NCBI GenBank assembly: GCA_965198115.1 | Contig: OZ240241.1 | Location: 38,323 to 102,322 of the forward strand | Length of the DNA stretch: 64,000 nt | Reading direction: 5' to 3' | Origin: Candidatus Latescibacterota bacterium | GTDB taxonomy: Bacteria; Latescibacterota; UBA2968 | Shown here: in pieces, positions 1-64,000 of the stretch | Layout of the letters: every line of letters starts with the position of its first letter | Position numbering within the stretch: the first letter of the stretch is position 1 | Program-made: the position numbers and the translations under genes | The notes under the pieces: generated by a model | What the model was told of the DNA's origin: nothing | Database searches by the model: none | Seen by the model: the letters and a program-made list of their open reading frames with translations, nothing else

Positions 1-769
1 TGACGGGAAGAGCTTCGCCGACGAGCAGATGGTGATCGCTCTGGGTGTCACGATGGATGGCCAGAAGATCCCCCTGGGCTTCGTCGAATCAGCGACGGAG
101 AACGAACGGGTCTGCCGCCAGTTGATCCAGCATCTTATCCGTAGAGGCCTGCGCTATGATCAAGGCCTCCTCGTTGTACTGGACGGCTCCAAGGGCCTCT
201 ACAGTGCGGTCACGAAAGCTCTGAAAGGGTATGTCCGAGTCCACCGCTGCCAGTGGCACAAGCGAGAGAATGCCGTCAGCTATCTTCCTGAGTCAGAACG
301 CCCGAGAATCCGGCGCAAGCTCCAAAAAGCCTACGACTGCAACTCTTATAGAGAAGCAAAAGCTGCGCTCGAGGCCCTCAAGCCGGAACTCAAACTGATG
401 AATCAATCTGCCCTGACGAGTCTCGAAGAAGGGTTGGAGGAAACCCTGACCCTCCACCGTCTGGGCATGATCCCCGTTCCTGAAGCGCAGCTTCAGGACC
501 TCGAACTGTATCGAATCTCTCAACAGTATGGCCGGCGATCTCACCCGGAAGGTCAAACGTTGGACCCACTCTCCTCAGAGACACAGATGGATCGCCGCCG
601 CACTCCTCGACATCGAACCTCGACTGCGTCGCGTGAAGGGATACAAACACCTACCGCTGCTCAGGCAGGCCTTGAAAAACGACTTGGATCTCGATACACA
701 GGATGCGCGGCAAAGCGCATGAGCAAATCTTGGAGCCCGATAAGTTTCAACTGAGAATGGGACTTGACC
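1..769 (+). mobile_element. IS256-family insertion sequence, type b (IS256-b), copy cut by the window start
   Basis: Carries the 3' part of a mutator/IS256-type transposase. It ends at 769 with AGTTTCAACTGAGAATGGGACTTGACC, the same right terminus (core AGTTGAAACT) as the complete copies at 4214..5603 and 10478..11871. Confidence 0.8.
2..722 (+). pseudogene. IS256-family transposase, C-terminal part, frameshifted
   Basis: The frame from nt 2 reads DGKSFADEQMVIALGVTMDGQKIPLGFVESATENERVCRQL...CQWHKRENAVSYLPESERPRIRRKLQKAY. Homology then moves to another frame (ORF 528..722: ...DLTRKVKRWTHSPQRHRWIAAALLDIEPRLRRVKGYKHLPLL). It is colinear with the copies at 4261..5556 and 10525..11824. Confidence 0.75.
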
Positions 770-1008
770 CGACCTCACTCGGAAGGTCAGACGCTGGAAC
801 AACTCTCCCCAGAAACACAGATGGGTGGCGGCCGCACTCCTCGACATCGAACCACGCCTGCGACGCGTGAGCGGATACAAACACCTCCCGCTGCTCAGGC
901 AAGCACTGAAGAAAAACAACCTGAATCTCGGCGACAATCAAGATGGCTCGGCAGAGAGCATGAATACCACGGAGCCCGATGAGTTTCAACTGACTATGGG
1001 ACTTGACC
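770..1008 (+). mobile_element. 239-bp 3'-terminal fragment of a second IS256-b copy, directly abutting the first
   Basis: Encodes only ...LTRKVRRWNNSPQKHRWVAAALLDIEPRLRRVSGYKHLPLLRQALKK.... It ends at 1008 with GAGTTTCAACTGACTATGGGACTTGACC, identical to the right end at 5576..5603. It lies 19 bp upstream of the carbamoyltransferase ATG. Confidence 0.75.
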
Positions 1009-1027
1009 CTAACCGGAGTGAAAAACA

Positions 1028-2674
1028 ATGAATCTGCTCGCAATTAACTTCAATCACGACGGATCTGCTGCTTTGATGTGCGATGGTGTGATAACCGGGT
1101 TTGTCAATACGGAGAGATTTTCGCGAAAGAAAAAGCAACCAGGAATCCGAGAATGTGATATAGATGAATTACTCGGGCAGGGAGGTATACGTATTGACGA
1201 GATTGACGGCGCCTTGATGTGCAACCTGAATAACATGGATTCCCCGGACATCCCTAGGCTGTACGGAACAGATCTCAAAGAAGAGTGGCTTGGATTCGAA
1301 GTGGATCCTGATCAACGACATGTGACGATAAGGGGAAACCGAATCCGCTGTAAAGTGAATCCAGATCACCACTTGCTCCATTGCGCCCTGGCGTTTTACA
1401 CGTCACCGTTCGATTCTGCAATGGTCTTCTCATCGGATCCCGTGGGTTGGGCATCTTACGTGGGTAAAGGCCACGAGATGAGAGGAGTCCAGAACGTCCC
1501 TGGTCAGTTCAACGCGCCAGAGCTTTATAGTAGGGTTGCCGAGTCCCTGTTTGGTACAGGGATTATGGGAGCAGGAAAGGTAATGGGGCTCGCCCCTTAC
1601 GGGTTTCGAGAGTTGGATCTGGACTATGCTCAATTATCAGATGTCAGGACTACTATATCGCTTTATCGAGCCTTACGGAAACTTGGCATAGGCAGGGTGG
1701 TAGTCCAGGAAGATGAAAAAGCATATAATGCTAGTCTTGCATACCACACACAGGAGATTCTCGACTTTCAGTTAATCTCCATCCTCAAAGAGTTACACGA
1801 GGTTTCGGTGCAGGAAGGTGTTGATCCGAATCTATGCTTGGGAGGGGGAACGGCTCTCAATTCCGTCGCGAATCAGAAGGCGTTCAGCCACAGCCCGTTC
1901 ACAGATCTTTTCTTGCATCCCGCGTGCGGAGATGACGGTACTACACTTGGGGCAGTTCTCTGGCACTGGCATCACGTGATGAAGAATCCTAGGAGGAACT
2001 ACTTAAACACCGACCTTATGTACACGAAAAAATGCTATCGAAGTGATCAGGTAGATGCCGTTCTGTTGTCAGGGAAGTATCGAAACCATCTTACTGTCTG
2101 GAAGCATCCTGATCCTCTCCCGACGGTTGCTCGGATGATCAGCTCTGGCGCGATTGTAAGTCTGTTCGAGGGAGGAAGCGAAATTGGACCTCGTGCTCTT
2201 GGTCATAGAAGCATAATAGCAGATCCCCGTCGGCTGGGGATGCGGGATCAATTGAACGTAAAGGTAAAACATAGAGAAGCCTTTCGCCCGTTTGCCCCAG
2301 CAGTAATACAAGAACACTCCAGTTCGTGGTTTGATCTAAATTATAGCCCATTCATGTTACGGGTTGCGAATGTATTGAGGCCCAAAGAAGTCCCATCTAT
2401 CACACACGTGGATGGCACCGCGCGCATCCAAACGGTCGGCCCTAATGACGATCAACGATTCCGAAAGTTGCTTGAACACTTCTACTCAATGACGGGAGTT
2501 CCTGTTCTTCTCAATACGTCCTTCAACATTAGAGGTGAACCCATAGTAGAAACGCCTGAGGACGCAATAAGTGCGCTACTACGGTCCGAAATGGACTGTG
2601 TCGTCTTTAGTGACTGCATCGTGCAAAAGAGAGACGGTGGTGATAAGTCCGCTTCCAGTTGTGTCGCCGATTGA
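1028..2674 (+). CDS. NodU/CmcH-family carbamoyltransferase
   Basis: 548-aa ORF. The N-terminus LLAINFNHDGSAALMCDGVITGFVNTERFSRKKKQ matches the family hallmark (ILG..FHDSAAAL..DG.IVAA..EERFSRKK). The C-terminal half has HVDGTARIQTV and LNTSFN motifs typical of the carbamoyltransferase C-domain. A GGAG-like RBS precedes the ATG. Confidence 0.85.
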   Translation: MNLLAINFNHDGSAALMCDGVITGFVNTERFSRKKKQPGIRECDIDELLGQGGIRIDEIDGALMCNLNNMDSPDIPRLYGTDLKEEWLGFEVDPDQRHVTIRGNRIRCKVNPDHHLLHCALAFYTSPFDSAMVFSSDPVGWASYVGKGHEMRGVQNVPGQFNAPELYSRVAESLFGTGIMGAGKVMGLAPYGFRELDLDYAQLSDVRTTISLYRALRKLGIGRVVVQEDEKAYNASLAYHTQEILDFQLISILKELHEVSVQEGVDPNLCLGGGTALNSVANQKAFSHSPFTDLFLHPACGDDGTTLGAVLWHWHHVMKNPRRNYLNTDLMYTKKCYRSDQVDAVLLSGKYRNHLTVWKHPDPLPTVARMISSGAIVSLFEGGSEIGPRALGHRSIIADPRRLGMRDQLNVKVKHREAFRPFAPAVIQEHSSSWFDLNYSPFMLRVANVLRPKEVPSITHVDGTARIQTVGPNDDQRFRKLLEHFYSMTGVPVLLNTSFNIRGEPIVETPEDAISALLRSEMDCVVFSDCIVQKRDGGDKSASSCVAD

Positions 2675-2737
2675 GAAAGTACCTACCTTTGTCTCCTTTC
2701 TCCGATGCGGCTCTTTCGAATTTCTGGCGAAACGAGA

Positions 2738-3568
2738 TTAAGTTGAAGTCTCAAGAAGTTCTGGGATCTTAGTAGTTAGTCGGTCAAGGGGTTTCAAAAG
2801 GTTGGAGGCCTTTAGGAATTCAACGAATATAGTTCGGTTCACTGCGTTTACGAAGTTTTCGGTAACAGCCAGACTCGTTTCTAGATTCCGTACTTGGTGC
2901 CACCACAGACTTGGTATATATATGATCTCCCCTGGCAGCTGTTTGCAATAGTAGGGGTTGGCCTTCTCAATCCTCTCTGGGTTGGTATCGAAAGCGTCAA
3001 TACATTCCAGTCCGAGGTGTTCAACCTTCCCTGGGGGAAAGATCATCCACTCCTTAGCACCGCTGATTAGCGCCAGCCATGCAGCTGTGTGCCACACATC
3101 ATTGTGAAGGGGGGAGCCTGAGCCGGCTGGACCTAAGAAGATCCATTTCCAGCTAGGTCGTCGGTCTAGTGGGTATATGTCTAGCCAATTGCTCAAATAA
3201 TGCGGAACCGTGTAGTGCTTCAGCAACTCAGGATGTCTCTTCTCAATGCTCCAATTTTTCAGATATAGTGTGCGACTGTCGGTCCTTTCCTCTATGTAGT
3301 CTATGTAATCGGCCACCGGCATTGTGGATGTTTCTTCCACCACGCCCATCCCTTGGGCCCCTGGCTTCTGATCTGTGACATTAACAACGAAGCTGCCGAA
3401 TTTATCCCTTAAGAAGTCAAGGCTCCAGGTCTGCATGGCTTGCCATTGTCCAGCCTCCCCTCGTATGATTGCAGGTTTCGAGGTATTTCCGAACCTGGCC
3501 ATGAATTCCCCCGATGATTTTTTACCCTTACCCTCAAGGACCTCAACGGAATTGGGCTCTATCTCCAT
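2738..3568 (-). CDS. JmjC / cupin-8 Fe(II)/2-oxoglutarate oxygenase (paralog 1)
   Basis: WKWIFLGPAGSGSPLHNDVWHTAAWLALISGAKEWMIFPP supplies the HxD facial-triad motif. WWHQVRN supplies the distal His. I place the start at ATG 3568 (MEIEPNSV...) because a GGAGG lies 6 nt upstream. The ORF track extends to GTG 3595. It is a paralog of 22017..22853. Confidence 0.8.
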   Translation of the reverse strand: MEIEPNSVEVLEGKGKKSSGEFMARFGNTSKPAIIRGEAGQWQAMQTWSLDFLRDKFGSFVVNVTDQKPGAQGMGVVEETSTMPVADYIDYIEERTDSRTLYLKNWSIEKRHPELLKHYTVPHYLSNWLDIYPLDRRPSWKWIFLGPAGSGSPLHNDVWHTAAWLALISGAKEWMIFPPGKVEHLGLECIDAFDTNPERIEKANPYYCKQLPGEIIYIPSLWWHQVRNLETSLAVTENFVNAVNRTIFVEFLKASNLLKPLDRLTTKIPELLETST

Positions 3569-3691
3569 GGTTACCTCCAATTCAGGGGCATTCACACCTT
3601 GCCCGGAGAGCTATGATTAATAGGGTGTGGAAAAAGAGAAAGGGCGACCCTGCACTTCCCGTGAGATAGTCCTATTCACGAAACACCGGGT

Positions 3692-4213
3692 GTGAGGCGA
3701 AGGAGGATCGCCGTGAGAGAACATACGCATAAAGCCTCGATGAAGTCTATCCCGACGTGGGAGACGGTTGATGATTGGATCCGTGAAGAGATCCAGGTCC
3801 GTTTCCAAGGGATTCTGGAAGAAGAAGCGACCGCGTTCTTGGGCCGGTCGTGGTATGAGCGACGACCGGAAGTCGATAGCCCTGGAGGTTACAGGAACGG
3901 CTACGGTAAGCCCCGGCGTCTCTCGACGAGTTGTGGGACGATCGAGGTCAGGCGTCCTCGGGTTCGGGGTCTGGAGGAGCGGTTTGAAAGCCGTATCCTC
4001 CCGCTGTTCGCTCGGAGAACCAAGGCGGTTGGGGATCTGCTTCCCGACCTCTACCTCCACGGACTGGCCCAAGGTGATTTCGAGCTCTCCTTACGTGCCC
4101 TGCTCGGTGAAGGTGCACCGCTGTCGCCAACCTCGATCGCTCGTCTGCGCGGCAAATGGGAGACCGATTTCCAGGACTGGAAGGAACGACGTCTGGATGA
4201 CCACGAACTGGTT
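3692..4213 (+). pseudogene. IS256-a' transposase, N-terminal half (interrupted)
   Basis: ...IAVREHTHKASMKSIPTWETVDDWIREEIQVRFQGILEEEATAFLGRSWYERR...WKERRLDDHELV is colinear with residues 1-170 of the 416-aa transposase at 22947..24197. Homology stops at the nested insertion point, 4213/4214. Confidence 0.8.
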
Positions 4214-5603
4214 GGTGTTGTGCCTATCGTAGTTGAAACTTAGAGGGCTCCAAACTTACGTTGGGTAGACGTGTAGGAGCGTATACCCGTAAGAAAGGAG
4301 CCCAGATGGAGAAGCTATTTGTAGGCGATGGTGAAGTCAAGGTTGAGGGCGATGTCATCGATTTGGAGACGCGTTTGTCGGTGATCCAGGCGTTGATCCC
4401 GTTGGGTCTGGAGGCAGTGGCAGACCTCCTCCAGCAGGAGGTCGAGCAGCTCGCAGGCGTTCGGTATGCGCGCAAAGGTTCGGAGCAGGCGCATCGTCGG
4501 TGGGGAAGCCATAAGGGATCCGTGTATCTGATGGACCAGAAGCTCCCGTTAGACGTTCCCCGGGTGCGCGACGTCGAGGCCGACGCAGAGGTTTCCCTGG
4601 CTGCACACCGGGCTCTACAGACGCCCAAGAAGACGGACGAGGGGCTGTTGCTTCGTGTTCTCAAAGGGGATCTCGTGCCGCAACTACAAGGCCTGTGCCG
4701 AATCGGTTCCAGAAGCGTTTGGTATCTCAGCGTCCTCCGTCTCGCGGCGGTTCATCAAAGCCACCGCGAAGAAGCTGAAGCAGTTCCAGGAGCGTCCCCT
4801 CGACGACTACGGCTTCGTGACCCTGTTCATTGACGGAAAGAGCTTTGCCGACGAAGAGATCGTGATCGCTCCGGGGGTCACGATGGACGGCCAGAAGATC
4901 CCCCTGGGCTTCGTCGAATCGGCGACGGAGAACGAACGGATCTGCCGCCAGCTGATCCAGGACCTCATCCGGAGAGGCCTGTGCTACGACCAGGGCCTTC
5001 TCGTTGTGCTTGACGGCTCAAAGGGACTCCGCAGTGCTGTCACCAAAGCCCTCAAAGGGTATGTGCGCGTGCATCGCTGTCAGTGGCACAAGCGCGAGAA
5101 TGTCGTCAGCGATGTCGAGGAGTGCGGCCGCCACCCATCTGTGTTTCTGGGGAGAGTTGTTCCAGCGTCTGACCTTCCGAGTGAGCTCGCCGGTCATGCT
5201 GTTGAGGGCTTCGATGCAGTTGGTGGTTCGGAAGCTTCGTTTCAGGAATGGGAGCATACCCAGCCGGTGGAGGGTCAGGGTTTCCTCCAGGCCTTCCTCG
5301 AGGCTCGTTACGGCAGACTGATTCATCAGCTTCAGTTCGGGTTTAAGTGATTCGAGTGCAGCCTTTGCCTCCTCGTAGGTGTCGCAGTCATAGGCTTTCT
5401 GGAGCTTCCGTCGAACTCTTGGACGTTCCCTCTCCGGGAGATAGCGAACCTCGCCTGCGACGCGTGAGCGGATACAAACATCTTCCCCTACTCAGGCAAG
5501 CACTGAACAAAGATCTGAATCTCGACAACGAACAGAATACTCGGCAGAGAGCCTGACCAAACTACGGGGCCCGATGAGTTTCAACTGACTATGGGACTTG
5601 ACC
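4214..5603 (+). mobile_element. IS256-b, complete-length copy nested inside IS256-a'
   Basis: The terminal inverted repeats are GGTGTTGTGCCTATCGTAGTTGAAACT and (rc) GGTCAAGTCCCATAGTCAGTTGAAACT. A perfect 8-bp TSD AACTGGTT sits at 4206..4213 and 5604..5611. It contains an internal inverted segment, 5111..5443. Confidence 0.85.
4261..5556 (+). pseudogene. IS256-b transposase, frameshifted and disrupted by an internal inversion
   Basis: ORF 4261..4833 (...LLLRVLKG) continues in the +1 frame (ISCRNYKACAESVPEAFGISASSVSRRFIKA...) across an AAAGGGG run. After ...CQWHKRENVVS the sequence becomes the reverse complement of the downstream coding block (minus ORF 5018..5326 reads MNQSAVTSLEEGLEETLTLHRLGMLPFLKRSFRTTNCIEALNSMTGELTRKVRRW...). 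Confidence 0.8.
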
Positions 5604-6338
5604 AACTGGTTTACGCTTGCCCGATGGCATCTATGTCAAAGCCGGACTCGAGCGCGACAAGGCGTGTCTGCTGGTCGTTATCGGCGCGATGAGCGACGGC
5701 AGCAAGGAGATCCTCGCACTGGAACCGGGCTATCGAGAGTCCACCGAATCCTGGCTCTCGGTTCTTCGAGATCTCCGAGACCGTGGGCTTGAACATCCTG
5801 TTCTTATCGGACGGGAACATGGGCATCTGGGCCGCCATAGACCAGGTCTGGCCGGAGAGCCGACAGCAACGATGCTGGAACCACAAGATCCTTAACGTGC
5901 TCGACAAGATCGCCAAGCGCTCACAAGCCGAAGCCCGGGCGTTGCTTATACAGATCCCGTATGCGAATACGCGAAGAGACGCCGAGAAACTCCGGGAAAC
6001 GCTTTGCCGCACGATATCGCTCACAGTTTCCTGCTGCCGTGGACGCGCTCGAACGGGACTGGGATCGAATGGTCACGTTCTACGACTTCCCGAAGAAGCA
6101 TTGGAAACACCTGAGAACCACAAACGTCGTCGAGAGCCCTTTTGCTTCCGTTCGACTCCGCACAAACGCCGCCAAGAGGTTCAAGAAAGTCACAAGCGCA
6201 ACGGTTCTCATCTGGCGAACACTCTTGGTCGCAGAAAGCCAATTCAGGAAACTTGACGCCCCACACCTACTTCAAAACATCTATGATCAGAAACACGCAA
6301 CCAATCCCCAGATCGCTACGGGAAAGCTGGCCGCCTGA
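5604..6338 (+). pseudogene. IS256-a' transposase, C-terminal half, with further frameshifts
   Basis: Resumes ...DGIYVKAGLERDKACLLVVIGAMSDGSKEILALEPGYRESTESWLSVLRDLRDRGLEHPVLI. It then changes frame several times (ORFs 5617..5895, 5783..6256, 5961..6338) and ends ...HLLQNIYDQKHATNPQIATGKLAA, colinear with 22947..24197. Confidence 0.75.
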
Positions 6339-6388
6339 TTTCTTTTACACACCTCTTGACCTGAACTCTTGCCCGGACGTATATTTTC

Positions 6389-7807
6389 GGCTATATCCGG
6401 ATCTCTCAACGAGATGAAGTGGGTGAAGGTGCCGTGGTTCCTGGCATGGGGGCGCGGTTAGCGTGTGCGGAACCTCTTCGGAATCTGCTCAGGGATGTTT
6501 ATGTCTCCGACGGTAAGGAAGATCATATCGTTGAATGCGTCGAGTGTGCGGAATCCGCTGGCTCGGTTCTTGACGATTTGGACGATTCGGTTGAGGCCTT
6601 CGGCGATGGCGTTGGTAAGACGCGTGTTCACGAATGCGAGGACGCCGAAGAAGTGCTGTCGCAGGGTCCTGACGAACTTTCGCAGGGGTTCAAGTCGACT
6701 TCTGAGTGCGGACGTCGTCCAGCATTTCAGGAAGCGTTCGGCAGCCCAGGGCGCTTTGTATTCCCAGAACTGCTCGAACTCGTCCTTGAGTCTCCAGGCT
6801 CTATAGATTCGGTAGTTCGCCTTCTCCAGTGCTTTGAGTGTCCGAGTATCCCCTCTGGAGCGTGTCGCTGAGTGCCGGTAGAGGAGCCATCGGAGGCCCT
6901 TCATGGCTTTGCGCTCATCCGGGGCAGCTTTACGCCACTGGTCCTTACGGACCTCGTCAACGGCGGCATTGAGAGCCTTGACGATGTGAAAGCGATCGAG
7001 GACCAGCTTGGCATTCGGACAGTGTTCCTGGATGGCTCCGATGTAAGCTTCGCTCATGTCGCAGCAGGCCCACTCGATCTTGGATCTCCGGTAGGGACTG
7101 AGAGCCTCTGTGAAGAACCGATCGATCGTTTTACGCGCCCTGCCGCGGCCAACCCACACCACGCAGGAGCGGTCCAGATCGTAAACGAGCGTGGCGTACC
7201 TGTGACGCTTGGCGTAGGAGATCTCGTCGATCCCGATGGTTTTGAGCCCTCGGATACGATGACCTTCACGAAGCCGCGTGATGGATCGGTGAAGGAGATC
7301 CGACAGCGTCGAGGCAGAGATGCGCAGTAACTCGGACGCCGCCTTCTGCGTCATGGTCTGGCAGTAGCGCAGCATGGCATACTCGAAGCGATACGTCACC
7401 CGAGAGAACCGCTCCGCCCACGGAATCTCCTCGACCACACGACCGTGGGTAGGACACCGAATCTCCCGAGGATGGTAGAGAAGCCAGACCCTCCACCCGC
7501 ACACCGGAATGTCACGCCACCGACGCGGATGGGGCATTGTGCGGACGATTTTACCTCGACGGCCGCACTCCGGACAACAACAACCATTCTTATGTGGCTT
7601 TACGGCGATGACAAACAGCTTCTCCCCTCAAACCACCAGCTGACAACACGGAACCCCTTGAATCTCAGCAGTTTCGATAGTAATCTGCTCCCGGTCATAG
7701 GTCGCACCCCCTTCGCTTTGATTGTCCTACACACACAACCAAGCGTAGGGAACGATCTATGACCTTGTCATTCTATAGTTTCACCGTTGAGAAACCCGGA
7801 TAGAGCC
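6389..7807 (-). mobile_element. ISL3-family IS, copy A (1419 bp)
   Basis: The ends are GGCTATATCCGGATCTCTCAACG and (rc) GGCTCTATCCGGGTTTCTCAACGG. A perfect 8-bp TSD ATATTTTC sits at 6381..6388 and 7808..7815. Confidence 0.9.
6458..7734 (-). pseudogene. ISL3-family transposase with a 1-bp deletion
   Basis: Same protein as 12014..13291, but GATGACGAAACAG is GATGACAAACAG here (about 7610). This cuts the ORF to 359 aa and removes the N-terminal zinc-ribbon-like CCCPECG region from the frame. Confidence 0.85.
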
Positions 7808-8023
7808 ATATTTTCACTATGAGCTATACTTTGCTTGCGATGATGGCGGCACGTAGACCGTGGAATAGCATATGGCAACAGGAGTGCACAAATAGCCAAA
7901 AGGACATCTCATTGTGAGCTGTATGATGGAACCTTGCTGGAGGGAGTCTGGTTCCAGCGAATCCTACCTTCAGGATTTCGACAAGGTTCTCAGGCGGCAG
8001 CAGTGCATAGGAATTAGAAATTC

Positions 8024-10405
8024 ATGATTAAAACATACTTTGCGCTGTGGATCCGAAACATTCGCAGGGACAGTCTGCAATCAGCAGTGAATATCTTCGG
8101 CTTATCGCTAGGAATGGCCTGCTGTATTCTGATTTTGTTGTACGTTCAGAGTGAGTCGAGCTACGATCAAAGTCACCATAGTGGGGATAGGATTTTTCGT
8201 CTTGCGCAAGAGGTCGAGATTTCGGGAAGGACAAGATCTGTCGCTATTACGACCTATCCTATGGGCGAAGCATTAGTAGAAGAATACCCTGAGGTTTCAG
8301 AAATCGTCAGATTTAGAAAGGACGATGGAAGGACTCTTGTGGAGATCGGGAAAGACCGGTTCTTCGAGACAGGCGTATTGTTTGTGGAGCCGAATGTCTT
8401 TAGAGTCTTCGACTTTCCTTTAGCAAGTGGGGATGCGCATGATGCGCTACGTAACCCGAGTTCCGTGGTCATTGCAGAACACAGAGCTAAGAAGTACTTC
8501 GGGTCAACGAATGACGCATTGGGGCAGTCCCTAGTTATTGGCGGCGAATCCTACCAGATTTCAGGCGTAGCGGCGGATACGCCCGCGAAGAGCCACATCG
8601 AGTTTAATTTTCTGATTCCACTGTTGGAGGGTCGAGGGTGGTTGGATTTCAGGTACAAGTACTACACCTACATAGTCTTGGAGACGGAATCTTCGGATAA
8701 AGAGCTTAACGCAAAGCTGCCCGAATTCATCGAAAGACATCTTGGCGATCAACTACGAGCGGGGAGAATGGAACTTTCGCTCTTTCTGCAGAAGGTGACA
8801 GATATACATCTTCATTCGAACCTTGAGTACGAGATCAGCGGAAATGGTGACATACGTAGGCTTAGGATTTTTGCGGCTGTAGCAATCATGGTGCTTCTAC
8901 TTGCTTGCTTCAACTATGTGAACCTATCAACTGCGCGCGCTGAGAGGCGTTTGAGAGAAATCGGGCTTCGAAAGACCGTAGGGGGAGGTCGTTCACAAAT
9001 CTTTGGGCAGCTCCTTGGTGAGTCGTTCTTCCAGGCGTTGCTTGCTATGATGATCTCATTGCTATTGGTTGAGGGGGCAATTGGGGAATGGGGTGGTCTG
9101 CTTGATCTTAGGGTGACCTCTCCTTGGGGAGGGAGCTGGGCTGCGTGGCTAGTACCTCTTGGAGTTGGGCTGTTTTCGGGAATTCTCTCGGGAAGCTACC
9201 CAGCCGTTATCCTATCATCCGTTCGTCCCACCGAGGCTGTACTTGGATCATTTAAGACAAGATCAGCCTTACGCCGCATTCTTGTTGTTTTTCAGTTTGT
9301 CATCTCTGGAGTCCTCATGATTTGCACTTGTGCGGTGTATAATCAGTGGGAATTCATGCGGACGAAATCTCCAGGATTTCAAAAGGAGAACATAGTTGTT
9401 ATCCCTCTGGCAGGTAAAGATGACCGTGTAATTGATCAGTACAAGACAGCCATTCGAGCATACTCGCAGGTGATCAGCGCATCCGCATCCTCTATGGTTC
9501 CGGGTCGCGAGATTGCTAGTGGCCTTTTCCGGTCGTCCTCAGACAAGGAGAAGACCGAGCCACTCATGGTTAACTTGATTAACGTCGTAGATCACGAGTT
9601 GGTCGATACATACCGCTTCAGCGTTTTAAAAGGGAGAACGATGCGCGACACCGACCAAGGAGTGGTCTTCTTGATCAACGAATCTGCTCTGAGGATGTTT
9701 GGATGGAGTTCGATCGAAGGTCAGCAGCTGGAACAAGTCTATCCGGCGGGGGATGAGTTGAATGTCGAGGCTGTAGGGCCAGTGATAGGTGTTGTGGAGG
9801 ATTTCCACTACCAATCCCTACATCATCTCGTCGAGCCCCTAGTTGTTGCGAATCTCCAGGAATGGGTCCAGTACCTCTCGATTCGAATTACAGGAGATGA
9901 GTTTGGGCGTACGCTGGTTTACCTTAGCGACCAGTGGCGCACCATCTCGCCTGAAACTCCATTTGAGTATTTTCTTCTTGATGCCGATCTGGAAAAACTA
10001 TACCTCAAGGAGGAACGACAGAGCGCTATGCTCGGTGCATTCGCGGCAATTGCCATCATGTTGGCTGGCATGGGAATGTTCGGCCTAGTGTCGCAAACGA
10101 CTCGACAGAGGATCAGGGAAATCGGAATGCGCAAGGTGCTTGGCGCGAAAAACTGGCAGTGCGCAACAGTCCTGCTTGGAAGACTCCTGCTGCTCTTGGG
10201 GATTTCGAACGTGATCGCATTGCCCATAGCATACATCGCATTCCGCCAATGGGTGCGTGATTTTCCATATCAGACGGAGATAGGTTCTCTCCCGTTCCTC
10301 ATTGCGGCGGGTATGACTCTTCTAACCACGGTCGTCGCGATAGCCCACGAAATAAGCATTACCGCCCGAACAAGCCCGATTGCAGTATTGCGGCGGGCCG
10401 ATTGA
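8024..10405 (+). CDS. ABC transporter permease, MacB/FtsX type (two FtsX modules)
   Basis: 793 aa. The N-terminal MIKTYFALWIRNIRRDSLQSAVNIFGLSLGMACCILILLYV is the typical MacB-like start. Two four-helix membrane blocks surround large extracytoplasmic domains. REIGLRKTVGG and REIGMRKVLGA are the conserved FtsX loop motifs. No adjacent ATPase gene. Confidence 0.85.
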   Translation: MIKTYFALWIRNIRRDSLQSAVNIFGLSLGMACCILILLYVQSESSYDQSHHSGDRIFRLAQEVEISGRTRSVAITTYPMGEALVEEYPEVSEIVRFRKDDGRTLVEIGKDRFFETGVLFVEPNVFRVFDFPLASGDAHDALRNPSSVVIAEHRAKKYFGSTNDALGQSLVIGGESYQISGVAADTPAKSHIEFNFLIPLLEGRGWLDFRYKYYTYIVLETESSDKELNAKLPEFIERHLGDQLRAGRMELSLFLQKVTDIHLHSNLEYEISGNGDIRRLRIFAAVAIMVLLLACFNYVNLSTARAERRLREIGLRKTVGGGRSQIFGQLLGESFFQALLAMMISLLLVEGAIGEWGGLLDLRVTSPWGGSWAAWLVPLGVGLFSGILSGSYPAVILSSVRPTEAVLGSFKTRSALRRILVVFQFVISGVLMICTCAVYNQWEFMRTKSPGFQKENIVVIPLAGKDDRVIDQYKTAIRAYSQVISASASSMVPGREIASGLFRSSSDKEKTEPLMVNLINVVDHELVDTYRFSVLKGRTMRDTDQGVVFLINESALRMFGWSSIEGQQLEQVYPAGDELNVEAVGPVIGVVEDFHYQSLHHLVEPLVVANLQEWVQYLSIRITGDEFGRTLVYLSDQWRTISPETPFEYFLLDADLEKLYLKEERQSAMLGAFAAIAIMLAGMGMFGLVSQTTRQRIREIGMRKVLGAKNWQCATVLLGRLLLLLGISNVIALPIAYIAFRQWVRDFPYQTEIGSLPFLIAAGMTLLTTVVAIAHEISITARTSPIAVLRRAD

Positions 10406-10477
10406 GGGCGACGCTGTTCCTCCCAAGCGCATCCAGGACCCGGTGAGCAGAGACTGATTGAGAGTTGCAAGCCTATA

Positions 10478-11871
10478 GGTCAAGTCCCATAGTCAGTTGA
10501 AACTCATCGGGCCCCGTAGTTTGGTCAGGCTCTCTGCCGAGCATTCTGTTCGTTGTCGAGATTCAGATCTTTGTTCAGTGCTTGCCTGAGTAGGGGAAGA
10601 TGTTTGTATCCGCTCACGCGTCGCAGGCGAGGTTCGATGTCGAGGAGTGCGGCAGCCACCCATCTGTGTCTCTGGGGAGAGTTGTGTTCCAGCGTCTGAC
10701 CTTCCGAGTGAGCTCGCCGGTCATGCTGTTGAGGGCTTCGATGCAGTAGTTGGTGGTTCGGAAGCTTCGTTTCAGGAATGGGAGCATCCCCAGCCGGTGG
10801 AGGGTCAGGGTTTCCTCCTGGCCTTCCTCGAGGCTCGTTACGGCAGACTGATTCATCAGCCTCAGTTCGGGTTTAAGTGATTCGAGTGCGGCCTTTGCCT
10901 CCTCGTAGGTGTCGCAGTCATAGGCTTTCTGGAGCTTCCGTCGGATTCGCGGACGTTCTGGCCTCCGGGAGGTAGCTGACGACATTCTCGCGCTTGTGCC
11001 ACTGACAGCGATGCACGCGCACATATCCTTTGAGGGCTTTGGTGACGGCACTGCGGAGTCCCTTTGAGCCGTCAAGCACAACGAGGAGGCCTTGATCGTA
11101 GCACAGGCCTCTCCGGATGAGGTCCTGGATCAGCTGGCGGCAGATCCGTTCGTTCTCCGTCGCCGATTCGACGAAGCCCAGGGGGATCTTCTGGCCGTCC
11201 ATCGTGACCCCCAGAGCGATCACGATCTCTTCGTCGGCAAAGCTCTTTCCGTCAATGAACAGGGTCACGAAGCCGTAGTCGTCGAGGGGACGCTCCTGGA
11301 ACTGCTTCAGCTTCTTCGCGGTGGCTTTGATGAACCGCCGCGAGACGGAGGACGCTGAGATACCAAACGCTTCTGGAACCGATTCGGCACAGGCCTTGTA
11401 GTTGCGGCACGAGATCCCCTTTGAGAACACGAAGCAACAGCCCCTCGTCCGTCTTCTTGGGCGTCTGTAGAGCCCGGTGTGCAGCCAGGGAAACCTCTGC
11501 GTCGGCCTCGACGTCGCGCACCCGGGGAACGTCTAACGGGAGCTTCTGGTCCATCAGATACACGGATCCCTTATGGCTTCCCCACCGACGATGCGCCTGC
11601 TCCGAACCTTTGCGCGCATACCGAACGCCTGCGAGCTGCTCGACCTCCTGCTGGAGGAGGTCTGCCACTGCCTCCAGACCCAACGGGATCAACGCCTGGA
11701 TCACCGACAAACGCGTCTCCAAATCGATGACATCGCCCTCAACCTTGACTTCACCATCGCCTACAAATAGCTTCTCCATCTGGGCTCCTTTCTTACGGGT
11801 ATACGCTCCTACACGTCTACCCAACGTAAGTTTGGAGCCCTCTAAGTTTCAACTACGATAGGCACAACACC
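10478..11871 (-). mobile_element. IS256-b, copy B (inverted orientation)
   Basis: Same termini as 4214..5603 (GGTCAAGTCCCATAGTCAGTTGAAACT at 10478; ...AGTTTCAACTACGATAGGCACAACACC at 11871). The flanks AGCCTATA / AGCCCTATA form an imperfect TSD. Confidence 0.85.
10525..11824 (-). pseudogene. IS256-b transposase, multiply frameshifted
   Basis: Minus-strand ORFs 11252..11824, 10918..11430 and 10614..11081 together give the colinear transposase. It shares the AAAGGGG-run shift with copy A. It also has private indels: an extra C near SYLPE, and an extra AC near RRWN. Confidence 0.8.
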
Positions 11872-11944
11872 AGCCCTATAAAGAAGTTTGCAAAGTGACA
11901 GGCGCACCTTAGATTATAGCTGCATTTGCAATATGAAAATATAT

Positions 11945-13364
11945 GGCTATATTCGGATCTCTCAACTAGATGAAGTGGGTGAAGGTGCCGTGGTTCCTGG
12001 CATGGGGGCGCGGTTAGAGTGTGCGGAACCTCTTCGGAATCTGCTCAGGGATGTTTATGTCTCCGACGGTAAGGAAGATCATATCGTTGAATGCGTCGAG
12101 TGTGCGGAATCCGCTGGCTCGGTTCTTGACGATTTGGACGATTCGGTTGAGGCCTTCGGCGATGGCGTTGGTAAGACGCGTGTTCACGAATGCGAGGACG
12201 CCGAAGAAGTGCTGTCGCAGGGTCCTGACGAACTTTCGCAGGGGTTCAAGTCGACTTCTGAGTGCGGACGTCGTCCAGCATTTCAGGAAGCGTTCGGCAG
12301 CCCAGGGCGCTTTGTATTCCCAGAACTGCTCGAACTCGTCCTTGAGTCTCCAGGCTCTATAGATTCGGTAGTTCGCCTTCTCCAGTGCTTCGAGTGTCCG
12401 AGTATCCCCTCTGGAGCGTGTCGCTGAGTGCCGGTAGAGGAGCCATCGGAGGCCCTTCATGGCTTTGCGCTCATCCGGGGCAGCTTTACGCCACTGGTCC
12501 TTACGGACCTCGTCAACGGCGGCATTGAGAGCCTTGACGATGTGAAAGCGATCGAGGACCAGCTTGGCATTCGGACAGTGTTCCTGGATGGCTCCGATGT
12601 AAGCTTCGCTCATGTCGCAGCAGGCCCACTCGATCTTGGATCTCCGGTAGGGACTGAGAGCCTCTGTGAAGAACCGATCGATCGTTTTACGCGCCCTGCC
12701 GCGGCCAACCCACACCACGCAGGAGCGGTCCAGATCGTAAACGAGCGTGGCGTACCTGTGACGCTTGGCGTAGGAGATCTCGTCGATCCCGATGGTTTTG
12801 AGCCCTCGGATACGATGACCTTCACGAAGCCGTGTGATGGATCGGTGAAGGAGATCCGACAGCGTCGAGGCAGAGATGCGCAGTAACTCGGACGCCGCCT
12901 TCTGCGTCATGGTCTGGCAGTAGCGCAGCATGGCATACTCGAAGCGATACGTCACCCGAGAGAACCGCTCCGCCCACGGAATCTCCTCGACCACACGACC
13001 GTGGGTAGGACACCGAATCTCCCGAGGATGGTAGAGAAGCCAGACCCTCCACCCGCACACCGGAATGTCACGCCACCGACGCGGATGGGGCATTGTGCGG
13101 ACGATTTTACCTCGACGGCCGCACTCCGGACAACAACAACCATTCTTATGTGGCTTTACGGCGATGACGAAACAGCTTCTCCCCTCAAACCACCAGCTGA
13201 CAACACGGAACCCCTTGAATCTCAGCAGTTTCGATAGTAATCTGCTCCCGGTCATAGGTCGCACCCCCTTCGCTTTGATTGTCCTACACACACAACCAAG
13301 CGTAGGGAACGATCTATGACCTTGTCATTCTATAGTTTCACCGTTGAGAAACCCGGATAGAGCC
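11945..13364 (-). mobile_element. ISL3-family IS, copy B (1420 bp, intact)
   Basis: Same inverted-repeat ends. A perfect 8-bp TSD AAATATAT sits at 11937..11944 and 13365..13372. Confidence 0.9.
12014..13291 (-). CDS. ISL3-family transposase (425 aa)
   Basis: Has the N-terminal zinc-ribbon CCCPECG...CPTHG. The DDE region ...GIDEISYAKRHRYATLVYDL...WACCDMSEAYIGAI...LDRFHIVKALNAAVDEVR...GLNRIVQIVKNRASGFR is the characteristic ISL3 (DDE_Tnp_ISL3) pattern. Confidence 0.92.
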   Translation of the reverse strand: MCRTIKAKGVRPMTGSRLLSKLLRFKGFRVVSWWFEGRSCFVIAVKPHKNGCCCPECGRRGKIVRTMPHPRRWRDIPVCGWRVWLLYHPREIRCPTHGRVVEEIPWAERFSRVTYRFEYAMLRYCQTMTQKAASELLRISASTLSDLLHRSITRLREGHRIRGLKTIGIDEISYAKRHRYATLVYDLDRSCVVWVGRGRARKTIDRFFTEALSPYRRSKIEWACCDMSEAYIGAIQEHCPNAKLVLDRFHIVKALNAAVDEVRKDQWRKAAPDERKAMKGLRWLLYRHSATRSRGDTRTLEALEKANYRIYRAWRLKDEFEQFWEYKAPWAAERFLKCWTTSALRSRLEPLRKFVRTLRQHFFGVLAFVNTRLTNAIAEGLNRIVQIVKNRASGFRTLDAFNDMIFLTVGDINIPEQIPKRFRTL

Positions 13365-13479
13365 AAATATATGTACCCTCCTTGTATCATTCGGTTGAAG
13401 GAGTAGATAGCAGAGCCGTACTTCCGTCCTGATCGAGCGGGGAGCTGTTTCACTCATTTCGTATCAAGGAGAGACCGGT

Positions 13480-13623
13480 ATGAAAGTGCTCAAGAAGCCA
13501 GTAGTGGCGCCCAGTGAGCAGGAGCTGCTCTACGAGGCGCTGGATTGCACCGAGGAGTGCTGTAGAGGCGGATGTCGGGTCAGAATCTTCGACACCGATG
13601 ATACAGACGACATCCTCTTCTAA
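13480..13623 (+). CDS. 47-aa Cys-rich putative precursor peptide (not in ORF track)
   Basis: My own translation gives MKVLKKPVVAPSEQELLYEALDCTEECCRGGCRVRIFDTDDTDDILF*. AAGGAGAG sits 8 nt upstream of the ATG. The gene is co-directional with, and 295 bp upstream of, the radical SAM/SPASM gene. It has four Cys within 10 residues and an acidic D/T tail. Confidence 0.6.
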   Translation: MKVLKKPVVAPSEQELLYEALDCTEECCRGGCRVRIFDTDDTDDILF

Positions 13624-13918
13624 AGAACGGCAGTCAAGTTAGGAGTGCCTGAAGTTAGGAGACTCGTAAGCTCTAAAGTTGTAGGCCACAAAGCGGATCT
13701 CCTGATTAGGACAGAATCACCAAGATCTCCAGTATGGGATCAACTGTAGTGAATTAGCTGTTCTCGTCTCATGGGCAGAATGCGACCTAAGCATGAGGTC
13801 GCTTCGTGTGAGGGTCATCCGTGCGGCGTAAGAACTCAGACGAATCTCCACTCTTGAAATGAGAGTAGTTCCCCGTTCGATCAGGACAATCAAATCAGTC
13901 GTGTAGGAGGACTCTACG

Positions 13919-15421
13919 ATGAAATGCAGTGTGTACAACCTCATTATAGACCTTGGAGAAGACGATCGATACTTGCTCTTTAATACGCTTTCGGGAGCGC
14001 TGATTGAAGCAGAAGCCGATGTAGCACATATGCTAAAGAGACATATTGAGCCGACCCCAACTCCGAGATTGCAGCAGACCTTTTCAGAAAACAAACCAAT
14101 TCCTGAAAATGCTATCGCAGGCATTGACGAAGAACGTAGAGGGGTTTTGTCAGACTGTGGATTCTTGGTAGAAGACCAGAAGGATGAAGTCGCTGAAGTG
14201 AGGGAACTGGATGTCACCCGATTTGCGGCTAATCGAGATGCTGATCGGGGAACACTCTCGCTCACGATCCTGCCCAGTATTCGATGTAATTTCGAGTGCT
14301 TCTATTGCTTTGAACCGTTGTCCCTAAGGCAGCAAGATAGTTCGATGACTGAGGAGGTTCAGGACAAGCTATGTACATACGTTGCGGAGAAGCTTCCGCT
14401 GCCAGAAATCAGAAAACTTAGCACAACGTGGTACGGTGGAGAACCTCTTCTCTACCCTCAGATCGTCGATTCTCTGCAGCGACGGATGAACGCGATTGCG
14501 GATGCGGAAGGCGTAAATGTGAAGAGCTCCATCGTCACGAACGGGTTTCTCTTGAGCCGAGATAACAGCGATATGCTTGTGGAGAACGGCATCACGACCG
14601 CCCAGGTAACACTCGACGGCCCTGCCAAAATTCACAATAAGAGGCGGCTGTACACACCAGATAGAAACGCGAACTACGACACAATCCTTACCAATCTCGC
14701 TAATGCAAACCCCGAGATGGATGTCATCATCCGCGTCAATGTCGGATCACACAATTCTGAGACAATAGAAGAATTGGTAAACGATCTCACCGAAGCTCGA
14801 ATCTGGCCTTACCGACGGGGAATCGGTGTCTACTTGGCTCCCGTAACTGGAGGTAAAGACTCACTACCTCGAGGGGAATATCTATCCCTTGAAGATGATT
14901 TCCGACTGGATATGGTCCGCAAATTCAACGAGTTGACCGATGGACCTAGAGCGAAGCTCGAGTTCAAACTTCCTTCGCTCACTAACATTTCTCAATGCGG
15001 TCACATAGTGGACGAAAAACACATCTGGGTGGTTGATCGTGTGGGGGATGTTTTCCGGTGCTGGGATGTTCCTGGCCAGGAGAGTCATTGTGTTGGCACG
15101 TTGGATGACCTGATTCACGATAGGATCAACGGGCTCAATCGTTGGGTCATGAATCCAGAAATACGTGAGGAGACGGGATGCTATAAGTGCAAGATGGCCC
15201 CAGTATGTACTGTCCCCTGTCCCTCGCATTACTTCTCTGAATGGAAATCTGGCGAGTATCTCGGAAAATACGACGACGGAAATCCTTTTTGCTGCGATTG
15301 GAAATTCGGGATCGAGAACAGGCTAGCTTCCGAGTACAAGTTCTACTCTGAGTCTCCTGAGTTGGTCTATGGGTTTCCAGGTGAAGGTAGCACGGAGAAC
15401 TTACTCCAGATTGCTGACTAA
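13919..15421 (+). CDS. radical SAM / SPASM-domain peptide-modifying enzyme
   Basis: 500 aa. The CX3CX2C cluster lies in LTILPSIRCNFECFYCFEP (Cys123/127/130). The C-terminal SPASM signature is GCYKCKMAPVCTVPCP (CX2CX5CX3C), with upstream Cys residues (CGH...FRCWD...HC). The N-terminal ~100 aa (YLLFNTLSGALIEAEADVAHML) resembles the peptide-binding leader region of SPASM maturases. AGGAGG lies 8 nt upstream of the ATG. Confidence 0.88.
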   Translation: MKCSVYNLIIDLGEDDRYLLFNTLSGALIEAEADVAHMLKRHIEPTPTPRLQQTFSENKPIPENAIAGIDEERRGVLSDCGFLVEDQKDEVAEVRELDVTRFAANRDADRGTLSLTILPSIRCNFECFYCFEPLSLRQQDSSMTEEVQDKLCTYVAEKLPLPEIRKLSTTWYGGEPLLYPQIVDSLQRRMNAIADAEGVNVKSSIVTNGFLLSRDNSDMLVENGITTAQVTLDGPAKIHNKRRLYTPDRNANYDTILTNLANANPEMDVIIRVNVGSHNSETIEELVNDLTEARIWPYRRGIGVYLAPVTGGKDSLPRGEYLSLEDDFRLDMVRKFNELTDGPRAKLEFKLPSLTNISQCGHIVDEKHIWVVDRVGDVFRCWDVPGQESHCVGTLDDLIHDRINGLNRWVMNPEIREETGCYKCKMAPVCTVPCPSHYFSEWKSGEYLGKYDDGNPFCCDWKFGIENRLASEYKFYSESPELVYGFPGEGSTENLLQIAD

Positions 15422-15443
15422 GGCTGAACTGATTTCGGACTTT

Positions 15444-17357
15444 ATGAAGCTTCTGACGCCGATCTCTTTTCTGGGAAGCTGCGAAATGAAATTGCTGGGT
15501 CTGAGGTTTGTGCTTGTAGTATGGATCACTACTGCTTGCACATACGACGTTACCGCAGCAGAACCGTACGACCTAAGCTACAGCGTATTCGCCCAGGACT
15601 CCGTGCTGTACAGATGGAACACGTCGGAAGGAGTGGTAGATGGTATGCTGGTCCGCCACAGATTCCCTCCCTTGGAACTCTGGGAGACATACCTATCGGA
15701 GGGGCTAGAAGCTCAGGAATACACGGAGAACGTGGTCTTCGCCTCGCGGGATTCCTCTGTTTATGGATGTGGCTTTGGAATAGACTATCCAGTCCTCATA
15801 CCCCGGAACGTACATCCGTACCTGACGGCACGCATATACGCTGATGGGCTTGGGCCCATTAAAGTCTGGATCCAGCTCCAGAACGATTGGATTTCCGTTC
15901 CCAAGGTAATCTCCGCCAAGGGCTACGACAAGATTGAGATAGGCCTAGGTAAACTGATAGGTTCTAGTAGGAAAATTTCCGGCGTGAAGATGATCGCTGA
16001 ACGAAGGAGCTTGAATGGCAGACTCATCGTTGGGGCTGTTCAGGTGACGACGAGGAGATTCCTAAAATGGCGATTTGGGGATAGGAGACCCGTTCCTATC
16101 AGGGCCCCATTGGGTGGCAGAGGCCCATTCGAAAGCTGGCCTCAGTGGGTGGGGTCTTTCGGTGATGGACCGGCGTTGAGATTTGGTGGTGGAACTGTCC
16201 CGGCGATGGCCAACCTGATGTCTGATCTGTTAAGAAAGTATTCTCGATACAGCATGAAGGACGTTAGTGTGAGCCAGGTGCTACGCCAACACGAGCAGCT
16301 TCTGCGTCCAGATATTGGGATCATAGAGTATTTAGATGGGCTGGAAGAGATCCTCGTACCACTCGGTGATACTCATTTTCGAGTTAATAGACCGACCTAC
16401 AGACACAGTACAACTCAACTCAATGATGTTGTGAAGTTCTATAGAATTGACGGACGTGTTATCGTTTCCGCTGTCTTCAGTCCTCGTCTTCAAAAGGTGA
16501 TCTCGGAAGGCGACGAAGTCACTGCCGTTGACGAAATGCCCATTGAGGATCACATAACGACAAGAACTATGTCCCTGGCAGGATCTACGGATTGGATCCG
16601 GGACCGGATCGTGATCGAGCGGCTGCTGACCAAGGAGGACTCTGTCGCAACTACAAGGGTCACCTTTCGGCGACCAGATGGACAAGAGTATTCGATTGAA
16701 CACCATACGAGCGATAGTCTGATGAGAGTCATCCCAAAGAATTTTCTAAAGGGAAGGTTCCACTACAAAGAGTTGGGAGAGTTCGCATACATACGTATAG
16801 GCACCTGGAGCGAAAAGACCTGGCCGTTCTTCTACTCCTACATTGACCGACTGAAAGAGAGCAAGGGGCTAATTCTTGATCTGCGGAGTAATGGTGGAGG
16901 AGACCTTTCCTTCTGTAGAATCGCTTCGTGCTTTGTAGACAAGCCATCAGTGATTTTCTCCGTTTGCAACATCGAAGGTGAGGGGGTCGAATCCATTCTT
17001 TTAAGACCAGATCCCTTCTTCTTCTATCGTGGCCCGGTTGCTGTCCTAGTGGATACAAGAACCGGCTGTGCTTCAGAGTTATTCGTGAGTGCGATCAAAA
17101 GGTATCACAAGGACACCATAGTAGTCGGTCAGAGCCCGACAAGTGGCGCAGTCGGTTTCATCAGAACGATATCGCTTCCGGGAGGGAACGAGATCACCTT
17201 TCCTGAACCCGTTTTGGACGCCTACAGTCGTGATCTCGAAGGAGTTGGTGTACAACCAGATATGAAAGCCAGCTTCGAATCATACCGGGACCTTGCACCT
17301 TATGACGATTCGCTTCTCGATCTTGCTATAGAGGCTCTTGCTCATCGTGCTATGTGA
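15444..17357 (+). CDS. secreted S41-family (tail-specific / C-terminal processing type) peptidase
   Basis: LILDLRSNGGGD and TGCASELFVSAIK are the S41 hallmark motifs (DLR.N.GG and the catalytic Ser region). It has a hydrophobic signal-like segment, KLLGLRFVLVVWITTACTYDVTAA. The start is uncertain (15444 or 15486). The track start at 15369 overlaps the upstream gene, so I rejected it. Confidence 0.8.
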   Translation: MKLLTPISFLGSCEMKLLGLRFVLVVWITTACTYDVTAAEPYDLSYSVFAQDSVLYRWNTSEGVVDGMLVRHRFPPLELWETYLSEGLEAQEYTENVVFASRDSSVYGCGFGIDYPVLIPRNVHPYLTARIYADGLGPIKVWIQLQNDWISVPKVISAKGYDKIEIGLGKLIGSSRKISGVKMIAERRSLNGRLIVGAVQVTTRRFLKWRFGDRRPVPIRAPLGGRGPFESWPQWVGSFGDGPALRFGGGTVPAMANLMSDLLRKYSRYSMKDVSVSQVLRQHEQLLRPDIGIIEYLDGLEEILVPLGDTHFRVNRPTYRHSTTQLNDVVKFYRIDGRVIVSAVFSPRLQKVISEGDEVTAVDEMPIEDHITTRTMSLAGSTDWIRDRIVIERLLTKEDSVATTRVTFRRPDGQEYSIEHHTSDSLMRVIPKNFLKGRFHYKELGEFAYIRIGTWSEKTWPFFYSYIDRLKESKGLILDLRSNGGGDLSFCRIASCFVDKPSVIFSVCNIEGEGVESILLRPDPFFFYRGPVAVLVDTRTGCASELFVSAIKRYHKDTIVVGQSPTSGAVGFIRTISLPGGNEITFPEPVLDAYSRDLEGVGVQPDMKASFESYRDLAPYDDSLLDLAIEALAHRAM

Positions 17358-17414
17358 CATCGGGAAGTTAAGGGTTACACATAGTGAAAATCTCGGAGTC
17401 GAAGGGACCGGCAC

Positions 17415-18647
17415 GTGAGGTTTCTGTTTTGCCCTATGGCAACATATGGATTTGTCTATCCGGCCATCGGAATCGCGCTAGAACTGAGTCGAAGGGGGCA
17501 TGACGTTGCTTTCGTGACCGATAAGTCGTTCGACCACGTTCTAGCAGGTGAGGGGTTGCGAAGGATTCCAAACGGACGAAGTGATAGAAGAAGCTTCATT
17601 ATCGGGGACTGGGGCGAACCTGTCAGTGTCTGTTCTCAGGTTCGTCACATTCGATTCGCACTTGATGAATTTCGACCGGACGCGTGTGTGTCGTCGATTT
17701 TCTGTTTCGGAGCGCTGATAGCCAGGAAGTTATACGACCTACCCACGGCGGTGATAGGGCTTTGTACCTATATGTTTGCCCACCCGGATGACCTCAGGAC
17801 CCAAAGCGAGATTACTCCCTCTACGCGATCACTACAGCTCTCTGATGGATTCAGAGAAACCTACAATACTACCGGTCGCCTGTTTAAGATACCGGAAATG
17901 GGGTTGTGCGAATTTATTGAAGAGATGCCGGTACTTGGAGACCTGTTTCTGCTTCAGAATCTTGATGATCTCATCGAAGATTCAGATAGGTTGCCGGGAC
18001 GAGTGCATCTAGTAGGACCGTGTGGCTGGGATTCGCCAACCACAGATTCGGAGCTTGTCGACTGGATCAGGCAAGGACCGGCAGCGGGAGATCCGATTAT
18101 CTACGCGCAGCCGGGGGCACTCTTCGGGGCAAATTCGTTCTGGCCGGTCCTGACCAAGGCGCTGGAAGACGAAAGTGTGAGAGTAGTGGCCTCGGTTGGT
18201 AGGATGACGGGGAACGGTGATTACTCAAGCCTGCCTTCAAACTACTTCGTACGCGCACACGTGCCCCACCGACTCGTACTCCAGGTTGCAGATGGCGTTG
18301 TAACAGAGGGGCACACCAGTATAGTTCTCGCAGCACTCTCAGCAGGAGTGCCTTTGATGCTCATTCCTCACGGCGGCGAGGAGTTTGATTGCGCTGAAAT
18401 GTGTATCCGCGCGGGTGTCTGTGTCGGGATCAACCATGAGGAGTTGTCTCGTAACAATATGAAGCTGAAGCTGCGTGATCTCCTTCAGAGGACTGATATC
18501 CGAGAGCGTTCTACGAGGATTAAAACACTCATCCAAAATAACAACGGCCACAGTCGCGCAACAGACTTGATCGAAATTTTAGGCATGGAAAGGAGACAGA
18601 TCCTCCGCTCTTCGCTTTCGGCAAAGAATGTGCATTTGTCACCTTAG
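17415..18647 (+). CDS. GT1-family (MGT/UDP-glycosyltransferase-like) glycosyltransferase
   Basis: The N-terminus MRFLFCPMATYGFVYPAIGIALELSRRGHDVAFVTD and the C-terminal donor-binding block VTEGHTSIVLAALSAGVPLMLIPHGGEEFDCAEMCIRAGV match the GT-B macrolide/sterol glycosyltransferase pattern. Confidence 0.8.
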   Translation: MRFLFCPMATYGFVYPAIGIALELSRRGHDVAFVTDKSFDHVLAGEGLRRIPNGRSDRRSFIIGDWGEPVSVCSQVRHIRFALDEFRPDACVSSIFCFGALIARKLYDLPTAVIGLCTYMFAHPDDLRTQSEITPSTRSLQLSDGFRETYNTTGRLFKIPEMGLCEFIEEMPVLGDLFLLQNLDDLIEDSDRLPGRVHLVGPCGWDSPTTDSELVDWIRQGPAAGDPIIYAQPGALFGANSFWPVLTKALEDESVRVVASVGRMTGNGDYSSLPSNYFVRAHVPHRLVLQVADGVVTEGHTSIVLAALSAGVPLMLIPHGGEEFDCAEMCIRAGVCVGINHEELSRNNMKLKLRDLLQRTDIRERSTRIKTLIQNNNGHSRATDLIEILGMERRQILRSSLSAKNVHLSP

Positions 18648-18771
18648 GAGTTGCTACAAAATACTAAACGATATCATTAGCTGAGAAGCTTGTCAGAGTG
18701 GCCCATCACGCGAATGAAGCTCGTCACTTATTTCGTGACGAGCCCTTAGAGGTTAAGGTATTCAAAATTGA

Positions 18772-20191
18772 GGCTATATCCGGATCTCTCAACGAGATGA
18801 AGTGGGTGAAGGTGCCGTGGTTCCTGGCATGGGGGCGCGGTTAGAGTGTGCGGAACCTCTTCGGAATCTGCTCAGGGATGTTTATGTCTCCGACGGTAAG
18901 GAAGATCATATCGTTGAATGCGTCGAGTGTGCGGAATCCGCTGGCTCGGTTCTTGACGATTTGGACGATTCGGTTGAGGCCTTCGGCGATGGCGTTGGTA
19001 AGACGCGTGTTCACGAATGCGAGGACGCCGAAGAAGTGCTGTCGCAGGGTCCTGACGAACTTTCGCAGGGGTTCAAGTCGACTTCTGAGTGCGGACGTCG
19101 TCCAGCATTTCAGGAAGCGTTCGGCAGCCCAGGGCGCTTTGTATTCCCAGAACTGCTCGAACTCGTCCTTGAGTCTCCAGGCTCTATAGATTCGGTAGTT
19201 CGCCTTCTCCAGTGCTTCGAGTGTCCGAGTATCCCCTCTGGAGCGTGTCGCTGAGTGCCGGTAGAGGAGCCATCGGAGGCCCTTCATGGCTTTGCGCTCA
19301 TCCGGGGCAGCTTTACGCCACTGGTCCTTACGGACCTCGTCAACGGCGGCATTGAGAGCCTTGACGATGTGAAAGCGATCGAGGACCAGCTTGGCATTCG
19401 GACAGTGTTCCTGGATGGCTCCGATGTAAGCTTCGCTCATGTCGCAGCAGGCCCACTCGATCTTGGATCTCCGGTAGGGACTGAGAGCCTCTGTGAAGAA
19501 CTGATCGATCGTTTTACGCGCCCTGCCGCGGCCAACCCACACCACGCAGGAGCGGTCCAGATCGTAAACGAGCGTGGCGTACCTGTGACGCTTGGCGTAG
19601 GAGATCTCGTCGATCCCGATGGTTTTGAGCCCTCGGATACGATGACCTTCACGAAGCCGCGTGATGGATCGGTGAAGGAGATCCGACAGCGTCGAGGCAG
19701 AGATGCGCAGTAACTCGGACGCCGCCTTCTGCGTCATGGTCTGGCAGTAGCGCAGCATGGCATACTCGAAGCGATACGTCACCCGAGAGAACCGCTCCGC
19801 CCACGGAATCTCCTCGACCACACGACCGTGGGTAGGACACCGAATCTCCCGAGGATGGTAGAGAAGCCAGACCCTCCACCCGCACACCGGAATGTCACGC
19901 CACCGACGCGGATGGGGCATTGTGCGGACGATTTTACCTCGACGGCCGCACTCCGGACAACAACAACCATTCTTATGGGGCTTTACGGCGATGACGAAGC
20001 AGCTTCTCCCCTCAAACCACCAGCTGACAACACGGAACCCCTTGAATCTCAGCAGTTTCGATAGTAATCTGCTCCCGGTCATAGGTCGCACCCCCTTCGC
20101 TTTGATTGTCCTACACACACAACCAAGCGTAGGGAACGATCTATGACCTTGTCATTCTATAGTTTCACCGTTGAGAAACCCGGATAGAGCC
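18772..20191 (-). mobile_element. ISL3-family IS, copy C (1420 bp, intact)
   Basis: Same ends. A perfect 8-bp TSD AAAATTGA sits at 18764..18771 and 20192..20199. Confidence 0.9.
18841..20118 (-). CDS. ISL3-family transposase (425 aa)
   Basis: Differs from 12014..13291 by a single residue in the ORF track (TIDQFF versus TIDRFF). Confidence 0.92.
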   Translation of the reverse strand: MCRTIKAKGVRPMTGSRLLSKLLRFKGFRVVSWWFEGRSCFVIAVKPHKNGCCCPECGRRGKIVRTMPHPRRWRDIPVCGWRVWLLYHPREIRCPTHGRVVEEIPWAERFSRVTYRFEYAMLRYCQTMTQKAASELLRISASTLSDLLHRSITRLREGHRIRGLKTIGIDEISYAKRHRYATLVYDLDRSCVVWVGRGRARKTIDQFFTEALSPYRRSKIEWACCDMSEAYIGAIQEHCPNAKLVLDRFHIVKALNAAVDEVRKDQWRKAAPDERKAMKGLRWLLYRHSATRSRGDTRTLEALEKANYRIYRAWRLKDEFEQFWEYKAPWAAERFLKCWTTSALRSRLEPLRKFVRTLRQHFFGVLAFVNTRLTNAIAEGLNRIVQIVKNRASGFRTLDAFNDMIFLTVGDINIPEQIPKRFRTL

Positions 20192-20278
20192 AAAATTGAG
20201 ACTTCAGCTCCCAGGAGTTGCTGCTATAACAAAGGAATCGGTTGGCCTTGCTGCTAACATAAGGAACATGGGGGAAAT

Positions 20279-21997
20279 TTGGAGGAAGATCAGACAGGTC
20301 TGATGAAGATGAGGCGAATGGCCGCGGGGGTTTACCCACACGCAATTGGCTTAGGAATCGTCTCAATAGTCGGTGTCTCGGTTGGGATCGCCAAGCCCGT
20401 GGTTTTTTCTAGAGTAATAGACCAGGGGCTTGTCGAAAACGACTGGGATACGACGTTTCGTCTTACGAAGTACCTTGGTCTAGTAGGTCTCTTTGGACTA
20501 CTGACATCCTCCATCCACCGGATCCTCGCAAGTTACATTTCGAATAGAATCGTTGAGAATATGAGGAACTGGCTAGTAGCCAGAGTCTTCGTTCTACAGT
20601 ATGAACACTTCGTCCAAACTCCCAGAGGGGAAATCCTGGCCACAATCGAGGACGATTGTGCCAACATAAGGGAATTCTCAGTTTCTACTCTGCAGTCAGC
20701 GATGAGAAGCTTCCTTAGCTTTGTCGCGGCCATATGCTATGTCGGGTGGGTGCAATGGAAGATGCTATTGGCTGGAGCCCTTGCCGTACCATTTATGGCC
20801 ATCTGCATGAGATTGTTCCGAAGGGTTGTATATGAGTGCGGATCACAAGTGGCTGAAGCAAGAGCTGTGGCTAAGAACTCTCTGGTGAATACTGTAGAGA
20901 GCATGAGTTCATTAAGGCAATTGGGCTTATCCGATTGGTCGCGTGATGTTATTCGAGGTGATCTTGGGAAGCTTCGGAGGAGTAGTATCCGTGAGCAAGT
21001 ATGGGAGAGCCTGACCGAACTGTCCTCGGGTTCTGTCTCATTGTTTAGCTATTTGGTGATTCTGGGATACGGTGGGTTGCTGGTTTCAACTAATGAGATA
21101 GGAATAGGGCATCTACTTGCCTTCCTAACGATGAGGCAAAGTTTTTTTGCGCCATTGGATTTCGTTGATCGTGTCTACAAAGGTTACTTCAAGGCCAAAC
21201 GTTCTCGCGAACGGATTGATTCACTGTCCAGCCAGCCACTCGAGACCGGTTTCCACGGTGGGGATAGCATCCCCGACGATTTCCATCCGCATTCCCTATC
21301 CATCGAAGACGTATCATTCTCGTTCGGAGACAAGGCTCTGCTATGCTCGGCCAATGCGACATTCACCACAGGGTGGAACGAACTAAGAGGACCCAATGGA
21401 TCAGGCAAGACAACACTCCTAGGAATCATTCTCAAAGTCCGTAACCCTCAACAGGGCCGGATCTTTGTGGACGGTTACAATGTTGCGAACTTCAACAACC
21501 GCAGCTGGCGAAGCCACATTTCTGTTGTTGCACAGGAGCCCTTCATATTTCAAGGGACACTGAGGGAGAACCTTAGACTTTTCGATGAGAACATTGATGA
21601 CTCTATGATTGATAGCATGCTTGAGCAGGTAGGTCTTCGAAAGTGGTGCGAAGAGAGGGGGCTCGACACAGAACTATCCCAAGGCGGAAGCGAAATTTCA
21701 GGAGGACTTAAGCAACGTTTGGCGATTGCCAGAGCTCTTCTGAGAAGCTCCGCCGTCTACATTTTCGATGAGCCAGTTTCCCAGGTCGACTTGCTTACGA
21801 AAGGAGACTTGCTTCGCGTGATGAAGAGATACACTCGCGGCGCAATTGTGATAGTTATATCCCATAGCGATCTTAGAGATGTAGCGGACCGGATCTTTCA
21901 CGTGAAGGATGGCCGAGTCAAAGGCGAAGAGGTTAAGCCCGAAGCTCTGTGTGAGCTAGATCCGTCGGTGCAAGGCGTTGTCGGACATCCATCCTAA
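20279..21997 (+). CDS. ABC exporter, fused transmembrane + ATP-binding domains (no peptidase domain)
   Basis: About six predicted TM segments precede Walker A GPNGSGKTTLLGI, the signature ISGGLKQRLAIARALL and Walker B VYIFDEPVSQVD. There is no N-terminal C39 domain. The start may be ATG 20303 rather than TTG 20279. Confidence 0.85.
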   Translation: MEEDQTGLMKMRRMAAGVYPHAIGLGIVSIVGVSVGIAKPVVFSRVIDQGLVENDWDTTFRLTKYLGLVGLFGLLTSSIHRILASYISNRIVENMRNWLVARVFVLQYEHFVQTPRGEILATIEDDCANIREFSVSTLQSAMRSFLSFVAAICYVGWVQWKMLLAGALAVPFMAICMRLFRRVVYECGSQVAEARAVAKNSLVNTVESMSSLRQLGLSDWSRDVIRGDLGKLRRSSIREQVWESLTELSSGSVSLFSYLVILGYGGLLVSTNEIGIGHLLAFLTMRQSFFAPLDFVDRVYKGYFKAKRSRERIDSLSSQPLETGFHGGDSIPDDFHPHSLSIEDVSFSFGDKALLCSANATFTTGWNELRGPNGSGKTTLLGIILKVRNPQQGRIFVDGYNVANFNNRSWRSHISVVAQEPFIFQGTLRENLRLFDENIDDSMIDSMLEQVGLRKWCEERGLDTELSQGGSEISGGLKQRLAIARALLRSSAVYIFDEPVSQVDLLTKGDLLRVMKRYTRGAIVIVISHSDLRDVADRIFHVKDGRVKGEEVKPEALCELDPSVQGVVGHPS

Positions 21998-22016
21998 AGG
22001 AACCGTGGAGGATAGG

Positions 22017-22853
22017 ATGGAAAACACATTAGATGTTGTTAGACGGCCAGACGTTTCGCCGGAAACATACTTGAAACTATATGGGAAACCGAACAAACCA
22101 TTTGTCATTGCGGATGGCGCAGAGGAATGGAAGGCCCGATCAACCTGGAACATGAGATTCTTTGAAGAGCGTTATGGAGATGTCAGACTGCAGGTGACAC
22201 GGATAGCGAGAGGGAGAACGGAATCCGCTGGTGTAAAGACCATAGCTGAATACGCAGACTACCTCCGCACTCAGAACCATGAAAAGGAGCCACTCTATCT
22301 CCGAGATTGGGTCCTGGAAGAGAAGTACCCTGAGCTTCTTTCTCACATCTCCGTGCCTTCCTATCTATGCAACTGGCTTGACCGTATCCCGATTAGCGGC
22401 AGTCGTAGACACTTCTGGCGAGGTTGGAAAGGTTGGATTTTCATCGGCCCAAAAGGAACTGGAACTGAGCTCCATACGGACGTTGTTAAATCCTCGGCCT
22501 GGCTGGCCCTCATAAGTGGACAAAAGGAGTGGGTATTAACCCCACCTAACGAACACGATCCAGCCACGTTTGCTAAAGTCGACCTGCTAAATCCTGACTA
22601 TGAAGCCTATCCCTTCCTTCGGAATTCGAAGAGGATCTGCTACACCCAGCGTCCAGGAGAACTATTAGTCGTCCCGAGTGGATGGTGGCATCAGGTCTGT
22701 AACTCTGATGCCACCATCTCTGTTTCTGGGAACTTCATAAATGAATCCAACATACACTTCTTCTGTAAGGACTTGCTTGAGAACGGATCACTTGCTGAAC
22801 TCAGAGACTACTCATGCTACATTCCAGAGATAGTCCCCTTTTTAGCATCCTAG
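22017..22853 (+). CDS. JmjC / cupin-8 Fe(II)/2-oxoglutarate oxygenase (paralog 2)
   Basis: WKGWIFIGPKGTGTELHTDVVKSSAWLALISGQKEWVLTPP (HxD) and GWWHQVCN. I chose ATG 22017 because GGAGG lies 8 nt upstream. The track start TTG 21978 overlaps the ABC gene. The stop TAG lies inside the IS256-a TSD. Confidence 0.8.
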   Translation: MENTLDVVRRPDVSPETYLKLYGKPNKPFVIADGAEEWKARSTWNMRFFEERYGDVRLQVTRIARGRTESAGVKTIAEYADYLRTQNHEKEPLYLRDWVLEEKYPELLSHISVPSYLCNWLDRIPISGSRRHFWRGWKGWIFIGPKGTGTELHTDVVKSSAWLALISGQKEWVLTPPNEHDPATFAKVDLLNPDYEAYPFLRNSKRICYTQRPGELLVVPSGWWHQVCNSDATISVSGNFINESNIHFFCKDLLENGSLAELRDYSCYIPEIVPFLAS

Positions 22854-22854
22854 G

Positions 22855-24227
22855 GAGCTATAATCAAAAGGTGTGGAAAAGAGAAAGGGCGACCCTACCC
22901 TTCCCGTGAGATAGTTGATTCACACAAAACCGGGTGAGAGGCCCGGTTGGGAAGGAGGATCGCCGTGAAGGAACATACGCATAGAGCCCCATTGAAGTCC
23001 ATGCCGACGTGGGAGACGGTTGACGATTGGATCCGTGAAGAGATCCAGGGCCGGTTCCAGTCCATTCTGGAGGAGGAGGCGACCGCGTTCTTGGGCCGGT
23101 CGTGGTATGAGCGCCGAGCCGAGGTTGATAGCTCCAGGGGCTACAGGAACGGCTACGGCAAGCCCCGGCGTCTCTCGACGAGCTGCGGAACGATCAAGGT
23201 CCGGCGTCCCCGGGTTCGTGGTCTGGAAGAGCGGTTTGAAAGCCGCATCCTCCCCCTGTTCGCCCGGAGAACCAGGGCCATTGGAGATCTGCTTCCCGAC
23301 CTTTATCTCCACGGTCTCTCCCAGGGCGACTTCGAGTTGTCTTTGCGTGCGCTGCTCGGTGATGGCGCGCCGCTTTCGCCGACCTCGATCGCTCGTCTTC
23401 GAGGGAAGTGGGAGGTCGACTTCCAGGACTGGAAAGAAAGGCGTCTGGATAATCGCGAACTGGTCTACGCCTGGGCTGATGGCATCTACGTCAAAGCCGG
23501 GCTCGAGCGCGAGAAGGCGTGTCTGCTGGTCGTGATCGGCGCGATGAGCGACGGCAGCAAGGAGATCCTGGCGATAGAACCCGGTTATCGAGAGTCTACA
23601 GAATCCTGGCTCACGGTGCTCCGGGATCTCCGGGATCGCGGGCTCGAACATCCTGTCCTGATCGCCGCGGACGGGAATATGGGCATCTGGGCGGCCGTTG
23701 ATCAGGTCTGGCCAGAGAGCCGGCAACAACGGTGCTGGAACCACAAGATCCTCAACGTGCTCGACAAGGTCGCCAAGCGTGCACAGGCTGAAGCCCGCGC
23801 ACTGCTCGTCCAGATCCCCTATGCCGGCACGAAAAAGGAGGCCGAGAAGCTCCGGAAACGCTTTGCCGCACGGTATCGCTCACAGTTCCCTGCCGCCGTG
23901 GAGACGCTCGAAAGAGACTGGGATCGGATGGTCACGTTCTACGACTTCCCGAAGGAACACTGGAAACACCTGAGAACCACGAACGTCGTCGAGAGCCCCT
24001 TTGCTTCCGTTCGGCTTCGCACAAACGCCACCAGGCGATTCAAGAAAGTCAGGAACGCCACGACTCTCATCTGGCGTACGCTCAAGGTCGCAGAGAGCCG
24101 ATTCAGGAAACTCACCGCGCCACACTTGCTACAACAAGTCTACGATCAGAAACACTCAACCGGACCGCAGGTCGAAGCCGGGAAGATGGCCGCCTGATTT
24201 CTTTTACACACCTATTGACCTGAGCTC
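22855..24227 (+). mobile_element. IS256-family IS, type a (IS256-a), copy 1
   Basis: The inverted repeats are GAGCTATAATCAAAAGGTGTGGAAAAGA and (rc) GAGCTCAGGTCAATAGGTGTGTAAAAGA. A perfect 8-bp TSD ATCCTAGG sits at 22847..22854 and 24228..24235. Confidence 0.9.
22947..24197 (+). CDS. IS256-family (mutator-type) transposase, 416 aa
   Basis: A single uninterrupted ORF with typical IS256 blocks: ...YERRAEVDSSRGYRNGYGKPRRLSTSCGTIKVRRPRVRG..., ...DGIYVKAGLEREKACLLVVIGAMSDGSKEILA..., ...QRCWNHKILNVLDKV..., ...HLRTTNVVESPFASVRLRT... Confidence 0.92.
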   Translation: MGRRIAVKEHTHRAPLKSMPTWETVDDWIREEIQGRFQSILEEEATAFLGRSWYERRAEVDSSRGYRNGYGKPRRLSTSCGTIKVRRPRVRGLEERFESRILPLFARRTRAIGDLLPDLYLHGLSQGDFELSLRALLGDGAPLSPTSIARLRGKWEVDFQDWKERRLDNRELVYAWADGIYVKAGLEREKACLLVVIGAMSDGSKEILAIEPGYRESTESWLTVLRDLRDRGLEHPVLIAADGNMGIWAAVDQVWPESRQQRCWNHKILNVLDKVAKRAQAEARALLVQIPYAGTKKEAEKLRKRFAARYRSQFPAAVETLERDWDRMVTFYDFPKEHWKHLRTTNVVESPFASVRLRTNATRRFKKVRNATTLIWRTLKVAESRFRKLTAPHLLQQVYDQKHSTGPQVEAGKMAA

Positions 24228-24383
24228 ATCCTAGGATCGATCTGAGCCTACTGGATTCCGAAAGATCTCTACGTGAAGCGTCGATTGCATTTGTGTCCCA
24301 CACGAGTCCAGAATCGGTTTCGTTCAGAGTCGAGGGCCAACGAGTTGGCGAGCATGTTGACCTTCTAACTCGAGAGTATATTA

Positions 24384-26291
24384 GTGAGTGTCAAAGTAGC
24401 TGTCATAGACAGTGGGCTGTGCGAGTCCCATCCCAAGTTAAAAGGGGTACGCGTCACGGACCGCGTGTCGGTAGGAAGCGACGGGATTTCTCGAGGATGT
24501 ACCAGCGATGTTTGGGGACACGGTACGGCCTGCACGCAGATAATTCACAGTGTTCTGGATAGAGAGCTTCGTAGGAGTTGTGAGTTCAAGATCGTAAAGG
24601 TTTTTGATCGCCAACTGGTGGTTAGTCAGGACATCCTTCTAAAAGCCCTCCTGTGGTGTATGGATTCGGGCGTAGACGTAATTAGTGTGAGTATCGGCGT
24701 TCGGGCGTCCTCGCCTCCCCAAGAGCTTGTGGACCTCTGTCTTGAGGCACATTCGAAAGGCATCATACTAGTAGCGCCAGACCACAACGAAGGGGATGGC
24801 CCATGCTACCCAGCGTCACTTTCGCATGTCTTTGGCGTTACAGGCGGAGTTTTGAGATCACGGCGTGAGTTTGGTGTTAACGAGGAGAGCGATATTGAGT
24901 TCGTTGGTCGGGGAACCAATCAACGTGTGGCGTGGATCAATGACTCCTACATCTTCGACAGCGGGACAAGCTTTGCCTCTGCGCAACTAGCAGGAATAGT
25001 GTGCAATGTAAGAGCGCAGTTTCCAGAATCTGATCCGTCAGAATTGAAAGCACACCTCATGTCAATTGGACTTAGAGGTGTGCCTATTACCAGCAGGTTT
25101 GTCTCTGCCGGAACAGGCACCGGCCGCTGGGCGCCCCAGGGGACAGACACGATTGAAGAGGTGGTCGAGCGGAATTTTTCACCCAAAAGATTCAGCTGGA
25201 TGCGACGCGCTGCTCTCTATCCAGTATGTAACAAAGAATTTCACGCGATCGAGCACTTCAGTAGGCAATGCCAGTTTGAGCTTGTGGAAATTCTGGACTT
25301 TCCAAAGGGAGTGATTTCCCACCGAGATATTGAGATCGATGGAAGGAAATACACGAAAAAGTGGCGAGTAAGTGATATTGAAAGGTCGTTTGATACCCTC
25401 ATTGTTGGATATCCATACGAGACGCCCTTTGGCGCTGATCACAAGGCCTATAAAGACATCTTAGACCAGGCCTGGCATACGGAGTGCAACTTCTTTTGTC
25501 TTAGCGGCGATGTAGAGAAACAATTGCAAAAGGAAAGGGACAGCCTCGGTAAGGTGTCGTCACAGATTTACTGTCCAAGGGTTGACACAGCTGACCTTCA
25601 ACGACTTGCGTGTCTCCAAAGTGAAGGTGAGACAACAAGACCGGTTCTCGCAGTAGTGGGGACAAATGAAAAGCAGGGCAAGTTCTCGCTTCAGTTGCGT
25701 ATAAAGAAGGTCATGGAAGATGCAGGATATGAAGTAGGTTGGCTATCCACCGAGCCGCAAGGTGAGCTTTTCGGCGCCTCGTTTGCATTTCCGTATGGTT
25801 ACAATGGAACGGTCGCTCTCAATCCGCACGACTGGCCCGTAGCCGTCTCGTGCGCGATTCGTGGGATAGAAATGGCCGGTAGCCCAGACATCATTATCAC
25901 GGGCCATCAATCAGGTCTACTGCCCTACACCAGAGGAAATTTGGCGGACATCTATCTGCAACACTTGACATTCCTGAGTGGCTGTCGCGCTGATGCCGCT
26001 GCGTGCGTGATAAGTCCAGAAGATGACATCAGGACAGTCGAGGATGTTATTGGTGTCCTGCAACATCTCCTGCGAGTCCCGGTGCTCTTTTTCGCACTGC
26101 ATCGAAACGTGAGATCACTTGGGACTCTGGACAGTGGGAAGAATTATGTAAAAGTAAGGAGATTGAAGGAGGCAGAGTGGCAGGAACGCGCGAGGGAACT
26201 TAGGTCTCGGTTCGGCATTCCTGTAATTGATTCTCACAGTGAACATTATGACAGTGACATACTTCGAGCAGTGGAGGACTGTTTTGCCTGA
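24384..26291 (+). CDS. fusion protein: N-terminal S8 subtilase domain + C-terminal DUF1611-like (DgcN-like) domain
   Basis: The S8 catalytic triad contexts are VAVIDSGL (Asp), HGTACTQII (His) and SGTSFASAQLAG (Ser), within residues 1-230. Residues ~400-600 contain LAVVGTNEKQGKFSLQLRI and ITGHQSGLLPY. These resemble the DUF1611 P-loop-like GT....GK motif and its GQGS..HP block. The GTG start has a weak RBS. Confidence 0.7.
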   Translation: MSVKVAVIDSGLCESHPKLKGVRVTDRVSVGSDGISRGCTSDVWGHGTACTQIIHSVLDRELRRSCEFKIVKVFDRQLVVSQDILLKALLWCMDSGVDVISVSIGVRASSPPQELVDLCLEAHSKGIILVAPDHNEGDGPCYPASLSHVFGVTGGVLRSRREFGVNEESDIEFVGRGTNQRVAWINDSYIFDSGTSFASAQLAGIVCNVRAQFPESDPSELKAHLMSIGLRGVPITSRFVSAGTGTGRWAPQGTDTIEEVVERNFSPKRFSWMRRAALYPVCNKEFHAIEHFSRQCQFELVEILDFPKGVISHRDIEIDGRKYTKKWRVSDIERSFDTLIVGYPYETPFGADHKAYKDILDQAWHTECNFFCLSGDVEKQLQKERDSLGKVSSQIYCPRVDTADLQRLACLQSEGETTRPVLAVVGTNEKQGKFSLQLRIKKVMEDAGYEVGWLSTEPQGELFGASFAFPYGYNGTVALNPHDWPVAVSCAIRGIEMAGSPDIIITGHQSGLLPYTRGNLADIYLQHLTFLSGCRADAAACVISPEDDIRTVEDVIGVLQHLLRVPVLFFALHRNVRSLGTLDSGKNYVKVRRLKEAEWQERARELRSRFGIPVIDSHSEHYDSDILRAVEDCFA

Positions 26292-26544
26292 TGGTACGGA
26301 CAACATCAGGGGGAAGTTGGTCGAATTAAGCAAGGAGTTTATGCCTGACTCTTCGATTGTCGACGATACGGAGAGACTCATCGTAATTGGATCAGAATCT
26401 GTTAGGGCGATCGAGTTTCTCATGGCAATCGAGGATGAGTTCGAGATTGAGATAGAAGATGACGCGCTTACTCCCGATTTTTTCTCCGACTACACATTTA
26501 TCTGCAAGGCAGTGGAAGAAGCCCTCGAAGTCTCACCTGAGTGA
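26284..26544 (+). CDS. acyl-carrier-protein-like small protein
   Basis: The 86-aa version starts at TTG 26284, with GGAGG 7 nt upstream, and overlaps the upstream stop by 8 nt. It has a four-helix ACP-like pattern: ...IRGKLVELSKEFMPDSSIVDDTERLIVIGSESVRAIEFLMAIEDEFEIEIEDDALTPDFF.... A Ser sits in GSES at the position of the canonical DSL phosphopantetheine site. The track gives 26227..26544. Confidence 0.6.
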   Translation: MPDGTDNIRGKLVELSKEFMPDSSIVDDTERLIVIGSESVRAIEFLMAIEDEFEIEIEDDALTPDFFSDYTFICKAVEEALEVSPE

Positions 26545-26559
26545 TAGGAAAGGCTGGTC

Positions 26560-27438
26560 ATGGTTCGGACATTTATTGTCGAAGAGCACAATGAGGCGTT
26601 CTTGGTTTGGAGTCGAGCAATTTCTGCTGGTCTCATACCAGCCACCGGGAACGAGCTAGTTCACGTTGACCAACATTCAGATCTTGATGCGCCAAGGCTA
26701 AAGAGATCTGTGAAAGACACTATGGATGACGATGAGCTACTGGAGTTTGTCTTTCGTGATCTAAGGATCGGAACCTTCATCATTCCAGCTGTCTACCTGG
26801 GGTTGTTTAACTCGATTCAATGGGTCAAGAAACGCCACAATTTGGAGACCCAGAAAACGTTATTTGTCCGATCTTACAACACTTCTGGAAAGAAACTCAT
26901 CATACAAGATGAACTTCCACTAGGGATCGATCTCACAGATGATGACGTGCAGTCTTTTCAGCTTATTCGTCAGAATGTCGAGAACCTTGAGTGCACAAAC
27001 GATGCCGTTCTAGACATAGACTTGGATTACTTCTCAGCCGAGGAAAACCCGGCGGAACGCACGGACTGCGTTGCCGAGATAACTCGAGAAGAGTACTGGT
27101 CATTCCACAACGACAGATATCACCAGATTAACTATCTCGGACCAATCGTGGAAGCGGTAGAGAAGAACGGGAGATACTTTTACACCTTCAACATGTTCGA
27201 TGAGATCTACCCCTCGCGTCTGGCTGTTGATGATGGGATCATTCAGCAGAGAGTTGAAGAACTCATCGAAGTACTCTCAAGAATCGAGCTTGTTCCTAAA
27301 TTGATAACCATATGTCGTTCTGTGAAGAGCGGCCACACACCCTCCAGCCAGGGCCAACTGATTGAAACTATGGTGCTCAAAGGGCTTAGAGCATTGTACG
27401 AGATCGACCCACAGATGGTCGACGACTCACTCGCATAG
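26560..27438 (+). CDS. UPF0489 (C5orf22-like) family protein
   Basis: TFIVEEHNEAFLVWSRAISAGLIP...ELVHVDQHSDL, IGTFIIPAVYLGLFNSIQWV, VLDIDLDYFSAEENP and PKLITICRSVKSGHTPSSQGQLIETMVLKGLRALY run in parallel with the conserved blocks of eukaryotic UPF0489/C5orf22 as I remember them (VVEDH.EVL...HFDSHPDL; IENWIMPAVYAGH; VLDIDLDFFS; TIARSS...). Confidence 0.7.
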   Translation: MVRTFIVEEHNEAFLVWSRAISAGLIPATGNELVHVDQHSDLDAPRLKRSVKDTMDDDELLEFVFRDLRIGTFIIPAVYLGLFNSIQWVKKRHNLETQKTLFVRSYNTSGKKLIIQDELPLGIDLTDDDVQSFQLIRQNVENLECTNDAVLDIDLDYFSAEENPAERTDCVAEITREEYWSFHNDRYHQINYLGPIVEAVEKNGRYFYTFNMFDEIYPSRLAVDDGIIQQRVEELIEVLSRIELVPKLITICRSVKSGHTPSSQGQLIETMVLKGLRALYEIDPQMVDDSLA

Positions 27439-27599
27439 CGTACTGAAGCTGGATCCCCGCATAGTCCATTTAGATGGTGCGCTTTGAGCGCATGTGCGAA
27501 TCCGGTGACGATATTGACCTGCCCCCACTCCTCCGAAGATAGGGTTTAGCAAAAGGCACTACCGCTTGGATTAAGAGTTCAGCAGTCCTAACAGCTAAC

Positions 27600-28098
27600 G
27601 GTAAGCCCCCGGCTCTGCCGGGGAGACTCCCAGTGTTTGACAATTCCGGGAAATAGACAAGAGCCTTCCGATTCCGTGGACCGCTCAAAGCTCACGGAAG
27701 GAAGGCTCTCAATGAACGACCTTCAGAGTCTACGTCACACGGTATGGGAGTGCAAGTATCACGTTGTTTTGGGTTCCGAAGTATCGGAGAAAGTCTGTAT
27801 GCGGAGCTTCGCCGGTATCTGGGAGAAGCTTTCCGCGATCTTGCCAAGGCAGAGGGAATCTCGTGTTGAAGAAGGTCATCTGCGTCCGGATCACGTGCAC
27901 ATGTTGATTTCGATCCCGGCCGAAGCACTCAGTAGCTCAGACGGTAGGGTTCATCAAAGGAAAGAGTGCGATCCACATTGCTCGGAACTACCTGGGACGT
28001 AGTTCGAACTTCACGGGGCAGCATTTCTGGGCAAGAGGCTACTGGGTCTCCACCGTTGGTAAGGATGAACAAATGGTTCGGGAGTTATATCCGGATGT
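27600..28098 (+). mobile_element. IS200/IS605-family element, degenerate
   Basis: The left-end hairpin is GGTAAGCCCCCGGCTCTGCCGGGGAGACTC. It is followed by a Y1 transposase reading MNDLQSLRHTVWECKYHVV.../...PKYRRKVLYAELRRYLGEAFRDLAKAEGI.../...EEGHLRPDHVHMLISIP.../...GFIKGKSAIHIARNYLGR..NFTGQHFWARGYWVSTVGKDEQMVREYI, spread over three frames. Confidence 0.75.
27712..28098 (+). pseudogene. tnpA: IS200-type TnpA (Y1 transposase), at least three frameshifts
   Basis: See the element entry. The HUH region (HVHML) and the catalytic-Tyr region (ARGYWVSTVG) are recognisable but out of frame with each other. Confidence 0.75.
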
Positions 28099-28130
28099 CC
28101 GGCGTCAACCATTCTTCCCGCCGTGTTGCC

Positions 28131-29736
28131 TCACGTAGTAATGTTACCAGGTACAGAAGCTGCTGCATCAGACTCCGATTTGCTGGTGTCGGAGAGAGTG
28201 TACTGGGGCGCCCCGGGTTCCAGATTGGCCCCACCGAAGATAAGTTTCCGGGCCATCGTACGGCGCCAGTCCCGTACCCGACGCTGTAGAGTGCGGAGTT
28301 GGCCGGGGGTGTACGTAGAGGGGTACTCCTGCTGAAGCCGCTCGAGGAGGGATTTGGCCGTTGCGTCGGGCTCCTCGACTAACCACCCTTCCACCACGGG
28401 CCATACCGAGACGAAGGGATCCAGACGCGTACGCCAGTGACGGCCTGAGGCCGGGGGCAGTCGGTGTGTTGGCCGGGCTTCTCCCCCGCGCCACAGGGTG
28501 GGCAATTGTGATAGAAAGAGGGCAAGGTCGTCGTCGGTTGAGGACCCTTCAGTCGCTTCGTCCGGCGCAGAGAGCCGGGTTAGCGCGGACTGTGCTAAGC
28601 GGATCTCGTTAAGGAGCTGTAGGGGGTCCAACGAGGCCGAGAGTTCCTGAAGTCCTCGGATCTGGTCGTCCGCGATGTATTCGGATGCCAACAATCGCTG
28701 GCAAGGGGTGGCCGGCGGATAGTAGTGCTTGATCACCTTGGCGCCCTGTCGGCTCTTCTCCTTGAGCTTGAAGGAGAGGGCTGGAAGCAGTTCACGCGTA
28801 GAGCCGGGAAACAGAGTAGAGACGGGACAGCGTCTGCGTGGCCTTGACCCCCTTCAAGCGCCCATACCCGACCAACCGCCGCACTACAGCCCCATTCTTC
28901 TGCTCGACCCAGGCCTGGTCATTCTTGCGATAGGGGCGCGAACGTGTCTGAGTGAGTCCTGCGTCTCTAGTGTACGTGAGCAGGCTATCGTTGATGAAGG
29001 CGCCGTCGTTGTCCGTATCCAGACCTATCAATGCGAAGGGAAGTTGGCCACGTACCATCTCCACGGCTTCTACGACCAAGCCCTGCTCTCGCACGAGCAG
29101 TGGCAGGCACTCCGTCCAGCCCGAAGCGATGTCGGTCAACACCAGAGTATGGACGCAACTGCCCTCGCTGTTGCCGCCGTTGTGGGCCACAAAGTCGGCT
29201 TCCATGAACCCAGGCCGTGGGTCGACCCAATCGCTGAAGGTGCGCACCGGAATCTGGCTACGCACAAGCCCATTGGACTGACGGCGCCTGCGGCGGTCCG
29301 AGGTGGCAGCCCGCTGTGGCGCCAGGAGCCTATCGATCGTAGCCGCGCTGATGCTCAGCAGGAGCTCTCTCAGTTTGGCACCTAGAACCAGGTGACCATG
29401 CCGCTCCAAGGCCCCCACCAAGACCAGCATGAGGGCCTTGAGGCGCTTGCTGCAGATCCGGTCAGCTGACTCCCACACGATGATGAGAGCCTCATGCACT
29501 GCCTCGTCGTAGATCCGAGAGCGAGGACGGCCCGAGCGGCGGTAGCACGTTTCACCACCGTTGAGAAGCCTCAGGGCGTGTTTGCGATGGTAGCCCGTCA
29601 GGGCCACGAACTCATCCAAAATCCTGCGCTTCTCGCCGCTTGAAGCCACCCGATATCGGCGTCCAACTTCCACCACGAGCTCCCGTTTGGTCGCCATGCT
29701 GATGCTCCTCGCCATTTCTGCTCCCGCGAAAGACAA
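28131..29736 (-). pseudogene. DDE integrase-core transposase (IS481/ISNCY-like), interrupted by a stop and frameshifts
   Basis: ORF 28792..29736 has an HTH-like N-terminus and an rve-type core: ...DFVAHNGGNSEGSCVHTLVLTDIASGWTE...LDTDNDGAFIN...RPYRKNDQAWVEQKNGAVVRR.... Homology continues past a TGA and frame changes into ORF 28131..28736 (...FKLKEKSRQGAKVIKHYYPPATPCQRLL...). Confidence 0.65.
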
Positions 29737-29969
29737 AGGGGGTAGCAGAATATGTGAGGCAACGACCCCTCAGGGGTAGCAGAAACCCTGAGTCAATGCG
29801 GGTGGGAGTTCTAATTGTCGCTAATCAATCCAGAACCAGGAGCGGGAAGACCAGCGTCTCGACCAGTCTCAACATCTTCAGATAATCGCCCCCTTTAGGT
29901 GGCGCACACGGTCTTAAACCGCTTTGAGCGGTTCACAAGTTTTTCAAGCCTCCAGCTTTGCCGGAGGTC

Positions 29970-31067
29970 ATGACTACAGTGAAAGTGGATGATGGGGGGG
30001 ACATTTTGCAGGTGATGGTCGACATCCATTTAGATCCACCGATACGCACCTGGACCTACCACGCGTTTCGAATGTCAGTTTTAGGGAAGGGTCGTTTCTT
30101 TCGACCGTGGATCCTAAGCAATTTCATCCAGATGTGCTGTCGAGATTTGAGTGACTTCTCTTGGGAATCCTTAGAGGTGTACGAAGCCTATCTTGATGTA
30201 CCGTATGGGTATAACTTCTTTTGTCCTGAAAAGTTCTACAATGCAGCGGGCTTGGTACAGCATTCAGTTGATAGAAACCTGTTTAGCGAATGGACCGATG
30301 GAAGGCTGGCAGAATTCGTTTGTAGATCCATTGACCGCGGCTTCTGTTTTTACACATACCTCAACTATCAGTCCGTGCTCAGAGAGGGGAACACACCGAT
30401 TCATCCATCGAAAAGTAACCATGGGACAATGATATGTGGCTATGATAAAAGTAAACGTGCATTCGCGATTTTGGGCTATGAATCCGGGAGCTATGGTCTT
30501 TCTTGGGTGGACATTAACCTCGTAGAAAGCGCGTACCAAGAGACCTACCTTGAATCGATGAGCAGAGCCCATCAGACCATCTGGCTATTGGGCAGAGACG
30601 ATACTCCTTATTGGTTTAGCTTGGAAAAGGTGGCAGGACAGCTTCGTGACTATCTCGACTCTCAGAACAGGCTTGGATTCGGAAGCCTTCTTGTTCAGCA
30701 GCCATCGTCACTATGTTATGGGTTGGAGACCTATGAGACGGGTCTCATTGGGCACTTAGGTGTAGTTCAGGAGAGGCCCAAACTCCTCTACTATCATCTT
30801 TTCCACGCTCTTAAGGAGCACAAGGCGCTGATGCTCGAAAGAATTCAACACCTCAATCATATGCGGATTGTTGATCATAGGATAGTGGAGGAATACTCCT
30901 CGATCTTCAGATGGGCTGAAAATGTCAGAATGGTAATGCTAAAGTTCAGGATGAGACCAAGGAAAAAGACGCCAGATCGAATGATCAATAGATTGCGGGA
31001 AATGGCTGAGAAGGAGGCGGAGGTATTGGAAAAGACTTACCAAGCGATAAGTCAAGTGGGGGAATAA
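29970..31067 (+). CDS. hypothetical protein (365 aa), weak papain/transglutaminase-like His motif
   Basis: I chose ATG 29970 because GGAGG lies 5 nt upstream. SNHGTMICGYDKSKRAFAILGY resembles the catalytic-His strand of papain-fold enzymes (H..V.GYD). I recognise no other family motif. Its low GC matches the cluster genes. Confidence 0.5.
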   Translation: MTTVKVDDGGDILQVMVDIHLDPPIRTWTYHAFRMSVLGKGRFFRPWILSNFIQMCCRDLSDFSWESLEVYEAYLDVPYGYNFFCPEKFYNAAGLVQHSVDRNLFSEWTDGRLAEFVCRSIDRGFCFYTYLNYQSVLREGNTPIHPSKSNHGTMICGYDKSKRAFAILGYESGSYGLSWVDINLVESAYQETYLESMSRAHQTIWLLGRDDTPYWFSLEKVAGQLRDYLDSQNRLGFGSLLVQQPSSLCYGLETYETGLIGHLGVVQERPKLLYYHLFHALKEHKALMLERIQHLNHMRIVDHRIVEEYSSIFRWAENVRMVMLKFRMRPRKKTPDRMINRLREMAEKEAEVLEKTYQAISQVGE

Positions 31068-31084
31068 GATTGATAGCAAAATTC

Positions 31085-31625
31085 GGCGGAATGAGAATCG
31101 GGTGAAGTTCCGAACGGATTTGATCTGTCCAAACACGGGTTCGATGATCTGTTTTCTTTTCCAGTAGGTGCAGCGACCCTTCTGTGTGAGAAGCTTTCTC
31201 GCCATTTTGTCTTTCGTCGTTGCGCCCTTGGGGATCCGTCCCCTGGGGCAGGTCGCGATGGGCGTTCCATGTTTCTGTTTTGTCGTCGCCACATAGAGGT
31301 CGACGCCATCTGATTGAACCTGATCGACCTGACTTTGGTTGAAGTATCCGGTGTCGGCAGTGAGGTGCTTGGGTGTCGTGCCGCCCATATTCGCTCTGAT
31401 CTGGTTGACCATAGGTGTCATCTGGTTCTTGTCATCAGCTTCTTGGGTGACGTCGGCAGCAACGACAATCTGGGCCTTGTCATCCACAGCAGCTTGGCAG
31501 TTGTAGGCTTGAAGGAATTGGCCCCCTGAGACCATGATCCGTGAGTCGGGATCGGTGAAGTTCAGTTGTTCCTTGGAGTCGGGCTCTTTCGATGGAGGCT
31601 TGGGCTTACGTCCACGACACGGGCA
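31085..31625 (-). pseudogene. IS1182-family transposase, central/C-terminal fragment
   Basis: ...QLNFTDPDSRIMVSGGQFLQAYNCQAAVDDKAQIVVAADVTQEADDKNQMTPMV...HLTADTGYFNQSQV...KRKQIIEPVFGQIKSVRNFTRF is the DDE_Tnp_1/IS1182 pattern. Both ends are truncated. Confidence 0.7.
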
Positions 31626-32607
31626 CAACCCAAACGCCAGAGCTACGAAGAAAAATAACTTTGGCGACAGGACGTTGACGAAATAATTTTTCCCATTCGG
31701 ATAACTCCGCGCTTTTTCGTGCCCCCGGTTTCCCACCCCAAAGAACATCACAATAAACGCCCTATGTAACTGTTTATAAATAGGTTAACCGTTCTTCGTA
31801 GTCCATGATTTTCCAGAAAATGGGGTCAATTAGTGAGGAGCTGACGCTGGCTTCTCAAAACTCCACGCGTGCTGTAAGATGTGGATCATCTCGAGCGAAA
31901 CACCTTCCGCCTCGGCTTCCTCACGCTGCTTGACGATCTGATCGAGATCGTCCGGATCGATCTGCGTATCCATATTGTTGACACCGTGACGCGTGAGGAA
32001 TTGCAGCTCCTTCTTCGAGGTCCCGATGCCCTGACAACCCACATACATAGCGCACTCCCTTTCTGTTGAGTTGCGAAACCTGGAGAGCTTCGCTGGGAAT
32101 CAAGTTAGAGCCGGGCGATAAGGTTGGAAAGTGTGTACGGCACAGGACACGATTGGTACGGGCAGGTCTTGACGACAACGTCTACCCGTCTATATTAACC
32201 AACGGCGTGAAGGACGCCGCCTGTCCGCGGAAAGGGACCGAGTCCCACCTTCCCTCTTGCAGAACCTACATCACAGTCTTCTTTCGGCCTGACCTGCGGA
32301 CATCGGGCAAACGGTTCACGAAAGGAGATTGTCGTGGCTACGCAATCCTTCCCGCAGTCGCTCCCTGCTTCTCCGTCGCTGTCCCAACTCAAACTTCAGG
32401 CAAAAGAACTCCGTTCGGGCTATCAGTCCGGTGATGAGGACGCGGTCGCACGGGCGAAAGCGTCGCATCCAAAACCGGACCAACTGAATGGATCGGGTCT
32501 TTCTCAAGCTGACACTCGTTACGGCCCGTGAATACGGGTTTCCCAGCTGGCCGCGTCTCAAACGTCACGTCGAGGAATTTAGTCGCGCCAGCGGCTAACT
32601 AAACCTT

Positions 32608-32771
32608 GGTAAGCCCCCGGCTCTGCCGGGGAGACTCCCAGAGTTTGACAGTTCCAGAAATATGTAAGAGCCTCCCTTGCCGTGGACCGCTCAAAGCACA
32701 CGGAAGGAAGGCTCTCTAATGAGCAACGTAAGGAGTCTACGTCACACGGTTTGGGAGTGCAAGTATCACGT
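32608..32771 (+). mobile_element. IS200/IS605 left-end fragment (second copy)
   Basis: About 164 bp closely matching 27600..27765, including the hairpin GGTAAGCCCCCGGCTCTGCCGGGGAGACTC and the first codons ...LRHTVWECKYHV. It then breaks off. Confidence 0.75.
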
Positions 32772-32773
32772 AC

Positions 32774-33063
32774 AATGTGCTGCTGGCACTCCGGATTTGC
32801 TTTTAAAAATTCACCGAAGCTGAAATCCTCGGAGTAGAACGCGTAGACCAGTTTCCGAATCGTTTCCATGCCTTGAAGATACTCGGTCAGGAATCGGCCG
32901 AGACGCTCGCCCGAAAGGTCCCCCTCCCGAAGACCATCGACGATCGCATCGGCCGCCATTTCGCCCGACTCGAGCGCCAGAAAGATGCCGGATGAATAAA
33001 CGGGGTCGAGGAATCCGAACGCGTCGCCCACGAGCACCCAGCCGTCTCCCGCAATACGGGCTT
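32774..33063 (-). pseudogene. FAD-dependent oxidoreductase (geranylgeranyl reductase/halogenase-like), C-terminal fragment
   Basis: ...RIAGDGWVLVGDAFGFLDPVYSSGIFLALESGEMAADAIV contains the conserved GDA.GF.DP..S.G motif of the second FAD-binding region. The N-terminal ~300 aa are missing. The 3' end is cut by the IS200 fragment. Confidence 0.6.
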
Positions 33064-33148
33064 ATTCTCCCATGTTCCCCAGACAAGACAGGTCGGTACC
33101 CTGCCACGGCCGTCTGGGCGCGGTCGGCTCAAAATGATCGGATTCCGT

Positions 33149-33505
33149 TCAAACGCCTTTAAACCAATCCGATCGGATCCGCACCCTCTCGATCATCTCA
33201 GTCTCAGTCTCCACACCAAGGGCATTTTCCTTGAGCAGGTTGCAAAGACGATCCCCGTCGATTAGATCGATTGCGATCGCACCGTCACGGGTGGCCTCTT
33301 CCGCCGCCTGACTGGTGAAAGTGCCCGTGGTGACGAACAGGCCTTTGTCGGCACGGCCCTGTAATGCCCCACGAAAATCCCTAATATCCTTGGCACCTAC
33401 GCTTCCCTTCCAACGCTTGCACTGGAAGTAGATCTGAAACGATACAAGGTTCACGCGTAGCACACCCACTCCGTCGATCCCTCCGTCGCCGGATTTCCCA
33501 CGCAC
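33149..33505 (-). pseudogene. Mrr-type restriction endonuclease, catalytic domain only
   Basis: GDGGIDGVGVLRVNLVSFQIYFQCKRWKGSVGAKDIRDFRGALQGRADKGLFVTTGTFTSQAAEEA is the Mrr_cat (D-QCK) nuclease pattern. The N-terminal winged-helix domain is absent. Confidence 0.65.
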
Positions 33506-33587
33506 TTCGACTTTGGTGAACCCCGCTTGCCGAAGAACTCATCTCTTTCAGCCACAGCTAATCTCGCCCCCCAACAGGAGTATTCAA

Positions 33588-33695
33588 ATGAGCATTTTTC
33601 AGCGCGTCTTCAGACTCGGCAAGGCCGAGGTCCACTCGGCTATCGACAAGATCGAGGATCCGATCAGGATGACCGAGCAGGGTATTCGGGACCTC
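33588..33695 (+). pseudogene. PspA/IM30-family protein, N-terminal ~36-codon fragment
   Basis: MSIFQRVFRLGKAEVHSAIDKIEDPIRMTEQGIRDL matches the canonical PspA start (MxIFxR....A....L.K.EDP..ML.Q..R). AGGAG lies upstream. Similarity is lost after about codon 36. Confidence 0.5.
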
Positions 33696-33980
33696 CCGGT
33701 CGTCGCCCGCGCGATCGGAGAGACGGGTCTGCCGCGAAGAGCCTTGCGCGCATCGCGCATGCCTCCGTAAGGGCAACGGAATGGTGAGAACGAGTGCCAA
33801 CCCAAAGAAAAGGAGACGCACATCGGGTCTGCCGATTGCCGTCCCAAAGGACGTGGCCTCGATCCGGCTGTTGATCGATACCGTTGCCCGGACGAACGAG
33901 TTGCCCCTTCCCGGTGTCGACTCTGTGCACGTCAGGAAAGCCCTCTTCGAGCGAGAGGACACTGGCCACGAGGAAAGCGG

Positions 33981-34721
33981 GTGGAGGGCCTGGACCCGAT
34001 CGACTGGGCCAGACGGTTGGTCGCCGCTGAGCTCTACGCGCGGGAAGAGGACGTGGTCGGCATCGCGAGGGGGTTGGGGGTTGATGGGCCCGTCGTAAGG
34101 GACGACCTGGAGGTGATCTCGGTCTACCAGGTGCTCGCAGAGGGTGTTGGGCAAGCGCAGGCAGCACTCTCCCGGATAAGGAGGCGGTTTGAACGTCTCC
34201 AGGTGGCGGCTTTCGCCGACCTGCGTGAGGCCGAGAGCTTCCAGCTTCGGCGAAGAATCAGGACCGAAATCGGCCGTCGGGAGATGAGGCTCTGTAAGAT
34301 GCTCCAGAAGGTCGGTTTCTATGGCCGGGTCACCGCCGGCTTACGCGTGGGCGAGCCCGTTGCTGACGAACGCGCGATGGATGCCGTGAAGCATCTGCCA
34401 GATGAGGGGGTGCCCTATGTGGACCGAGGCCACATCGCCGCGATCCACCAGTTGGTGAATGCGGTCGTCCACCCGAATCAACTGTCTCTGTTCGGCGCGG
34501 GATCTGTGCAGGCCCTGAAGATCCTGCGTGAGGGGAGGGGCACGTGGTCCGCTGGGAGGAAGAAGGAAGGGTCGGGTGAGCACGCGGCCGTGTGGGCCAG
34601 GCGGCTGCTGGTCGGCACGCTCCTGGCCAAAGGAGGACGACCTCTCCAGGTCGCAGAAGCTCTGGGCGTTGACAGATCGGTCGTCTACAATGATGCCAGA
34701 GAGGGTATTCCTCGAGAGTAG
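33981..34721 (+). CDS. hypothetical protein with two HTH-like repeats
   Basis: 246-aa ORF. DWARRLVAAELYAREEDVVGIARGLGVDGPVVRDDL near the N-terminus repeats as VWARRLLVGTLLAKGGRPLQVAEALGVDRSVVYNDA near the C-terminus. It has a non-ATG start and sits in GC-rich, ORF-rich sequence, so coding status is uncertain. Confidence 0.3.
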   Translation: MEGLDPIDWARRLVAAELYAREEDVVGIARGLGVDGPVVRDDLEVISVYQVLAEGVGQAQAALSRIRRRFERLQVAAFADLREAESFQLRRRIRTEIGRREMRLCKMLQKVGFYGRVTAGLRVGEPVADERAMDAVKHLPDEGVPYVDRGHIAAIHQLVNAVVHPNQLSLFGAGSVQALKILREGRGTWSAGRKKEGSGEHAAVWARRLLVGTLLAKGGRPLQVAEALGVDRSVVYNDAREGIPRE

Positions 34722-34897
34722 TCGGGATCAATCGAGGTTATGAAGCAGGGCTTTCGGGGTTATTCGTTCCAGGTTGTTGTTCTTGTTGCTTCGGTGAGCT
34801 CAGGGCTGAGAGAAACGGTGCTGTTCTGAATGGTGATTTGGCCACTATTGACCATCTCTCTCAACAAGCGTGAGATGCGTAAATTCGGAGGAAGGAG

Positions 34898-36271
34898 GAG
34901 CTATAATCAAAAGGTGTGGAAAAAGAGAAAGGGCGACCCTACCCTTCCCGTGAGATAGTTGATTCACACAAAACCGGGTGAGAGGCCCGGTTGGGAAGGA
35001 GGATCGCCGTGAAGGAACATACGCATAGAGCCCCATTGAAGTCCATGCCGACGTGGGAGACGGTTGACGATTGGATCCGTGAAGAGATCCAGGGCCGGTT
35101 CCAGTCCATTCCGGAGGAGGAGGCGACCGCGTTCTTGGGCCGGTCGTGGTATGAGCGCCGAGCCGAGGTCGATAGCTCCAGGGGCTACAGGAACGGCTAC
35201 GGCAAGCCCCGGCGTCTCTCGACGAGCTGCGGAACGATCAAGGTCCGGCGTCCCCGGGCTCGTGGTCTGGAAGAGCGGTTTGAAAGCCGCATCCTCCCCC
35301 TGTTCGCCCGGAGAACCAGGGCCATTGGAGATCTGCTTCCCGACCTTTATCTCCACGGTCTCTCCCAGGGCGACTTCGAGTTGTCTTTGCGTGCGCTGCT
35401 CGGTGATGGCGCGCCGCTTTCGCCGACCTCGATCGCTCGTCTTCGAGGGAAGTGGGAGGTCGACTTCCAGGACTGGAAAGAAAGGCGTCTGGATAATCGC
35501 GAACTGGTCTACGCCTGGGCTGATGGCATCTACGTCAAAGCCGGGCTCGAGCGCGAGAAGGCGTGTCTGCTGGTCGTGATCGGCGCGATGAGCGACGGCA
35601 GCAAGGAGATCCTGGCGATAGAACCCGGTTATCGAGAGTCTACAGAATCCTGGCTCACGGTGCTCCGGAATCTCCGGGATCGCGGGCTCGAACATCCTGT
35701 CCTGATCGCCGCGGACGGGAATATGGGCATCTGGGCGGCCGTTGATCAGGTCTGGCCAGAGAGCCGGCAACAACGGTGCTGGAACCACAAGATCCTCAAC
35801 GTGCTCGACAAGGTCGCCAAGCGTGCACAGGCTGAAGCCCGCGCACTGCTCGTCCAGATCCCCTATGCCGGCACGAAAAAGGAGGCCGAGAAGCTCCGGA
35901 AACGCTTTGCCGCACGGTATCGCTCACAGTTCCCTGCCGCCGTGGAGACGCTCGAAAGAGACTGGGATCGGATGGTCACGTTCTACGACTTCCCGAAGGA
36001 ACACTGGAAACACCTGAGAACCACGAACGTCGTCGAGAGCCCCTTTGCTTCCGTTCGGCTTCGCACAAACGCCGCCAGGCGATTCAAGAAAGTCAGGAAC
36101 GCCACGACTCTCATCTGGCGTACGCTCAAGGTCGCAGAGAGCCGATTCAGGAAACTCACCGCGCCACACTTGCTACAACAAGTCTACGATCAGAAACACT
36201 CAACCGGACCGCAGGTCGAAGCCGGGAAGATGGCCGCCTGATTTCTTTTACACACCTATTGACCTGAGCTC
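34898..36271 (+). mobile_element. IS256-a, copy 2 (no target-site duplication)
   Basis: Same termini as copy 1. The flanks GGAAGGAG (34890..34897) and AGGTAGAA (36272..36279) do not match each other. Confidence 0.88.
34991..36241 (+). CDS. IS256-family transposase, 416 aa
   Basis: Intact ORF. It differs from 22947..24197 at four residues in the ORF track (L38P, V88A, D235N, T364A by my count). Confidence 0.92.
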   Translation: MGRRIAVKEHTHRAPLKSMPTWETVDDWIREEIQGRFQSIPEEEATAFLGRSWYERRAEVDSSRGYRNGYGKPRRLSTSCGTIKVRRPRARGLEERFESRILPLFARRTRAIGDLLPDLYLHGLSQGDFELSLRALLGDGAPLSPTSIARLRGKWEVDFQDWKERRLDNRELVYAWADGIYVKAGLEREKACLLVVIGAMSDGSKEILAIEPGYRESTESWLTVLRNLRDRGLEHPVLIAADGNMGIWAAVDQVWPESRQQRCWNHKILNVLDKVAKRAQAEARALLVQIPYAGTKKEAEKLRKRFAARYRSQFPAAVETLERDWDRMVTFYDFPKEHWKHLRTTNVVESPFASVRLRTNAARRFKKVRNATTLIWRTLKVAESRFRKLTAPHLLQQVYDQKHSTGPQVEAGKMAA

Positions 36272-36590
36272 AGGTAGAAGGCCTTCTATTAGTAAGGCAT
36301 CAATTTCCCGACCAGATCCTCTAGGTAGATCCCTAGACTGAATAGACAAGGGCAGGATTCCTGCAATTCCCGATCTGAAGGACACCCTATCACCAACTTG
36401 CCAGCGACGCAAGATCGCGCTCATCTCCTTGGTGAGCTTCGCCGCTATGGGGGATAGGGCCGCCACCGTGCAACAGCAGCACTTGGCGGTTCGGGCCTTG
36501 ACGGCCCTCGACCCAACTTGCCTGCGGCAAATTCGCAAGTGCGCGAAATTGTTAGGCGGCATTGAGACAAACCTTTGAAGGAGAGATAAG

Positions 36591-37514
36591 ATGGCCTACA
36601 AGTGGATGCCGATCATCGGTGGATTTGAGGAAGAAGACGGCGATCTGACTTTCAGGGGGGCAACCACAATTGTACAGAACCAGGAGGCCGGCAAGGTAGG
36701 CCTCTTCGTGTGCGATCAGGTGTTCACTGGTGGTACCATCTCTGCGGAGATTGAGTTCAAGGGAGTCTCGGAAAGGTCCTCTTGTGACATTGTCATCTAC
36801 TACGATCCTCAGAACCAATCGACCGTAAACGTCGGGTTGGCCGACGAATCGTTATTCGCCATTAGGCATTTTGCTGCATCAAAGTGGACATTTCACGCGA
36901 TAGCTGGTGGTCAGGGCAATCTACAAGCAGACAAGCCATACGCGGTGAGAGTGGAGCGGTATGGTTCTTTGGTGCGCCAATTAGTAGACGGAGTTGAAGT
37001 CCTTCGGACGACCCTCCCGTTCACACTTGGGCAGTCACAGGTTGGAGTGCAGTGCGTCGATCAGACGGACATTATGGTGAGAGACTTCAAAGTCGAGAAC
37101 ATCCGTCCAAAGGCTTTTGTGGTCATGCAATTCAGTGAACCCTACAACGACGTGTATTACGATGTAATCAAGAACGTCTGTGACGAACTGAACATCGAAG
37201 TTAACCGCATTGATGAGGCTGGCGGCCCAGGGATCATAATCTCAGACATAACGCGTGAAATCAATGAATCACACCTAGTCATTGCGGACATTACACCCAG
37301 AAACCCGAATGTGTTCTATGAAGTTGGTTACGCCCACGCGCTAAGCAAGCCGACGATCCTCATAGCAGAGAAGGGTACTGATCTTCCTTTTGACGTTTCG
37401 CCTTTTCGAACTCTTTTCTATGAAAACTCCATCGGTGGCAAAGGTCGTCTTGAGGATGGGCTTCGAAAACACATTCAGGCCATCTTCTCTGAAAGAAGAG
37501 CTGCAGCCAGTTGA
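36591..37514 (+). CDS. two-domain protein: N-terminal beta-sandwich (jelly-roll/DUF1080-like) + C-terminal nucleoside 2-deoxyribosyltransferase/TIR-like Rossmannoid domain
   Basis: The C-terminal block is AFVVMQFSEPYNDVYYDVIKNVCDELNIEVNRIDEAGGPGIIISDITREINESHLVIADITPRNPNVFYEVGYAHALSKPTILIAEKGTDLPFD. It fits the NDT/TIR-like pattern (F..MPF...........I......R.D.....I...I...I....L.IADLT..NPNV.YE.G.A.......I.I). The N-terminal 170 aa are beta-rich (FRG..T..., ISAEIEFKG, YAVRVERYGS). GAGAGA/AAGGAG lies upstream. Confidence 0.6.
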   Translation: MAYKWMPIIGGFEEEDGDLTFRGATTIVQNQEAGKVGLFVCDQVFTGGTISAEIEFKGVSERSSCDIVIYYDPQNQSTVNVGLADESLFAIRHFAASKWTFHAIAGGQGNLQADKPYAVRVERYGSLVRQLVDGVEVLRTTLPFTLGQSQVGVQCVDQTDIMVRDFKVENIRPKAFVVMQFSEPYNDVYYDVIKNVCDELNIEVNRIDEAGGPGIIISDITREINESHLVIADITPRNPNVFYEVGYAHALSKPTILIAEKGTDLPFDVSPFRTLFYENSIGGKGRLEDGLRKHIQAIFSERRAAAS

Positions 37515-37570
37515 GAGTCAATAGTGGCGTATCCGGCTTCGTGGGCGGACAAGTCGTGTGAAGGGCCGAA

Positions 37571-38060
37571 GACCTATCGCTGTAGCGACATCGCCTTGTT
37601 GTAAGCCATTCCCCTGCAACGACTTAACGCTCGCAGATTATATGTGGCGGCGGCCTGTTTCCGACGCGGATTGTATGTTGCGGCATACTTCTCCCGTCAG
37701 GCGCCGGGCCGCCGCTGCGGCATACTTCTTCCGTCAGATCGCATCACCGGCGCACAGGCCTCTCTGTCGGTGCTCCAGTCCGTCAGGCAGTGCGGCCCTT
37801 GCGGATTGTAGCCTGGACAGTGGTCCTGTGCGTCGGTGATGCAGTCTGACGGAAGAAGTATGCTCGCGGGGGGACATAGAATCCGCGTCAGGCGACCCCG
37901 CGGCCAGTCGCTGTGCCGGGGTGGTGCAGTCTGACGGAAGAAGTATGCCGCAGCATACAATCCGCGTCGGAAACAGGCCGCCGCCGCATATAATCCGCGT
38001 GGGATAAAGCGTTGCAGGGGAATGGCTTACAACAGGACGATGCCGCTACGGCGATAGGTC
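37571..38060. repeat. 490-bp composite palindrome (foldback / MITE-like element)
   Basis: The outer arms 37573..37700 and 37931..38058 are reverse complements with scattered mismatches. The inner pair 37719..37738 / 37845..37863 carries the same motif, GCATACTTCT(T/C)CCGTCAG. This motif occurs 4 times (2 direct, 2 inverted). Related GCGGATTGTA motifs extend to about 38100. Confidence 0.8.
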
Positions 38061-38103
38061 CGCACGGATACAATCCGCTGACGCCGCTGCGCCATACTGA
38101 CCT

Positions 38104-38472
38104 GAACAGACCTGAGAGGGCATCCAGATGCCGTTGACGAAAGGTCGATATCGTGTCGTGATCAGGATGCTGATCCAGGCTGAGCACACGGAAAGCAACG
38201 GAGTCATAGGTCGCACGCTCGATCTTGCGGGAACTCCTGATGCCTTCGCAGTAACCATACAGCAGTAGGCTCACCATCATCCGGGGATCATACGGTGGCT
38301 GGCCACCTTGAGACCCATCGTAGGTCTCGTAGATCGCGGACAAATCAAGTTGTCCGACGATATCCAGAATGAAGTAGGTCGGATGACCCTTGGGAAGCCA
38401 ACTCCAGAGATCCGGAGGTAGCAACATCAACTGAGCCGGATTATAGTCACGAAACCGAGTAGAAGTGCTCAA
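38104..38472 (-). pseudogene. IS1182-family transposase, N-terminal fragment
   Basis: MSTSTRFRDYNPAQLMLLPPDLWSWLPKGHPTYFILDIVGQLDLSAIYETY...YDPRMMVSLLLYGYCEGIRSSRKIERATYDSVAFRVL...HPDHDTISTFRQRHLDAL is the DUF772/transposase_InsH N-terminal pattern. Homology ends where the palindromic repeats begin. Confidence 0.75.
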
Positions 38473-38512
38473 CGGAAACCTCCAATTCAGAGTCGGAACC
38501 TTGGTCGCACTT

Positions 38513-39040
38513 CTACAATACGAAATCTTCCTCCGGCTGGGTACTCCGACAGGCTCCTAGGATAGGCACAACACCCGCGCTCGGGATGACCTGTTCTAGG
38601 ATTCCAAGAGTTTTCTGTCTGAACTCCTTCGCCTCTGCTATAGTGATTGTTCGCGTACCGTGAGCTGAGAGGTTTCTCAGGAGCCCAAGTCTATTGAGGT
38701 CAGAGAAGACGAATGCGCTGAACGATCGACTGAAACAGTCTTTCGATAAGCTAAAGAAGAGATTGTGTTTCATTCCATGCTTGAACGTTGTCAAGCTGAA
38801 GTTTTCGCGTTCTTTGCTATCCCTAAAGAGGTTCGTAAAAGGCTCTGCACACTCCTGTCTTGATTGCAGGAATTGCACAAAGGGATCGTAGATATGCGTG
38901 CGCATTTCGCGAACAAGGACATTCCCGTAGGCAACGGGACACTCACCGAAGTCTTTGGAGTCGAGGCAGTTTGGGTAGGCCAATCTACGCTCACAATTGA
39001 TCAGGTTTTCTCGCGAAGATGGGGCCAAGCAGGACCACAC
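38513..39040 (-). CDS. HEPN/Abi_2-like protein (possibly 5'-truncated by IS630)
   Basis: LNRLGLLRNLSAHGTRTITIAE contains an R-x4-H motif in the RN..AH context typical of HEPN RNases of the AbiD/AbiF type. The ORF start lies 14 bp from the IS630 left end. It is low in GC. Confidence 0.45.
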   Translation of the reverse strand: MWSCLAPSSRENLINCERRLAYPNCLDSKDFGECPVAYGNVLVREMRTHIYDPFVQFLQSRQECAEPFTNLFRDSKERENFSLTTFKHGMKHNLFFSLSKDCFSRSFSAFVFSDLNRLGLLRNLSAHGTRTITIAEAKEFRQKTLGILEQVIPSAGVVPILGACRSTQPEEDFVL

Positions 39041-39053
39041 ACTAAGCTCCTTG

Positions 39054-40325
39054 CTAAGTGCATGGTTTCATAAACATTATTACGTATGTTCTGAACATTA
39101 TTTGTAGCTTATGTTCTCCTTCAAAAGGAGGAGAACAATGCCAAGACGTTCGCCTTATGTGGTGCTACTGTCTGAGAAGGAACGGGTCGACCTCGAGCGA
39201 ATGGCTGGACAATATACGTTACCGTATTATCAAGTGATCCGATCGAAAATCGTGCTTCTCGCCGCCGAGGGATTATCCAACAAGATTATCGCCCAACGGT
39301 TGGATGTCCCGCGTCCGATCGTAAGCAAATGGCGTAAGCGCTTTTTCGAAGAGCGTCTTTCGGGACTCGAAGATAGATCTCGTCCCGGGCGCCCGCCCGG
39401 TTTTCCCCCCTCAGGTGGTCGTTCAGATCAAGGCGCTGGCGTGTGAACTACCGAGCGAGAGCGGGATACCGCTCTCGCGGTTCAGCTGTTCCGAGATTGC
39501 CGCCGAGGCAGTGCAAAGGGGCTTCGTTGCCAAGATCAGCGGCGCCACTGTCTGGCGCTGGTTGAACGAGGACGCGATTCGTCCTTGGTATCATCGCTCC
39601 TGGATTTTCCCACGGGACCCGGACTTCCAAACCAAAGCAGGTAGAGTCCTTGATCTGTATCACCGCCAATGGCAAGGAAAGCCTTTAGGGCCGAGGGAAT
39701 ATGTACTTTCTGCCGACGAAAAGACCAGTATTCAAGCACGAGCTCGCAAGCACGTTACCCTACCGCCAGCCTCGAACAGAGCGGCACGCGTTGAACACGA
39801 ATACGAGCGGAAAGGAGCCCTGGCCTATCTGGCTGCTCTCGACGTGCACAATGGTCGAATCTTCGGTCTCTGTGAGTCTTCTTCGGGTATCGAGCCCTTC
39901 AACCGGCTCCTGAGCCTGATCATGAGCCGGAAACCCTATTGCTCGGCAAAGAAAGTCTACCTCATCGTGGATAATGGCTCCTCGCACCGAGGGCAAACAT
40001 GCATCGACCGTATCCGGGGGAAGTGGCCAAACATCCACCCCGTTCACCTTCCGATCCACGCAAGCTGGCTCAATCAGATCGAGATCTACTTCTCGATCCT
40101 CAAACGCAAGGCTCTGACACCTATCGAATTTGCATCGCTCGAAGAGCTTGAGGCAAGAATCCTCGGTTTTCAGGAACGCTACGGACGTATCGCCACACCC
40201 TTCAAATGGAAGTTCACACGAACAGATCTCGCGGAGATGATCGACAAACTCAGGTTCTACGATACGCCCTTGGCAAAGTCTGCTTAGAATACGTCACCGT
40301 ATTTGCGAACAGGAGTACTAAGTAT
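39054..40325 (+). mobile_element. IS630-family IS, copy 1 (about 1272 bp)
   Basis: Shared with copy 2 from CTAAGTGCATGG... to ...CAGGAGTACTAAGTAT. The termini are imperfectly inverted (CTAAGTGC versus rc CTTAGTAC). A TA dinucleotide is visible at the right junction. The exact ends are uncertain by a few bp. Confidence 0.8.
39138..40287 (+). CDS. IS630-family transposase; two frames joined by a +1 shift at a C6 run
   Basis: The HTH part is MPRRSPYVVLLSEKERVDLERMAGQ...LSNKIIAQRLDVPRPIVSKWRKRFFEERLSGLEDRSRPGRPPGFPP. The DDE part is VVQIKALACELP...LSADEKTSIQARAR...YLIVDNGSSHRG...HASWLNQIEIYFSILKRK. The junction is at GGTTTTCCCCCCTCAGG (about 39401..39412). ATG 39138 has AAGGAGGAG upstream. Confidence 0.7.
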
Positions 40326-40760
40326 GGCTACCGCAGCCTCCCTATCGATAGAAGACTGCGGCTGATTCTCCTTGATTCTCGTCTCGATCTCCTTTCGAGT
40401 AGTTTTATGCTCCTCTTGAATCGTCTGATTCTGCGCCGAGAAATGTTCAGCAAAGGACTCTGCCCACTTCTCGTCCAAAGGTTTGACTACATCGCGGCCG
40501 ACAACCTCGGTCCGGTCTGACGAGGGCCCACTCTCCTCCGTTTCACCTCTCCATATACCATTAAATGCTTTGCCAACTCGTTCGATCGCGACCCGTATGA
40601 CCTCAGACCCATACTGGTCTTCGAACTCTTGGACGCGGGCCTTCGCCTCACATCGAACAACATCCATATCTGGTCCTGTGCCAGTCGCCACTCGCTCCCA
40701 GTATTGCACTGCGTGGTAGTACCCGCCCGAGTCCTCATATCTATGTGCTAGTTCTGTCAT
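40326..40760 (-). CDS. hypothetical protein, 3' end replaced by the IS630 right end
   Basis: In ORF 40284..40760, the last ~13 codons and the stop lie inside IS630 sequence that copy 2 shares. I recognise no family motif. Confidence 0.3.
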
Positions 40761-40787
40761 CGCAGTTTGGTAGAACGGATCATCTTC

Positions 40788-41217
40788 GAGCTCAGGTCAA
40801 TAGGTGTGTAAAAGAAATCAGGCGGCCATCTTCCCGGCTTCGACCTGCGGTCCGGTTGAGTGTTTCTGATCGTAGACTTGTTGTAGCAAGTGTGGCGCGG
40901 TGAGTTTCCTGAATCGGCTCTCTGCGACCTTGAGCGTACGCCAGATGAGAGCCGTGGCGTTCCTGACTTTCTTGAATCGCCTGGCGGCGTTTGTGCGAAG
41001 CCGAACGGAAGCAAAGGGGCTCTCGACGACGTTCGTGGTTCTCAGGTGTTTCCAGTGTTCCTTCGGGAAGTCGTAGAACGTGACCATCCGATCCCAGTTT
41101 CTTTCGAGCGTCTCCACGGCGGCAGGGAACTGTGAGCGATACCGTGCGGCAAAGCGTTTCCGGAGCTTCTCGGCCTCCTTTTTCGTGCCGGCATAGGGGA
41201 TCTGGACGAGCAGTGCG
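40788..41217 (-). mobile_element. IS256-a, 3'-terminal 430-bp fragment
   Basis: It reverse-complements to ...LLVQIPYAGTKKEAEKLRKRFAARYRSQFPAAVETLERNWDRMVTFYDFPKEHWKHLRTTNVVESPF...GKMAA plus the right inverted repeat ...CCTATTGACCTGAGCTC ending at 40788. Confidence 0.85.
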
Positions 41218-41564
41218 GGAAGATAGGATTCGGCCTTGTCCAGTGCGGAGACGACCTCATCTCTCACTTCAGAGCCCCGGGCTTGGGTGAGCATCCCAAA
41301 TGCTTTCTGTGAGCAATAGTAGCCCACGATGTCTGCAAGTCTGTTCCACAGGAGTTCCATTGGTTCAACCCCTGCCTCTTGTGCTTCATTCTCCGCTTCC
41401 TCAGTCCACCTGAATTTCCTTCCACTGAATACCCTTACGGTAGTTCCTCGCAATGATTGTATCTTAGCTATGCTGGTGTAAATCTTCTCGATCTTCTTAA
41501 GATCCTTCCCTATCTGGACCGCCTTGTCAGATCTACGTGTGAGGGCAGGGATTGTCTTCCGCAT
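41218..41564 (-). CDS. hypothetical protein, C-terminally truncated by the IS256-a fragment
   Basis: MRKTIPALTRRSDKAVQIGKDLKKIEKIYTSIAKIQ...VSALDKAESYLPA fuses in frame into transposase sequence. This creates the chimeric 340-aa track ORF 40818..41840. GAGG lies 7 nt upstream of ATG 41564. Confidence 0.3.
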
Positions 41565-42581
41565 ATCGTTGCCTCTTTCTGGATCGATTCTATTGTGCGA
41601 GGTCGTCCCTTGGGCGCTGGTAATGCTTTCTCCTTTCATTGACTGGGGAGAGGAATGGTGTATCGTTTTCCCGTAAGCCCGCTGCAGTGCCTCGGCGGGA
41701 ATGCCTTCCTGCCGGGGCCTTTCTTCTGTTTCTCCTTTTCTCGATATAGTTCTCCGCGGGTTTCTGATGAAAGTAGTCCTCAGAATCCATGGTGTCCGCG
41801 AGAATCTTCTTTTTTTCACCATTTTCTTGAGAAGAGTCACGTATTCGACGCTAAGTCAGACTTATCCCTGGACATATCTGTTGAGCTAAGTGAAAACACG
41901 ATCTGACGTGGCAGATTCGAAGATGTTGCCGGGTCGGTTGGCTATCGGCTGAAGGTGTGGTGGTTAAGCTTTGACAGCCCGATCACAAGGGAGGTAGGTT
42001 CTCCCAAGGGGCACTTCCATTGAGCGCAGCTCAGACTGGAGTGCCCTGTTTTCTTGCGACCTATAGCTTGGTGGTGTTCCTATGCCCGAGACGATACCAG
42101 GCCTGCTCAGCGATGTTTTCCTTGAGCAGGACAAGGTCCTATTTGAGGAGGTCCTTACGTGCTTTGAATCGGGAGCGTTGAGGGCAGCCTACATACTCAC
42201 GTGGATTTGTATTGCTGAATCCATCAAGGCCAAGTTTAGAGATAATTACGATTTATTTTAAAATTATGAGTACTCATGTACTCAATTTCTAGTGGCCAAG
42301 CGACGACTGCCCTGTATCTGCGGCTCGCGGTGGAAGAACCCGGTCGAGAATCTGAGCAGCAACACGTGATGCCGGCCAGCCTCGTGGCCGGGACACACGC
42401 GCTCGACGTCTGCAAGACATAGAATCAGACACGGGATACGACACACGGCGGCGCTCACCGGAAGGCGCCCTCGCCGTCGTATCGTAAACGGCCGTTTGCG
42501 ATACATGCGGATCGGCTCCTTCGACTTGCTGAGGCGTGGAATGAATAGACACCACCGGTCTTTTCGATAGGAGAACAGGTT

Positions 42582-43556
42582 ATGACGCGGACAACCCTCG
42601 GTCGCCTTGAGCCGGTCGAGTTGCGAAACATCTGGACGAGTGAGGCCGCAGACTTCACCCCCTGGCTAGCCCGTCCAGAGAATCTCTCCGTGCTTGGCGA
42701 AACGCTGGGTATCGACCTGGAGGTGGAAGCCCAGGAGCGTTCGGTGGGTCCGTTTCGGGCGGATATCCTCTGCAAGGACATCGCGACCGACAGCTGGGTC
42801 CTGGTTGAGAATCAGTTGGAACGCACGGATCACAGTCACCTCGGCCAGCTGTTGACCTACGCCTCTGGCCTTGAAGCCGTCACCATCGTCTGGGTCGCAG
42901 CCCAGTTCACGGATGAGCATCGGTCGACGCTGGACTGGCTCAACAGGATCACGGATGCCAGATTTCGCTTCTTCGGCCTTGAGGTCCAGTTGTGGCGGAT
43001 CGAGGATTCGCCGCCAGCGCCACGATTCAATGTGATCTCCAAGCCGAACGACTGGTCACAATCCGTCGCACAGGCCGCTCGGGCGATTGACGACACCGAG
43101 TTGTCTGAAACGCGAGTGGCTCAACGGGCATATTGGGCTGCCCTACACACGGTGCTCGACGCAGCGGGCGGTCCCGTCTCAGGAAACCAGAAACCACAGC
43201 CACAGTCCTGGATGGTGTATCCGATTGGTCGCTCCGGCTTCCATCTGAGTGCAGTGATGATTCGTCCGAAGAACCGGGTCCGCGCCGAACTCTATATCAA
43301 GGGAGAGGAGGCCAAGGGGTTTCTCGCGTCTCTGAAGGAGCAGCGTGAGGCACTCGAAGGGGAGCTGGGGTACCACCTCGAATGGGAAGAGTTACCGACG
43401 CGACGTGACTGCCGGGTCGCGTGCTACTTGAATGACGTAGATCCCGAGAACGAGGCGGACTGGGCGCACCAGCACGAATGGCTAGCGCGGCACCTGAATG
43501 ACCTACATCGTGTACTGGCGCCACGAGTAAGAACCCTGGAGGCGACGCAGATCTGA
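42582..43556 (+). CDS. DUF4268 / NucS-like PD-(D/E)XK nuclease-fold protein
   Basis: GPFRADILCKDIATDSWVLVENQLERTDHSHLGQLLTYASGL is the characteristic D...E.Q(K) nuclease core plus the HLGQ.LTY motif seen in DUF4268-containing proteins. The C-terminal half (AYWAALHTVLD...WEEL) fits DUF4268. AGGAGAA lies upstream of the ATG. Confidence 0.7.
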   Translation: MTRTTLGRLEPVELRNIWTSEAADFTPWLARPENLSVLGETLGIDLEVEAQERSVGPFRADILCKDIATDSWVLVENQLERTDHSHLGQLLTYASGLEAVTIVWVAAQFTDEHRSTLDWLNRITDARFRFFGLEVQLWRIEDSPPAPRFNVISKPNDWSQSVAQAARAIDDTELSETRVAQRAYWAALHTVLDAAGGPVSGNQKPQPQSWMVYPIGRSGFHLSAVMIRPKNRVRAELYIKGEEAKGFLASLKEQREALEGELGYHLEWEELPTRRDCRVACYLNDVDPENEADWAHQHEWLARHLNDLHRVLAPRVRTLEATQI

Positions 43557-43600
43557 AATCATATACATGGCCAACTCAGAATCCGGCCATCAATGCACTT

Positions 43601-44115
43601 TGAATCGCCCCGGACTTGCCGGAGACTCTATTTCTTGAGAGGATAGAGTCATGACAATCAGAAAGAGGTATTCTCCAGAGGTCCGCGAACTGTGCGGTTC
43701 GGTTGGTGTTCGAACACGTGAGTGATTACGACTCCGAGTGGGAGACCATCTGTTCGATTGCGGCCAAGATCGGTTGTACTGCCGAGACGCTCCGCAAATG
43801 GGTGCGTAGGACCGAAGTGGACACGGGTCGTCGGGACGGCGTGACTAGCGATGAGCGGGCACAACTCAAGGAGCTGCAGCGTGAGAACCGAGAGTTGCGT
43901 CGTGCCAACGAGATCCTTCGCAAGGCATCGGCCTATTTCGCTCAGGCGGAGCTCGACCGCCCACCGAAACGTTAGTGGCCTGCATCGACGATCAACGTGA
44001 CAACTACGGGGTCGAGCCGATCTGCAAGGTTCTGCCGATCGCACCGTCCACTTACTACGAGCAGAAGGCCCGGCAGGCCGATCCTGACCGTCTGCCGCCC
44101 CGTGTCCGCCGGCGA
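43601..44115 (+). mobile_element. IS3-family IS, 5' fragment
   Basis: The left end TGAATCGCCCCGGACTTGCCGGAGACTC is a TGA...-type IS3 inverted repeat. It has orfA plus the first ~45 codons of orfB (MACIDDQRDNYGVEPICKVLPIAPSTYYEQKARQADPDRL). Homology is then lost. Confidence 0.75.
43651..43975 (+). pseudogene. IS3 orfA (HTH protein), 1-nt frameshift near the 5' end
   Basis: [13 protein letters not shown] then shifts frame to [89 protein letters not shown]. This is the typical IS3 OrfA with a leucine zipper. Confidence 0.8.
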
Positions 44116-44895
44116 CAGGTGTACCGTCAGTTTGGCTTGCACCCCTCCAAAGACAGCGACAAGCGCACCGTCCAAAACTTCCGCACCCAAGCTCTACGGG
44201 AGTTGAAGAAGATCAAGCTCGCTTGGCCGGAGTTGAACTACTCAACCGCTCCGGGCCTCCTGATCCTGCATCCCTCGATCCCGGCCATCGCGCCGCTCAA
44301 TCAAGGCCAGCTGACAAGTACTGTCTCCGACTCCAGAATCCGTTGCGCCCACCGCCCATCATTTTTCTGCCATCACTCATCGGCTCCAGTCGATATCGGG
44401 GACGCGGCTGGGGCGGTTCCGGTCCCACGTCTGCCGTGCCCGCTCCGCGATCCGCTCGGTGAGCTCGCGAAATTTGCTGGTCCACGAACGCCAGCGCCCC
44501 CTCGATCCACCCTGCGCGGTTGCGATACGCGACCGCGCCCGCATCTGCGACCCGACCGAATCAGGTCTGTTCAACACAATACCGGACCTTCTCGACTCGT
44601 TAGCGTCTTCACTGTCGTTGTTATCTTCGCTCTCTGTCGCGGAGACCGAGTGAATGGATGTGGCCATGGTTTTCGATCCCGGCAAGATCCCGAACGTATA
44701 CGACGAAGGACGGGCTGGCGCACGACCACGTGCGAGCTGTGGGCCCTCGCGTCCTTATCCCCCACGCACCGCGCCTAATCTCAGAGCAATTTTGCAGGTC
44801 TCTGCTGGACTAGGTTCATTGTGAATGAAGCTAAGGACTCGATTGACAAATGCTCTTGTTAGCAATTCTGTTAGCAATTCTGTTAGCAAAATTGC

Positions 44896-44929
44896 AAAAG
44901 GGGCAATCCCCTAATGGGGTGCCCCTTTT
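44896..44929. terminator. GC-rich hairpin with flanking A/T runs (bidirectional terminator-like)
   Basis: AAAAGGGGCA-ATCCCCTAATGGGG-TGCCCCTTTT. ISL3 copy D is inserted in the T/A tract immediately after it. Confidence 0.55.
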
Positions 44930-44935
44930 AAATAT

Positions 44936-46362
44936 GGCTATATCCGGATCTCTCAACGAGATGAAGTGGGTGAAGGTGCCGTGGTTCCTGGCATGGGGGC
45001 GCGGTTAGAGTGTGCGGAACCTCTTCGGAATCTGCTCAGGGATGTTTATGTCTCCGACGGTAAGGAAGATCATATCGTTGAATGCGTCGAGTGTGCGGAA
45101 TCCGCTGGCTCGGTTCTTGACGATTTGGACGATTCGGTTGAGGCCTTCGGCGATGGCGTTGGTAAGACGCGTGTTCACGAATGCGAGGACGCCGAAGAAG
45201 TGCTGTCGCAGGGTCCTGACGAACTTTCGCAGGGGTTCAAGTCGACTTCTGAGTGCGGACGTCGTCCAGCATTTCAGGAAGCGTTCGGCAGCCCAGGGCG
45301 CTTTGTATTCCCAGAACTGCTCGAACTCGTCCTTGAGTCTCCAGGCTCTATAGATTCGGTAGTTCGCCTTCTCCAGTGCTTCGAGTGTCCGAGTATCCCC
45401 TCTGGAGCGTGTCGCTGAGTGCCGGTAGAGGAGCCATCGGAGGCCCTTCATGGCTTTGCGCTCATCCGGGGCAGCTTTACGCCACTGGTCCTTACGGACC
45501 TCGTCAACGGCGGCATTGAGAGCCTTGACGATGTGAAAGCGATCGAGGACCAGCTTGGCATTCGGACAGTGTTCCTGGATGGCTCCGATGTAAGCTTCAA
45601 GCTTCGCTCATGTCGCAGCAGGCCCACCCGATCTTGGATCTCCGGTAGGGACTGAGAGCCTCTGTGAAGAACCGATCGATCGTTTTACGCGCCCTGCCGC
45701 GGCCAACCCACACCACGCAGGAGCGGTCCAGATCGTAAACGAGCGTGGCGTACCTGTGACGCTTGGCGTAGGAGATCTCGTCGATCCCGATGGTTTTGAG
45801 CCCTCGGATACGATGACCTTCACGAAGCCGCGTGATGGATCGGTGAAGGAGATCCGACAGCGTCGAGGCAGAGATGCGCAGTAACTCGGACGCCGCCTTC
45901 TGCGTCATGGTCTGGCAGTAGCGCAGCATGGCATACTCGAAGCGATACGTCACCCGAGAGAACCGCTCCGCCCACGGAATCTCCTCGACCACACGACCGT
46001 GGGTAGGACACCGAATCTCCCGAGGATGGTAGAGAAGCCAGACCCTCCACCCGCACACCGGAATGTCACGCCACCGACGCGGATGGGGCATTGTGCGGAC
46101 GATTTTACCTCGACGGCCGCACTCCGGACAACAACAACCATTCTTATGTGGCTTTACGGCGATGACGAAGCAGCTTCTCCCCTCAAACCACCAGCTGACA
46201 ACACGGAACCCCTTGAATCTCAGCAGTTTCGATAGTAATCTGCTCCCGGTCATAGGTCGCACCCCCTTCGCTTTGATTGTCCTACACACACAACCAAGCG
46301 TAGGGAACGATCTATGACCTTGTCATTCTATAGTTTCACCGTTGAGAAACCCGGATAGAGCC
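44936..46362 (-). mobile_element. ISL3-family IS, copy D (1427 bp, inactivated)
   Basis: Same ends. A perfect 8-bp TSD TTAAATAT sits at 44928..44935 and 46363..46370. A 7-bp tandem duplication AAGCTTC|AAGCTTC lies at 45592..45605. Confidence 0.9.
45005..46289 (-). pseudogene. ISL3-family transposase split by a 7-bp duplication
   Basis: Track ORFs 45597..46289 (230 aa) and 45005..45451 (148 aa) are the two halves of the 425-aa protein. Confidence 0.88.
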
Positions 46363-46390
46363 TTAAATATCTGTTTCTGAGTGAGTTAAG

Positions 46391-46467
46391 TGGTGGGCGA
46401 TACTGGACTTGAACCAGTGACCTCCTGCATGTCAAGCAGGCACTCTAACCACCTGAGCTAATCGCCC
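46391..46467 (-). tRNA. tRNA-Val: tRNA-Val (anticodon GAC), CCA encoded
   Basis: The reverse complement is GGGCGATTAGCTCAGGTGGTTAGAGTGCCTGCTTGACATGCAGGAGGTCACTGGTTCAAGTCCAGTATCGCCCACCA. It has a 7-bp acceptor stem GGGCGAT/ATCGCCC, an anticodon stem CCTGC/GCAGG with loop TTGACAT, and a T-arm ACTGG-TTCAAGT-CCAGT. Confidence 0.93.
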
Positions 46468-46858
46468 ACTTCACTCAATTCGGCGAAATATACCAAGAAG
46501 AATCAGGTGGTGCAAGGACAATCCTGATCAGAAACCTTTGTAAAACCGATTGTTACGTCAGTTGTGTTCCAGATCACGCTCTTGGTGTGATCGCGCTTAC
46601 GGCGGGGCTACCGGCTTGAGTCGATACTTGAATCATAGCGAAATCCCTTGGGAGGTATGGGGAGACGGCTTGACGTCCGGACGACAGTGTAACCAAGCCC
46701 TGCACGACCCGATTCTACGAAGGCCCATTGGCCACGTCGGGTGTCGTTCGAATGACGAGGGTCGTCTCCCCTTTTATATTCGAAGCGGTCAACGCAGAGA
46801 GCGCGAGAGACGCAGGGGAAGACTGGAACGGGGAGCGTGAAACAACACACAGGGGGCG

Positions 46859-47347
46859 ATGGAAGGTCGGGGCATGAAAACGTCGGATATGCATACGCTG
46901 GTTCGGAAGATTCCGCTGTTCCACGGCGTGGAGCCCGGATACATACGGGAACTGCTCGCCGATGTGGAGATCCAAAACTTCAAAACCGGCGAGACACTGT
47001 GCGAGGAGGGTAACGACAGCCGGTTTCTATTCGTCGTACTGAGGGGAAAGCTGACAATCAAACGACAGGGGGTCGACCTGGCTCACGTGTCGGCCGTTGA
47101 CATCGTTGGCGAGATGGGTGTGATCACGGATTCACCGCGGTGCGCAACGGTGACGGCTGAGGAGGAGGCGACCGTCGTCGTCATTCCGAAAAGTCGGTTC
47201 AGCTACGTGATCGGGCTCGATCACGAACTGGCGGCGACCGTTTACCGAAACGTCCTGACCGCCACCTTCGCGAAACTCCAATCGATGAATGATCACATGC
47301 ACGACCATCTGTCGGGCGACGGGTTTGGTCTCGCGACATCGGTCTGA
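46859..47347 (+). CDS. cyclic-nucleotide-binding domain protein
   Basis: 162 aa. IPLFHGVEPGYIRELLADVEIQNFKTGETLCEEGNDSRFLFVVLRGKL...VGEMGVITDSPRCATVTAEEEATVVVI fits the cNMP-binding beta-barrel (F..L........G..GE......R.A.V.A). Confidence 0.8.
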   Translation: MEGRGMKTSDMHTLVRKIPLFHGVEPGYIRELLADVEIQNFKTGETLCEEGNDSRFLFVVLRGKLTIKRQGVDLAHVSAVDIVGEMGVITDSPRCATVTAEEEATVVVIPKSRFSYVIGLDHELAATVYRNVLTATFAKLQSMNDHMHDHLSGDGFGLATSV

Positions 47348-47573
47348 GAACAAGACTGCCTACCACGAAAAACACGAAATAACGAACGGGGAGATTGGGC
47401 TACCACGGAGGCTCTATCGGGGGTCAGATCGAGGATGCCCGGAAAACCGAAGCTTGACATCGGCCGGATCAATCCGGCTATGCAGATATAGCTTGCGGCC
47501 CCAGCCCTACGTGAAGGTTGGGCTTGAGTTCGCGCGTGCGATGCCACATCTTGGTGTGTCCTTTCAACGAACA

Positions 47574-48269
47574 ATGAGGAGACACGAGATGGCAAGGTAC
47601 ACGGCATCCGTCGATAAACGATTCAAGAGTCCGGGCCCTCAGCCGAATGGCATTCAGGCCGCCGAAGACGCGCTCTGGATCATCGATCAGGTCAATCTGA
47701 AGGTACACAAGGTGGATTGGGACAGCGGTGAGGTCCTGCACGAGTTCGATACGGAAACCGAACACTCGAGTGGCATTACGCTCGGCGACGATGCCGTCTG
47801 GATTGCCTCGACTTACCAGCTCGAGATTGTCAAGATCGACCCGTCCGACGGAACGACCCTCGAGCGCTACCCGGACCCAGGGAGAGGGATCACTGCAGGT
47901 CGAGAGCTGATCGGCGATACGAAGGAGTCGGGCGCACACGGTCTCGAATTCCGAGACGGGAAAGTTTACGTCGCTTCGCCCCCCACCCAGGCGGTTCACG
48001 TGATGGATGTCAAGACTTGGGAGGAGGTTGCGACGTTTCCTTCAGGTGGCCTGCGGGCTCACGGAATAGGATGGAGTGATTGTGGTCGACTGTGGGTGTC
48101 GGATACGTCGGCCGGAACAGTGATGCTGATGGATGCCGAGAACGGACGGGTCTACGACGTGTTCCGAGTCAACGAGCCGGAGGAGGTACACGGAATGACG
48201 GTTCGGGACAACGGTGAGATCTGGTATTGCGATGCGGGGCCAGGGGATATCGGGGTGCTCGTTCGGTAG
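47574..48269 (+). CDS. beta-propeller repeat protein (glutaminyl-cyclase / Vgb-lyase-like)
   Basis: Repeated blades of ~45 aa with G(I/L)..D....W(I/V).D-type motifs (GIQAAEDALWIID, GITLGDDAVWIAS, GLEFRDGKVYVAS, GIGWSDCGRLWVSD, GMTVRDNGEIWYCD). The start is at 47574 or 47589. I rejected the long upstream extension of the track ORF (from 47289) because it is non-coding-looking and overlaps the previous gene. Confidence 0.6.
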   Translation: MRRHEMARYTASVDKRFKSPGPQPNGIQAAEDALWIIDQVNLKVHKVDWDSGEVLHEFDTETEHSSGITLGDDAVWIASTYQLEIVKIDPSDGTTLERYPDPGRGITAGRELIGDTKESGAHGLEFRDGKVYVASPPTQAVHVMDVKTWEEVATFPSGGLRAHGIGWSDCGRLWVSDTSAGTVMLMDAENGRVYDVFRVNEPEEVHGMTVRDNGEIWYCDAGPGDIGVLVR

Positions 48270-48558
48270 GGTGGAGCCAGGAAGAAGGTCACGGCAGCGT
48301 CGGGGTGCGGAGGTTGAGGTAGGGTTGTGACGTGAACCGTTGTCCGTAATCTGTTGGCCGGGAAAACTCCCTCGGAGAGGTCTGGGAGTAGGACCTAGGA
48401 CTGACATAGACCGGAATAGCTTGGGAACGAGAACGGCTCGAGTACCTCATGGTACTCAAGCCGTTTTGCATTTTGTCCATACGTCGTAGGGACGGTTCGC
48501 GAACCGTATTTACCAGCGATTCGTGTTACGTCTTCTTGACCGTGCCGCCACGGACGTC

Positions 48559-49449
48559 CTAGCCGATGCGTTCGCCGGAGATCCAGGTTTTTACCCCGTT
48601 CGAGGCGAGATAGGGGAGCGGCTTGCCGGCGGTGTGGGTGCCTGGACCGTAGAGAACGGCTTGTTGTTCCGGGGTGAGCTCGTTGACCCAGTCGCCGTGA
48701 CGTTCTTGAGGCGTGAAATAGCGGCCCACGTCCCTGCAGGCGGCTCTTTCGGTGTACTTGTAGAGGACGGATCGCCGGTCGTGATCGGCGATCCATTGCC
48801 AAGGTGCCGTGTGTGGCGTTCTCGGTAAAGAAGACGACGTCTCCGGCTTTCATTTCGGGCTGAACGACGAGGCCCATGTCGTCTTCCACCGTGTCGAGTC
48901 CGTCGGGTTTGGGTTCGTTGGACTTGTGGCTGCCAGGTACGATGCAGAAGCCGCAGCTCCCGCCGGCGCATCTGTGAACTGCCAGGTCACAGTCACTGCG
49001 CGGGCGAAAATCTGTCCATTCTGGTGGTGATACCAGTCCCTTGGACTGAAGGGCTCGCCCGCACAGTGCAGCGTGCCCCCGTCGGTCCCTTTCTGTCCAC
49101 TGATGAGCCAGGGACCGTGGTCGAGGCGGAAGCCCTTGCCACAGAATGCGGTCAGTCGGGCGACGACGACGGGATGGACGAGTAGCTTCCGGAACGGTTT
49201 ACGATACTCGTCGGGCCACTCGAGGATGCCCCACAGTTCGCTGCGTCCAGCCTTCCCGACGGTCAGCGCTTTCGACCCCCTGGTCTGGGATCCCTGTGGA
49301 CGTACGGCGAGTTGGTTCGCGTGGTGGTCAATGGCGTCGTTGCATGCCTTGATTTTCTCGTCGGTCAGGACGTTGTGGACGACGAGGTAGCCGCGAAGGT
49401 CGAAGTAATAGAGCTCTTCATCGGTGACGACATGTTTTGGCGTTGCCAC
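48559..49449 (-). pseudogene. PhyH-family (phytanoyl-CoA dioxygenase-like) oxygenase, paralog 1, two compensating frameshifts
   Basis: The N-terminal part (48850..49449) is ...YYFDLRGYLVVHNVLTDEKIKACNDAI...GFRLDHGPWLI...VTVTWQFTDA. The middle part, GGSCGFCIVPGSHKSNEPKPDGLDTVEDDMGLVVQPEMKAGDVVFFTENATHGT, lies in another frame. The C-terminal part, W.ADHDRRSVLYKYTERAAC...GERIG*, returns to the first frame. The total span is 297 codons. Confidence 0.75.
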
Positions 49450-49452
49450 GGT

Positions 49453-50313
49453 TCAGTCCTCGATCTTGACGACACCGTCGTCGTCGATGGTGAGGATGGG
49501 AAGCTCGTCGCTGTAATTGGAATACGAACCCCACATGACGGCTTTTTCTTCGGGCGTCATCGTGCCGACGATGTGCTCACCCCAGTAGGTTTCGGGCGGC
49601 GCAAACTCGAAGGCAGGACCTGTGCGCGATGAGTAGCGTCCGGCGAACTTGAACAGGATCGTGCGGCGGGGGTGGTCGGCGTGCCAGGGAAGCGTGCCGT
49701 GCGTCTGAGCGCCGTCCATGAAGAAGAGGACGTCGCCGGCCTTCATCGGAACCTGGGCGACGGCGCCCACGTGATCTTCGAGATCACGAACGCCTTGCGG
49801 CATGCGAAACTTGGATTTGTGGCTGCCGCGAACACAGCCGAATCCACCTTTGCCGGGATCCGCGTCAGTCAAGTTCCAGGTGACCGTCACGCCTCCCGTG
49901 TGAAAACTTCCGTTCTGGTGCTTGTATCCGACGCCGGGCTTGTGCGGGTCACCCGATCCGTGTTGGGTTCCACCCTGCGTGCCCTTGACCGCGCCGATGA
50001 ACTGGGGGCCATGGTCGAGCCGGAACCCCTCCCCGCACATCACGTTGAGACGCGGCACAACCTGGGGGTGAGCCAGCATGTTACGGAAGGGATCGCAGTG
50101 GGGCTTTTCGAACTGAAGGACGTTGATGCCTCTCAGGCCGAGCCTTCCCGTGCCTATGAGGGCGGGGTTGTTGTGCCGTCGTTTGCCGGCCACGATGTGG
50201 TCTTGGTAACGATCTAGTGCGTCGTTGGCTGCCTTCAGTTCCTTCTTGCTGAGCACATTTCGGACAACGAGAAACCCGGTCAGGTCCCAATAGTAACGTT
50301 CTTTCGCATCCAA
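49453..50313 (-). CDS. PhyH-family Fe(II)/2OG oxygenase, paralog 2
   Basis: 286 aa, intact. MDAKERYYWDLTGFLVVRNVLSKKELKAANDAL..., GFRLDHGPQFI, GGFGCVRGSHKS, AGDVLFFMDGAQTHGTLPW. Confidence 0.85.
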   Translation of the reverse strand: MDAKERYYWDLTGFLVVRNVLSKKELKAANDALDRYQDHIVAGKRRHNNPALIGTGRLGLRGINVLQFEKPHCDPFRNMLAHPQVVPRLNVMCGEGFRLDHGPQFIGAVKGTQGGTQHGSGDPHKPGVGYKHQNGSFHTGGVTVTWNLTDADPGKGGFGCVRGSHKSKFRMPQGVRDLEDHVGAVAQVPMKAGDVLFFMDGAQTHGTLPWHADHPRRTILFKFAGRYSSRTGPAFEFAPPETYWGEHIVGTMTPEEKAVMWGSYSNYSDELPILTIDDDGVVKIED

Positions 50314-50333
50314 ATCGGTGGCCTCCTACGAAC

Positions 50334-51221
50334 TCAGGCTACACGCCTGTTCTGACGTCCGTCCCCGTTCGTGACTTCGACGCGACCGTCTTCGGTGACT
50401 TCAAGCATAGGGAGCTCGCTTCCAAAGTTGGAATAGGGTCCCCACATGACGGCCTTTTGCTCAGGGGACATGTTGTCGACCTCGTCGCCCCAGTATGTGT
50501 CTGGTGGAGCGACCTGTCTTGCCGCTCCGGTTCTGGAGGAGCAGCGGCCAGCGAATTTGAAGAGGATCGTGCGTCGAGGATGGTTGGCGTGCCACGGGAG
50601 GGTCCCGTGCGTCTGCGCGCCGTCCATGAAAAAGAGCACGTCACCCGCCTTCATGGGGACCTGTGCAACGGCCCCCAGGTGATCCTCGAGGTTACGTACG
50701 CCGCGTGGCATTCGATACTTGGACTTGTGGCTCCCACGTACGCACCCGAAGCCGCCCTTGCCCGGATCGGCATCCGTCAGATTCCACGTGACGGTCACGC
50801 CACCAACGAATGAAGTCCCGCTTACGTGGTGATACCTTACACCGTCCTTGCTAGGCTCGCCCGATCCGTGTTGGTGGCCGCCCTGGGTACCCTGGACCGC
50901 CCCGATGAACTGTGGACCGTGATCGAGCCGAAACCCACGCCCGCACATCACCTTCAGACGGGACACGATCTGGGGGTGGGCCAGCATGCTTCGGAAAGGA
51001 TCGCAGTAGGGTTTTTCGAATTGGAGGACGTTGGTGCCGCGTAGACCGAGTCGGCCGGTTCCCTTGAGGGCGGGATTGTCGGGTCCGGGTCTGCCGGGTT
51101 GGATCTGATCTTCGTAGTGATCGAGGGCGTCGTTGGCCGCCTCGAGCTCATCTTTGGTGAGCACGCTGCGGGCAACGAGAAATCCCGTCAGGTCCCAGAA
51201 GTAACGTTCTGTTTGATCCAT
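50334..51221 (-). CDS. PhyH-family Fe(II)/2OG oxygenase, paralog 3
   Basis: 295 aa, intact. Same motif set as paralog 2 (MDQTERYFWDLTGFLVARSVLTKDELEAANDAL...). Confidence 0.85.
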   Translation of the reverse strand: MDQTERYFWDLTGFLVARSVLTKDELEAANDALDHYEDQIQPGRPGPDNPALKGTGRLGLRGTNVLQFEKPYCDPFRSMLAHPQIVSRLKVMCGRGFRLDHGPQFIGAVQGTQGGHQHGSGEPSKDGVRYHHVSGTSFVGGVTVTWNLTDADPGKGGFGCVRGSHKSKYRMPRGVRNLEDHLGAVAQVPMKAGDVLFFMDGAQTHGTLPWHANHPRRTILFKFAGRCSSRTGAARQVAPPDTYWGDEVDNMSPEQKAVMWGPYSNFGSELPMLEVTEDGRVEVTNGDGRQNRRVA

Positions 51222-52152
51222 CGCGTCGTCTCCTTTGGCAAATCGCTACCTTGCTTCGATGGGGCCGCGACCTGTCCCTGCGGTTTCTGACGGGAGTTCT
51301 TCCTTTCGATCCGGACCTCTCCCTGCTCGGTCACATTCAACAGCGGAAGTTCACCGCCGTGGTTCGAGTAGGGGCCCCACATGACGGCTCGTTGTTCCTC
51401 CGACATCTCTTCAACGAGGTGCTCATCCCAATACGCCTCGGGGACCGCGGCTGCTCTGCCAACGCTGCGAGCACTCGTGCGTGACGCGTATTTCAAGAGG
51501 ATGGAACGACGTCCCGAGTCGAGCTTCCACGGCCACGCGCCGTGGGCTGCGCGCTGTCCATGAAGAAGAGGACGTCACCGGCTTCGACTGACGGCTGAAC
51601 TTGGACGCCCATGTCCGCGTCACCCGTGCGAACACCGTTGGGCGTTCGGTAATTCGACTTATGGCTCGCGGGGACACACGCGAAGCCGCCCGTCCCCGGT
51701 TTGCAGTCTGTGAGCTGCCAGGCGACGGTAACGCCGCCGACGTAGGGCGACCCGTTTTGATGATTGTATGCGACGTGTGGACGATGGGGTTCCCCATTCC
51801 CGTGGCATTGTGTGGCCGGCCGTGCCCTTGACGCTGACGATGAACATGGGGCCGTGGTCGAGTCGGAATCCCGGACCGCACATGACACGTAAGCGGGAGA
51901 CCACGGCGGGGTGGGCGAGGAGTCTGCGGAAGGGATCGGAGTCAGGCTTGGGGAATTCGAGAATCCCGGGGAGTTCGGGCGCCCGGTGCCCGCAAAGGCT
52001 TGCGAGTTGCCGCCCGTATTGCTGCCGACCCGAATCCGGCTACTGTAGCGTTCGACGACGTCGTTCGCCCCGTCGATCTCTCGCTGGCTGAGAGCACCCT
52101 TGACGACGAGGTACCCATTCAGATCCCAGAAATATCGTTCTCGTGCATCCAT
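51188..52152 (-). pseudogene. PhyH-family oxygenase, paralog 4, multiple frameshifts
   Basis: MDARERYFWDLNGYLVVKGALSQREIDGANDVV... goes out of frame after AGTGRP. The conserved MVSRLRVMCGPGFRLDHGPMFIVSVKGTAGHTM block is in ORF 51659..51904. The first frame then resumes (HGNGEPHRPHVAY...FFMDSAQ). The tail (KYASRTSARS...) is in ORF 51188..51496. Confidence 0.75.
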
Positions 52153-52179
52153 CGATGAGGTTTCCTTCGCTTAGGAGGA

Positions 52180-53079
52180 TCAGGCGACGCGTCTCTTTTC
52201 CCGTCTCCCGTTCACGTAGTCCTTGTTTGTGACTTCGACATCGCCATCGTCGGTGACGTCAAGCATGGGGACTTCGCCCCGGTGATTCGAATAGGGCCCA
52301 TACATCACGGCAAGCTGCTCTTCGGTCATCTCATCGACGATGTTTTCGTCCCAGTATGTCTGTGGCTGTGCGAGGGCGTGCGAAGAACGTACGGAAGTAC
52401 GAGAGGCGTATTTGAAAAGGATGGATCGGCGTCCAGTGTCCAGTTTCCACGGCCATGCGCCGTGTGATTGTGCACTGTCCATGAAGAAGACGATGTCCCC
52501 GGCTTCGACGACGGGCTGGGTGGTGACGTCCATGTCATTGTCGCCGGTTCGGACGCCGTCGGGCATTCGATAGTTCGCCTTGTGGCTGGCAGAGACACAG
52601 GCGAACCCACCCATGTTGGGTTTACAATCGTGTAGCTGCCAGGCCACGGTGACGCCGCCTGTGTAGGTGACCCCGTTCTGATGGGTGTATGCGACGTGTG
52701 GTCTGTGTGGCTCGCCGTTCCCGTGCATGGTGTGCCCGGCCGTTCCTTTAACGCTGACGATAAACATTGGGCCGTGGTCGAGCCGGAAGCCAGGCCCGCA
52801 CATGACCCTGAGTCTCGATACAACGGCGGCGTGGGCGAGCATGTTTCGGAAGGGGAGGCAGTCGGGTTGAGGATATTCCAGGACACCGGGCAGCATGGGA
52901 CGTCCCGTGCCGGCGAATGTTTTTGAGTCTCTGGCGGTGGAACCGCCAACCCGGATGGTGTGACTGTATTTTTCGACAATTTCGTTGGCTTCGGCGATTT
53001 CGTCTGCCGACATCACGCCCTTGGCGACGACGTAGCCGTTTAGGTCCCAGAAATAGCGTTCGCGCGCATCCATGGCCAT
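52180..53079 (-). CDS. PhyH-family Fe(II)/2OG oxygenase, paralog 5
   Basis: 299 aa, intact, and closest to paralog 4 (MAMDARERYFWDLNGYVVAKGVMSADEIAEANEIV...). Confidence 0.85.
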   Translation of the reverse strand: MAMDARERYFWDLNGYVVAKGVMSADEIAEANEIVEKYSHTIRVGGSTARDSKTFAGTGRPMLPGVLEYPQPDCLPFRNMLAHAAVVSRLRVMCGPGFRLDHGPMFIVSVKGTAGHTMHGNGEPHRPHVAYTHQNGVTYTGGVTVAWQLHDCKPNMGGFACVSASHKANYRMPDGVRTGDNDMDVTTQPVVEAGDIVFFMDSAQSHGAWPWKLDTGRRSILFKYASRTSVRSSHALAQPQTYWDENIVDEMTEEQLAVMYGPYSNHRGEVPMLDVTDDGDVEVTNKDYVNGRREKRRVA

Positions 53080-53104
53080 CCTCCGGAAGTGGCGTGCAAA
53101 GCAG

Positions 53105-53970
53105 CTATTCGATGCCTACGATGCTGACATTGCCTGACTCGTCCACATCGAGGTAGGGCACTGTGCCCCCTGTGCCCGCTGTAAGGACCCCACATGACCG
53201 CGAGCTGTTCGTCGCTCATGTCGTCGACGGTTTCGGTATCCCAGAAAACATTCGGCGGAGAGACGATATTGCCAGATCTGACTGACCTTCGGTTGGCGAA
53301 CTTGTAGAGGATCGAGCGGCGCTCGTGGTCGTTTCGCCACGGGAAGGTACCGTGCGTCTGGGCACCATCCATGAAAAATAAAACATCGCCCGGCATGGCA
53401 GCGGGCTGGATCACCGTGCCCATGTGATCGTCGCAACTCGTGACCCCGTCGGGCGGATCGAAGTCCGACTTGGCTACCTGGCACGCACGCGAAACCGCCC
53501 TGACCTTCGATCACCTCAGCAAGCTGCCAGGAGACCGTCACGCCTCCAACGTAAGGTTCGCCCTGATGATGGTAACCGACGTAGGGCTTGTGAGGTGCGC
53601 CAGAGCCGTGCAGCCGATGTCCCGATGTGCCTTTGACGCCGCCGATAAACTGAGGCCCGTGGTCAAGACGGAAACCGGGTCCACACATCACGCGAAGCCG
53701 GTCTACGACAGCGGGGTGAACAAGCATCCTCCTAAAGATGTCGCAGTGCGGCTTATCGAGGTTGAGCAGTTGCGTACCACCCATGCTTGGGCGTCCTATG
53801 CCTTGCAAACTCTGAGAACCGCGTGAGAGCCGGTTGGGTTCACCGGGGTTGATACGGTCCGAATAGGCATCGATGGCGGTGTTGGCCGCGTCCAATTCGT
53901 CTTTCGTGAGAACGCCTCGCAGGATGAGATGCCCGCTCAGGTCCCAGAAGTAGCGTTCTTTCGATGTCAT
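53105..53970 (-). pseudogene. PhyH-family oxygenase, paralog 6, at least two frameshifts
   Basis: MTSKERYFWDLSGHLILRGVLTKDELDAANTAI...GGFACVPGS is in one frame. ...MGTVIQPAAMPGDVLFFMDGAQTHGTFPWRNDHERRSILYKFANRRS...AVMWGPYSGHRG is in a second frame (ORF 53040..53423). TVPYLDVDESGNVSIVGIE* is in a third, and that last shift sits at a G5 run (CAGGGGGCAC). Confidence 0.75.
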
Positions 53971-54058
53971 GCCGTCGGTCCTATCCGGCTTTCGTTCTGT
54001 TGGCGTGAGTCGTCTGGTACCAAGCCAAAATGTAGGCCAGATCGGTCCCGTCTGGGTG

Positions 54059-54901
54059 TCAGTTTCCGAGTCCCTCGATGATGCCCCTGAGGTAGCCAAT
54101 GCTTCGAGCCGCGATGGTCTGGGGATCGGGTTTGAAGTCGAATACTTCGACCGACACGTAACCATCGTAATGGCGATCCTTCAGTGCACGTAGAATCGAG
54201 CCGAACTGCAGATCCCCGAAACCGGGTCCCTTCAAGTTGGGGTCGTTGACGTGAACGTGACGCATCGCTTTTCCGGCCTGGGCAATGACGTCGACGTGGG
54301 GTCTGTTCTCTGCTGTCGCGGCCTTGGTGTCGACCATCGTTTGAAAATTCGGATGGCCGACGGCGTCAACGAACTGAAGGGCCTCGCCGATTGAATTGAG
54401 GATGTTGGTCTCTTTCGTGGTCAAGGCTTCAATGCAGTAGGTGACATCATTCCTTTCGAGCTCTCTCGTCACGCCGGAAAACACGTCGACCGCATGGTTC
54501 CAGCAGGATTCTCGATCCCAGCCCTTTTGGATGTTTCGTTGAGCAGGTGACCCGTGGATCATCACTTTTCCGCCGAGGTCGCCGCAGAAGTTGATCAGGG
54601 CTTTGATATAATCTCGCGTTTTCTTTCTAATGGCGTTGTCTGGATGCGTCAGGTAAAGACCCTTGGGGCTCGCGAGCAGCCAGTGTAGTCCGACGATCTC
54701 GACGCCTGCCCTTTCAGCAGCACGCCGGATGTTCCGTCGACGGGTGGCGCTGATTCGGGTCACGCTCTGAGCGAGCGTGAAAGGGGCGATTTCGACCCCT
54801 TCGCAACCGATCTCAGCTGCATAGTTGAAGACTTTTTCGATCCGCCAACCCTCGAAGAATTCGTTACAGACAGCCAGTTTCATCAGAGTGCTTCCTTTCA
54901 T
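54059..54901 (-). CDS. sugar phosphate isomerase/epimerase (xylose-isomerase-like TIM barrel)
   Basis: MKLAVCNEFFEGWRIEKVFNYAAEIGCEGVEIAPFTL...GLHWLL...IHG...HVHVND...GYVSVEVFDF follows the AP_endonuc_2/TIM-barrel pattern. The start may be the internal ATG at 54883. Confidence 0.8.
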   Translation of the reverse strand: MKGSTLMKLAVCNEFFEGWRIEKVFNYAAEIGCEGVEIAPFTLAQSVTRISATRRRNIRRAAERAGVEIVGLHWLLASPKGLYLTHPDNAIRKKTRDYIKALINFCGDLGGKVMIHGSPAQRNIQKGWDRESCWNHAVDVFSGVTRELERNDVTYCIEALTTKETNILNSIGEALQFVDAVGHPNFQTMVDTKAATAENRPHVDVIAQAGKAMRHVHVNDPNLKGPGFGDLQFGSILRALKDRHYDGYVSVEVFDFKPDPQTIAARSIGYLRGIIEGLGN

Positions 54902-55209
54902 TGACTCGGGCGTTCTGCCTTGTTCGGGCTCGCCGACCGCATCCTATCCGAGGGTGTTCAGATCTGACTCGCCGGTTTGGTTACCTCGATCAATACTCTG
55001 CCAGAGGGTTGGCCGACGATGAAGGACTTCGTAAGGGTGGGAGTTGGATCTGGGGGGAGCTGATCGTGTTCCCCGAGCCACACGAGCTCGTGGCTTCGCG
55101 CCCTGCGATTTCTAAACCGCTTGACAGCTCAATTTCGATTCGATAAGATAAGTTGCACATTTTGATAGGCTTGGCAAGTCTTACACGTGGTGCTGAAAGG
55201 CTGTAACCC

Positions 55210-55977
55210 ATGGCAGACGAAACACCGACGAGCAGTTCAGACCATATCATCGAGATTCGTGAGGTCTGGAAAACGTACCGCATGGGGGATCAGGAGGTCC
55301 ACGCGCTTCGAGGCGTTACGCTCGATGTGATTCGCGGTGAGTACCTCTCGATTATGGGTCCGTCGGGGAGTGGGAAGACCACTCTCTTCAACATGATTGG
55401 CGCACTGGACAAGCCGACCAAGGGGCACGTTCTGGTAAACGGCGCAGACATGGGTTCGCTCAGCCAGGAGCAGGTGGCCTACTTGCGATGTCACAACGTG
55501 GGTTACATTTTCCAGTCGTTCAACCTCATCCCGGTCATGACGGCCCTCGAGAACGTGTCCCTCCCGATGGTTTTCTCGGGAATGGGAAGGAAGGAATACG
55601 AGGATAAGGCCGAGTCCAAGCTCGAACTCGTGGGCCTACAAGATCGGCTCAGCCACAAACCGTTCGAACTCTCAGGGGGTCAGCAACAGCGTGTCGCGAT
55701 TGCTAGAGCGATGGCCAACGATCCGGGATTGATCCTCGCGGACGAGCCCACCGGTAACCTGGACCTGAAGACCGGTCAGGATATTATCGAACTGTGTGTT
55801 AGGCTTCGTGAAGAATCGGGCGTCACCATCGTGAGCAACACCCACGACCACAAGATGCTGACCGCATCCGATCGAGTGGTCGACCTGAGAGACGGCCAGG
55901 TGGAGAGGATCCGACTTCGCGATGAGATCGAGATCCAAGAAGGGACGATCGAAGGTATCGAGGGCGTGGAAGTGTAG
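55210..55977 (+). CDS. ABC transporter ATP-binding protein (MacB/LolD-type)
   Basis: Walker [17 protein letters not shown]-loop FQSFNL, signature [16 protein letters not shown], Walker [13 protein letters not shown] and H-loop THD. No adjacent permease gene. Confidence 0.88.
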
Positions 55978-56025
55978 GGCTCGGTTGGCGCGGAGCAGTT
56001 GTCCTTCACCGAACTGGGTATAATG

Positions 56026-56053
56026 AAGGCCGGTCAGTAATCTGACCGGCCTT
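56026..56053. terminator. 12-bp-stem hairpin between convergent genes
   Basis: AAGGCCGGTCAG-TAAT-CTGACCGGCCTT followed by TCTCGTGTTT. It lies between the stop of 55210..55977 (+) and the stop of 56081..56266 (-). Confidence 0.6.
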
Positions 56054-56080
56054 TCTCGTGTTTGGCAAGGTTCGGAATGG

Positions 56081-56266
56081 CTATTTCTGAGGGTGCAGAA
56101 GATCGTAATAGCCGTTTTGTTCAAGGCGGTGGATCATGTCTCGTATGATCGACCCATCAACCCTGAAGATCTCCGAGATCTGTTCCGGCGTGTTGCCTTG
56201 ACGCACGAGTTCGATCAAGCGATCCCTGTCGACAACCTTCTCTGGCACTGACATTTCTCTGTCCAT
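56081..56266 (-). CDS. small hypothetical protein (61 aa), HTH-like
   Basis: ...DRDRLIELVRQGNTPEQISEIFRVDGSIIRDMIHRLEQNG resembles a short helix-turn-helix. It is co-directional with the two repeat-protein genes upstream. Confidence 0.4.
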   Translation of the reverse strand: MDREMSVPEKVVDRDRLIELVRQGNTPEQISEIFRVDGSIIRDMIHRLEQNGYYDLLHPQK

Positions 56267-56340
56267 CCTGTTCGTTTATCATTCGCTGCGAGTCCCAACT
56301 CCGCACAAGAAAGCCTCTTGGCGATTCTGCGTCAACCGTA

Positions 56341-56389
56341 CTCAAGCCAAAGGGCCACCGGCAATGCGCCGGTGGCCCTTTGGCTTGAG
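56341..56389. other. 21-bp-stem perfect hairpin in the intercistronic gap
   Basis: CTCAAGCCAAAGGGCCACCGG-CAATGCG-CCGGTGGCCCTTTGGCTTGAG. It lies between the stop at 56420 and the start at 56266 on the minus strand. No U-tract follows in the minus direction, so it may be a processing or stability element rather than a terminator. Confidence 0.6.
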
Positions 56390-56419
56390 GTTTCGCTTTC
56401 GGGTTGCCCCTGCGTGCGA

Positions 56420-57527
56420 TCAGTGAGCGGGGGGAGGACCCGGCGGCGTGTTGGTCGAAAGTGCGTGCTGTAGCCTCTCGATCTCCATTCTCGAATCTTC
56501 GATCCCCTTGTCGGCAAGCGCCATAGCATCCATGGTGCCTGGCTCGGGAGCGGGTGCAGCACCAGGGCCGTGTTCGGGAGCATCGAAGAAATGGAGGACT
56601 TCCGCGACCGTGCCGGAATGCTCGGGAGCCGTACCGAGGAAGGCCTTCGTCTGCTCGAGCGTCACGATCGCATTCTCGTGGGCTCGGATGCCGGCTTCGG
56701 CACCCTGTCGCCAGTCACCCGTGCCGAATGCGCCCTCGATTTGCTTCATCATCTCGAGAGTACCGCTGAACGCAGGCTGAAGCGCTTCGGGGAGTCTGCC
56801 GATCATCTCTTCCGCCATTGCCCACCACTCGGGACCCGGGGCGTTATCGGGTCCACCCTCGTGATGACCGGGTTCCCCACCCATCATGCCGGGATCGTGC
56901 CCCGGAGGTGGCATGTGACCTGGGTCGCCGCCAGGAGGCGGCATATGACCTGGGTCGCCGCCAGGAGGCGGCATGTGTGCCGGATCGTGGCCGCCCGGAG
57001 GTGGCATATGACCTGGGTCGCCACCTGGAGGCGGCATGTGCGCTGGATCGTGGCCGCCTGGCATTTGGCCAGACCTGACCATCTCGAGTTCTGCCTTCGC
57101 CTCGTCCAGCATCATCTGGCAGAGTCCGATTGGATCCGACGGAGCCGGCATCGGGGCCTCACCAGGCATGGGCTGGTTGAAGAAGCTCAGAACGCCGTGC
57201 ACCTTCTGTGCATCGTCGGGCGTAGCCCCGTTGAGGAAAGCGAGGGTCTGTTCAAGCGTTCCAACGATCGACTCGTGCAGCTGAATGGCCATTGGTTGCA
57301 TCGATGCGGGATCTGCGCCCGTGCCGTGCGTTTCCCTCAACTGTCGCCAGATAGGTGGGCTGCAAGGCAGCTGGCAATGTCTGCGCCTGCTGCACGGCCT
57401 CCTCGATCGTCCACGGGGGCATGTGATCCCCCGGTGGCGGGCCCTCGTGATGAGCGGCCTGGCTAACGGCTACCGGCAGCGCGACCAGGGCCACGAGCAG
57501 TAGACCGATAAACGGCGAGCGGTTCAT
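56420..57527 (-). pseudogene. secreted His/Met/Pro-rich repeat protein with two copies of a helical module (one frameshift)
   Basis: A signal peptide MNRSPFIGLLLVALVALPVAVSQA is followed by module 1 (LPAALQPTYLATVE / shift near 57335..57350 / LRETHGTGADP...TLEQTLAFLNG...VLSFFNQP). Then come six GG(H)DP(G/A)HMPPP repeats and module 2 (LPEALQPAFSGTLE...TLEQTKAFLGT...VLHFFDAP). The frameshift could be a sequencing error. Confidence 0.6.
56886..57064. repeat. coding tandem repeat, 30/33-bp period
   Basis: GGCATGTGACCTGGGTCGCCGCCAGGAGGC-type units repeat head to tail. On the minus strand they encode HMPPPGGDPG / HMPPPGGHDPA. Confidence 0.85.
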
Positions 57528-57597
57528 GGATTGATCTCCTCCGTTTGGAGTTGAGTGATGCCATCCCGGCGGAACATCACGACGTGGGGTCGTGATA

Positions 57598-58860
57598 TCA
57601 CCGCTCCTGTTCCAGATGGCGGATTTCTTCTTCCACCTCCTGGATCATTCTCCTCACCATCTGTTCGACATCCATATTGTCGGGGCCTCCGCCCATTCCT
57701 TCGTTTCCACGGCGTGGGCGGGGTCGATGCCCCGGACCTTCATCGCCTTGTTCGTGGAAGAACCGGAGGACCCTCCCAATCCTGGTCTTTTCGTCGTCGC
57801 TTGCCCGGGACAGATACTCCTTCGTCGTTTCGAGTGTTCGACGTATGCTCCTGAGCATTGTCAGTTCGGCCTGTATGTGAGCTCGCTCGGATTTCTCCTC
57901 TGTTTGCAGCGTGCTCATGAAGGATTCTTGAAGTTCGGCCGGCAGTTCTTGGATGATCGTCGCGGGATCAGGACCGTCTTCGTGCGGGCGTCCGTGCGGC
58001 CGATCCGATCCTGGTGGAGGCTCGAATCCCTGGCCCGGATGGCCAGGCCCGGGTGGATTTCCGAATCCACGTCCCGGCTGTCCCTCGCCTGGCGGATTCT
58101 GGAATCCTTGTCCCGTTCCTCTGTCGCCCGGGGGATCCTGGAAACCACGCCCTGGTCGACCTTCTCCCTGGGGATTCTGGGGTCCACCTCCAGTACGTCC
58201 CCGTCCCGGGGGGTTCTGGAATCCGCCCCCAGGCTGGCCCTGATCCGGTGGGTTTTGAAATCCCTGCCCGTGGCCCTGCCCAGGTGGAGGTTGAAAGCCC
58301 TGGGGGGGAGGCTGGTGGTCGGGCGGGTTATGAAAGCCACTCTGGCCGTCGGACCCCGCTGGCGCTCCCTGAGCGTTGACCAAGCGCACGCGGGCGTCTG
58401 CCTCGAACTGCCGCGTGCCCTGCTGGGAACCGAAGGATCCTCGTACGACGCTGATCTCCGCATCGCCACTCAGACTACGCGCAGCTTCGAAGCGAAACTT
58501 GCCGAGCGACCCTGCGTCCTCCGTCAGGGTGCGGCCGCCCATGATGGCTGTGCTGACGACCACGCTTTCTGGAGTCGTCCTCGGCGGCATAGAGAGGGCG
58601 CCCGTCATCATTCCACCTGCCTGAAAGCCTTTGAAAATCACTTGCTTGGGATCGAATGCGACTTCGATTTCGAATCCGATCATCCCGGTAGCCCCTCCCG
58701 TTGCCAGGAGCTCGACTTCGACCATTTCACCCGGTTCAACCGTGCGTTCCCGGACCCCCTGATCCCCGGGTGATGCGTCCAGGTCGAGCAGAACCTGTCC
58801 GGCCGCAGTCGAGGCGCACATAGCGACTACGAGACCGGCGATAACGATTAGGCGATTCAT
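57598..58860 (-). CDS. secreted protein: cohesin-like beta domain + GFQNPPG repeat region + C-terminal helical module
   Basis: I chose ATG 58860 (MNRLIVIAGLVVAMCASTAAGQ signal peptide). Residues ~25-170 (VLLDLDASPGDQGVRERTVEPGEMVEVELLATGGATGMIGFEIEVAFDPKQV...) resemble type-I cohesin domains. They are followed by ~10 degenerate G-F-Q-(N/D/P)-P-P-G repeats. The C-terminal LPAELQESFMSTLQ...TLETTKEYLS...VLRFFHEQ is homologous to the modules of the neighbouring gene. Confidence 0.65.
   Translation of the reverse strand: MNRLIVIAGLVVAMCASTAAGQVLLDLDASPGDQGVRERTVEPGEMVEVELLATGGATGMIGFEIEVAFDPKQVIFKGFQAGGMMTGALSMPPRTTPESVVVSTAIMGGRTLTEDAGSLGKFRFEAARSLSGDAEISVVRGSFGSQQGTRQFEADARVRLVNAQGAPAGSDGQSGFHNPPDHQPPPQGFQPPPGQGHGQGFQNPPDQGQPGGGFQNPPGRGRTGGGPQNPQGEGRPGRGFQDPPGDRGTGQGFQNPPGEGQPGRGFGNPPGPGHPGQGFEPPPGSDRPHGRPHEDGPDPATIIQELPAELQESFMSTLQTEEKSERAHIQAELTMLRSIRRTLETTKEYLSRASDDEKTRIGRVLRFFHEQGDEGPGHRPRPRRGNEGMGGGPDNMDVEQMVRRMIQEVEEEIRHLEQER
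58003..58341. repeat. coding low-complexity repeat (GFQNPPG units)
   Basis: On the minus strand: GFHNPPDHQPPPQGFQPPPGQGHGQGFQNPPDQGQPGGGFQNPPGRGRTGGGPQNPQGEGRPGRGFQDPPGDRGTGQGFQNPPGEGQPGRGFGNPPGPGHPGQGFEPPPG. Confidence 0.8.
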
Positions 58861-58950
58861 TTTATACCTCCTCGGCCGACAAAGACGACTGCCGGCACAG
58901 AGTGGATAGAGCACCAAACCCGTTGAACTGTGTGGGCTCTACTGAAGGTC

Positions 58951-60225
58951 CTAAGTGCATGGGTTCATAAACATTATTACGTATGTCCTGAACATTATTT
59001 GTAGCTTATGTTCTCCTTCAAAAGGAGGAGAACAATGCCAAGACGTTCGCCTTATGTGGTGCTACTGTCTGAGAAGGAACGGGTCGACCTCGAGCGAATG
59101 GCTGGACAATATACGTTATCGTATTATCAAGTGATCCGATCGAAAATCGTGCTTCTCGCCGCCGAGGGATTATCCAACAAGATTATCGCCCAACGCGGTT
59201 GGATGTCCCGCGTCCGATCGTAAGCAAATGGCGTAAGCGCTTTTTCGAAGAGCGTCTTTCGGGACTCGAAGATAGATCTCGTCCCGGGCGCCCGCCCGGT
59301 TTTCCCCCCTCAGGTGGTCGTTCAGATCAAGGCGCTGGCGTGTGAACTACCGAGCGAGAGCGGGATACCGCTCTCGCGGTTCAGCTGTTCCGAGATTGCC
59401 GCCGAGGCAGTGCAAAGGGGCTTCGTTGCCAAGATCAGCGGCGCCACTGTCTGGCGCTGGTTGAACGAGGACGCGATTCGTCCTTGGTATCATCGTTCCT
59501 GGATTTTCCCACGGGACCCGGACTTCCAAACCAAAGCAGGTAGAGTCCTTGATCTGTATCACCGCCAATGGCAAGGAAAGCCTTTAGGGCCGAGGGAATA
59601 TGTACTTTCTGCCGACGAAAAGACCAGTATTCAAGCACGAGCTCGCAAGCACGTTACCCTACCGCCAGCCTCGAACAGAGCGGCACGCGTTGAAACACGA
59701 ATACGAGCGGAAAGGAGCCCTGGCCTATCTGGCTGCTCTCGACGTGCACAATGGTCGAATCTTCGGTCTCTGTGAGTCTTCTTCGGGTATCGAGCCCTTC
59801 AACCGGCTCCTGAGCCTGATCATGAGCCGGAAACCCTATTGCTCGGCAAAGAAAGTCTACCTCATCGTGGATAATGGCTCCTCGCACCGAGGGCAAACAT
59901 GCATCGACCGTATCCGGGGGAAGTGGCCAAACATCCACCCCGTTCACCTTCCGATCCACGCAAGCTGGCTCAATCAGATCGAGATCTACTTCTCGATCCT
60001 CAAACGCAAGGCTCTGACACCTATCGAATTTGCATCGCTCGAAGAGCTTGAGGCAAGAATCCTCGGTTTTCAGGAACGCTACGGACGTATCGCCACACCC
60101 TTCAAATGGAAGTTCACACGAACAGATCTCGCGGAGATGATCGACAAACTCAGGTTCTACGATACGCCCTTGGCAAAGTCTGCTTAGAATACGTCACCGT
60201 ATTTGAGAACAGGAGTACTAAGTAT
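58951..60225 (+). mobile_element. IS630-family IS, copy 2 (about 1275 bp, degraded)
   Basis: Colinear with 39054..40325. It has extra CG at about 59196 (CAACGCGGTTGG versus CAACGGTTGG) and an extra A at about 59693 (GTTGAAACACG versus GTTGAACACG). Confidence 0.85.
59035..60187 (+). pseudogene. IS630-family transposase with two additional frameshifts
   Basis: Track ORFs 59008..59223, 59314..59775 and 59600..60187 together cover the protein that two frames encode in copy 1. Confidence 0.8.
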
Positions 60226-60305
60226 ACCGATGGATGTGGTCTCCGCACAGTGATAATCGTCACCGCGCCGCAGTGATGTCCGTCACCGAATGGGCGAAAA
60301 ATCGT

Positions 60306-60345
60306 GAAAAAACAAAAAAAGGCACACGTGGCGAGCACGTGCACC
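60306..60345 (-). terminator. rho-independent terminator of tRNA-Phe
   Basis: On the minus strand: GGTGCACGTG-CTCGC-CACGTGTGCC followed by TTTTTTTGTTTTTT, starting 12 nt after the tRNA 3' end. Confidence 0.75.
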
Positions 60346-60357
60346 CTTCGAAAGAGG

Positions 60358-60433
<76 letters not shown>

Positions 60434-60724
60434 CCCGTCTCCTTCGATCGCGTCGGCAGGACCTCCGCGACAAGGGCAGAAAATAAAGAAATCCAGTTCG
60501 AGGGTCAAGCTCACGGCACTGGAGGCAAAGGGTGTACCTCGCCCTATGGGCCTACCGAATCGCCAGCTCCAGCCGCTTCCGGTGGCTGAATCCTGTCACT
60601 ACGTGGCTGATATTTTACCAGTCAGCGGGGAGTGGTGCTTGTGGTTTGACGGGCCGGGTGGAGTCCGGTATTTTCCCGCGCCTTTCCCTGCAAATCATAC
60701 TCCCATTTACTGTTAGACGAATCG

Positions 60725-61735
60725 ATGAGTGCTCAGCCCGAGTTCGCCGGGGCCCAATCCGATCGAACGGTGGTCCCATCTGAGGACGAGATCGGGTCTC
60801 TGTCCCTCCGGTTCGTACTCCTCGGATTGGCTCTGGTCCTCGTGCTGGATGCCGTGGCGATCCACGTGCGGTACGTGTATCGCGGGTCTCTGATGACCTA
60901 TAGCCACGTGCCCATGGCGATGCTCATGGTGTTGATCCGTCGGGTCAACAGGTGCGGCTGTTCGGGAAAATTCACCTGCTTCTCGATATCGACGCCCAGG
61001 TCCTCGTATCGATCGAGTGCGTTTCGATCGTGATGGTTCCGGGCGGGTATCGGGCCATTTCGCCCTACTACTACCTCAGCGACGTGTCGCCCAGAGAACT
61101 GTAGACACCGGGCAACGAGGAAGGACAATGAGGCGTGCCCAACTTGGGTGGAGAACGAGAACCAAACAGTTCGGCATCGCGAAGCTCTTTCCCTACGATC
61201 GGCGAGGTCACGCACCCTTCTCGTGATGCCGTGTGCGGTCCTCGTTCCGGCCGAGCGGCAACTGATCTACGAGTTCGAAGTGGACAAGGTGGCCTCGTTC
61301 GACGGATCGTTCTTGCAATCCTCCGATGACCGGCCCATACTATTCGACGCGCTGAAACCCAAGATCATAGGGGTGGGGTTCGTCGTGGGGATCACGATTT
61401 TCGTGGTTCCGTCGATCTTCGGACTGCCCATCCTTCTGGTCTTCGGCTACATTCAAAGTCTGACACAGATCCCGCACGTTCTGGTGACACAGATCGTCGG
61501 CGCGTTACTCGCTCGTTTCTACTTCTGGAAGAAGTACGGCCGCCAACAGTGGCGACTTTATGCGGCGGTCCTCGTGGTCGGCTCCTCCGTGGGAATGGCA
61601 CTCGTGGGAATGGCCCCGGTGTCGGTCGCGATGATCCAGAAGTCCGTTTCCGTCCTGCTCTTCTATTCCTTCGGCCCATGTCCAACACTCCCGAATTCGA
61701 ATTCCTTCGACAGGTGTCGCTGTTCGATTGTCTGA
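60725..61735 (+). pseudogene. polytopic membrane protein, apparently disrupted in the middle
   Basis: The N-terminal part is ...LSLRFVLLGLALVLVLDAVAIHVRYVYRGSLMTYSHVPMAMLMVL (ORF 60725..). The C-terminal part is ...IIGVGFVVGITIFVVPSIFGLPILLVFGYIQSLTQIPHVLVTQIVGALLARFYFWKKYGRQQWRLYAAVLVVGSSVGMALVGM (ORF 61148..61735). Both are TM-rich, but about 61000..61150 shows no continuous frame between them. I do not recognise the family. Confidence 0.3.
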
Positions 61736-62367
61736 CCGACGACGAGGTCGAGGGATTGGCCGACGTGGCTGGCAGTCAGAACTTCAGCAAGAACGCGCTG
61801 GTCATTCTGGCCGAAGACGAAGGAGACGCCTTCTTCCTGATTAAGAAGGGTCGTGTTAAAGTGAGTGTGACCGGCCGAGACGGACGGGAGATCATTCTGT
61901 CTCTTCTGGACGCCGGAGAATATTTCGGCGAGTTCTCTCTGTTGGACGGTCGTCCACGCTCCGCGGATGTGACGACCCTGGACCCCTCCGAACTACTCGT
62001 CGTTCGCCGGCAAGACTTCCTCACCGTCATCCAGCAGCATTCGGCCATTCCCATCAACCTGATGATCACGCTCGCAGGACGTCTGAGGAACTCCGACAGA
62101 CAGGTTGCCGGGCTCGCGCTGCTGGGCATTTCCGAACGTATCTGCTGTGTGTTGCTGTCGATCGCCGAAGAACAGGGCGTGGAAACGGACGAGGGGATCG
62201 TTATCAAACAGCGCCCGACACACCAGGTGCTGGCAGCCATGTCCGGTACGGCCCGCGAAACGATCACCCGCGTGATGCGTCGTTTGGCGGACGAAGGTTA
62301 CATTCGGTCGAAGGGACGCGAATTGATCATCCTCAAACAGGCGGAGGACGATGCAGAATCTCTCTGA
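61678..62367 (+). CDS. Crp/Fnr-family transcriptional regulator
   Basis: I chose ATG 61678 (MSNTPEFEFLRQVSLFDCLTDDEVEGLA...). It has a cNMP-binding barrel (GDAFFLIKKGRVKVSV...GEYFGEFSLLDGRPRSADVTTL) and a C-terminal HTH (THQVLAAMSGTARETITRVMRRLADEGYI). Confidence 0.88.
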   Translation: MSNTPEFEFLRQVSLFDCLTDDEVEGLADVAGSQNFSKNALVILAEDEGDAFFLIKKGRVKVSVTGRDGREIILSLLDAGEYFGEFSLLDGRPRSADVTTLDPSELLVVRRQDFLTVIQQHSAIPINLMITLAGRLRNSDRQVAGLALLGISERICCVLLSIAEEQGVETDEGIVIKQRPTHQVLAAMSGTARETITRVMRRLADEGYIRSKGRELIILKQAEDDAESL

Positions 62368-62806
62368 CGCATTGATCCGTATTCCGTTGTTCAAGGACAT
62401 CACCCCGACCGAGTGCAAGCCTTTGCTGAGCCTGTGCAAGCCGGCGGCCTATGAGGCCGGGACGAAGATCTATGAAGCCGGCTCACCCGGTACGGAGATG
62501 CTCATTCTCCTCAAAGGGTCGGTTCAGGTGGTTCTGCCCGAAGGCACCCAGGTGGCGACCGTTTCGGCGATCGACACGGTGGGAGAGATGGAGATCGTTT
62601 CCGCCCTTCAGAGAACGGCCGACATCGTGGCGGCCGAAGACGTGTCGGGTATGACGATCGGCAAGGGCGTTTTGGAGGGGCTCTTTCAAAACGAGCCCTA
62701 CCTGGGGATCAGTCTGCTGAGGAACATCGTCGAGAACATCGCCCATAAGTTGAGTGAGACGGATAAAGAGCTGGCCGCTCGGATCAGTCACGAGGGCAGA
62801 GGGTAG
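62351..62806 (+). CDS. cyclic-nucleotide-binding domain protein
   Basis: 151 aa. IPLFKDITPTECKPLLSLCKPAAYEAGTKIYEAGSPGTEMLILLKGSV...VGEMEIVSALQRTADIVAAEDVSGM. It overlaps the Crp gene stop by 17 nt. Confidence 0.8.
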   Translation: MQNLSDALIRIPLFKDITPTECKPLLSLCKPAAYEAGTKIYEAGSPGTEMLILLKGSVQVVLPEGTQVATVSAIDTVGEMEIVSALQRTADIVAAEDVSGMTIGKGVLEGLFQNEPYLGISLLRNIVENIAHKLSETDKELAARISHEGRG

Positions 62807-62808
62807 CG

Positions 62809-63807
62809 GTGACGGATGAACGTTTTCTGATTACGGGGGCACTCGGGTGCATCGGTGCCTGGGCGGTCCGAAATCTCGTGCGCGAGGGCGCGGGCGTGAC
62901 GGTTTTCGACTTGGATTCCGAACCGCGTCGGTTAAGGCTACTTCTGACGGACGAGGAGTTGGCGCAAGTCGGGTTCGTGGCCGGCGATATCACCGACCTC
63001 GCCAGTTTTGAGCGTGCCCTTGATGATCACGAGATTACTCACGTCATCCACCTCGCGGGGTTGCAGGTCCCGTTCTGCAAGGCCGATCCTCCACTCGGGG
63101 CGCGTGTGAACGTCGTGGGCACTGCCAACGTGTTCGAGGCCGTGAAGCGACGTAAGGATCGCATTTCTCGCGTGACCTACGCCAGTTCGATCGCCGTATT
63201 CGGCGCGCCCGAGGACTATGAGCCGGGCAAAGCGTTGACGGAGGACGACCGCCCGATTCCGCATACGCACTACGGCGTCTACAAACAGGCCAACGAGGGA
63301 ACGGCTCACGTCTACTGGGCCGATGACGGTCTTCCCTCTGTGGGACTCCGGCCCTACGTCGTGTATGGAGTTGCCAGAGACCAGGGTCTGTCGTCGACAC
63401 CGACGACGGCGATGCTGGCGGCGGCAGCCGAGTTGCCGTATCATATTTCCTATGGCGGCCGGACCGTGTTTCAATACGCTGAGGACACGGCGAATGCGTT
63501 CATTCAGAGTGCGCGCTCGTCGTATGAGGGTGCTGGAGCTTTCAATCTCAGCGGTCAGACGGTCCACATGCAGGAGCTCAAAGATGCCCTCGTTGAGGCC
63601 GTTCCCGATGCGGCCTCGTTGATTACGTTCGAGGACTTCCAGTTGCCCTTTCCGACAGAGATCGATGGGTCGGGCCTGGAGATCGCCGTGGGTCCGGTTA
63701 CACACAAGCCGCTCGAAGAAGGTGTTGCGGAAACGGTTGAGATGTTCCGCGAGCTCCTCGAGTCTGGAAGGATCGATGCCCGTCAGTATGTGGAGGAACG
63801 ATCTTAA
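62809..63807 (+). CDS. NAD-dependent epimerase/dehydratase (extended SDR)
   Basis: Rossmann motif FLITGALGCIGAWAVRNLV. The YxxxK motif lies in HTHYGVYKQANE. 332 aa, GTG start. Confidence 0.85.
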   Translation: MTDERFLITGALGCIGAWAVRNLVREGAGVTVFDLDSEPRRLRLLLTDEELAQVGFVAGDITDLASFERALDDHEITHVIHLAGLQVPFCKADPPLGARVNVVGTANVFEAVKRRKDRISRVTYASSIAVFGAPEDYEPGKALTEDDRPIPHTHYGVYKQANEGTAHVYWADDGLPSVGLRPYVVYGVARDQGLSSTPTTAMLAAAAELPYHISYGGRTVFQYAEDTANAFIQSARSSYEGAGAFNLSGQTVHMQELKDALVEAVPDAASLITFEDFQLPFPTEIDGSGLEIAVGPVTHKPLEEGVAETVEMFRELLESGRIDARQYVEERS

Positions 63808-63832
63808 GTCGGGACGAGCCGCGCCTTGTTCG

Positions 63833-63866
63833 AGCCGATCCTCCCGGATCGGCTTCGCTTTTTTAT
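63833..63866 (+). terminator. rho-independent terminator
   Basis: AGCCGATCC-TCCC-GGATCGGCT followed by TCGCTTTTTTATT, 26 nt after the SDR stop codon. Confidence 0.8.
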
Positions 63867-63884
63867 TGCCTGGGGAGGGTCTTT

Positions 63885-64000
63885 TTGCCGGACTATGATC
63901 TGATTGTTCGGGGTGGACACGTCATCGATTCTGCGAGCGGTCACGATGGTGTCGCGGACGTGGGTGTAAGAACCGGGCGAATCGGAGCCGTGGGAGAGAT
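63885..64000 (+). CDS. amidohydrolase-family protein, N-terminal fragment (runs off the window)
   Basis: A TTG start has GGAGGG about 8 nt upstream. LPDYDLIVRGGHVIDSASGHDGVADVGVRTGRIGAVGE is the typical start of D-aminoacylase/dihydroorotase-like amidohydrolases (D..I.GG.V.D........DV.I..G.I..IG). Confidence 0.6.
   Translation, partial: MPDYDLIVRGGHVIDSASGHDGVADVGVRTGRIGAVGE

Follow-up and report, generated by a model that had tools for sequence, protein, structure and literature searches.

A divergent four-cysteine gene cluster most probably belonging to the arginase-associated DD(I/V)LF family of orphan RiPPs

The orphan DD(I/V)LF family of RiPPs comprises precursor peptides that end in DD(I/V)LF and whose arginines are converted to ornithine, and has been described from the flm cluster of Flagellimonas meridianipacifica and the ohk cluster of Ohtaekwangia koreensis, whose arginases, FlmR and OhkR, have demonstrated Arg-to-ornithine activity (Mordhorst et al. 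2020, Angew; Pfeiffer et al. 2025, ChemBioChem, PMC12703449). These clusters contain multiple JmjC/cupin proteins, a radical SAM (rSAM)/SPASM enzyme, S41 and S8 peptidases, a ~90-aa hypothetical protein, a 777-aa ABC permease, an ABC exporter and the arginase, with a holo-ACP synthase additionally present in flm (PMC12703449). A cassette for CcpM-type Cys-rich peptides in Firmicutes combines a TIGR04068 rSAM enzyme with TIGR04066, a TIGR04069 ACP-related protein, a subtilase and an ABC exporter (PMC4573289, PMC10731318).

Within the window (the whole 64,000-nucleotide stretch of DNA analysed here) lies what is very probably a DD(I/V)LF-type, peptide-arginase-associated orphan RiPP gene cluster of the flm/ohk type, representing a divergent four-Cys sub-clade, carried on a foreign island and recently invaded by insertion sequences (ISs) without breakage of open reading frames. 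An earlier note on this DNA had listed thirteen genes, all of whose ORFs were recovered, their positions agreeing exactly or to within a few codons. Their Pfam domains are likewise as it described: Carbam_trans_N/C, Cupin_8/JmjC (two proteins), MacB_PCD+FtsX, Radical_SAM, Peptidase_S41, GT1 (EryCIII-like/GT28), ABC_membrane+ABC_tran without C39, Peptidase_S8+DUF1611, PP-binding and UPF0489, together with one protein without a Pfam match. From the ORF coordinates, twelve of the thirteen genes lie on the plus strand, with the tight junctions that had been reported (Table 1).

Table 1 Features of the cluster and of the insertion sequences in and around it.
Feature	Position	Strand	Details
NodU/CmcH-type O-carbamoyltransferase	1028..2674	+	Candidate locus-specific tailoring gene
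JmjC/cupin-8 oxygenase 1 (JmjC1)	2738..3595	-	ATG at 3568 gives 276 aa
Diverged IS256-type element	3605..6368		Basis: self-BLAST, Transposase_mut fragments, flanking duplications
Nested IS256-type element	4213-5603		Inside 3605..6368
ISL3 copy a	6389..7808	-	Target-site duplication ATATTTTC
Duplicated FtsX/MacB-type permease (ADOP/DarB-like)	8024..10405	+	793 aa; Pfam and NCBIfam
IS256-type element	10478..11872		Inverted twin of 4213-5603
ISL3 copy b	11945..13367	-	Target-site duplication AAATATAT
Precursor peptide, DD(I/V)LF type	13480..13623	+	47 aa; four Cys, three Arg; MKVLKKPVVAPSEQELLYEALDCTEECCRGGCRVRIFDTDDTDDILF
rSAM/SPASM peptide maturase	13919..15421	+	CX3CX2C at C123/127/130; seven C-terminal Cys
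S41 peptidase (tail-specific/C-terminal processing type)	15444..17357	+	Hydrophobic N-terminus
GT1 (MGT/EryCIII-like) glycosyltransferase	17415..18647	+	
ISL3 copy c	18772..20194	-	Target-site duplication AAAATTGA
TMD-NBD ABC exporter	20279..21997	+	No C39 domain
JmjC/cupin-8 oxygenase 2 (JmjC2)	22017..22853	+	JMJD6/JMJD5-like
IS256-type element	22854..24228	+	Target-site duplication CATCCTAG
QhpE-like S8 protease fused to DUF1611/TIGR04066-like domain	24384..26291	+	
Acyl-carrier-like protein	26284..26544	+	Invariant Ser in GSES(V/I)RAIEF
Predicted peptide arginase (PF12640, 'UPF0489')	26560..27438	+	Motifs EEHNEAF, DQHSD, LDIDLDYFSA
IS element	~27600..29945		Y1_Tnp-like and rve-like ORFs; 16-nt inverted ends at 27676-27691 and 29921-29936
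369-aa protein without assigned function	29958..31067	+	ATG at 29970 gives 365 aa; no Pfam match
DDE_Tnp_1 transposase ORF	30939..31751	-	Marks right-hand edge
IS256-type copy	34897-36272		Outside cluster
ISL3 copy	44936-46362		

We assign the cluster to this family because its precursor has Arg residues in the core and terminates in DDILF, the motif that defines the published family (PMC12703449); because the UPF0489 protein matches both the NCBIfam model NF052474 'peptide arginase, FlmR/OhkR family' (311.9 bits, E 4e-93) and the OspR structure 8BRP (4e-50) and, on alignment, keeps all three catalytic motifs; because the top NCBIfam match of the rSAM enzyme is the FlmE/OhkG family; and because the gene set agrees with those published for flm and ohk. 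The family of this cluster is therefore already published and its RiPP class is not unmatched, and the earlier note's view that the tailoring set fits no described class has to be given up, given that NCBIfam names both enzyme families and the DDILF motif is in the literature. The combination of enzymes that it had found unfamiliar is familiar for the JmjC/cupin, carrier and UPF0489 proteins, which occur in flm/ohk-type clusters, and for GT1, which occurs in related loci; the description still holds for the carbamoyltransferase alone. Counting against the assignment, the window proteins score below every family-specific NCBIfam cut-off (14.6 bits against 30 for the weak match of the precursor to NF052472 FlmA_fam_RIPP; 220 against 500 for the rSAM; 311.9 against 350 for the arginase), the rSAM enzyme shares just ~27% identity with canonical FlmE/OhkG, no more than with unrelated SPASM enzymes, and four Cys are found in the precursor core, as against two in most canonical Bacteroidota-type peptides.

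The 47-aa ORF proposed earlier is real and is kept in seven other loci of the sub-clade (L007-L009, L170, L171, L173 and L174) at 55-71% identity where measured, with one common sequence in L171 and L173. There are three copies in L007, four in L008, between two and four in L171 and L174, and one each in L009, L170 and L173. The search for IS-free syntenic neighbourhoods that the earlier note had recommended recovered three metagenomic loci (L007-L009) that carry 10-11 of the 13 genes at 34-70% identity, the FtsX permease of L008 excepted, and L171-L174 hold further subsets; homologues of these genes thus do co-occur outside the window. Some 70 unrelated SPASM-maturase loci had only generic ABC matches in common with it, one of them (L061) also having a GT1 match. 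Because of this shared gene content, because peptides ending in the motif (36, in 15 of 170 sequences) occur solely where the gene set is present, and because the rSAM enzymes of such loci are monophyletic (bootstrap 88/100 for the grouping with FlmE/OhkG-type enzymes, 100/100 for the sub-clade), we consider the genes one functional unit, as had been suggested from their adjacency. The reading as a RiPP-type cluster is likewise upheld.

Individual proteins recur to differing extents. The S41 peptidase has orthologues at 36-44% identity, the S8 fusion at 44-52%, and the FtsX permease at 40-45% in L007, L009, L171 and L173 and 26% in L008. Orthologues of the GT1 enzyme are 40-43% identical in L007-L009, and with a further GT1 in L003 the enzyme is found in four of the seven distinct loci of the sub-clade. 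JmjC1, which is 35% identical to JmjC2 and has the HND...H iron triad, has homologues in L008, L009, L030, L039 and L090. Judged by homology, the 369-aa protein is an accessory that recurs in clusters of this type, with full-length homologues in the related clusters L174 (35%), L026 (26%, a fusion) and L007 (24%), one homologue giving a weak, sub-threshold BtrH_N match.

Since the family is still orphan as to its product, we infer every step of the following pathway other than the Arg-to-ornithine conversion. In the precursor, a leader (MKVLKKPVV...ELLYEAL) would precede the core DCTEECCRGGCRVRIF, which is followed by an acidic tail with DDILF at its end. Once the leader is bound, the rSAM/SPASM enzyme would cross-link the four conserved Cys, most likely through a ranthipeptide/QhpD-like thioether; the sactipeptide/ranthipeptide logic invoked in the earlier note is a reasonable analogy, with the type of cross-link a prediction. 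The arginase, judging by its intact metal-binding motifs, would then hydrolyse core Arg29, Arg33 and Arg35 to ornithine. The two JmjC oxygenases, which resemble JMJD6, JMJD5, JMJD7 and FIH, may hydroxylate side chains and the GT1 enzyme may attach a sugar, while the carbamoyltransferase, if in the pathway, would O-carbamoylate a hydroxyl group, that sugar being the most plausible site, in the manner of NovN, TobZ and NodU. In the cytoplasm, the QhpE-like S8 domain (triad D9/H46/S196; no prodomain or signal peptide) would cleave off the leader, and the DUF1611-like domain, with its likeness to TIGR04066 in NCBIfam, may form a conserved module with the carrier protein and the 369-aa protein, possibly for carrier-dependent acylation. 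The ABC exporter would secrete the peptide and the exported S41 protease, of which FlmF and OhkF are likely counterparts as matched by annotation and size alone, would trim its hydrophobic DDILF C-terminus. Efflux or immunity may be provided by the FtsX/MacB-type permease, whose likely counterpart, on the same basis, is OhkJ (777 aa); no ATPase partner for it is found nearby, a further point against the family assignment.

The low GC content noted earlier was confirmed, with GC3 values of 0.50-0.56 in cluster genes and the short peptide gene (0.71) as the exception. Most flank genes have values of 0.66-0.74 and three of the four IS transposases (ISL3, IS256 and rve-like) 0.70-0.74, so the cluster sits on an island that is compositionally foreign to the host; lower outliers outside it are the DDE_Tnp_1 transposase (0.61) and two flank ORFs (0.56 and 0.58). 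The invading ISs are probably the host's own. Self-BLAST shows 99.0-99.6% identity among the four ISL3 copies, each of which is bounded by a perfect 8-bp AT-rich target-site duplication. IS256-type copies within the cluster have duplications of 6-8 bp, some imperfect, in keeping with what had been claimed, and none is evident at the copy outside it. All seven insertion sites are intergenic although 91.6% of the non-IS DNA is coding, an outcome with a chance of ~0.084^7 under uniform insertion, and this sparing of coding DNA suggests selection or very recent invasion. Cluster genes match their IS-free orthologues in length, and the enzymes retain their catalytic residues. Because the seven insertions break the operon up into six or seven stretches, co-expression is nevertheless doubtful.

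These data bear on several other readings of the locus. That the tailoring set of this rSAM RiPP cluster marks a class not described before, as first thought, would accord with the lack of a known final product for the whole DD(I/V)LF family, with the sub-threshold NCBIfam scores and with a carbamoyltransferase confined to this locus; we nonetheless think it improbable, as it is contradicted by the literature and the NCBIfam matches, a family with the same JmjC, rSAM, S41, S8, ACP-like and ABC set having been published and curated, and its precursors having the N-terminal K.L.KP and C-terminal DDILF motifs in common with the window peptide. It is far less credible still that the genes mature a protein cofactor of the quinohemoprotein amine dehydrogenase (QHNDH) kind, with a small Cys-rich subunit as the substrate of a QhpD-like rSAM, a QhpE-like protease and a QhpF-like exporter. 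QhpE is indeed the top NCBIfam match of the S8 domain (115 bits) and the rSAM enzyme weakly matches QhpD (56.7 bits), but both scores are far below their cut-offs (165 and 453), dehydrogenase subunits are absent, the peptides of this family come in the tandem, hypervariable copies typical of RiPP precursors, and the arginase family works on such precursors.

A more serious contender, though one we do not favour, is that we see a relic, silenced or in decay, whose genes have been uncoupled from their promoters by the ISs and yield no product in this strain. Besides the division into six or seven blocks, ISs lie no more than 10 bp from the JmjC1 start codon, ~110 bp from the precursor gene and ~155 bp from the S8 gene, the FtsX-partner ATPase is absent, and there is a single precursor copy against the two to four of L007, L008, L171 and L174, although L009, L170 and L173 likewise have one. 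Set against this are the full-length ORFs with intact catalytic residues, the placing of all insertions outside coding DNA, the near-identity of the ISL3 copies, and the capacity of IS ends to supply outward promoters. Opinion is most finely balanced, tilting slightly towards inclusion, on whether the carbamoyltransferase simply lies beside the cluster on the acquired island without belonging to the peptide pathway. It has no homologue in any of the 174 loci fetched, including ~25 related ones, which also weighs against the family assignment and means that its membership, which is uncertain, rests on adjacency and composition; 4.2 kb of IS DNA separate it from the rest, its closest solved relatives (GdmN, 5e-56; NovN; TobZ) are all small-molecule enzymes, and the window begins just 1 kb upstream, leaving its real neighbours outside view. 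However, its GC3 of 0.50 fits the cluster and not the host, it shares the cluster's strand and adjoins JmjC1, which has cluster homologues, and in L007 a formyltransferase gene offers another means of one-carbon acyl tailoring. GT1 and carbamoyltransferase genes are a common pairing in natural products.

Compared with known systems, the DD(I/V)LF-type cluster proposed here resembles the landornamide and selidamide pathways (OspR and relatives) in using a PF12640 arginase to place ornithine in a RiPP core, which in selidamides is subsequently N-acylated. Those pathways have NHLP/proteusin precursors and other partner enzymes (epimerases, GNAT acyltransferases), and we know of no report of a SPASM, S41, S8 or JmjC set in them. 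Ranthipeptide and QHNDH gamma-subunit maturation (PapB, CteB, QhpD/QhpE/QhpF) similarly involves a SPASM rSAM enzyme acting on Cys-rich peptides with neighbouring acidic residues, a QhpE-like prodomain-less subtilase for leader removal and a dedicated ABC exporter; the window lacks the dehydrogenase partners of QHNDH, and its rSAM enzyme falls under the cut-offs for PapB (106 against 340), SCIFF (53.5 against 425) and QhpD. With the CcpM-type cassette it has in common a five-part module (SPASM maturase, DUF1611/TIGR04066-like protein, ACP-like protein, subtilase and ABC exporter) and a small Cys-rich substrate, but every score falls far short of its equivalog cut-off (63 against 500; 43.9 against 200), the subtilase and TIGR04066-like protein are fused in the window, and the cassette as described is without arginase, S41, JmjC, GT or DDILF motif (PMC4573289, PMC10731318).

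The likeness to flm and ohk extends to precursors with a K.L.KP leader motif, Cys and Arg in the core and a C-terminal DD(I/V)LF, to the PF12640 arginase, the rSAM/SPASM enzyme (~490-500 aa), the S41 peptidase (~640 aa), the TMD-NBD exporter and the 777-aa ABC permease, and to JmjC/cupin proteins (four in ohk) and a ~90-aa ACP-like protein (with a holo-ACP synthase too in flm); the flm S8 peptidase, at 638 aa, is presumably the fused form, judging by its length. The window differs in its four core Cys rather than the canonical two, its minimal leader with the motif starting at residue 2, its distant rSAM enzyme and three sub-threshold family scores, the GT1 common in its sub-clade, the extra carbamoyltransferase, the heavy IS invasion and a host that is probably not Bacteroidota, one gene of the flank suggesting a Gemmatimonadota-like organism. 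We read the locus as a divergent four-cysteine branch of the DD(I/V)LF family, probably reaching beyond the sole phylum reported to date.

Every gene that the earlier note named was recovered in the ORF list and Pfam scans of the window (see table). Its reading of the tailoring set as one without a match among described classes did not stand, being contradicted by the NCBIfam matches of the arginase and radical SAM (rSAM) proteins, by the DDILF end of the precursor and by the gene tables of two published clusters, flm and ohk. The locus belongs to the DD(I/V)LF peptide-arginase RiPP family already in print, as a divergent variant that insertion sequences (IS) have invaded.

Genes of the cluster, with positions in the window
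Feature	Position	Detail
Carbamoyltransferase	1028-2674	Pfam/ORF list
JmjC/cupin-8 protein 1	2738-3595	(-)
FtsX/MacB permease	8024-10405	duplicated
Precursor peptide	13480-13623	47 aa; MKVLKKPVVAPSEQELLYEALDCTEECCRGGCRVRIFDTDDTDDILF
Radical SAM enzyme	13919-15421	
S41 peptidase	15444-17357	
GT1 glycosyltransferase	17415-18647	
TMD-NBD ABC exporter	20279-21997	without C39 domain
JmjC/cupin-8 protein 2	22017-22853	
S8-DUF1611 fusion	24384-26291	
PP-binding-like protein	26284-26544	86 aa
UPF0489 protein	26560-27438	
Protein without Pfam match	29958-31067	365/369 aa

This orphan family, in which precursors ending in DD(I/V)LF are found beside PF12640 peptide arginases, was described in PMC12703449, an extension of earlier work (Mordhorst et al. 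2020; reference 15 therein), where FlmR and OhkR were demonstrated in vivo and in vitro to convert core Arg to ornithine in such precursors. The flm cluster of Flagellimonas meridianipacifica comprises three precursors, an rSAM/SPASM enzyme (486 aa), an arginase, S41 (653 aa) and S8 (638 aa) proteins, a cupin, hypothetical proteins, a holo-ACP synthase and an ABC exporter, and the ohk cluster of Ohtaekwangia koreensis has three JmjC proteins and one further cupin-like protein, two precursors, an arginase, S41, rSAM and S8 proteins, a 777-aa ABC permease, a 90-aa hypothetical protein and an ABC exporter (PMC12703449). Both are close in content to the window locus, in which S41, S8, JmjC/cupin and ABC exporter genes co-occur as they do in DD(I/V)LF clusters. 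Taken with the DDILF end, these tables indicate that JmjC, carrier, UPF0489 and SPASM proteins in combination with proteases are what a family already described normally contains.

The window precursor, which has the C-terminus ...TDDILF and core residues R29, R33 and R35, aligns with the precursors of related loci, and matches NF052472 (FlmA_fam_RIPP) over its C-terminal 25 residues only (14.6 bits, E 0.026; cut-off 30). The UPF0489 protein narrowly misses the cut-off of NF052474, 'peptide arginase, FlmR/OhkR family' (311.9 bits, E 4e-93; cut-off 350), and passes that of the Pfam arginase model (67 bits; cut-off 27). The best NCBIfam match of the rSAM is NF052473, 'FlmE/OhkG family radical SAM/SPASM peptide maturase', at 220 bits, below the cut-off of 500; the rSAM of L003, a locus fetched for comparison, scores 758 bits. 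Since the window lies below all three family cut-offs, it is not an orthodox member of the DD(I/V)LF family.

The extent of this divergence is seen in sequence identities and in a neighbour-joining (NJ) tree of 77 SPASM enzymes. The nearest arginase relative in a protein search is 42% identical, and two loci of the same branch, L007 and L009, reach 49%; the nearest rSAM relatives are 46-54% identical and number only six among 5.8 billion clusters. In the tree, a single clade (88/100) unites the rSAMs from DD(I/V)LF loci, and the window enzyme still groups there with the FlmE/OhkG type; inside this clade the window sub-clade (100/100) separates from a canonical, flm/ohk-type group (100/100), with a mean identity between them of only 27%. 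The precursors of the sub-clade align convincingly, to the consensus MK(V/L)LVKPVV..ELLYEAL.C.E...C.C.G.C(R/K)..R...(D/E)(D/E)ILF, with a core of four conserved Cys and a minimal leader, whereas in most canonical peptides there are two Cys, together with a C(Y/R)RRN motif. A motif scan identified 36 peptides ending in the family motif; they come from 15 of the 170 sequences scanned, each of which also has the gene set. In a Saprospiraceae MAG (L039, 7369-9460), DD(I/V)LF-type precursor genes occur as a tandem array of ten, in which the core is hypervariable and the tail, CYRRNRSIE(S/N)EDDILF, is constant.

Whether the genes form one unit, as the earlier note had proposed from their adjacency, strand and low GC, could be judged from relatives free of insertion sequences, recovered from the contexts of arginase and rSAM homologues, which show that the homologues do co-occur elsewhere. 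Three such loci, L007-L009, have 10-11 of the 13 window genes in common with it, and subsets are found in L171-L174. L007 encodes FtsX, three 51-aa peptides, rSAM, S8-DUF1611, ACP, arginase, S41, GT1, a formyltransferase and the ABC exporter; L008 encodes FtsX, AraC, four peptides, rSAM, S8-DUF1611, ACP, S41, GT1, the ABC exporter, a further GT1, arginase and JmjC; and L009 encodes JmjC, FtsX, a 47-aa peptide, rSAM and, further along, DUF1611, ACP, arginase, S41, GT1 and the ABC exporter. The shared genes are 34-70% identical to those of the window in a tblastn matrix, except for the L008 FtsX (26%). The core set is also present in canonical Bacteroidota-type loci, including those of SZAS-47 (L034) and Chitinophaga rhizophila (L040), both of which are on the list of PMC12703449. 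Control SPASM loci came from a contig scan with the rSAM alignment, which picks up generic rSAM motifs and, among the matches listed, mostly unrelated SPASM enzymes; about 70 such loci gave only generic ABC matches, one of them (L061) together with a GT1 match. A metagenome scan with the arginase alignment returned canonical-type loci only, with no new sub-clade member and no carbamoyltransferase. Across the loci, the FtsX permease, peptide, rSAM, S8-DUF1611, ACP-like protein, arginase, S41 and ABC exporter make up the core, and JmjC, GT1, formyl- or carbamoyltransferase and the 369-aa protein are optional.

Two further loci depart from this plan. On the 9.5-kb contig of L170, a sub-clade peptide (…EDVEDDILF) and an rSAM (5718-8454) adjoin a CxxCxxCC-domain protein, with no S8, S41 or arginase on the contig, and may be a minimal or relocated pair. 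L026 (OZ241838.1, 7559-20347) encodes S41, rSAM, FtsX, S8-DUF1611, ACP and the ABC exporter, with no arginase, JmjC or DDILF-type peptide within the fetched range, and here the counterpart of the 369-aa protein is part of a fusion, with about 430 additional residues at the C-terminus.

The residues of the individual enzymes suggest how the peptide might be matured. The rSAM has CX3CX2C at C123/127/130 together with seven conserved C-terminal (SPASM) Cys, and would cross-link the four Cys in the core of the neighbouring precursor. The arginase, with metal-ligand motifs EEHNEAF, DQHSD and LDIDLDYFSA and an OspR match at 4e-50, is predicted to turn R29, R33 and R35 into ornithine, the activity shown within the family for FlmR and OhkR only. 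Both JmjC proteins carry the HxD...H triad and resemble JMJD6, JMJD5, JMJD7 and FIH, which are protein hydroxylases with Lys, Arg and Asn side chains as targets; here they could likewise hydroxylate side chains, with the GT1 enzyme as the putative glycosylating step. The S8 domain is QhpE-like in NCBIfam and begins at residue 1 (triad D9/H46/S196) with no prodomain, as expected for a cytoplasmic leader peptidase, and would remove the leader. The ABC exporter would then secrete the peptide, the tail-specific S41 enzyme, which has a hydrophobic N-terminus, might trim the hydrophobic DDILF end, and the FtsX permease may serve in efflux or immunity.

None of the 174 fetched loci encodes a homologue of the carbamoyltransferase, which can be aligned from end to end with GdmN, NovN and TobZ; the odds that it belongs to the peptide pathway are roughly even, and if it does it would carbamoylate a hydroxyl. 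In L007, the closest IS-free relative, a formyltransferase (Formyl_trans_N/C, 18978-19868) lies between the GT1 and ABC exporter genes, and may represent an alternative one-carbon acyl tailoring step. The 369-aa protein has no Pfam or NCBIfam match, but full-length homologues of it are encoded within three related clusters: L174 (35% identity; the gene follows or precedes that of the rSAM and lies on its S8 side, between the two), L026 and L007. It is thus the product of a recurrent accessory gene. A three-sequence profile found no match in the PDB, and a single-sequence AlphaFold model (pLDDT 34.7) was discarded. One homologue has a sub-threshold BtrH_N match, a hint of carrier-dependent acyl transfer that we treat as a lead only. 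In NCBIfam, the DUF1611 part that is fused to the S8 domain has a match to TIGR04066, 'peptide maturation system protein'; it has no meaningful PDB sequence match, and the literature searched gave no account of DUF1611 function. The carrier-like protein retains the invariant Ser in an ACP-type motif.

Self-BLAST of the window identified four ISL3 copies (99.0-99.6% identical) and several IS256-type copies, one nested within another; there are also a further IS element, at ~27.6-29.9 kb, and a DDE_Tnp_1 ORF. As the earlier note had described, the copies are bounded by target-site duplications, which are perfect, AT-rich and 8 bp long for ISL3 and 6-8 bp long, some of them imperfect, for the IS256-type copies within the cluster. 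The low GC that it ascribed to the cluster was likewise borne out: GC3 is 0.50-0.56 for the cluster genes, the carbamoyltransferase and 369-aa protein included (the short peptide gene, at 0.71, is the exception), against 0.66-0.74 for most flank genes and 0.70-0.74 for the ISL3, IS256 and rve-like transposases, with lower values for the DDE_Tnp_1 transposase (0.61) and two flank ORFs (0.56 and 0.58). This contrast marks the cluster as a compositionally foreign island, later invaded by host-like IS, and the cluster was probably acquired horizontally. A search with an ISL3 copy found no DNA match in a plasmid collection, and transposase matches of only ~31-33% identity, which carry no clue to taxonomy. 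The insertions may have left the cluster transcriptionally dead; all seven insertion sites are, however, intergenic, though 91.6% of the non-IS DNA is coding, and the cluster genes have the lengths of their IS-free orthologues. With the ORFs intact and every insertion confined to intergenic DNA, the invasion is more likely to be recent, or selection to have persisted. The locus thereby offers a clean example of an invaded yet intact cluster.

Other mobile elements were noted in the window. A 1275-bp repeat (99.4% identity; 39054-40325 and 58951-60225) encodes a DDE_3 (IS630-type) transposase at 39415-40287. Only ~130 bp separate the second copy of this repeat from tRNA-Phe (60358-60433, - strand), and ~30 bp the fourth ISL3 copy (within 44936-46467; TSD TTAAATAT) from tRNA-Val (46391-46467, - strand), so that tRNA genes have members of two different IS families as immediate neighbours. 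An Rfam ALIL pseudoknot (RF01497, 104 bits; 43930-44046, +), an IS3-family frameshift signal, adjoins ORF 43975-44778 and points to another IS type. A 165-bp direct repeat (88%; 27600-27764 and 32608-32771) that includes the IS-end motif GTGGACCGCTCAAAGC flanks a block of IS, 369-aa gene and DDE_Tnp_1 ORF, and the three may have been mobilised together, as a composite unit. An IS200-like (Y1_Tnp) ORF lies at 27637-28002. Between IS copies, ORF 36591-37514 (+; GC3 0.555), with a weak nucleoside 2-deoxyribosyltransferase-like match and an adjoining 130-bp inverted repeat (37571-37700/37931-38060), may be another foreign passenger gene. In host-GC DNA, three tandem PhyH (phytanoyl-CoA dioxygenase-type) paralogues (49453-53079, -) are followed by a sugar-epimerase TIM-barrel gene.

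Several other readings of the locus were weighed. The QhpE-like S8 domain raises the possibility of a QHNDH-like protein maturation system, which we rejected on the scores (115 against 165 for QhpE, 56.7 against 453 for QhpD) and on gene content; no dehydrogenase domain was found among the ORFs scanned in the window. An anSME-like rSAM was likewise set aside, as the anSME model gives 66.7 bits, where the peptide-maturase models that score best give 143-220. In L005, a Trp-halogenase gene follows the arginase. The window has a truncated FAD-oxidoreductase/halogenase-like fragment at 32579-33037 (-; GDAFGFLDPVYSSG), which we discounted as the remnant of a lost cluster halogenase, given its host-like GC and lack of similarity to the L005 gene.

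A more far-reaching reading, which we hold as a whole to be improbable but worth stating, is that the RiPP scaffold made by the four-Cys sub-clade (the window, L007-L009 and L170-L174) is new in structure and differs from whatever product the canonical flm/ohk clusters yield. Here a compact core, multiply cross-linked by the rSAM, would have its Arg converted to ornithine and then be hydroxylated and glycosylated, a sugar or hydroxyl would be carbamoylated in this strain alone, and the DUF1611-like domain, carrier protein and weakly BtrH_N-like 369-aa protein would form a carrier-dependent acyl- or aminoacyl-transfer module acting on ornithine or the N-terminal amine. If true, acylated ornithine peptides of an NRPS-like kind would here be reached by a ribosomal route, and in a lineage other than Bacteroidota.

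The DD(I/V)LF family is a recognised orphan in which the arginase alone is characterised, and to it the window and its IS-free relatives add a compact second branch of short precursors with four Cys and a minimal leader, a distinct scaffold, a map of core and accessory genes and one unusual candidate for an extra tailoring gene. At 47-53 aa, the sub-clade precursors are convenient substrates for solving the chemistry of the family. The published precursors are all from Bacteroidetes (57 of 57; PMC12703449). Proteins identical to those of the window are encoded on an 8.43-Mb NCBI/ENA contig, and the Pfam and NCBIfam matches of the flank genes carried no taxonomic information. In the flank of the cluster, the SDR epimerase, a single gene, is closest to named Gemmatimonadota MAG proteins (75-76%); with host placement taken from this one gene, the branch tentatively extends the family beyond the published set.

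Compared with other known systems, the locus has the hallmark of ranthipeptides and sactipeptides, an rSAM with CX3CX2C and SPASM Cys beside a Cys-rich precursor, but falls outside the characterised maturase families: it scores 106 against 340 for PapB (NF047865) and 53.5 against 425 for SCIFF (TIGR03974), and RumMC is not among the top matches of its rSAM. The equivalogs of the CcpM-type Firmicutes cassette are also missed (TIGR04068, 63.2 against 500; TIGR04066, 43.9 against 200), and the ACP-like protein matches generic ACP models only, where the CcpM cassette has TIGR04069; the two share architecture only. The DUF1611-like domain with its carrier protein is a recurrent module that the locus has in common with the CcpM cassettes, and would represent a widespread step in RiPP maturation.

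Follow-up and report, generated by a model that had tools for sequence, protein, structure and literature searches.

A subtilase–DUF1611 fusion protein and its carrier protein in an orphan DD(I/V)LF RiPP cluster of Latescibacterota

Gene content of the cluster

The window, by which we mean the whole 64,000-nucleotide stretch analysed here, contains a full gene cluster (Table 1) of the orphan DD(I/V)LF RiPP family, known from the published flm and ohk clusters (Pfeiffer et al., ChemBioChem 2025; PMC12703449). The family is defined by a precursor that ends in DD(I/V)LF and contains Arg, encoded next to a pfam12640 peptide arginase (PMC12703449); in the window the precursor ends in ...DTDDILF and has three Arg residues, and an arginase gene directly follows the carrier gene. 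The arginase scores slightly under the cutoff of its model (4.4e-93, 312 bits; cutoff 350) and carries EEHNEAF, DQHSD and LDIDLDYFS, which are motifs of the family (PMC12703449). The initial annotation of the fusion and carrier genes had missed the arginase next door, the place of the locus in a published family and the fact that the fusion architecture is common.

Table 1. Features of the cluster, with window coordinates.
Feature	Position (nt)	Strand	Basis
FtsX/MacB-type duplicated permease, counterpart of flm orf2 and OhkJ	8024..10405	+	
Precursor peptide, 47 aa, DD(I/V)LF type, MKVLKKPVVAPSEQELLYEALDCTEECCRGGCRVRIFDTDDTDDILF	13480..13623	+	
Radical SAM/SPASM peptide maturase, FlmE/OhkG-like	13919..15421	+	Family models
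S41 C-terminal processing peptidase	15369..17357	+	Family models; co-occurrence in related loci
MGT-family glycosyltransferase	17415..18647	+	Pfam/NCBIfam
ABC exporter, membrane domain and ATPase	20279..21997	+	Pfam/NCBIfam
Cupin_8/JmjC hydroxylase, FlmI/OhkL-like	21978..22853	+	Pfam and match to flm/ohk gene lists
IS256-type element between cupin gene and fusion gene	22854..24228	+	
S8 protease domain of the fusion, QhpE-like	24384..25094	+	Residues 1-237, triad D9, H46, S196; Pfam/NCBIfam, alignment and model
DUF1611/DgcN-fold domain of the fusion	25140..26291	+	Residues 253-635; Pfam, TIGR04066, family profile, AlphaFold and Foldseek
Carrier protein, 86 aa, TTG start	26284..26544	+	PP-binding Pfam, ACP NCBIfam, PDB profile search; Ser39 at nt 26398-26400
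Peptide arginase, FlmR/OhkR family, Arg to ornithine	26560..27438	+	NCBIfam and motifs
369-aa protein, probably distantly related to BtrH_N/DUF4872 ligases (CtaG/BtrH type)	29958..31067	+	hhalign

The best model for the radical SAM enzyme is that of FlmE/OhkG (NF052473; 220 bits, cutoff 500), and the enzyme also matches the QhpD model at 1.7e-15; its score on TIGR04068 (CcpM) is 63.2 bits against a cutoff of 500, which places it outside that family. A set of three genes, the radical SAM enzyme, the fusion and the carrier, had been proposed initially; the radical SAM gene is indeed there, but 9 kb upstream of the fusion and separated from it by IS insertions, while in the IS-free homologous locus L001 some 0.9 kb separate its end from the fusion gene downstream. 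ORFs lying between the cluster genes of the window are IS fragments, and the IS256-type element in front of the fusion gene is one among several young IS copies within the cluster.

The 369-aa protein falls outside BtrH_N/DUF4872, as it has no Pfam match and no invariant or alignable catalytic Cys, and its likeness to true members (hhalign probability 82%, E 1e-5) extends from the His region onward only. We had considered it as an acyl-carrier-to-peptide transferase and downgraded this candidate, since it lacks both the Pfam match and the conserved Cys, and two orthologs lack even the His. Neither a phosphopantetheinyl transferase nor a thioesterase turned up in the region of the window that was scanned, and in family scans the window's downstream half yielded no hint of taxonomy or pathway.

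The fusion protein and its carrier

The ORF at 24384-26291 (+) starts with GTG and encodes a two-part protein of 635 aa, an identical copy of which is in the public protein collection. The initial annotation had seen a complete S8 triad in its first third, and an S8 protease is borne out by the Pfam model Peptidase_S8 (PF00082; E 6.5e-14, residues 3-227, 52.3 bits against a gathering score of 21.8), by the triad in the D-H-S order expected of a subtilase, with all three residues invariant among 31 aligned homologs, and by solved subtilisins, which match this half down to 6e-12. The Asn of the DHNEG motif occupies the oxyanion position, as read from the alignment. The S8 half is compact, without signal peptide or pro-domain, and its top NCBIfam match is QhpE (NF049966; 2.3e-33, 115.4 bits, cutoff 165); judged by sequence, it is a relative of QhpE and not a member of the QhpE equivalog.

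The assignment of the C-terminal half to DUF1611, also suggested initially, holds on two counts. PF07755 matches residues 416-620 above its gathering score (29.4 bits against 25), and AlphaFold predicts for residues 250-635 (pLDDT 91, pTM 0.91) the two-lobe fold known from DgcN (7XRJ) and from 2OBN and 2G0T, both DUF1611 structures; Foldseek returned all three at E 3e-11 to 6e-10 with TM scores of 0.55-0.68 over about 400 aligned columns. DgcN, deposited as an N-acetyltransferase, ranks third and, of the DUF1611 structures matched, is the sole one with a named function; at lower scores the neighbours are ATP-dependent P-loop ligases (Mur ligases, BioD, CobB). A profile of the family independently matches 2G0T at 2.5e-6. 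The N lobe is Rossmann-like and carries an invariant NKE(M/F)H motif (K284, E285); its Pfam model, PF17396, is called in only some homologs. The C lobe contains the P-loop GTNEKQGKF (residues 426-434, nt 25659-25685) with K433, and further key residues are E457, Q509 and D537. All of these P-loop cleft residues, K284/E285 included, are invariant in the 31 homologs, at identities of only 22-48%. This constancy of triad and cleft alike, at such identities, points to selection on both halves as enzymes. In the full-length model (pTM 0.63) the two well-folded halves are joined by a disordered linker (residues 238-252, pLDDT<50), and therefore no cooperation of the two active sites is evident from the model.

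The carrier gene overlaps the TGA of the fusion gene (26289-26291), as had been noted; the overlap is 8 nt, and the spacer between GGAGG (26273-26277) and the TTG is 6 nt and not 7 nt. Its product corresponds exactly to a publicly called gene. PP-binding (PF00550) matches with 21.8 bits (gathering score 20.8); the NCBIfam models for ACPs reach 4.5e-8, each remaining under its cutoff. Since a direct homolog search with the carrier returned only 2 proteins, orthologs were gathered from homologous loci; a profile of 8 of them matches 107 solved carrier proteins among PDB sequences at E<0.01, with Ser39, invariant in the 8 orthologs, aligned to their phosphopantetheine serine. The initial suggestion of a carrier-like protein with a modifiable Ser is thus upheld, and by these alignments we take the 86-aa protein to be a true carrier protein with Ser39 as the presumed phosphopantetheine site.

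It had also been proposed that the three genes could be a distant, fused version of the TIGR04066/TIGR04068/TIGR04069 set. The link is real but distant for two of the three: TIGR04066 covers residues 361-629 of the fusion (model positions 90-354 of 361) at 1.5e-11 and 43.9 bits, far from its cutoff of 200, so that the fusion lies outside this family just as the radical SAM enzyme lies outside TIGR04068. It does not extend to TIGR04069, which is absent from the 10 families listed for the carrier at a threshold of E<=0.1.

Related loci and a proposed mechanism

About 800 representatives of the family were found (795 at E<=1e-30), and the fusion architecture is present in most of the best 150 of these 795; one split version was found, with the gene order unchanged, and some fused homologs are named 'TIGR04066 family' by JGI. 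Loci were scanned with the closer sequences of the C-terminal domain family. Of 21 informative loci, 19 have the carrier gene right beside the fusion, in many cases with an overlap at the stop codon of the latter; L004 and L005 have the fusion and no adjacent carrier gene. In most clade-I loci the precursors and the radical SAM maturase immediately precede the fusion gene; clusters of the second clade are without a radical SAM enzyme and have Rce1-like (CPBP) immunity-type proteins and exporters. Dedicated phosphopantetheinyl transferases (PF01648) are encoded in four clusters (L002, L018, L021 and flm), and two loci, L006 and L013, encode thioesterases. In L010, L015, L017 and L026 the neighbourhood of the carrier gene includes a BtrH_N/DUF4872 ligase that has the HYNC cysteine. 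Precursors contain much Asp/Glu and are strongly conserved at both ends, the C-terminus being invariant. These loci widen the DD(I/V)LF family to Latescibacterota, and the fusion with its carrier is no oddity; it is a widespread, previously unstudied part of orphan DD(I/V)LF RiPP clusters.

What could the two halves and the carrier do together? We propose that the 635-aa protein would be a two-function RiPP maturase which works with the carrier encoded beside it, and that leader cleavage would be coupled to an acylation of the peptide that depends on this carrier, a reading whose chances we put at about even. Going by enzyme families, the DDILF-type precursor would be modified in the cytoplasm, with Cys residues cross-linked by the radical SAM/SPASM enzyme, Arg converted to ornithine by the arginase and more changes introduced by JmjC hydroxylases and the glycosyltransferase. 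The S8 domain, whose identity is QhpE-like, would then cut its presumed substrate, the N-terminal MKxLxKP... leader, with the cut predicted after ...YEAL, and the S41 peptidase probably takes off the acidic ...DDILF follower. Finally, the DUF1611/DgcN-fold domain would act on a thioester at the phosphopantetheine arm of the carrier, and an acyl or aminoacyl group would end on the peptide, so that the fusion probably trims and then caps it ('cleave and cap').

No AMP-binding or ATP-grasp gene was found in any locus with Pfam calls, and because of this the DUF1611 domain is the sole candidate thioester enzyme common to every locus. As for the acceptor, the arginase is present in some loci and absent from many, and the precursor cores of L003 and L011 have no Lys or Arg. 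Ornithine was rejected as a universal acceptor on these grounds and, for the same reasons, the new N-terminus is the sole amine common to all cases, which would make the alpha-amine freed by leader cleavage the likeliest acceptor. Two versions may be envisaged. The DUF1611 domain might itself transfer the group from acyl-carrier to peptide amine, which would be the reaction of DgcN, whose substrates are free D-glutamate and acetyl-CoA, with both substrates macromolecular; we put this forward tentatively. A version in which the carrier receives its group from the domain, with acyl-CoA as the source or at the expense of ATP, and in which the last transfer falls to a BtrH/CtaG-type ligase where there is one, seems to us somewhat unlikely.

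The fusion itself, the invariant cleft residues, the adjacency of the carrier, the accompanying phosphopantetheinyl transferases, thioesterases and BtrH-type ligases and the DgcN fold all count for cleavage coupled to acyl transfer. Counting against it are the identity to DgcN of about 12%, a P-loop fold common to ATP-dependent ligases at lower scores, the lack of a phosphopantetheinyl transferase, a thioesterase and an alignable Cys of the BtrH-like protein in the window, and the two fusions without adjacent carrier. The initial hypothesis of carrier-dependent acyl or aminoacyl transfer combined with leader cleavage is consistent with all the context found.

The structural neighbours that follow the DUF1611 proteins, ATP-dependent and carboxylate-activating, allow a different role for the P-loop domain, namely that of a Mur/BioD/CobB-type ligase which tethers a peptide carboxylate (the C-terminus or an Asp/Glu side chain) to the carrier thiol, for thioesterase, condensation or BtrH/CtaG-type enzymes then to cyclise or transfer the peptide. 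The acidic precursors with their invariant C-terminus would suit such a hand-off, as would the thioesterases in two loci, the condensation-domain protein in flm and the absence of any other loader. However, the P-loop Lys is followed by Phe and not Ser/Thr (GKFT; DUF1611 likewise has GKRTT), atypical for Mg-ATP binding, the invariant ILF-COOH would more readily be accounted for as a PDZ ligand for the S41 peptidase that co-occurs, and the one functionally named structure that was matched is deposited as an N-acetyltransferase; we consider this alternative unlikely. A bridge between ribosomal and thiotemplate logic, in which after leader removal the P-loop domain links either the peptide itself or one of its building blocks to the carrier in a thioester and thioesterase, condensation or CtaG/BtrH-type enzymes cyclise or extend it, is in our opinion quite improbable; if true, a maturation route so far unrecognised would be in general use in hundreds of clusters of at least five phyla.

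The DgcN fold match and the two carrier-less loci would also fit plain N-acetylation, in which the DUF1611 domain uses acetyl-CoA directly on the new N-terminus or on ornithine, as DgcN does, and the carrier serves another pathway enzyme. This is doubtful in view of the near-constant adjacency of the carrier, often translationally coupled to the DUF1611 end, and of the many clusters without any other carrier-using enzyme. It has to be considered too that recognition domains are frequent in RiPP enzymes, that the precursor is conserved at both ends and that the BtrH-like protein of the window already has the appearance of a pseudo-enzyme, all of which would agree with the DUF1611-like domain and the carrier-like protein being scaffolds, which would bind one end of the precursor, leader or follower, and bring the peptide to both protease and radical SAM enzyme. 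The invariance of the P-loop Lys, E457 and Q509, and equally of the carrier Ser, together with the dedicated phosphopantetheinyl transferases and thioesterases of related clusters, makes a purely non-catalytic role rather improbable. The second-clade clusters, finally, raise the question whether the module acts on a peptide at all, or makes or detoxifies a separate small molecule or gives immunity, being merely co-located with bacteriocin-type exporters; with a protease half of the leader-peptidase type and a gene position directly behind maturase and precursors in most clade-I loci, we regard this as very unlikely.

Should the acyl-transfer reading be true, DUF1611 enzymes would be a new class of catalyst that caps or lipidates ribosomal peptides, with a use in engineering genetically encoded lipopeptides.

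Comparison with known systems

QhpE is a subtilisin-like leader protease in the maturation of quinohemoprotein amine dehydrogenase, where it works with the radical SAM enzyme QhpD. It is a separate protein of some 220 aa and cuts a subunit of an enzyme instead of a secreted peptide. The S8 half shares with it the compact build without pro-domain and the pairing with a Cys-cross-linking radical SAM/SPASM enzyme, but scores under the equivalog cutoff and is fused. With DgcN and other DUF1611 proteins the second half shares the fold of both lobes, and their motifs have recognisable counterparts (GTDxxxGKxTT becomes GTxxxQGKFT, TGQTG becomes TEPQG and EGQG becomes GxQSG). Identity is 12-15%, the match to DgcN (7XRJ) is one of fold, and the domain here is protease-fused, carrier-partnered and set in a RiPP context.

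Stand-alone carriers with BtrH_N-type ligases are known from the thiotemplate systems of CtaG (closthioamide), BtrH (butirosin) and AsbE, and characterised ligases of the BtrH_N/DUF4872 class take carrier-bound acyl donors (PMC7183216, PMC12865890). Four of our related loci have such ligases. Those pathways, however, use ATP-grasp or adenylating carrier loaders and make non-ribosomal products, whereas the present loci have a ribosomal context and lack loaders of these kinds, and the window's BtrH-like protein lacks the catalytic Cys. The selidamides are acylated RiPPs in which an arginase makes ornithine in the same type of pathway, and peptide acylation is also the outcome proposed here; they rely on GNAT-type N-acyltransferases acting on ornithine or lysine, in contrast to the present system, which has no GNAT and also occurs without arginase and with cores lacking Lys/Arg.

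The TIGR04066/TIGR04068 (CcpM)/TIGR04069 'peptide maturation system' of TIGRFAMs/NCBIfam, so far an in-silico entry without assigned chemistry, likewise combines a radical SAM/SPASM enzyme, a DUF1611-like protein and an acyl-carrier-related protein, next to Cys-rich precursors. We found no functional account in the literature on DUF1611 and TIGR04066. Apart from the low scores, the present system differs in the fusion of the DUF1611-like protein to an S8 protease and in its DDILF-type precursors.

Closest are the flm and ohk clusters, which share the DDILF-type precursor, the FlmE/OhkG-like radical SAM enzyme, the FlmR/OhkR-like arginase, the S41 peptidase, the cupin/JmjC protein, the FtsX permease and the ABC exporter. 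The window differs in its glycosyltransferase and carbamoyltransferase, in having no cluster-encoded phosphopantetheinyl transferase and in being interrupted by IS elements. The S8 protein of ohk is shorter, at 371 aa, and OhkE (357 aa) might be a separate DUF1611 half, whereas flm has counterparts of both the fusion and the carrier, FlmH (638 aa, 'S8 family serine peptidase') and FlmJ (87 aa, ACP-like), which are listed without comment (PMC12703449). That study characterises the arginases only, its main text makes no mention of the DUF1611 half of FlmH or of the carrier, and its cluster list is restricted to Bacteroidetes (PMC12703449). One cluster of that list, from Puia sp. SMAG_U5183 (our L013), was checked here and has the fusion, carrier, arginase, radical SAM enzyme, S41 peptidase and thioesterase. 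Phosphopantetheinyl transferases, thioesterases and CtaG/BtrH-type ligases thus accompany the fusion in related clusters, and a hallmark enzyme of the DD(I/V)LF family can now be seen as a putative leader protease joined to a DgcN-fold domain with a carrier partner.

The fusion protein and its carrier

The 635-aa ORF that the initial annotation read as a subtilase joined to a DUF1611-like domain is present as described, with an identical product among public protein records, and both of its ends hold up. The N-terminal part matches Pfam Peptidase_S8 (residues 3-227, E 6.5e-14) and solved subtilisins (down to 6e-12), its best named family being the subtilisin-like leader protease QhpE (2.3e-33, 115 bits, short of the 165-bit cutoff). 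Since the first residues are the Asp motif itself (MSVKVAVIDSG), the protein has neither a signal peptide nor a pro-domain and therefore should work in the cytoplasm. The C-terminal part matches PF07755 (29.4 bits; gathering score 25) and also TIGR04066 (1.5e-11), where its 43.9 bits fall far below the 200-bit cutoff. An AlphaFold model of residues 250-635 (20 homologs as input) is confident (pLDDT 91, pTM 0.91), and in the PDB it is closest to 2OBN and 2G0T, both DUF1611 structures, and to 7XRJ, deposited as 'N-acetyltransferase DgcN' (E 3e-11 to 6e-10, TM 0.55-0.68, ~400 aligned columns across both lobes). 2G0T is also matched by sequence with the family profile (2.5e-6), an alignment that pairs GTDxxVGKRTT with GTxxxQGKFT, TGQTG with TEPQG and EGQG with GxQSG. 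Identity to the D-glutamate N-acetyltransferase DgcN is only ~12%. Among 31 aligned homologs, D9, H46 and S196 of the protease are invariant, as are K284, E285, the P-loop residues G432 and K433, E457, Q509 and others in the DUF1611 half, while D537 is kept in at least 90%. In the full-length model (pLDDT 88.7, pTM 0.63) residues 238-252 are disordered: the model predicts two well-folded halves that a flexible linker joins, and it carries no information on how they are oriented to each other.

The 86-aa product of the next gene, identical to that called in the public record, is indeed a carrier (PP-binding, 21.8 bits; gathering score 20.8). Its TTG start does follow a GGAGG, with a spacer of 6 nt rather than the 7 proposed, and the gene does overlap the fusion's TGA (26289-26291), by 8 nt. 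Several ACP models of NCBIfam match at 4.5e-8 to 1e-3, every one under its cutoff. With a profile of eight carrier orthologs taken from unrelated clusters, 107 carrier proteins of known structure are matched (E<0.01), best the aminoacyl carrier protein 4H2S (6.9e-8, level with ordinary ACPs), and the predicted attachment site, Ser39, is invariant in the eight orthologs and aligned to the phosphopantetheine serine of solved carriers. The observation behind the initial annotation is confirmed, far beyond chance.

Distribution and linked genes

A word-indexed search for full-length S8+DUF1611 proteins returned ~100 (24-48% identity) from Bacteroidota, Latescibacterota, Spirochaetales, Gemmatimonadota and the myxobacterium Minicystis; a locus scan turned up a further one in a Clostridia MAG. 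Their only public names are 'S8 family serine peptidase', 'DUF1611 domain-containing protein', 'TIGR04066 family' and an epimerase misnomer. An exhaustive search with the C-terminal-domain profile gave 795 hits (E<=1e-30), each representing a 50%-identity cluster; the fusion is the norm, because among the best 150 the majority measure 590-680 aa and have the domain at ~240-640. One fetched locus, L026, carries a split or frameshifted form with unchanged gene order: S8 (213 aa), a 33-nt gap, DUF1611 (418 aa), then carrier, a 209-aa protein and BtrH genes.

We took a carrier census over the window and 25 fetched loci, and among the 21 distinct loci with sufficient flanking DNA a carrier ORF directly adjoins the fusion in 19 (exceptions L004 and L005). 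Other neighbours are PF01648 phosphopantetheinyl transferases (L002, L018, L021 and, as FlmK, the published flm cluster), PF00975 thioesterases (L006, L013) and BtrH_N+DUF4872 proteins with a HYNC cysteine (L010, L015, L017, L026). Characterised enzymes of the papain-like class to which the last-named proteins belong (CtaG, BtrH and AsbE) use carrier-bound donors to form amide bonds (PMC7183216, PMC12865890). Taken together, the accessory genes speak for genuine thioester chemistry. Among the loci for which Pfam calls were precomputed, none has an AMP-binding or ATP-grasp gene.

Always directly upstream of the Cys-bearing BtrH_N/DUF4872 gene lies a conserved 207-210-aa protein gene without a family match (58-72% identity among three compared), which follows the carrier gene in L015, L017 and L026 and is absent from the window. 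The window and four other loci encode instead a 340-380-aa protein with no Pfam match and no alignable catalytic Cys, the His being missing in two orthologs. From the His region onward hhalign relates it to BtrH_N/DUF4872 (probability 82%, E 1e-5); it is probably a distant relative of these carrier-dependent ligases and may be a pseudo-enzyme or scaffold. In some fusion-bearing DDILF clusters a YcaO protein is encoded along with B12-binding radical SAM enzymes, and therefore the core chemistry of the family varies while fusion and carrier stay constant.

The window's cluster and its precursors

Features of the window and of fetched homologous loci (locus coordinates follow the locus name)
Feature	Position	Strand	Remarks
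Fusion gene	24384-26291	+	GTG start, 635 aa
Carrier gene	26284-26544	+	TTG at 26284; 86 aa; GGAGG 26273-26277
Peptide arginase, FlmR/OhkR family	26560-27438	+	4.4e-93; all three family motifs; directly 3' of carrier gene
Precursor	13480-13623	+	47 aa, ends ...DTDDILF; three Arg, four Cys; 296 nt upstream of radical SAM gene
Radical SAM/SPASM maturase	13919-15421		upstream of fusion; best model FlmE/OhkG
S41 peptidase	15369-17357		upstream of fusion
Glycosyltransferase, ABC exporter, Cupin_8/JmjC protein			upstream of fusion
FtsX-type permease			farther upstream of fusion
NodU/CmcH-type carbamoyltransferase	1028-2674	+	upstream cluster edge, beyond IS fragments
Second Cupin_8/JmjC protein	2738-3595	-	upstream cluster edge, beyond IS fragments
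340-380-aa BtrH-like protein	29958-31067	+	window
340-380-aa BtrH-like protein	L001 2378-3403; L003 18280-19338; L011 14476-15624; L016 11400-12437
207-210-aa protein	L010 17716-18345; L015 10302-10925; L017 10196-10828; L026 7525-8154
Split fusion	L026 5327-7257
YcaO, B12-binding radical SAM	L002 4859-6661; L018 6049-7863
ISL3-type, four copies	6389-7808, 11945-13367, 18772-20194, 44932-46374
IS256-type, two copies	22854-24228, 34897-36272
IS630-type, two copies	39054-40325, 58951-60225
ORFs sharing a peptide	27637-28002, 32677-32837	+	first lies between arginase and BtrH-like genes
Three PhyH-type dioxygenases beside xylose-isomerase-like TIM-barrel protein	49453-50313, 50334-51221, 52180-53079, 54059-54901	-

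The IS-free homologous locus L001 (48% identity) shows the ancestral arrangement: permease, three precursors, radical SAM, fusion, carrier, arginase, S41, glycosyltransferase, formyltransferase, exporter. In the window, copies of one IS type share about 99% identity or more, which points to a recent burst, and older IS256 fragments are also present. Several copies occupy intergenic gaps of the peptide cluster, one IS256 copy (22854-24228) beginning immediately past the cupin stop codon and one ISL3 copy ending ~110 nt upstream of the precursor gene; the biosynthetic ORFs look intact, and the insertions may have broken operon expression while sparing them. The carbamoyltransferase and second Cupin_8/JmjC protein are candidate extra tailoring enzymes. 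The radical SAM and S41 ORFs share 53 nt (15369-15421), and the real S41 start may lie farther downstream. Two ORFs have the peptide SLRHTVWECKYHV in common and may be copies or fragments of a single mobile-element gene. The row of three paralogous PhyH-type genes is unconnected with the fusion and may belong to another small pathway.

The sixteen different precursors collected (window, L001-L003, L010, L011 and L018) follow a common plan: MKxL(V/I/K)KP comes first, then a short leader and a core holding 2-4 Cys, and after an acidic stretch the peptide closes with (D/E/G)ILF; L013 holds one more of DDILF type. The arginase is found in only part of these loci (window, L001, L010, L013), and the L003 and L011 peptides contain neither Lys nor Arg past the N-terminal MKxLxKP motif. 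The sole amine that all could have in common is therefore the N-terminus freed by leader removal, which would be the acceptor provided that the job is identical everywhere and that the acceptor is an amine. An S41 peptidase accompanies most DDILF-type loci, with a weak PDZ_4 match on the L001 ortholog. C-terminal processing peptidases of the Tsp/Ctp type read free hydrophobic C-termini via their PDZ domain, which would make ...ILF-COOH the handle that the S41 peptidase binds and cuts off as a follower. Alanine replacement of the DD(I/V)LF motif does not abolish arginase activity (PMC12703449), which fits another enzyme as the reader of the motif.

Proposed mechanism and relation to known systems

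The analysis establishes what the domains are, that both catalytic centres are conserved, that the carrier is a near-obligate partner, that there are accessory genes of thioester type and that the loci scanned lack any other loader. QhpE removes the leader from a peptide cross-linked by a radical SAM enzyme; by analogy, the S8 domain would do so here in the cytoplasm, and the DgcN-fold domain would transfer an acyl or aminoacyl thioester onto the carrier or off it, giving an acylated peptide with the new alpha-amine as the likeliest acceptor. This general model, leader cleavage with carrier-dependent peptide acylation, seems to us evenly balanced between right and wrong. That the DUF1611 domain would itself be the acyl-carrier-to-peptide N-acyltransferase is a tentative version of it; that it would load the carrier, with a BtrH/CtaG-type ligase finishing the transfer, is a more doubtful one.

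The main weaknesses of the general model are the ~12% identity to DgcN, a window in which no phosphopantetheinyl transferase or thioesterase gene was found among the scanned ORFs of the cluster, the inactive-looking BtrH-like protein and the IS insertions. Weaker PDB neighbours of the modelled domain (E ~1e-5, TM 0.2-0.5) are Mur ligases, dethiobiotin synthetase, CobB and MeaB-type P-loop proteins, and that the peptide itself would be tethered to the carrier at the expense of ATP is an unlikely reading; so is direct N-acetylation from acetyl-CoA, as the DgcN fold might suggest, with the near-obligate carrier serving something else. Purely scaffolding roles, for a protein with both catalytic centres conserved, we consider quite improbable, and a function not aimed at the peptide, in loci so often shared with precursors, hardly credible.

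By cluster content the window locus belongs to the orphan DD(I/V)LF RiPP family defined in PMC12703449, because its gene content matches that of the published flm and ohk clusters, which have the same gene set. The gene tables there contain a 638-aa 'S8 family serine peptidase' (FlmH), an ACP-like protein of 87 aa (FlmJ), a holo-ACP synthase (FlmK) and a protein with a condensation domain, none of them discussed in the main text, as well as several cupin/JmjC proteins and no carbamoyltransferase. Puia sp. SMAG_U5183, also listed there, is our L013, with full-length fusion, carrier, arginase, radical SAM, S41 and thioesterase. The kinship earlier suggested with the TIGR04066/04068/04069 set survives as that of a distant, S8-fused relative, but the curated cutoffs of all three models were missed, and an NCBIfam scan gave no TIGR04069 match to the carrier.

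Among other systems, QhpD/QhpE likewise combines a mini-subtilase with a radical SAM enzyme, the fusion loci have stand-alone carriers and papain-like ligases in common with the closthioamide and butirosin pathways, and acylated RiPPs such as selidamides are alike in proposed outcome; none of these resembles the window locus in using a DUF1611-fold enzyme. The literature searched assigns a function neither to the S8-DUF1611 fusion nor to TIGR04066. The components and the cluster family are already on record and no new principle emerges on present evidence, while the module of protease, DgcN fold and carrier had been neither recognised nor explained; it concerns a large family that spans several phyla, and it opens an orphan RiPP class to direct testing.

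Follow-up and report, generated by a model that had tools for sequence, protein, structure and literature searches.

Bacterial proteins of the Pfam family PF12640 have been recognized as peptide arginases since 2020 (OspR); the structure, PDB 8BRP, and the Mn dependence are documented (PMC10028609). Peptide arginases are maturases of RiPPs, which in a Mn2+-dependent reaction hydrolyse peptidyl arginine to ornithine and urea. This activity is established for OspR, FlmR and OhkR (PMC10028609, PMC12703449). OspR, from the landornamide pathway of Kamptonema sp. PCC 6506, acts on an NHLP/proteusin precursor. Its binuclear Mn cluster is liganded by H12, D39, H41, D43, D165 and D167, and nearly all residues which bind the α-carboxylate and α-amino groups of free arginine are missing from 8BRP (PMC10028609). 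FlmR from Flagellimonas meridianipacifica and OhkR from Ohtaekwangia koreensis represent RiPP clusters of the DD(I/V)LF type, which were characterised in 2025 (Pfeiffer et al., 2025, PMC12703449); the motifs of peptide arginases are listed there as EEH(N/H)EAF, DXHXD and LDIDLDYFSC. The flm cluster also encodes an acyl carrier protein (ACP) and a holo-ACP synthase (PMC12703449).

Two further groups of proteins are pertinent. Human C5orf22 has been proposed as a peptide arginase (PMC10028609; bioRxiv 10.64898/2026.05.28.728550); it belongs, like the protein described here, to PF12640. The conventional arginases (PF00491), including the enteropeptin RiPP arginase KgrD, have the binuclear Mn2+ chemistry and the α-β-α sandwich in common with peptide arginases according to the literature, yet differ in oligomeric state and substrate-binding residues (PMC10028609).

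Here we analyse a PF12640 gene in a stretch of 64,000 nucleotides, referred to as the window, from a host which apparently belongs to the Latescibacterota; the 57 precursors published so far all come from Bacteroidetes. The host was placed by its named RecA relatives, MAGs of Latescibacteria and Gemmatimonadota with 77-80% identity. An earlier note on this DNA had considered the gene a member of an orphan family that awaits its first functional hypothesis. This does not hold since the role as peptide arginase is already published (PMC10028609, PMC12703449).

The predicted arginase gene and its product

26560..27438, plus strand: predicted peptide arginase (PF12640/UPF0489), 292 aa, assigned by Pfam, NCBIfam, alignment to 8BRP and an AF2 model

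The reading frame starts with ATG at 26560 and ends with TAG at 27436-27438. The protein matches PF12640 with 67 bits (cut-off 27, E 3.4e-18) over residues 5-158, corresponding to profile positions 2-167 of 167, i.e., score and coverage are far above chance. The assignment to the UPF0489/C5orf22 family, made in the earlier note from sequence blocks, is thus borne out, and the blocks are all present (VEEHNEAF...HVDQHSDL, IPAVYLGLF, LDIDLDYFS at 151-159, ITICRS at 249-254, and LRALY). At E <= 0.01 PF12640 was the sole Pfam family matched; neither PF00491 (Arginase) nor PF00850 (Hist_deacetyl) was found. The precomputed label of UPF0489 in PF12640.13 is FlmR_OhkR_N.

A more specific match is to NCBIfam NF052474, "peptide arginase, FlmR/OhkR family", with 311.9 bits (E 4.4e-93) over 286 of the 287 profile positions, which falls short of the 350 bits that the curators set as cut-off. 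Scores elsewhere are 368 for Galbibacter, 351.5 for Puia, 332.7 and 295 for the proteins of the related loci L002 and L003, respectively, and 289.6 for OspR. The proteins scoring below 350 include the proven arginase OspR and the cluster-linked protein of L002. The functional family extends beyond this cut-off.

The alignment with 8BRP (E 4e-50, residues 4-288) identifies six predicted Mn ligands, H10, D37, H39, D41, D154 and D156, all of which are kept; E9 and S254 correspond to E11 and S264 in OspR. Ligands and helper residues are invariant in eight of eight related arginases. Among 19 homologues H10, D37, H39, D41, D156 and E9 are invariant, D154 and S254 are found in at least 90%. All three peptide arginase motifs are present (EEHNEAF 8-14, DQHSD 37-41, LDIDLDYFS 151-159), and the final Cys of the third is replaced by Ala; FlmR and OhkR carry the same three motifs. 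The AF2 model, a prediction, has a pLDDT of 93.1 and a pTM of 0.88. The only significant matches of the model in Foldseek were the three chains of 8BRP (E 3e-31, TM 0.87/0.84, 299 columns). Model and search indicate an arginase-like α-β-α fold with the extra domain of the OspR type. The view of the protein as an arginase-type, metal-dependent hydrolase, advanced in the earlier note, holds.

The protein is divergent. To FlmR and OhkR, both active in experiments, identity is about 39% (an approximate value taken from OCR text); it is 33-34% to OspR and about 39-44% to the nearest relatives, with 44% as the maximum among all found. In a maximum-likelihood tree 13 of 23 inner branches are open and the window protein is on a long branch; the tree supports only its exclusion from the OspR/cyanobacterial clade (support 87/98).

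The gene cluster and its precursor peptide

The arginase gene is surrounded by genes of a RiPP cluster, in agreement with the peptide-modification context claimed in the earlier note:

8024..10405, plus strand: MacB/FtsX-type permease, 793 aa, counterpart of flm orf2 and ohkJ
13480..13623, plus strand: precursor peptide of the DD(I/V)LF type (family as defined in PMC12703449), 47 aa, MKVLKKPVVAPSEQELLYEALDCTEECCRGGCRVRIFDTDDTDDILF
13919..15421, plus strand: radical SAM/SPASM maturase, 500 aa, best NCBIfam match FlmE/OhkG (NF052473) with 220 bits, under the cut-off of 500
15369..17357, plus strand: S41 peptidase, 662 aa, counterpart of flmF/ohkF
17415..18647, plus strand: MGT-type glycosyltransferase, 410 aa, not in flm/ohk; its like adjoins the arginase in related locus L012
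20279..21997, plus strand: ABC exporter (permease and ATPase), 572 aa, counterpart of flmL/ohkM
21978..22853, plus strand: Cupin_8/JmjC hydroxylase-like protein, 291 aa, counterpart of flmI/ohkL
24384..26291, plus strand: 635-aa S8 subtilase with a fused DUF1611-like domain, counterpart of flmH (638 aa)
26284..26544, plus strand: ACP-like protein, 86 aa, counterpart of flmJ (87 aa)
29958..31067, plus strand: protein of unknown family, 369 aa, low GC (0.468), with a 57% homologue in related locus L029

The gene content matches the flm and ohk clusters (Tables S2 and S3 of PMC12703449). Compared by Pfam and NCBIfam with Tables S2-S4 of that study, the genes for the FlmE/OhkG-type radical SAM/SPASM protein, the S41 and S8 peptidases, the cupin and the ABC exporter are all present, as are the ACP-like protein and the FtsX permease. 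All cluster frames are unbroken and have the full length of their flm/ohk counterparts. The ACP-like frame is open from 26227 and has its likely start at TTG 26284, overlapping the upstream stop codon; an SES motif is located at the position of the phosphopantetheine site. From its stop at 26544 a spacer of 15 nt containing GGAAAGG leads to the arginase ATG, essentially the 16 nt reported earlier. None of the ORFs examined in the window was recognised as a holo-ACP synthase. In a scan of 24150-27750 for promoters and terminators nothing exceeded the shuffled expectation. The 369-aa protein may belong to the cluster; its homologue in L029 is located about 5.5 kb from a pair of S8-DUF1611 and ACP genes.

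The differences from flm and ohk concern gene order and accessories. In the window the arginase gene is last, behind the ACP gene, whereas in flm/ohk it is next to the radical SAM gene, and the glycosyltransferase and the insertion sequences (IS) are additional.

The precursor is the only small ORF of the DD(I/V)LF type in the window. In the 8.4-Mb genome two other motif matches exist, one ending with ...DDDVLF, the other with ...DDVVF, which does not fit DD(I/V)LF. The precursor gene, 13 kb upstream of the arginase gene, ends with ...TDDTDDILF directly followed by the stop codon. The peptide has a leader-like K-x-L-K-K-P motif and a leader devoid of Arg; R29, R33 and R35 are the only arginines and are located in the Cys-rich core, CCRGGCRVR. 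As in the flm/ohk precursors Arg adjoins Cys in the core, yet the peptide is shorter and contains four Cys and a cluster of three Arg. On sequence grounds the three arginines are predicted to be the substrates of the arginase.

The same core gene set recurs together with DD..IL[FV] precursors in the related loci L001, L002, L012 and G129, whereas L008 adds a precursor, an S41 peptidase and a permease only. L003, from a Latescibacterota MAG, has a degraded copy; its radical SAM gene is truncated beside a transposase, and the search for a precursor was negative. The order S8-DUF1611, ACP, arginase is shared by the window and L003, and by G129 with one intervening gene. Arginase genes without ACP or DUF1611 are found in L012, L008 and L010; conversely, L029 has S8-DUF1611 and ACP without an arginase. 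Evidently, the link to the ACP is not specific for the arginase: the ACP/S8-DUF1611 module and the arginase form separate tailoring units that do not depend on one another. In G129 an intact arginase is next to a precursor lacking Arg; hence an arginase gene is not in every case a sign of an Arg-bearing neighbour. In a sample of 400 Bacteroidota genomes only three further PF12640 matches turned up, all weak or partial and in uninformative contexts.

Insertion sequences and the genomic island

Three IS copies interrupt the array:

11945..13365, unstranded: ISL3 copy upstream of the precursor gene, 8-bp target duplication AAATATAT
18772..20192, unstranded: ISL3 copy between the glycosyltransferase and ABC genes, 8-bp target duplication AAAATTGA
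22854..24228, unstranded: IS256 copy directly 3' of the cupin stop codon, 8-bp target duplication CATCCTAG

The copies are 99.3-99.6% identical and the target duplications are intact, hence the insertions are recent; all three are intergenic. Further IS debris is found 3' of the arginase gene. The cluster as a whole is located on an IS-rich island of low GC which is absent from 40 of the 40 closest relatives, and the Latescibacterota genome appears to have acquired the island with the cluster horizontally.

This bears on the single operon in which the arginase and the SPASM maturase were earlier placed. Both genes are on the same strand, and for the state before the insertions the designation holds. 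Today they are 11 kb apart with one ISL3 (18772-20192) and the IS256 copy (22854-24228) in between, and the designation no longer applies in the strict sense. With the precursor 13 kb away and the array broken by IS, co-expression is at present uncertain.

Probable function of the arginase and its proposed place in the pathway

The gene very probably encodes a peptide arginase which acts on the precursor encoded at 13480..13623 and carries out one tailoring step of an flm/ohk-type RiPP pathway. The grounds are the membership of the family, the conserved catalytic residues, the fold as predicted, a matching precursor whose Arg are confined to the core, and the conserved cluster content; from these we infer the enzymatic activity, the identity of the converted arginines and the order of steps. 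The protein would be a dimeric, Mn2+-dependent PF12640 ureohydrolase which post-translationally hydrolyses guanidino groups of core arginines in the 47-aa precursor to ornithine and urea, with a mass change of -42.02 Da per site. The chemistry proposed is identical to that of OspR, which operates in a different cluster. R33 is aligned to the Cys-Arg that is converted in FlmA1-3 and is a likely target, together with R29 and/or R35. Judged by family assignment, the radical SAM/SPASM maturase would cross-link the Cys-rich core, the cupin may hydroxylate and the glycosyltransferase glycosylate the peptide, the S8 and S41 enzymes would process it proteolytically, the ACP/DUF1611 proteins may contribute a step with an unspecified target, and the ABC transporter would export the product.

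Several other explanations must be weighed. The His/Asp-rich motifs and the location 15 nt behind the ACP-like gene had led to the suggestion of a metal-dependent deacylase or amidohydrolase which would attack an ACP-bound intermediate or deacylate the modified peptide. The six-ligand binuclear arginase site is complete, neither Hist_deacetyl nor Arginase was matched in Pfam at E <= 0.01, the characterised relatives hydrolyse peptidyl arginine, and ACP and arginase do not co-vary across loci. An HDAC-like or ACP-directed deacylase, including the deacylation of a carrier-bound intermediate suggested in the earlier note, was therefore rejected as exceedingly improbable. Equally remote is an enzyme which hydrolyses free arginine, or some other small compound with a guanidino group, instead of a peptide. 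Fold and ligand set are, to be sure, common to conventional arginases (PMC10028609), yet PF00491 is unmatched, 8BRP, a peptide arginase with a depleted binding site for free arginine, is the sole relative with a solved structure and the sole significant match in structure and sequence, and the gene belongs to a RiPP cluster whose precursor contains Arg; this candidate was likewise rejected. Somewhat less far-fetched, though still improbable, is a silent or decaying remnant, i.e., an IS-inactivated cluster in which the arginase no longer works in the organism. The IS copies and debris, the truncated radical SAM gene of the related L003 cluster and the absence of the island from the 40 closest relatives would fit. 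Against decay speak the unbroken frames of counterpart length, the recent and intergenic nature of the insertions and the full set of catalytic residues.

An extension of the peptide arginase assignment rather than a strict rival is that the δ-amines of the ornithines accept an acyl group from the adjacent ACP by way of the DUF1611-like domain. We consider this unlikely, albeit less so than a remnant. The same low probability attaches to its corollary, that the DD(I/V)LF product is a ribosomal lipopeptide of a new type analogous to the selidamides and that the order S8-DUF1611, ACP, arginase in Latescibacterota reflects such coupling. This gene order in the window, L003 and, with its intervening gene, G129 is in line with it, as are the ACP and holo-ACP synthase of flm; the selidamides are a precedent for ornithine acylation (cited in PMC12703449; see also PMC8784127). 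On the other hand, arginases occur without ACP or DUF1611, L029 has the module without an arginase, and G129 carries the full module although its visible precursor is devoid of Arg. Moreover, the DUF1611-like domain is fused to a protease, and capping of the newly generated N-terminus fits at least equally well.

What, then, does the peptide arginase of the window signify? The main value of the analysis is corrective. The functional hypothesis that was hoped for is already in the literature and has undergone biochemical and structural tests; consequently, the locus is not to be regarded as a lead into an orphan family. The cluster is an ordinary though divergent copy of the type described in 2025. 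The new aspects are modest: a host apparently from the Latescibacterota, a low-GC island pierced by IS elements, a Cys-rich core and an arginase with about 39-44% identity to its nearest relatives. With this apparent host the DD(I/V)LF RiPP family is extended beyond the Bacteroidota into the Latescibacterota, and the combination of a divergent arginase with the compact Cys/Arg-rich core could serve peptide engineering based on peptide arginases.

A predicted peptide arginase within the UPF0489 family

The gene under study reads on the plus strand from the ATG at 26560 to the TAG at 27438 and encodes 292 aa. All motif blocks quoted in the earlier note are present, i.e., EEHNEAF (8-14), DQHSD (37-41), LDIDLDYFS (151-159) and ITICRS (249-254). 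PF12640 (UPF0489) is the sole Pfam-A match (E 3.4e-18, 67 bits versus a gathering score of 27) and covers the entire 167-position profile. The ACP-like ORF upstream stops at 26544, and the 15-nt spacer to the arginase ATG (16 nt had been claimed) holds GGAAAGG. Thus, whole-profile match and spacer confirm the proposed family and local geometry. At E ≤ 0.01 in Pfam-A neither the conventional arginase family PF00491 nor histone-deacetylase-type families matched.

The premise of an orphan family, however, no longer holds. The protein matches the NCBIfam model NF052474 ("peptide arginase, FlmR/OhkR family") at E 4.4e-93 over 286 of 287 profile positions, PF12640.13 is labelled "FlmR_OhkR_N" in the precomputed Pfam annotation of related contigs, and members have been characterised. 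OspR, the landornamide peptide arginase of Kamptonema sp. PCC 6506, is Mn2+-dependent and converts peptidyl arginine to ornithine and urea (PMC10028609). FlmR and OhkR, from the flm and ohk clusters of Flagellimonas meridianipacifica and Ohtaekwangia koreensis, are tied to an orphan precursor type ending in DD(I/V)LF, and each was shown, in vivo as well as in vitro, to turn two arginines of the core into ornithine (PMC12703449). In these relatives, which are homodimers with a central cleft proposed as the precursor-binding site, a metal-bridged hydroxide attacks the guanidinium carbon of peptidyl arginine; urea leaves and ornithine remains (PMC10028609, PMC12703449). Human C5orf22 belongs to pfam12640 together with OspR and was proposed to be a peptide arginase (PMC10028609), a proposal repeated in a 2026 preprint (bioRxiv 10.64898/2026.05.28.728550).

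The metal ligands of OspR are His12, Asp39, His41, Asp43, Asp165 and Asp167, with Glu11 and Ser264 implicated in catalysis (PMC10028609). All equivalents are kept in the window protein (E9, H10, D37, H39, D41, D154, D156 and S254). An alignment of 19 homologues shows no variation at E9, H10, D37, H39, D41 or D156 and near-invariance (≥ 90%) at D154 and S254; among eight cluster-linked arginases all eight residues are invariant. The only solved relative is OspR (PDB 8BRP; E 4e-50, window-protein residues 4-288). An AlphaFold2 model built from the 19-sequence alignment has a mean pLDDT of 93.1 and a pTM of 0.88, and in a Foldseek search of the PDB only the three 8BRP chains match it significantly (E 3e-31, TM 0.87/0.84, about 299 columns). 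Residue set and predicted fold bear out the earlier idea of an arginase-type metal-dependent hydrolase.

The window protein is 34% identical to OspR and about 39% identical to FlmR and OhkR, the latter figures being approximate because these sequences came from OCR text of a supplement. The nearest retrieved relative, from a genome of the window genome's class (G129), is 44% identical. Scores against NF052474 are 368 bits for Galbibacter, 351.5 for Puia, 332.7 for a Chitinophagaceae locus (L002), 311.9 for the window protein, 295 for a Latescibacterota MAG (L003), 289.6 for OspR, and 285.9 and 175.4 for a Moorena pair. The window protein remains below the curated cut-off of 350 bits, which is clearly narrower than the functional arginase family. 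A maximum-likelihood tree is mostly without resolution; the OspR/cyanobacterial clade (87/98 support) excludes the window protein, which sits on a long branch among FlmR/OhkR-type sequences.

The gene cluster and its precursor

The neighbouring genes match the published flm/ohk tables almost one for one (PMC12703449).

Cluster genes in the window
8024..10405, +, FtsX/MacB permease, 793 aa
13919..15421, +, rSAM/SPASM enzyme, 500 aa; best NCBIfam match FlmE/OhkG, 220 bits
15369..17357, +, S41 peptidase, 662 aa
17415..18647, +, MGT-type glycosyltransferase
20279..21997, +, ABC exporter, 572 aa
21978..22853, +, Cupin_8/JmjC protein, 291 aa
24384..26291, +, S8 subtilase fused to a DUF1611-like domain, 635 aa (flmH 638 aa)
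..26544, +, ACP-like protein, about 86 aa, start probably TTG 26284 (flmJ 87 aa)
26560..27438, +, arginase, 292 aa

The glycosyltransferase has no counterpart in flm/ohk, whereas a metagenomic locus (L012) has one adjoining its arginase. For the ACP, TTG 26284 (86 aa, as in flmJ and ohkK) is the most plausible start; it overlaps the S8-DUF1611 stop (TGA 26289-26291), which suggests translational coupling of the two genes. Upstream, beyond IS debris, a carbamoyltransferase (1028-2674, +) and a second Cupin_8/JmjC gene (2738-3595, -) share the low GC of the cluster, at 0.49, and may be additional tailoring genes on the same island; ohk also carries extra JmjC genes upstream.

Searching all six reading frames of the window for the motif gave a single small ORF with DDILF directly before its stop codon. 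It starts at ATG 13480, preceded by GGAGAGA, and encodes 47 aa, MKVLKKPVVAPSEQELLYEALDCTEECCRGGCRVRIFDTDDTDDILF. The 8.4-Mb genome holds two further motif matches, one ending in DDDVLF and the other, outside the motif, in DDVVF. The arginines of the precursor (R29, R33, R35) are all located in the Cys-rich core, none in the leader. Aligned with FlmA1-3 and five further precursors, C32-R33 coincides with the Cys-Arg dipeptide of FlmA1-3, the arginine of which is the converted residue (PMC12703449). The arginase would then convert R33, and probably R29 and/or R35 as well. The rSAM/SPASM enzyme would cross-link the core, and cupin, glycosyltransferase, S8 and S41 peptidases, an ACP/DUF1611 step and the ABC exporter would complete maturation and export.

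The hydrophobic DD(I/V)LF terminus is conserved among precursors, always alongside an S41 'tail-specific' peptidase; it could be a C-terminal recognition tag for this peptidase (15369-17357 in the window). The S41 peptidase of L008 (L008:10924-12999) has a weak PDZ_4 match.

Related loci and the ACP

Gene content of related loci
L001, Puia sp. (Table S5 of PMC12703449): arginase, S41, DDILF precursor, rSAM, S8-DUF1611, ACP, ABC
L002, Chitinophagaceae: ABC, arginase, S41, four tandem precursors (NDILV/NDVLV/NDILL ends), rSAM, S8-DUF1611, cupin, ACP
L003, Latescibacterota MAG: rSAM truncated beside a transposase, S8-DUF1611, ACP, arginase
L008, GCA_028278205.1: arginase, S41 with PDZ, FtsX, three precursors ending DEILF
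L012, metagenome: S41, DDILF precursor, rSAM, cupin, 2OG oxygenase, glycosyltransferase, arginase, ABC
G129, class of the window genome: S41, precursor, rSAM, S8-DUF1611, ACP, membrane protein, arginase (44% identical), ABC

In this survey of gene neighbourhoods, which the earlier note had proposed, peptide-modification genes recur beside arginases (L001, L002, L012, G129 and others); this association already underlay the published family definition. Elsewhere arginases have very different neighbours. Moorena (L004) has its arginases as a tandem pair, and around the Galbibacter arginase (L005) no cluster genes were recognisable. On the Rep3 plasmid-like contig L010 (L010:1523-6242) the arginase, about 41-42% identical to the window's, directly follows a LanB-type lanthipeptide dehydratase, and two precursors with Arg-rich, Cys-containing cores stand before both.

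The earlier note had also considered deacylation of a carrier-bound intermediate. Arginases occur without ACP or DUF1611 in L012 (where S8 is a 250-aa protein lacking DUF1611), L008 and L010, and an S8-DUF1611/ACP pair occurs without arginase in L029, accompanied by an HlyD/ABC exporter, a TPR/C39_2 protein, a homologue of a 369-aa window ORF and a 97-aa peptide with a similar start, K-L-L-K-P. G129 possesses S8-DUF1611, ACP and arginase, yet its only visible precursor lacks arginine. Arginase and ACP/S8-DUF1611 thus behave as independent tailoring units, which argues against a specific coupling. The 15-nt spacing in the window is operon packing, not shared chemistry. That ornithine might serve as acyl acceptor, by analogy with selidamides, is unlikely. 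Of the earlier interpretation, family, arginase-type hydrolase and RiPP context stand; orphan status and ACP-directed chemistry do not.

The G129 arginase (L023:88-984) is intact with all ligands kept; the precursor, of DD..ILF type (L022:13103-13261), MKELVKPNLTEEEYEEKENVTGYCDHDGCSKICFLGNCSPVSGDDDSGDILF, has one core lysine. Neither Pfam nor NCBIfam gives a match for the 369-aa low-GC ORF at 29958-31067, which lies downstream of the arginase gene; its homologues (L028:10001-11068, L029:10001-11053) are 57-58% identical, and it may be part of the S8-DUF1611/ACP module.

Genomic setting

The source genome is a single contig of 8.43 Mb with 59.1% GC; GC content is 46-52% in the cluster genes and 58-61% in the IS copies interspersed with them. 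Among named proteins, those closest to this genome's RecA come from Latescibacteria and Gemmatimonadota MAGs (77-80% identity), in line with a Latescibacterota host.

IS copies inside the array
11945-13365, ISL3, target duplication AAATATAT
18772-20192, ISL3, target duplication AAAATTGA
22854-24228, IS256, target duplication CATCCTAG, which includes the cupin stop codon

These three copies are 99.3-99.6% identical to others within the window, and each has an intact 8-bp target duplication and an intergenic position that leaves coding frames undamaged. Given this near-identity, the intact duplications and the intergenic insertions, the array was a contiguous nine-gene plus-strand unit until recently. 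A second IS256 copy (34897-36272) has no target duplication. On the metagenomic contig L028 (ENA ctg835211_21x_l, 455 kb), ISL3 and IS256 copies share 99.7% identity with the window's; the contig presumably derives from a close relative of the window's organism.

The 40 genomes closest to the source genome, all of the same genus, family or order, lack a PF12640 gene. Full-length matches were found in 3 of 168 genomes sampled across the phylum, and in 3 of 400 evenly sampled Bacteroidota genomes plus the centre genome. All 57 published DD(I/V)LF precursors are from Bacteroidetes (PMC12703449). With its complete catalytic residues, predicted fold, cognate precursor and conserved cluster content, the window protein adds a new, divergent member to a known enzyme family, in a cluster type that is likewise known. 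What is modestly new for the DD(I/V)LF cluster is the host phylum, Latescibacterota, and a variant precursor.
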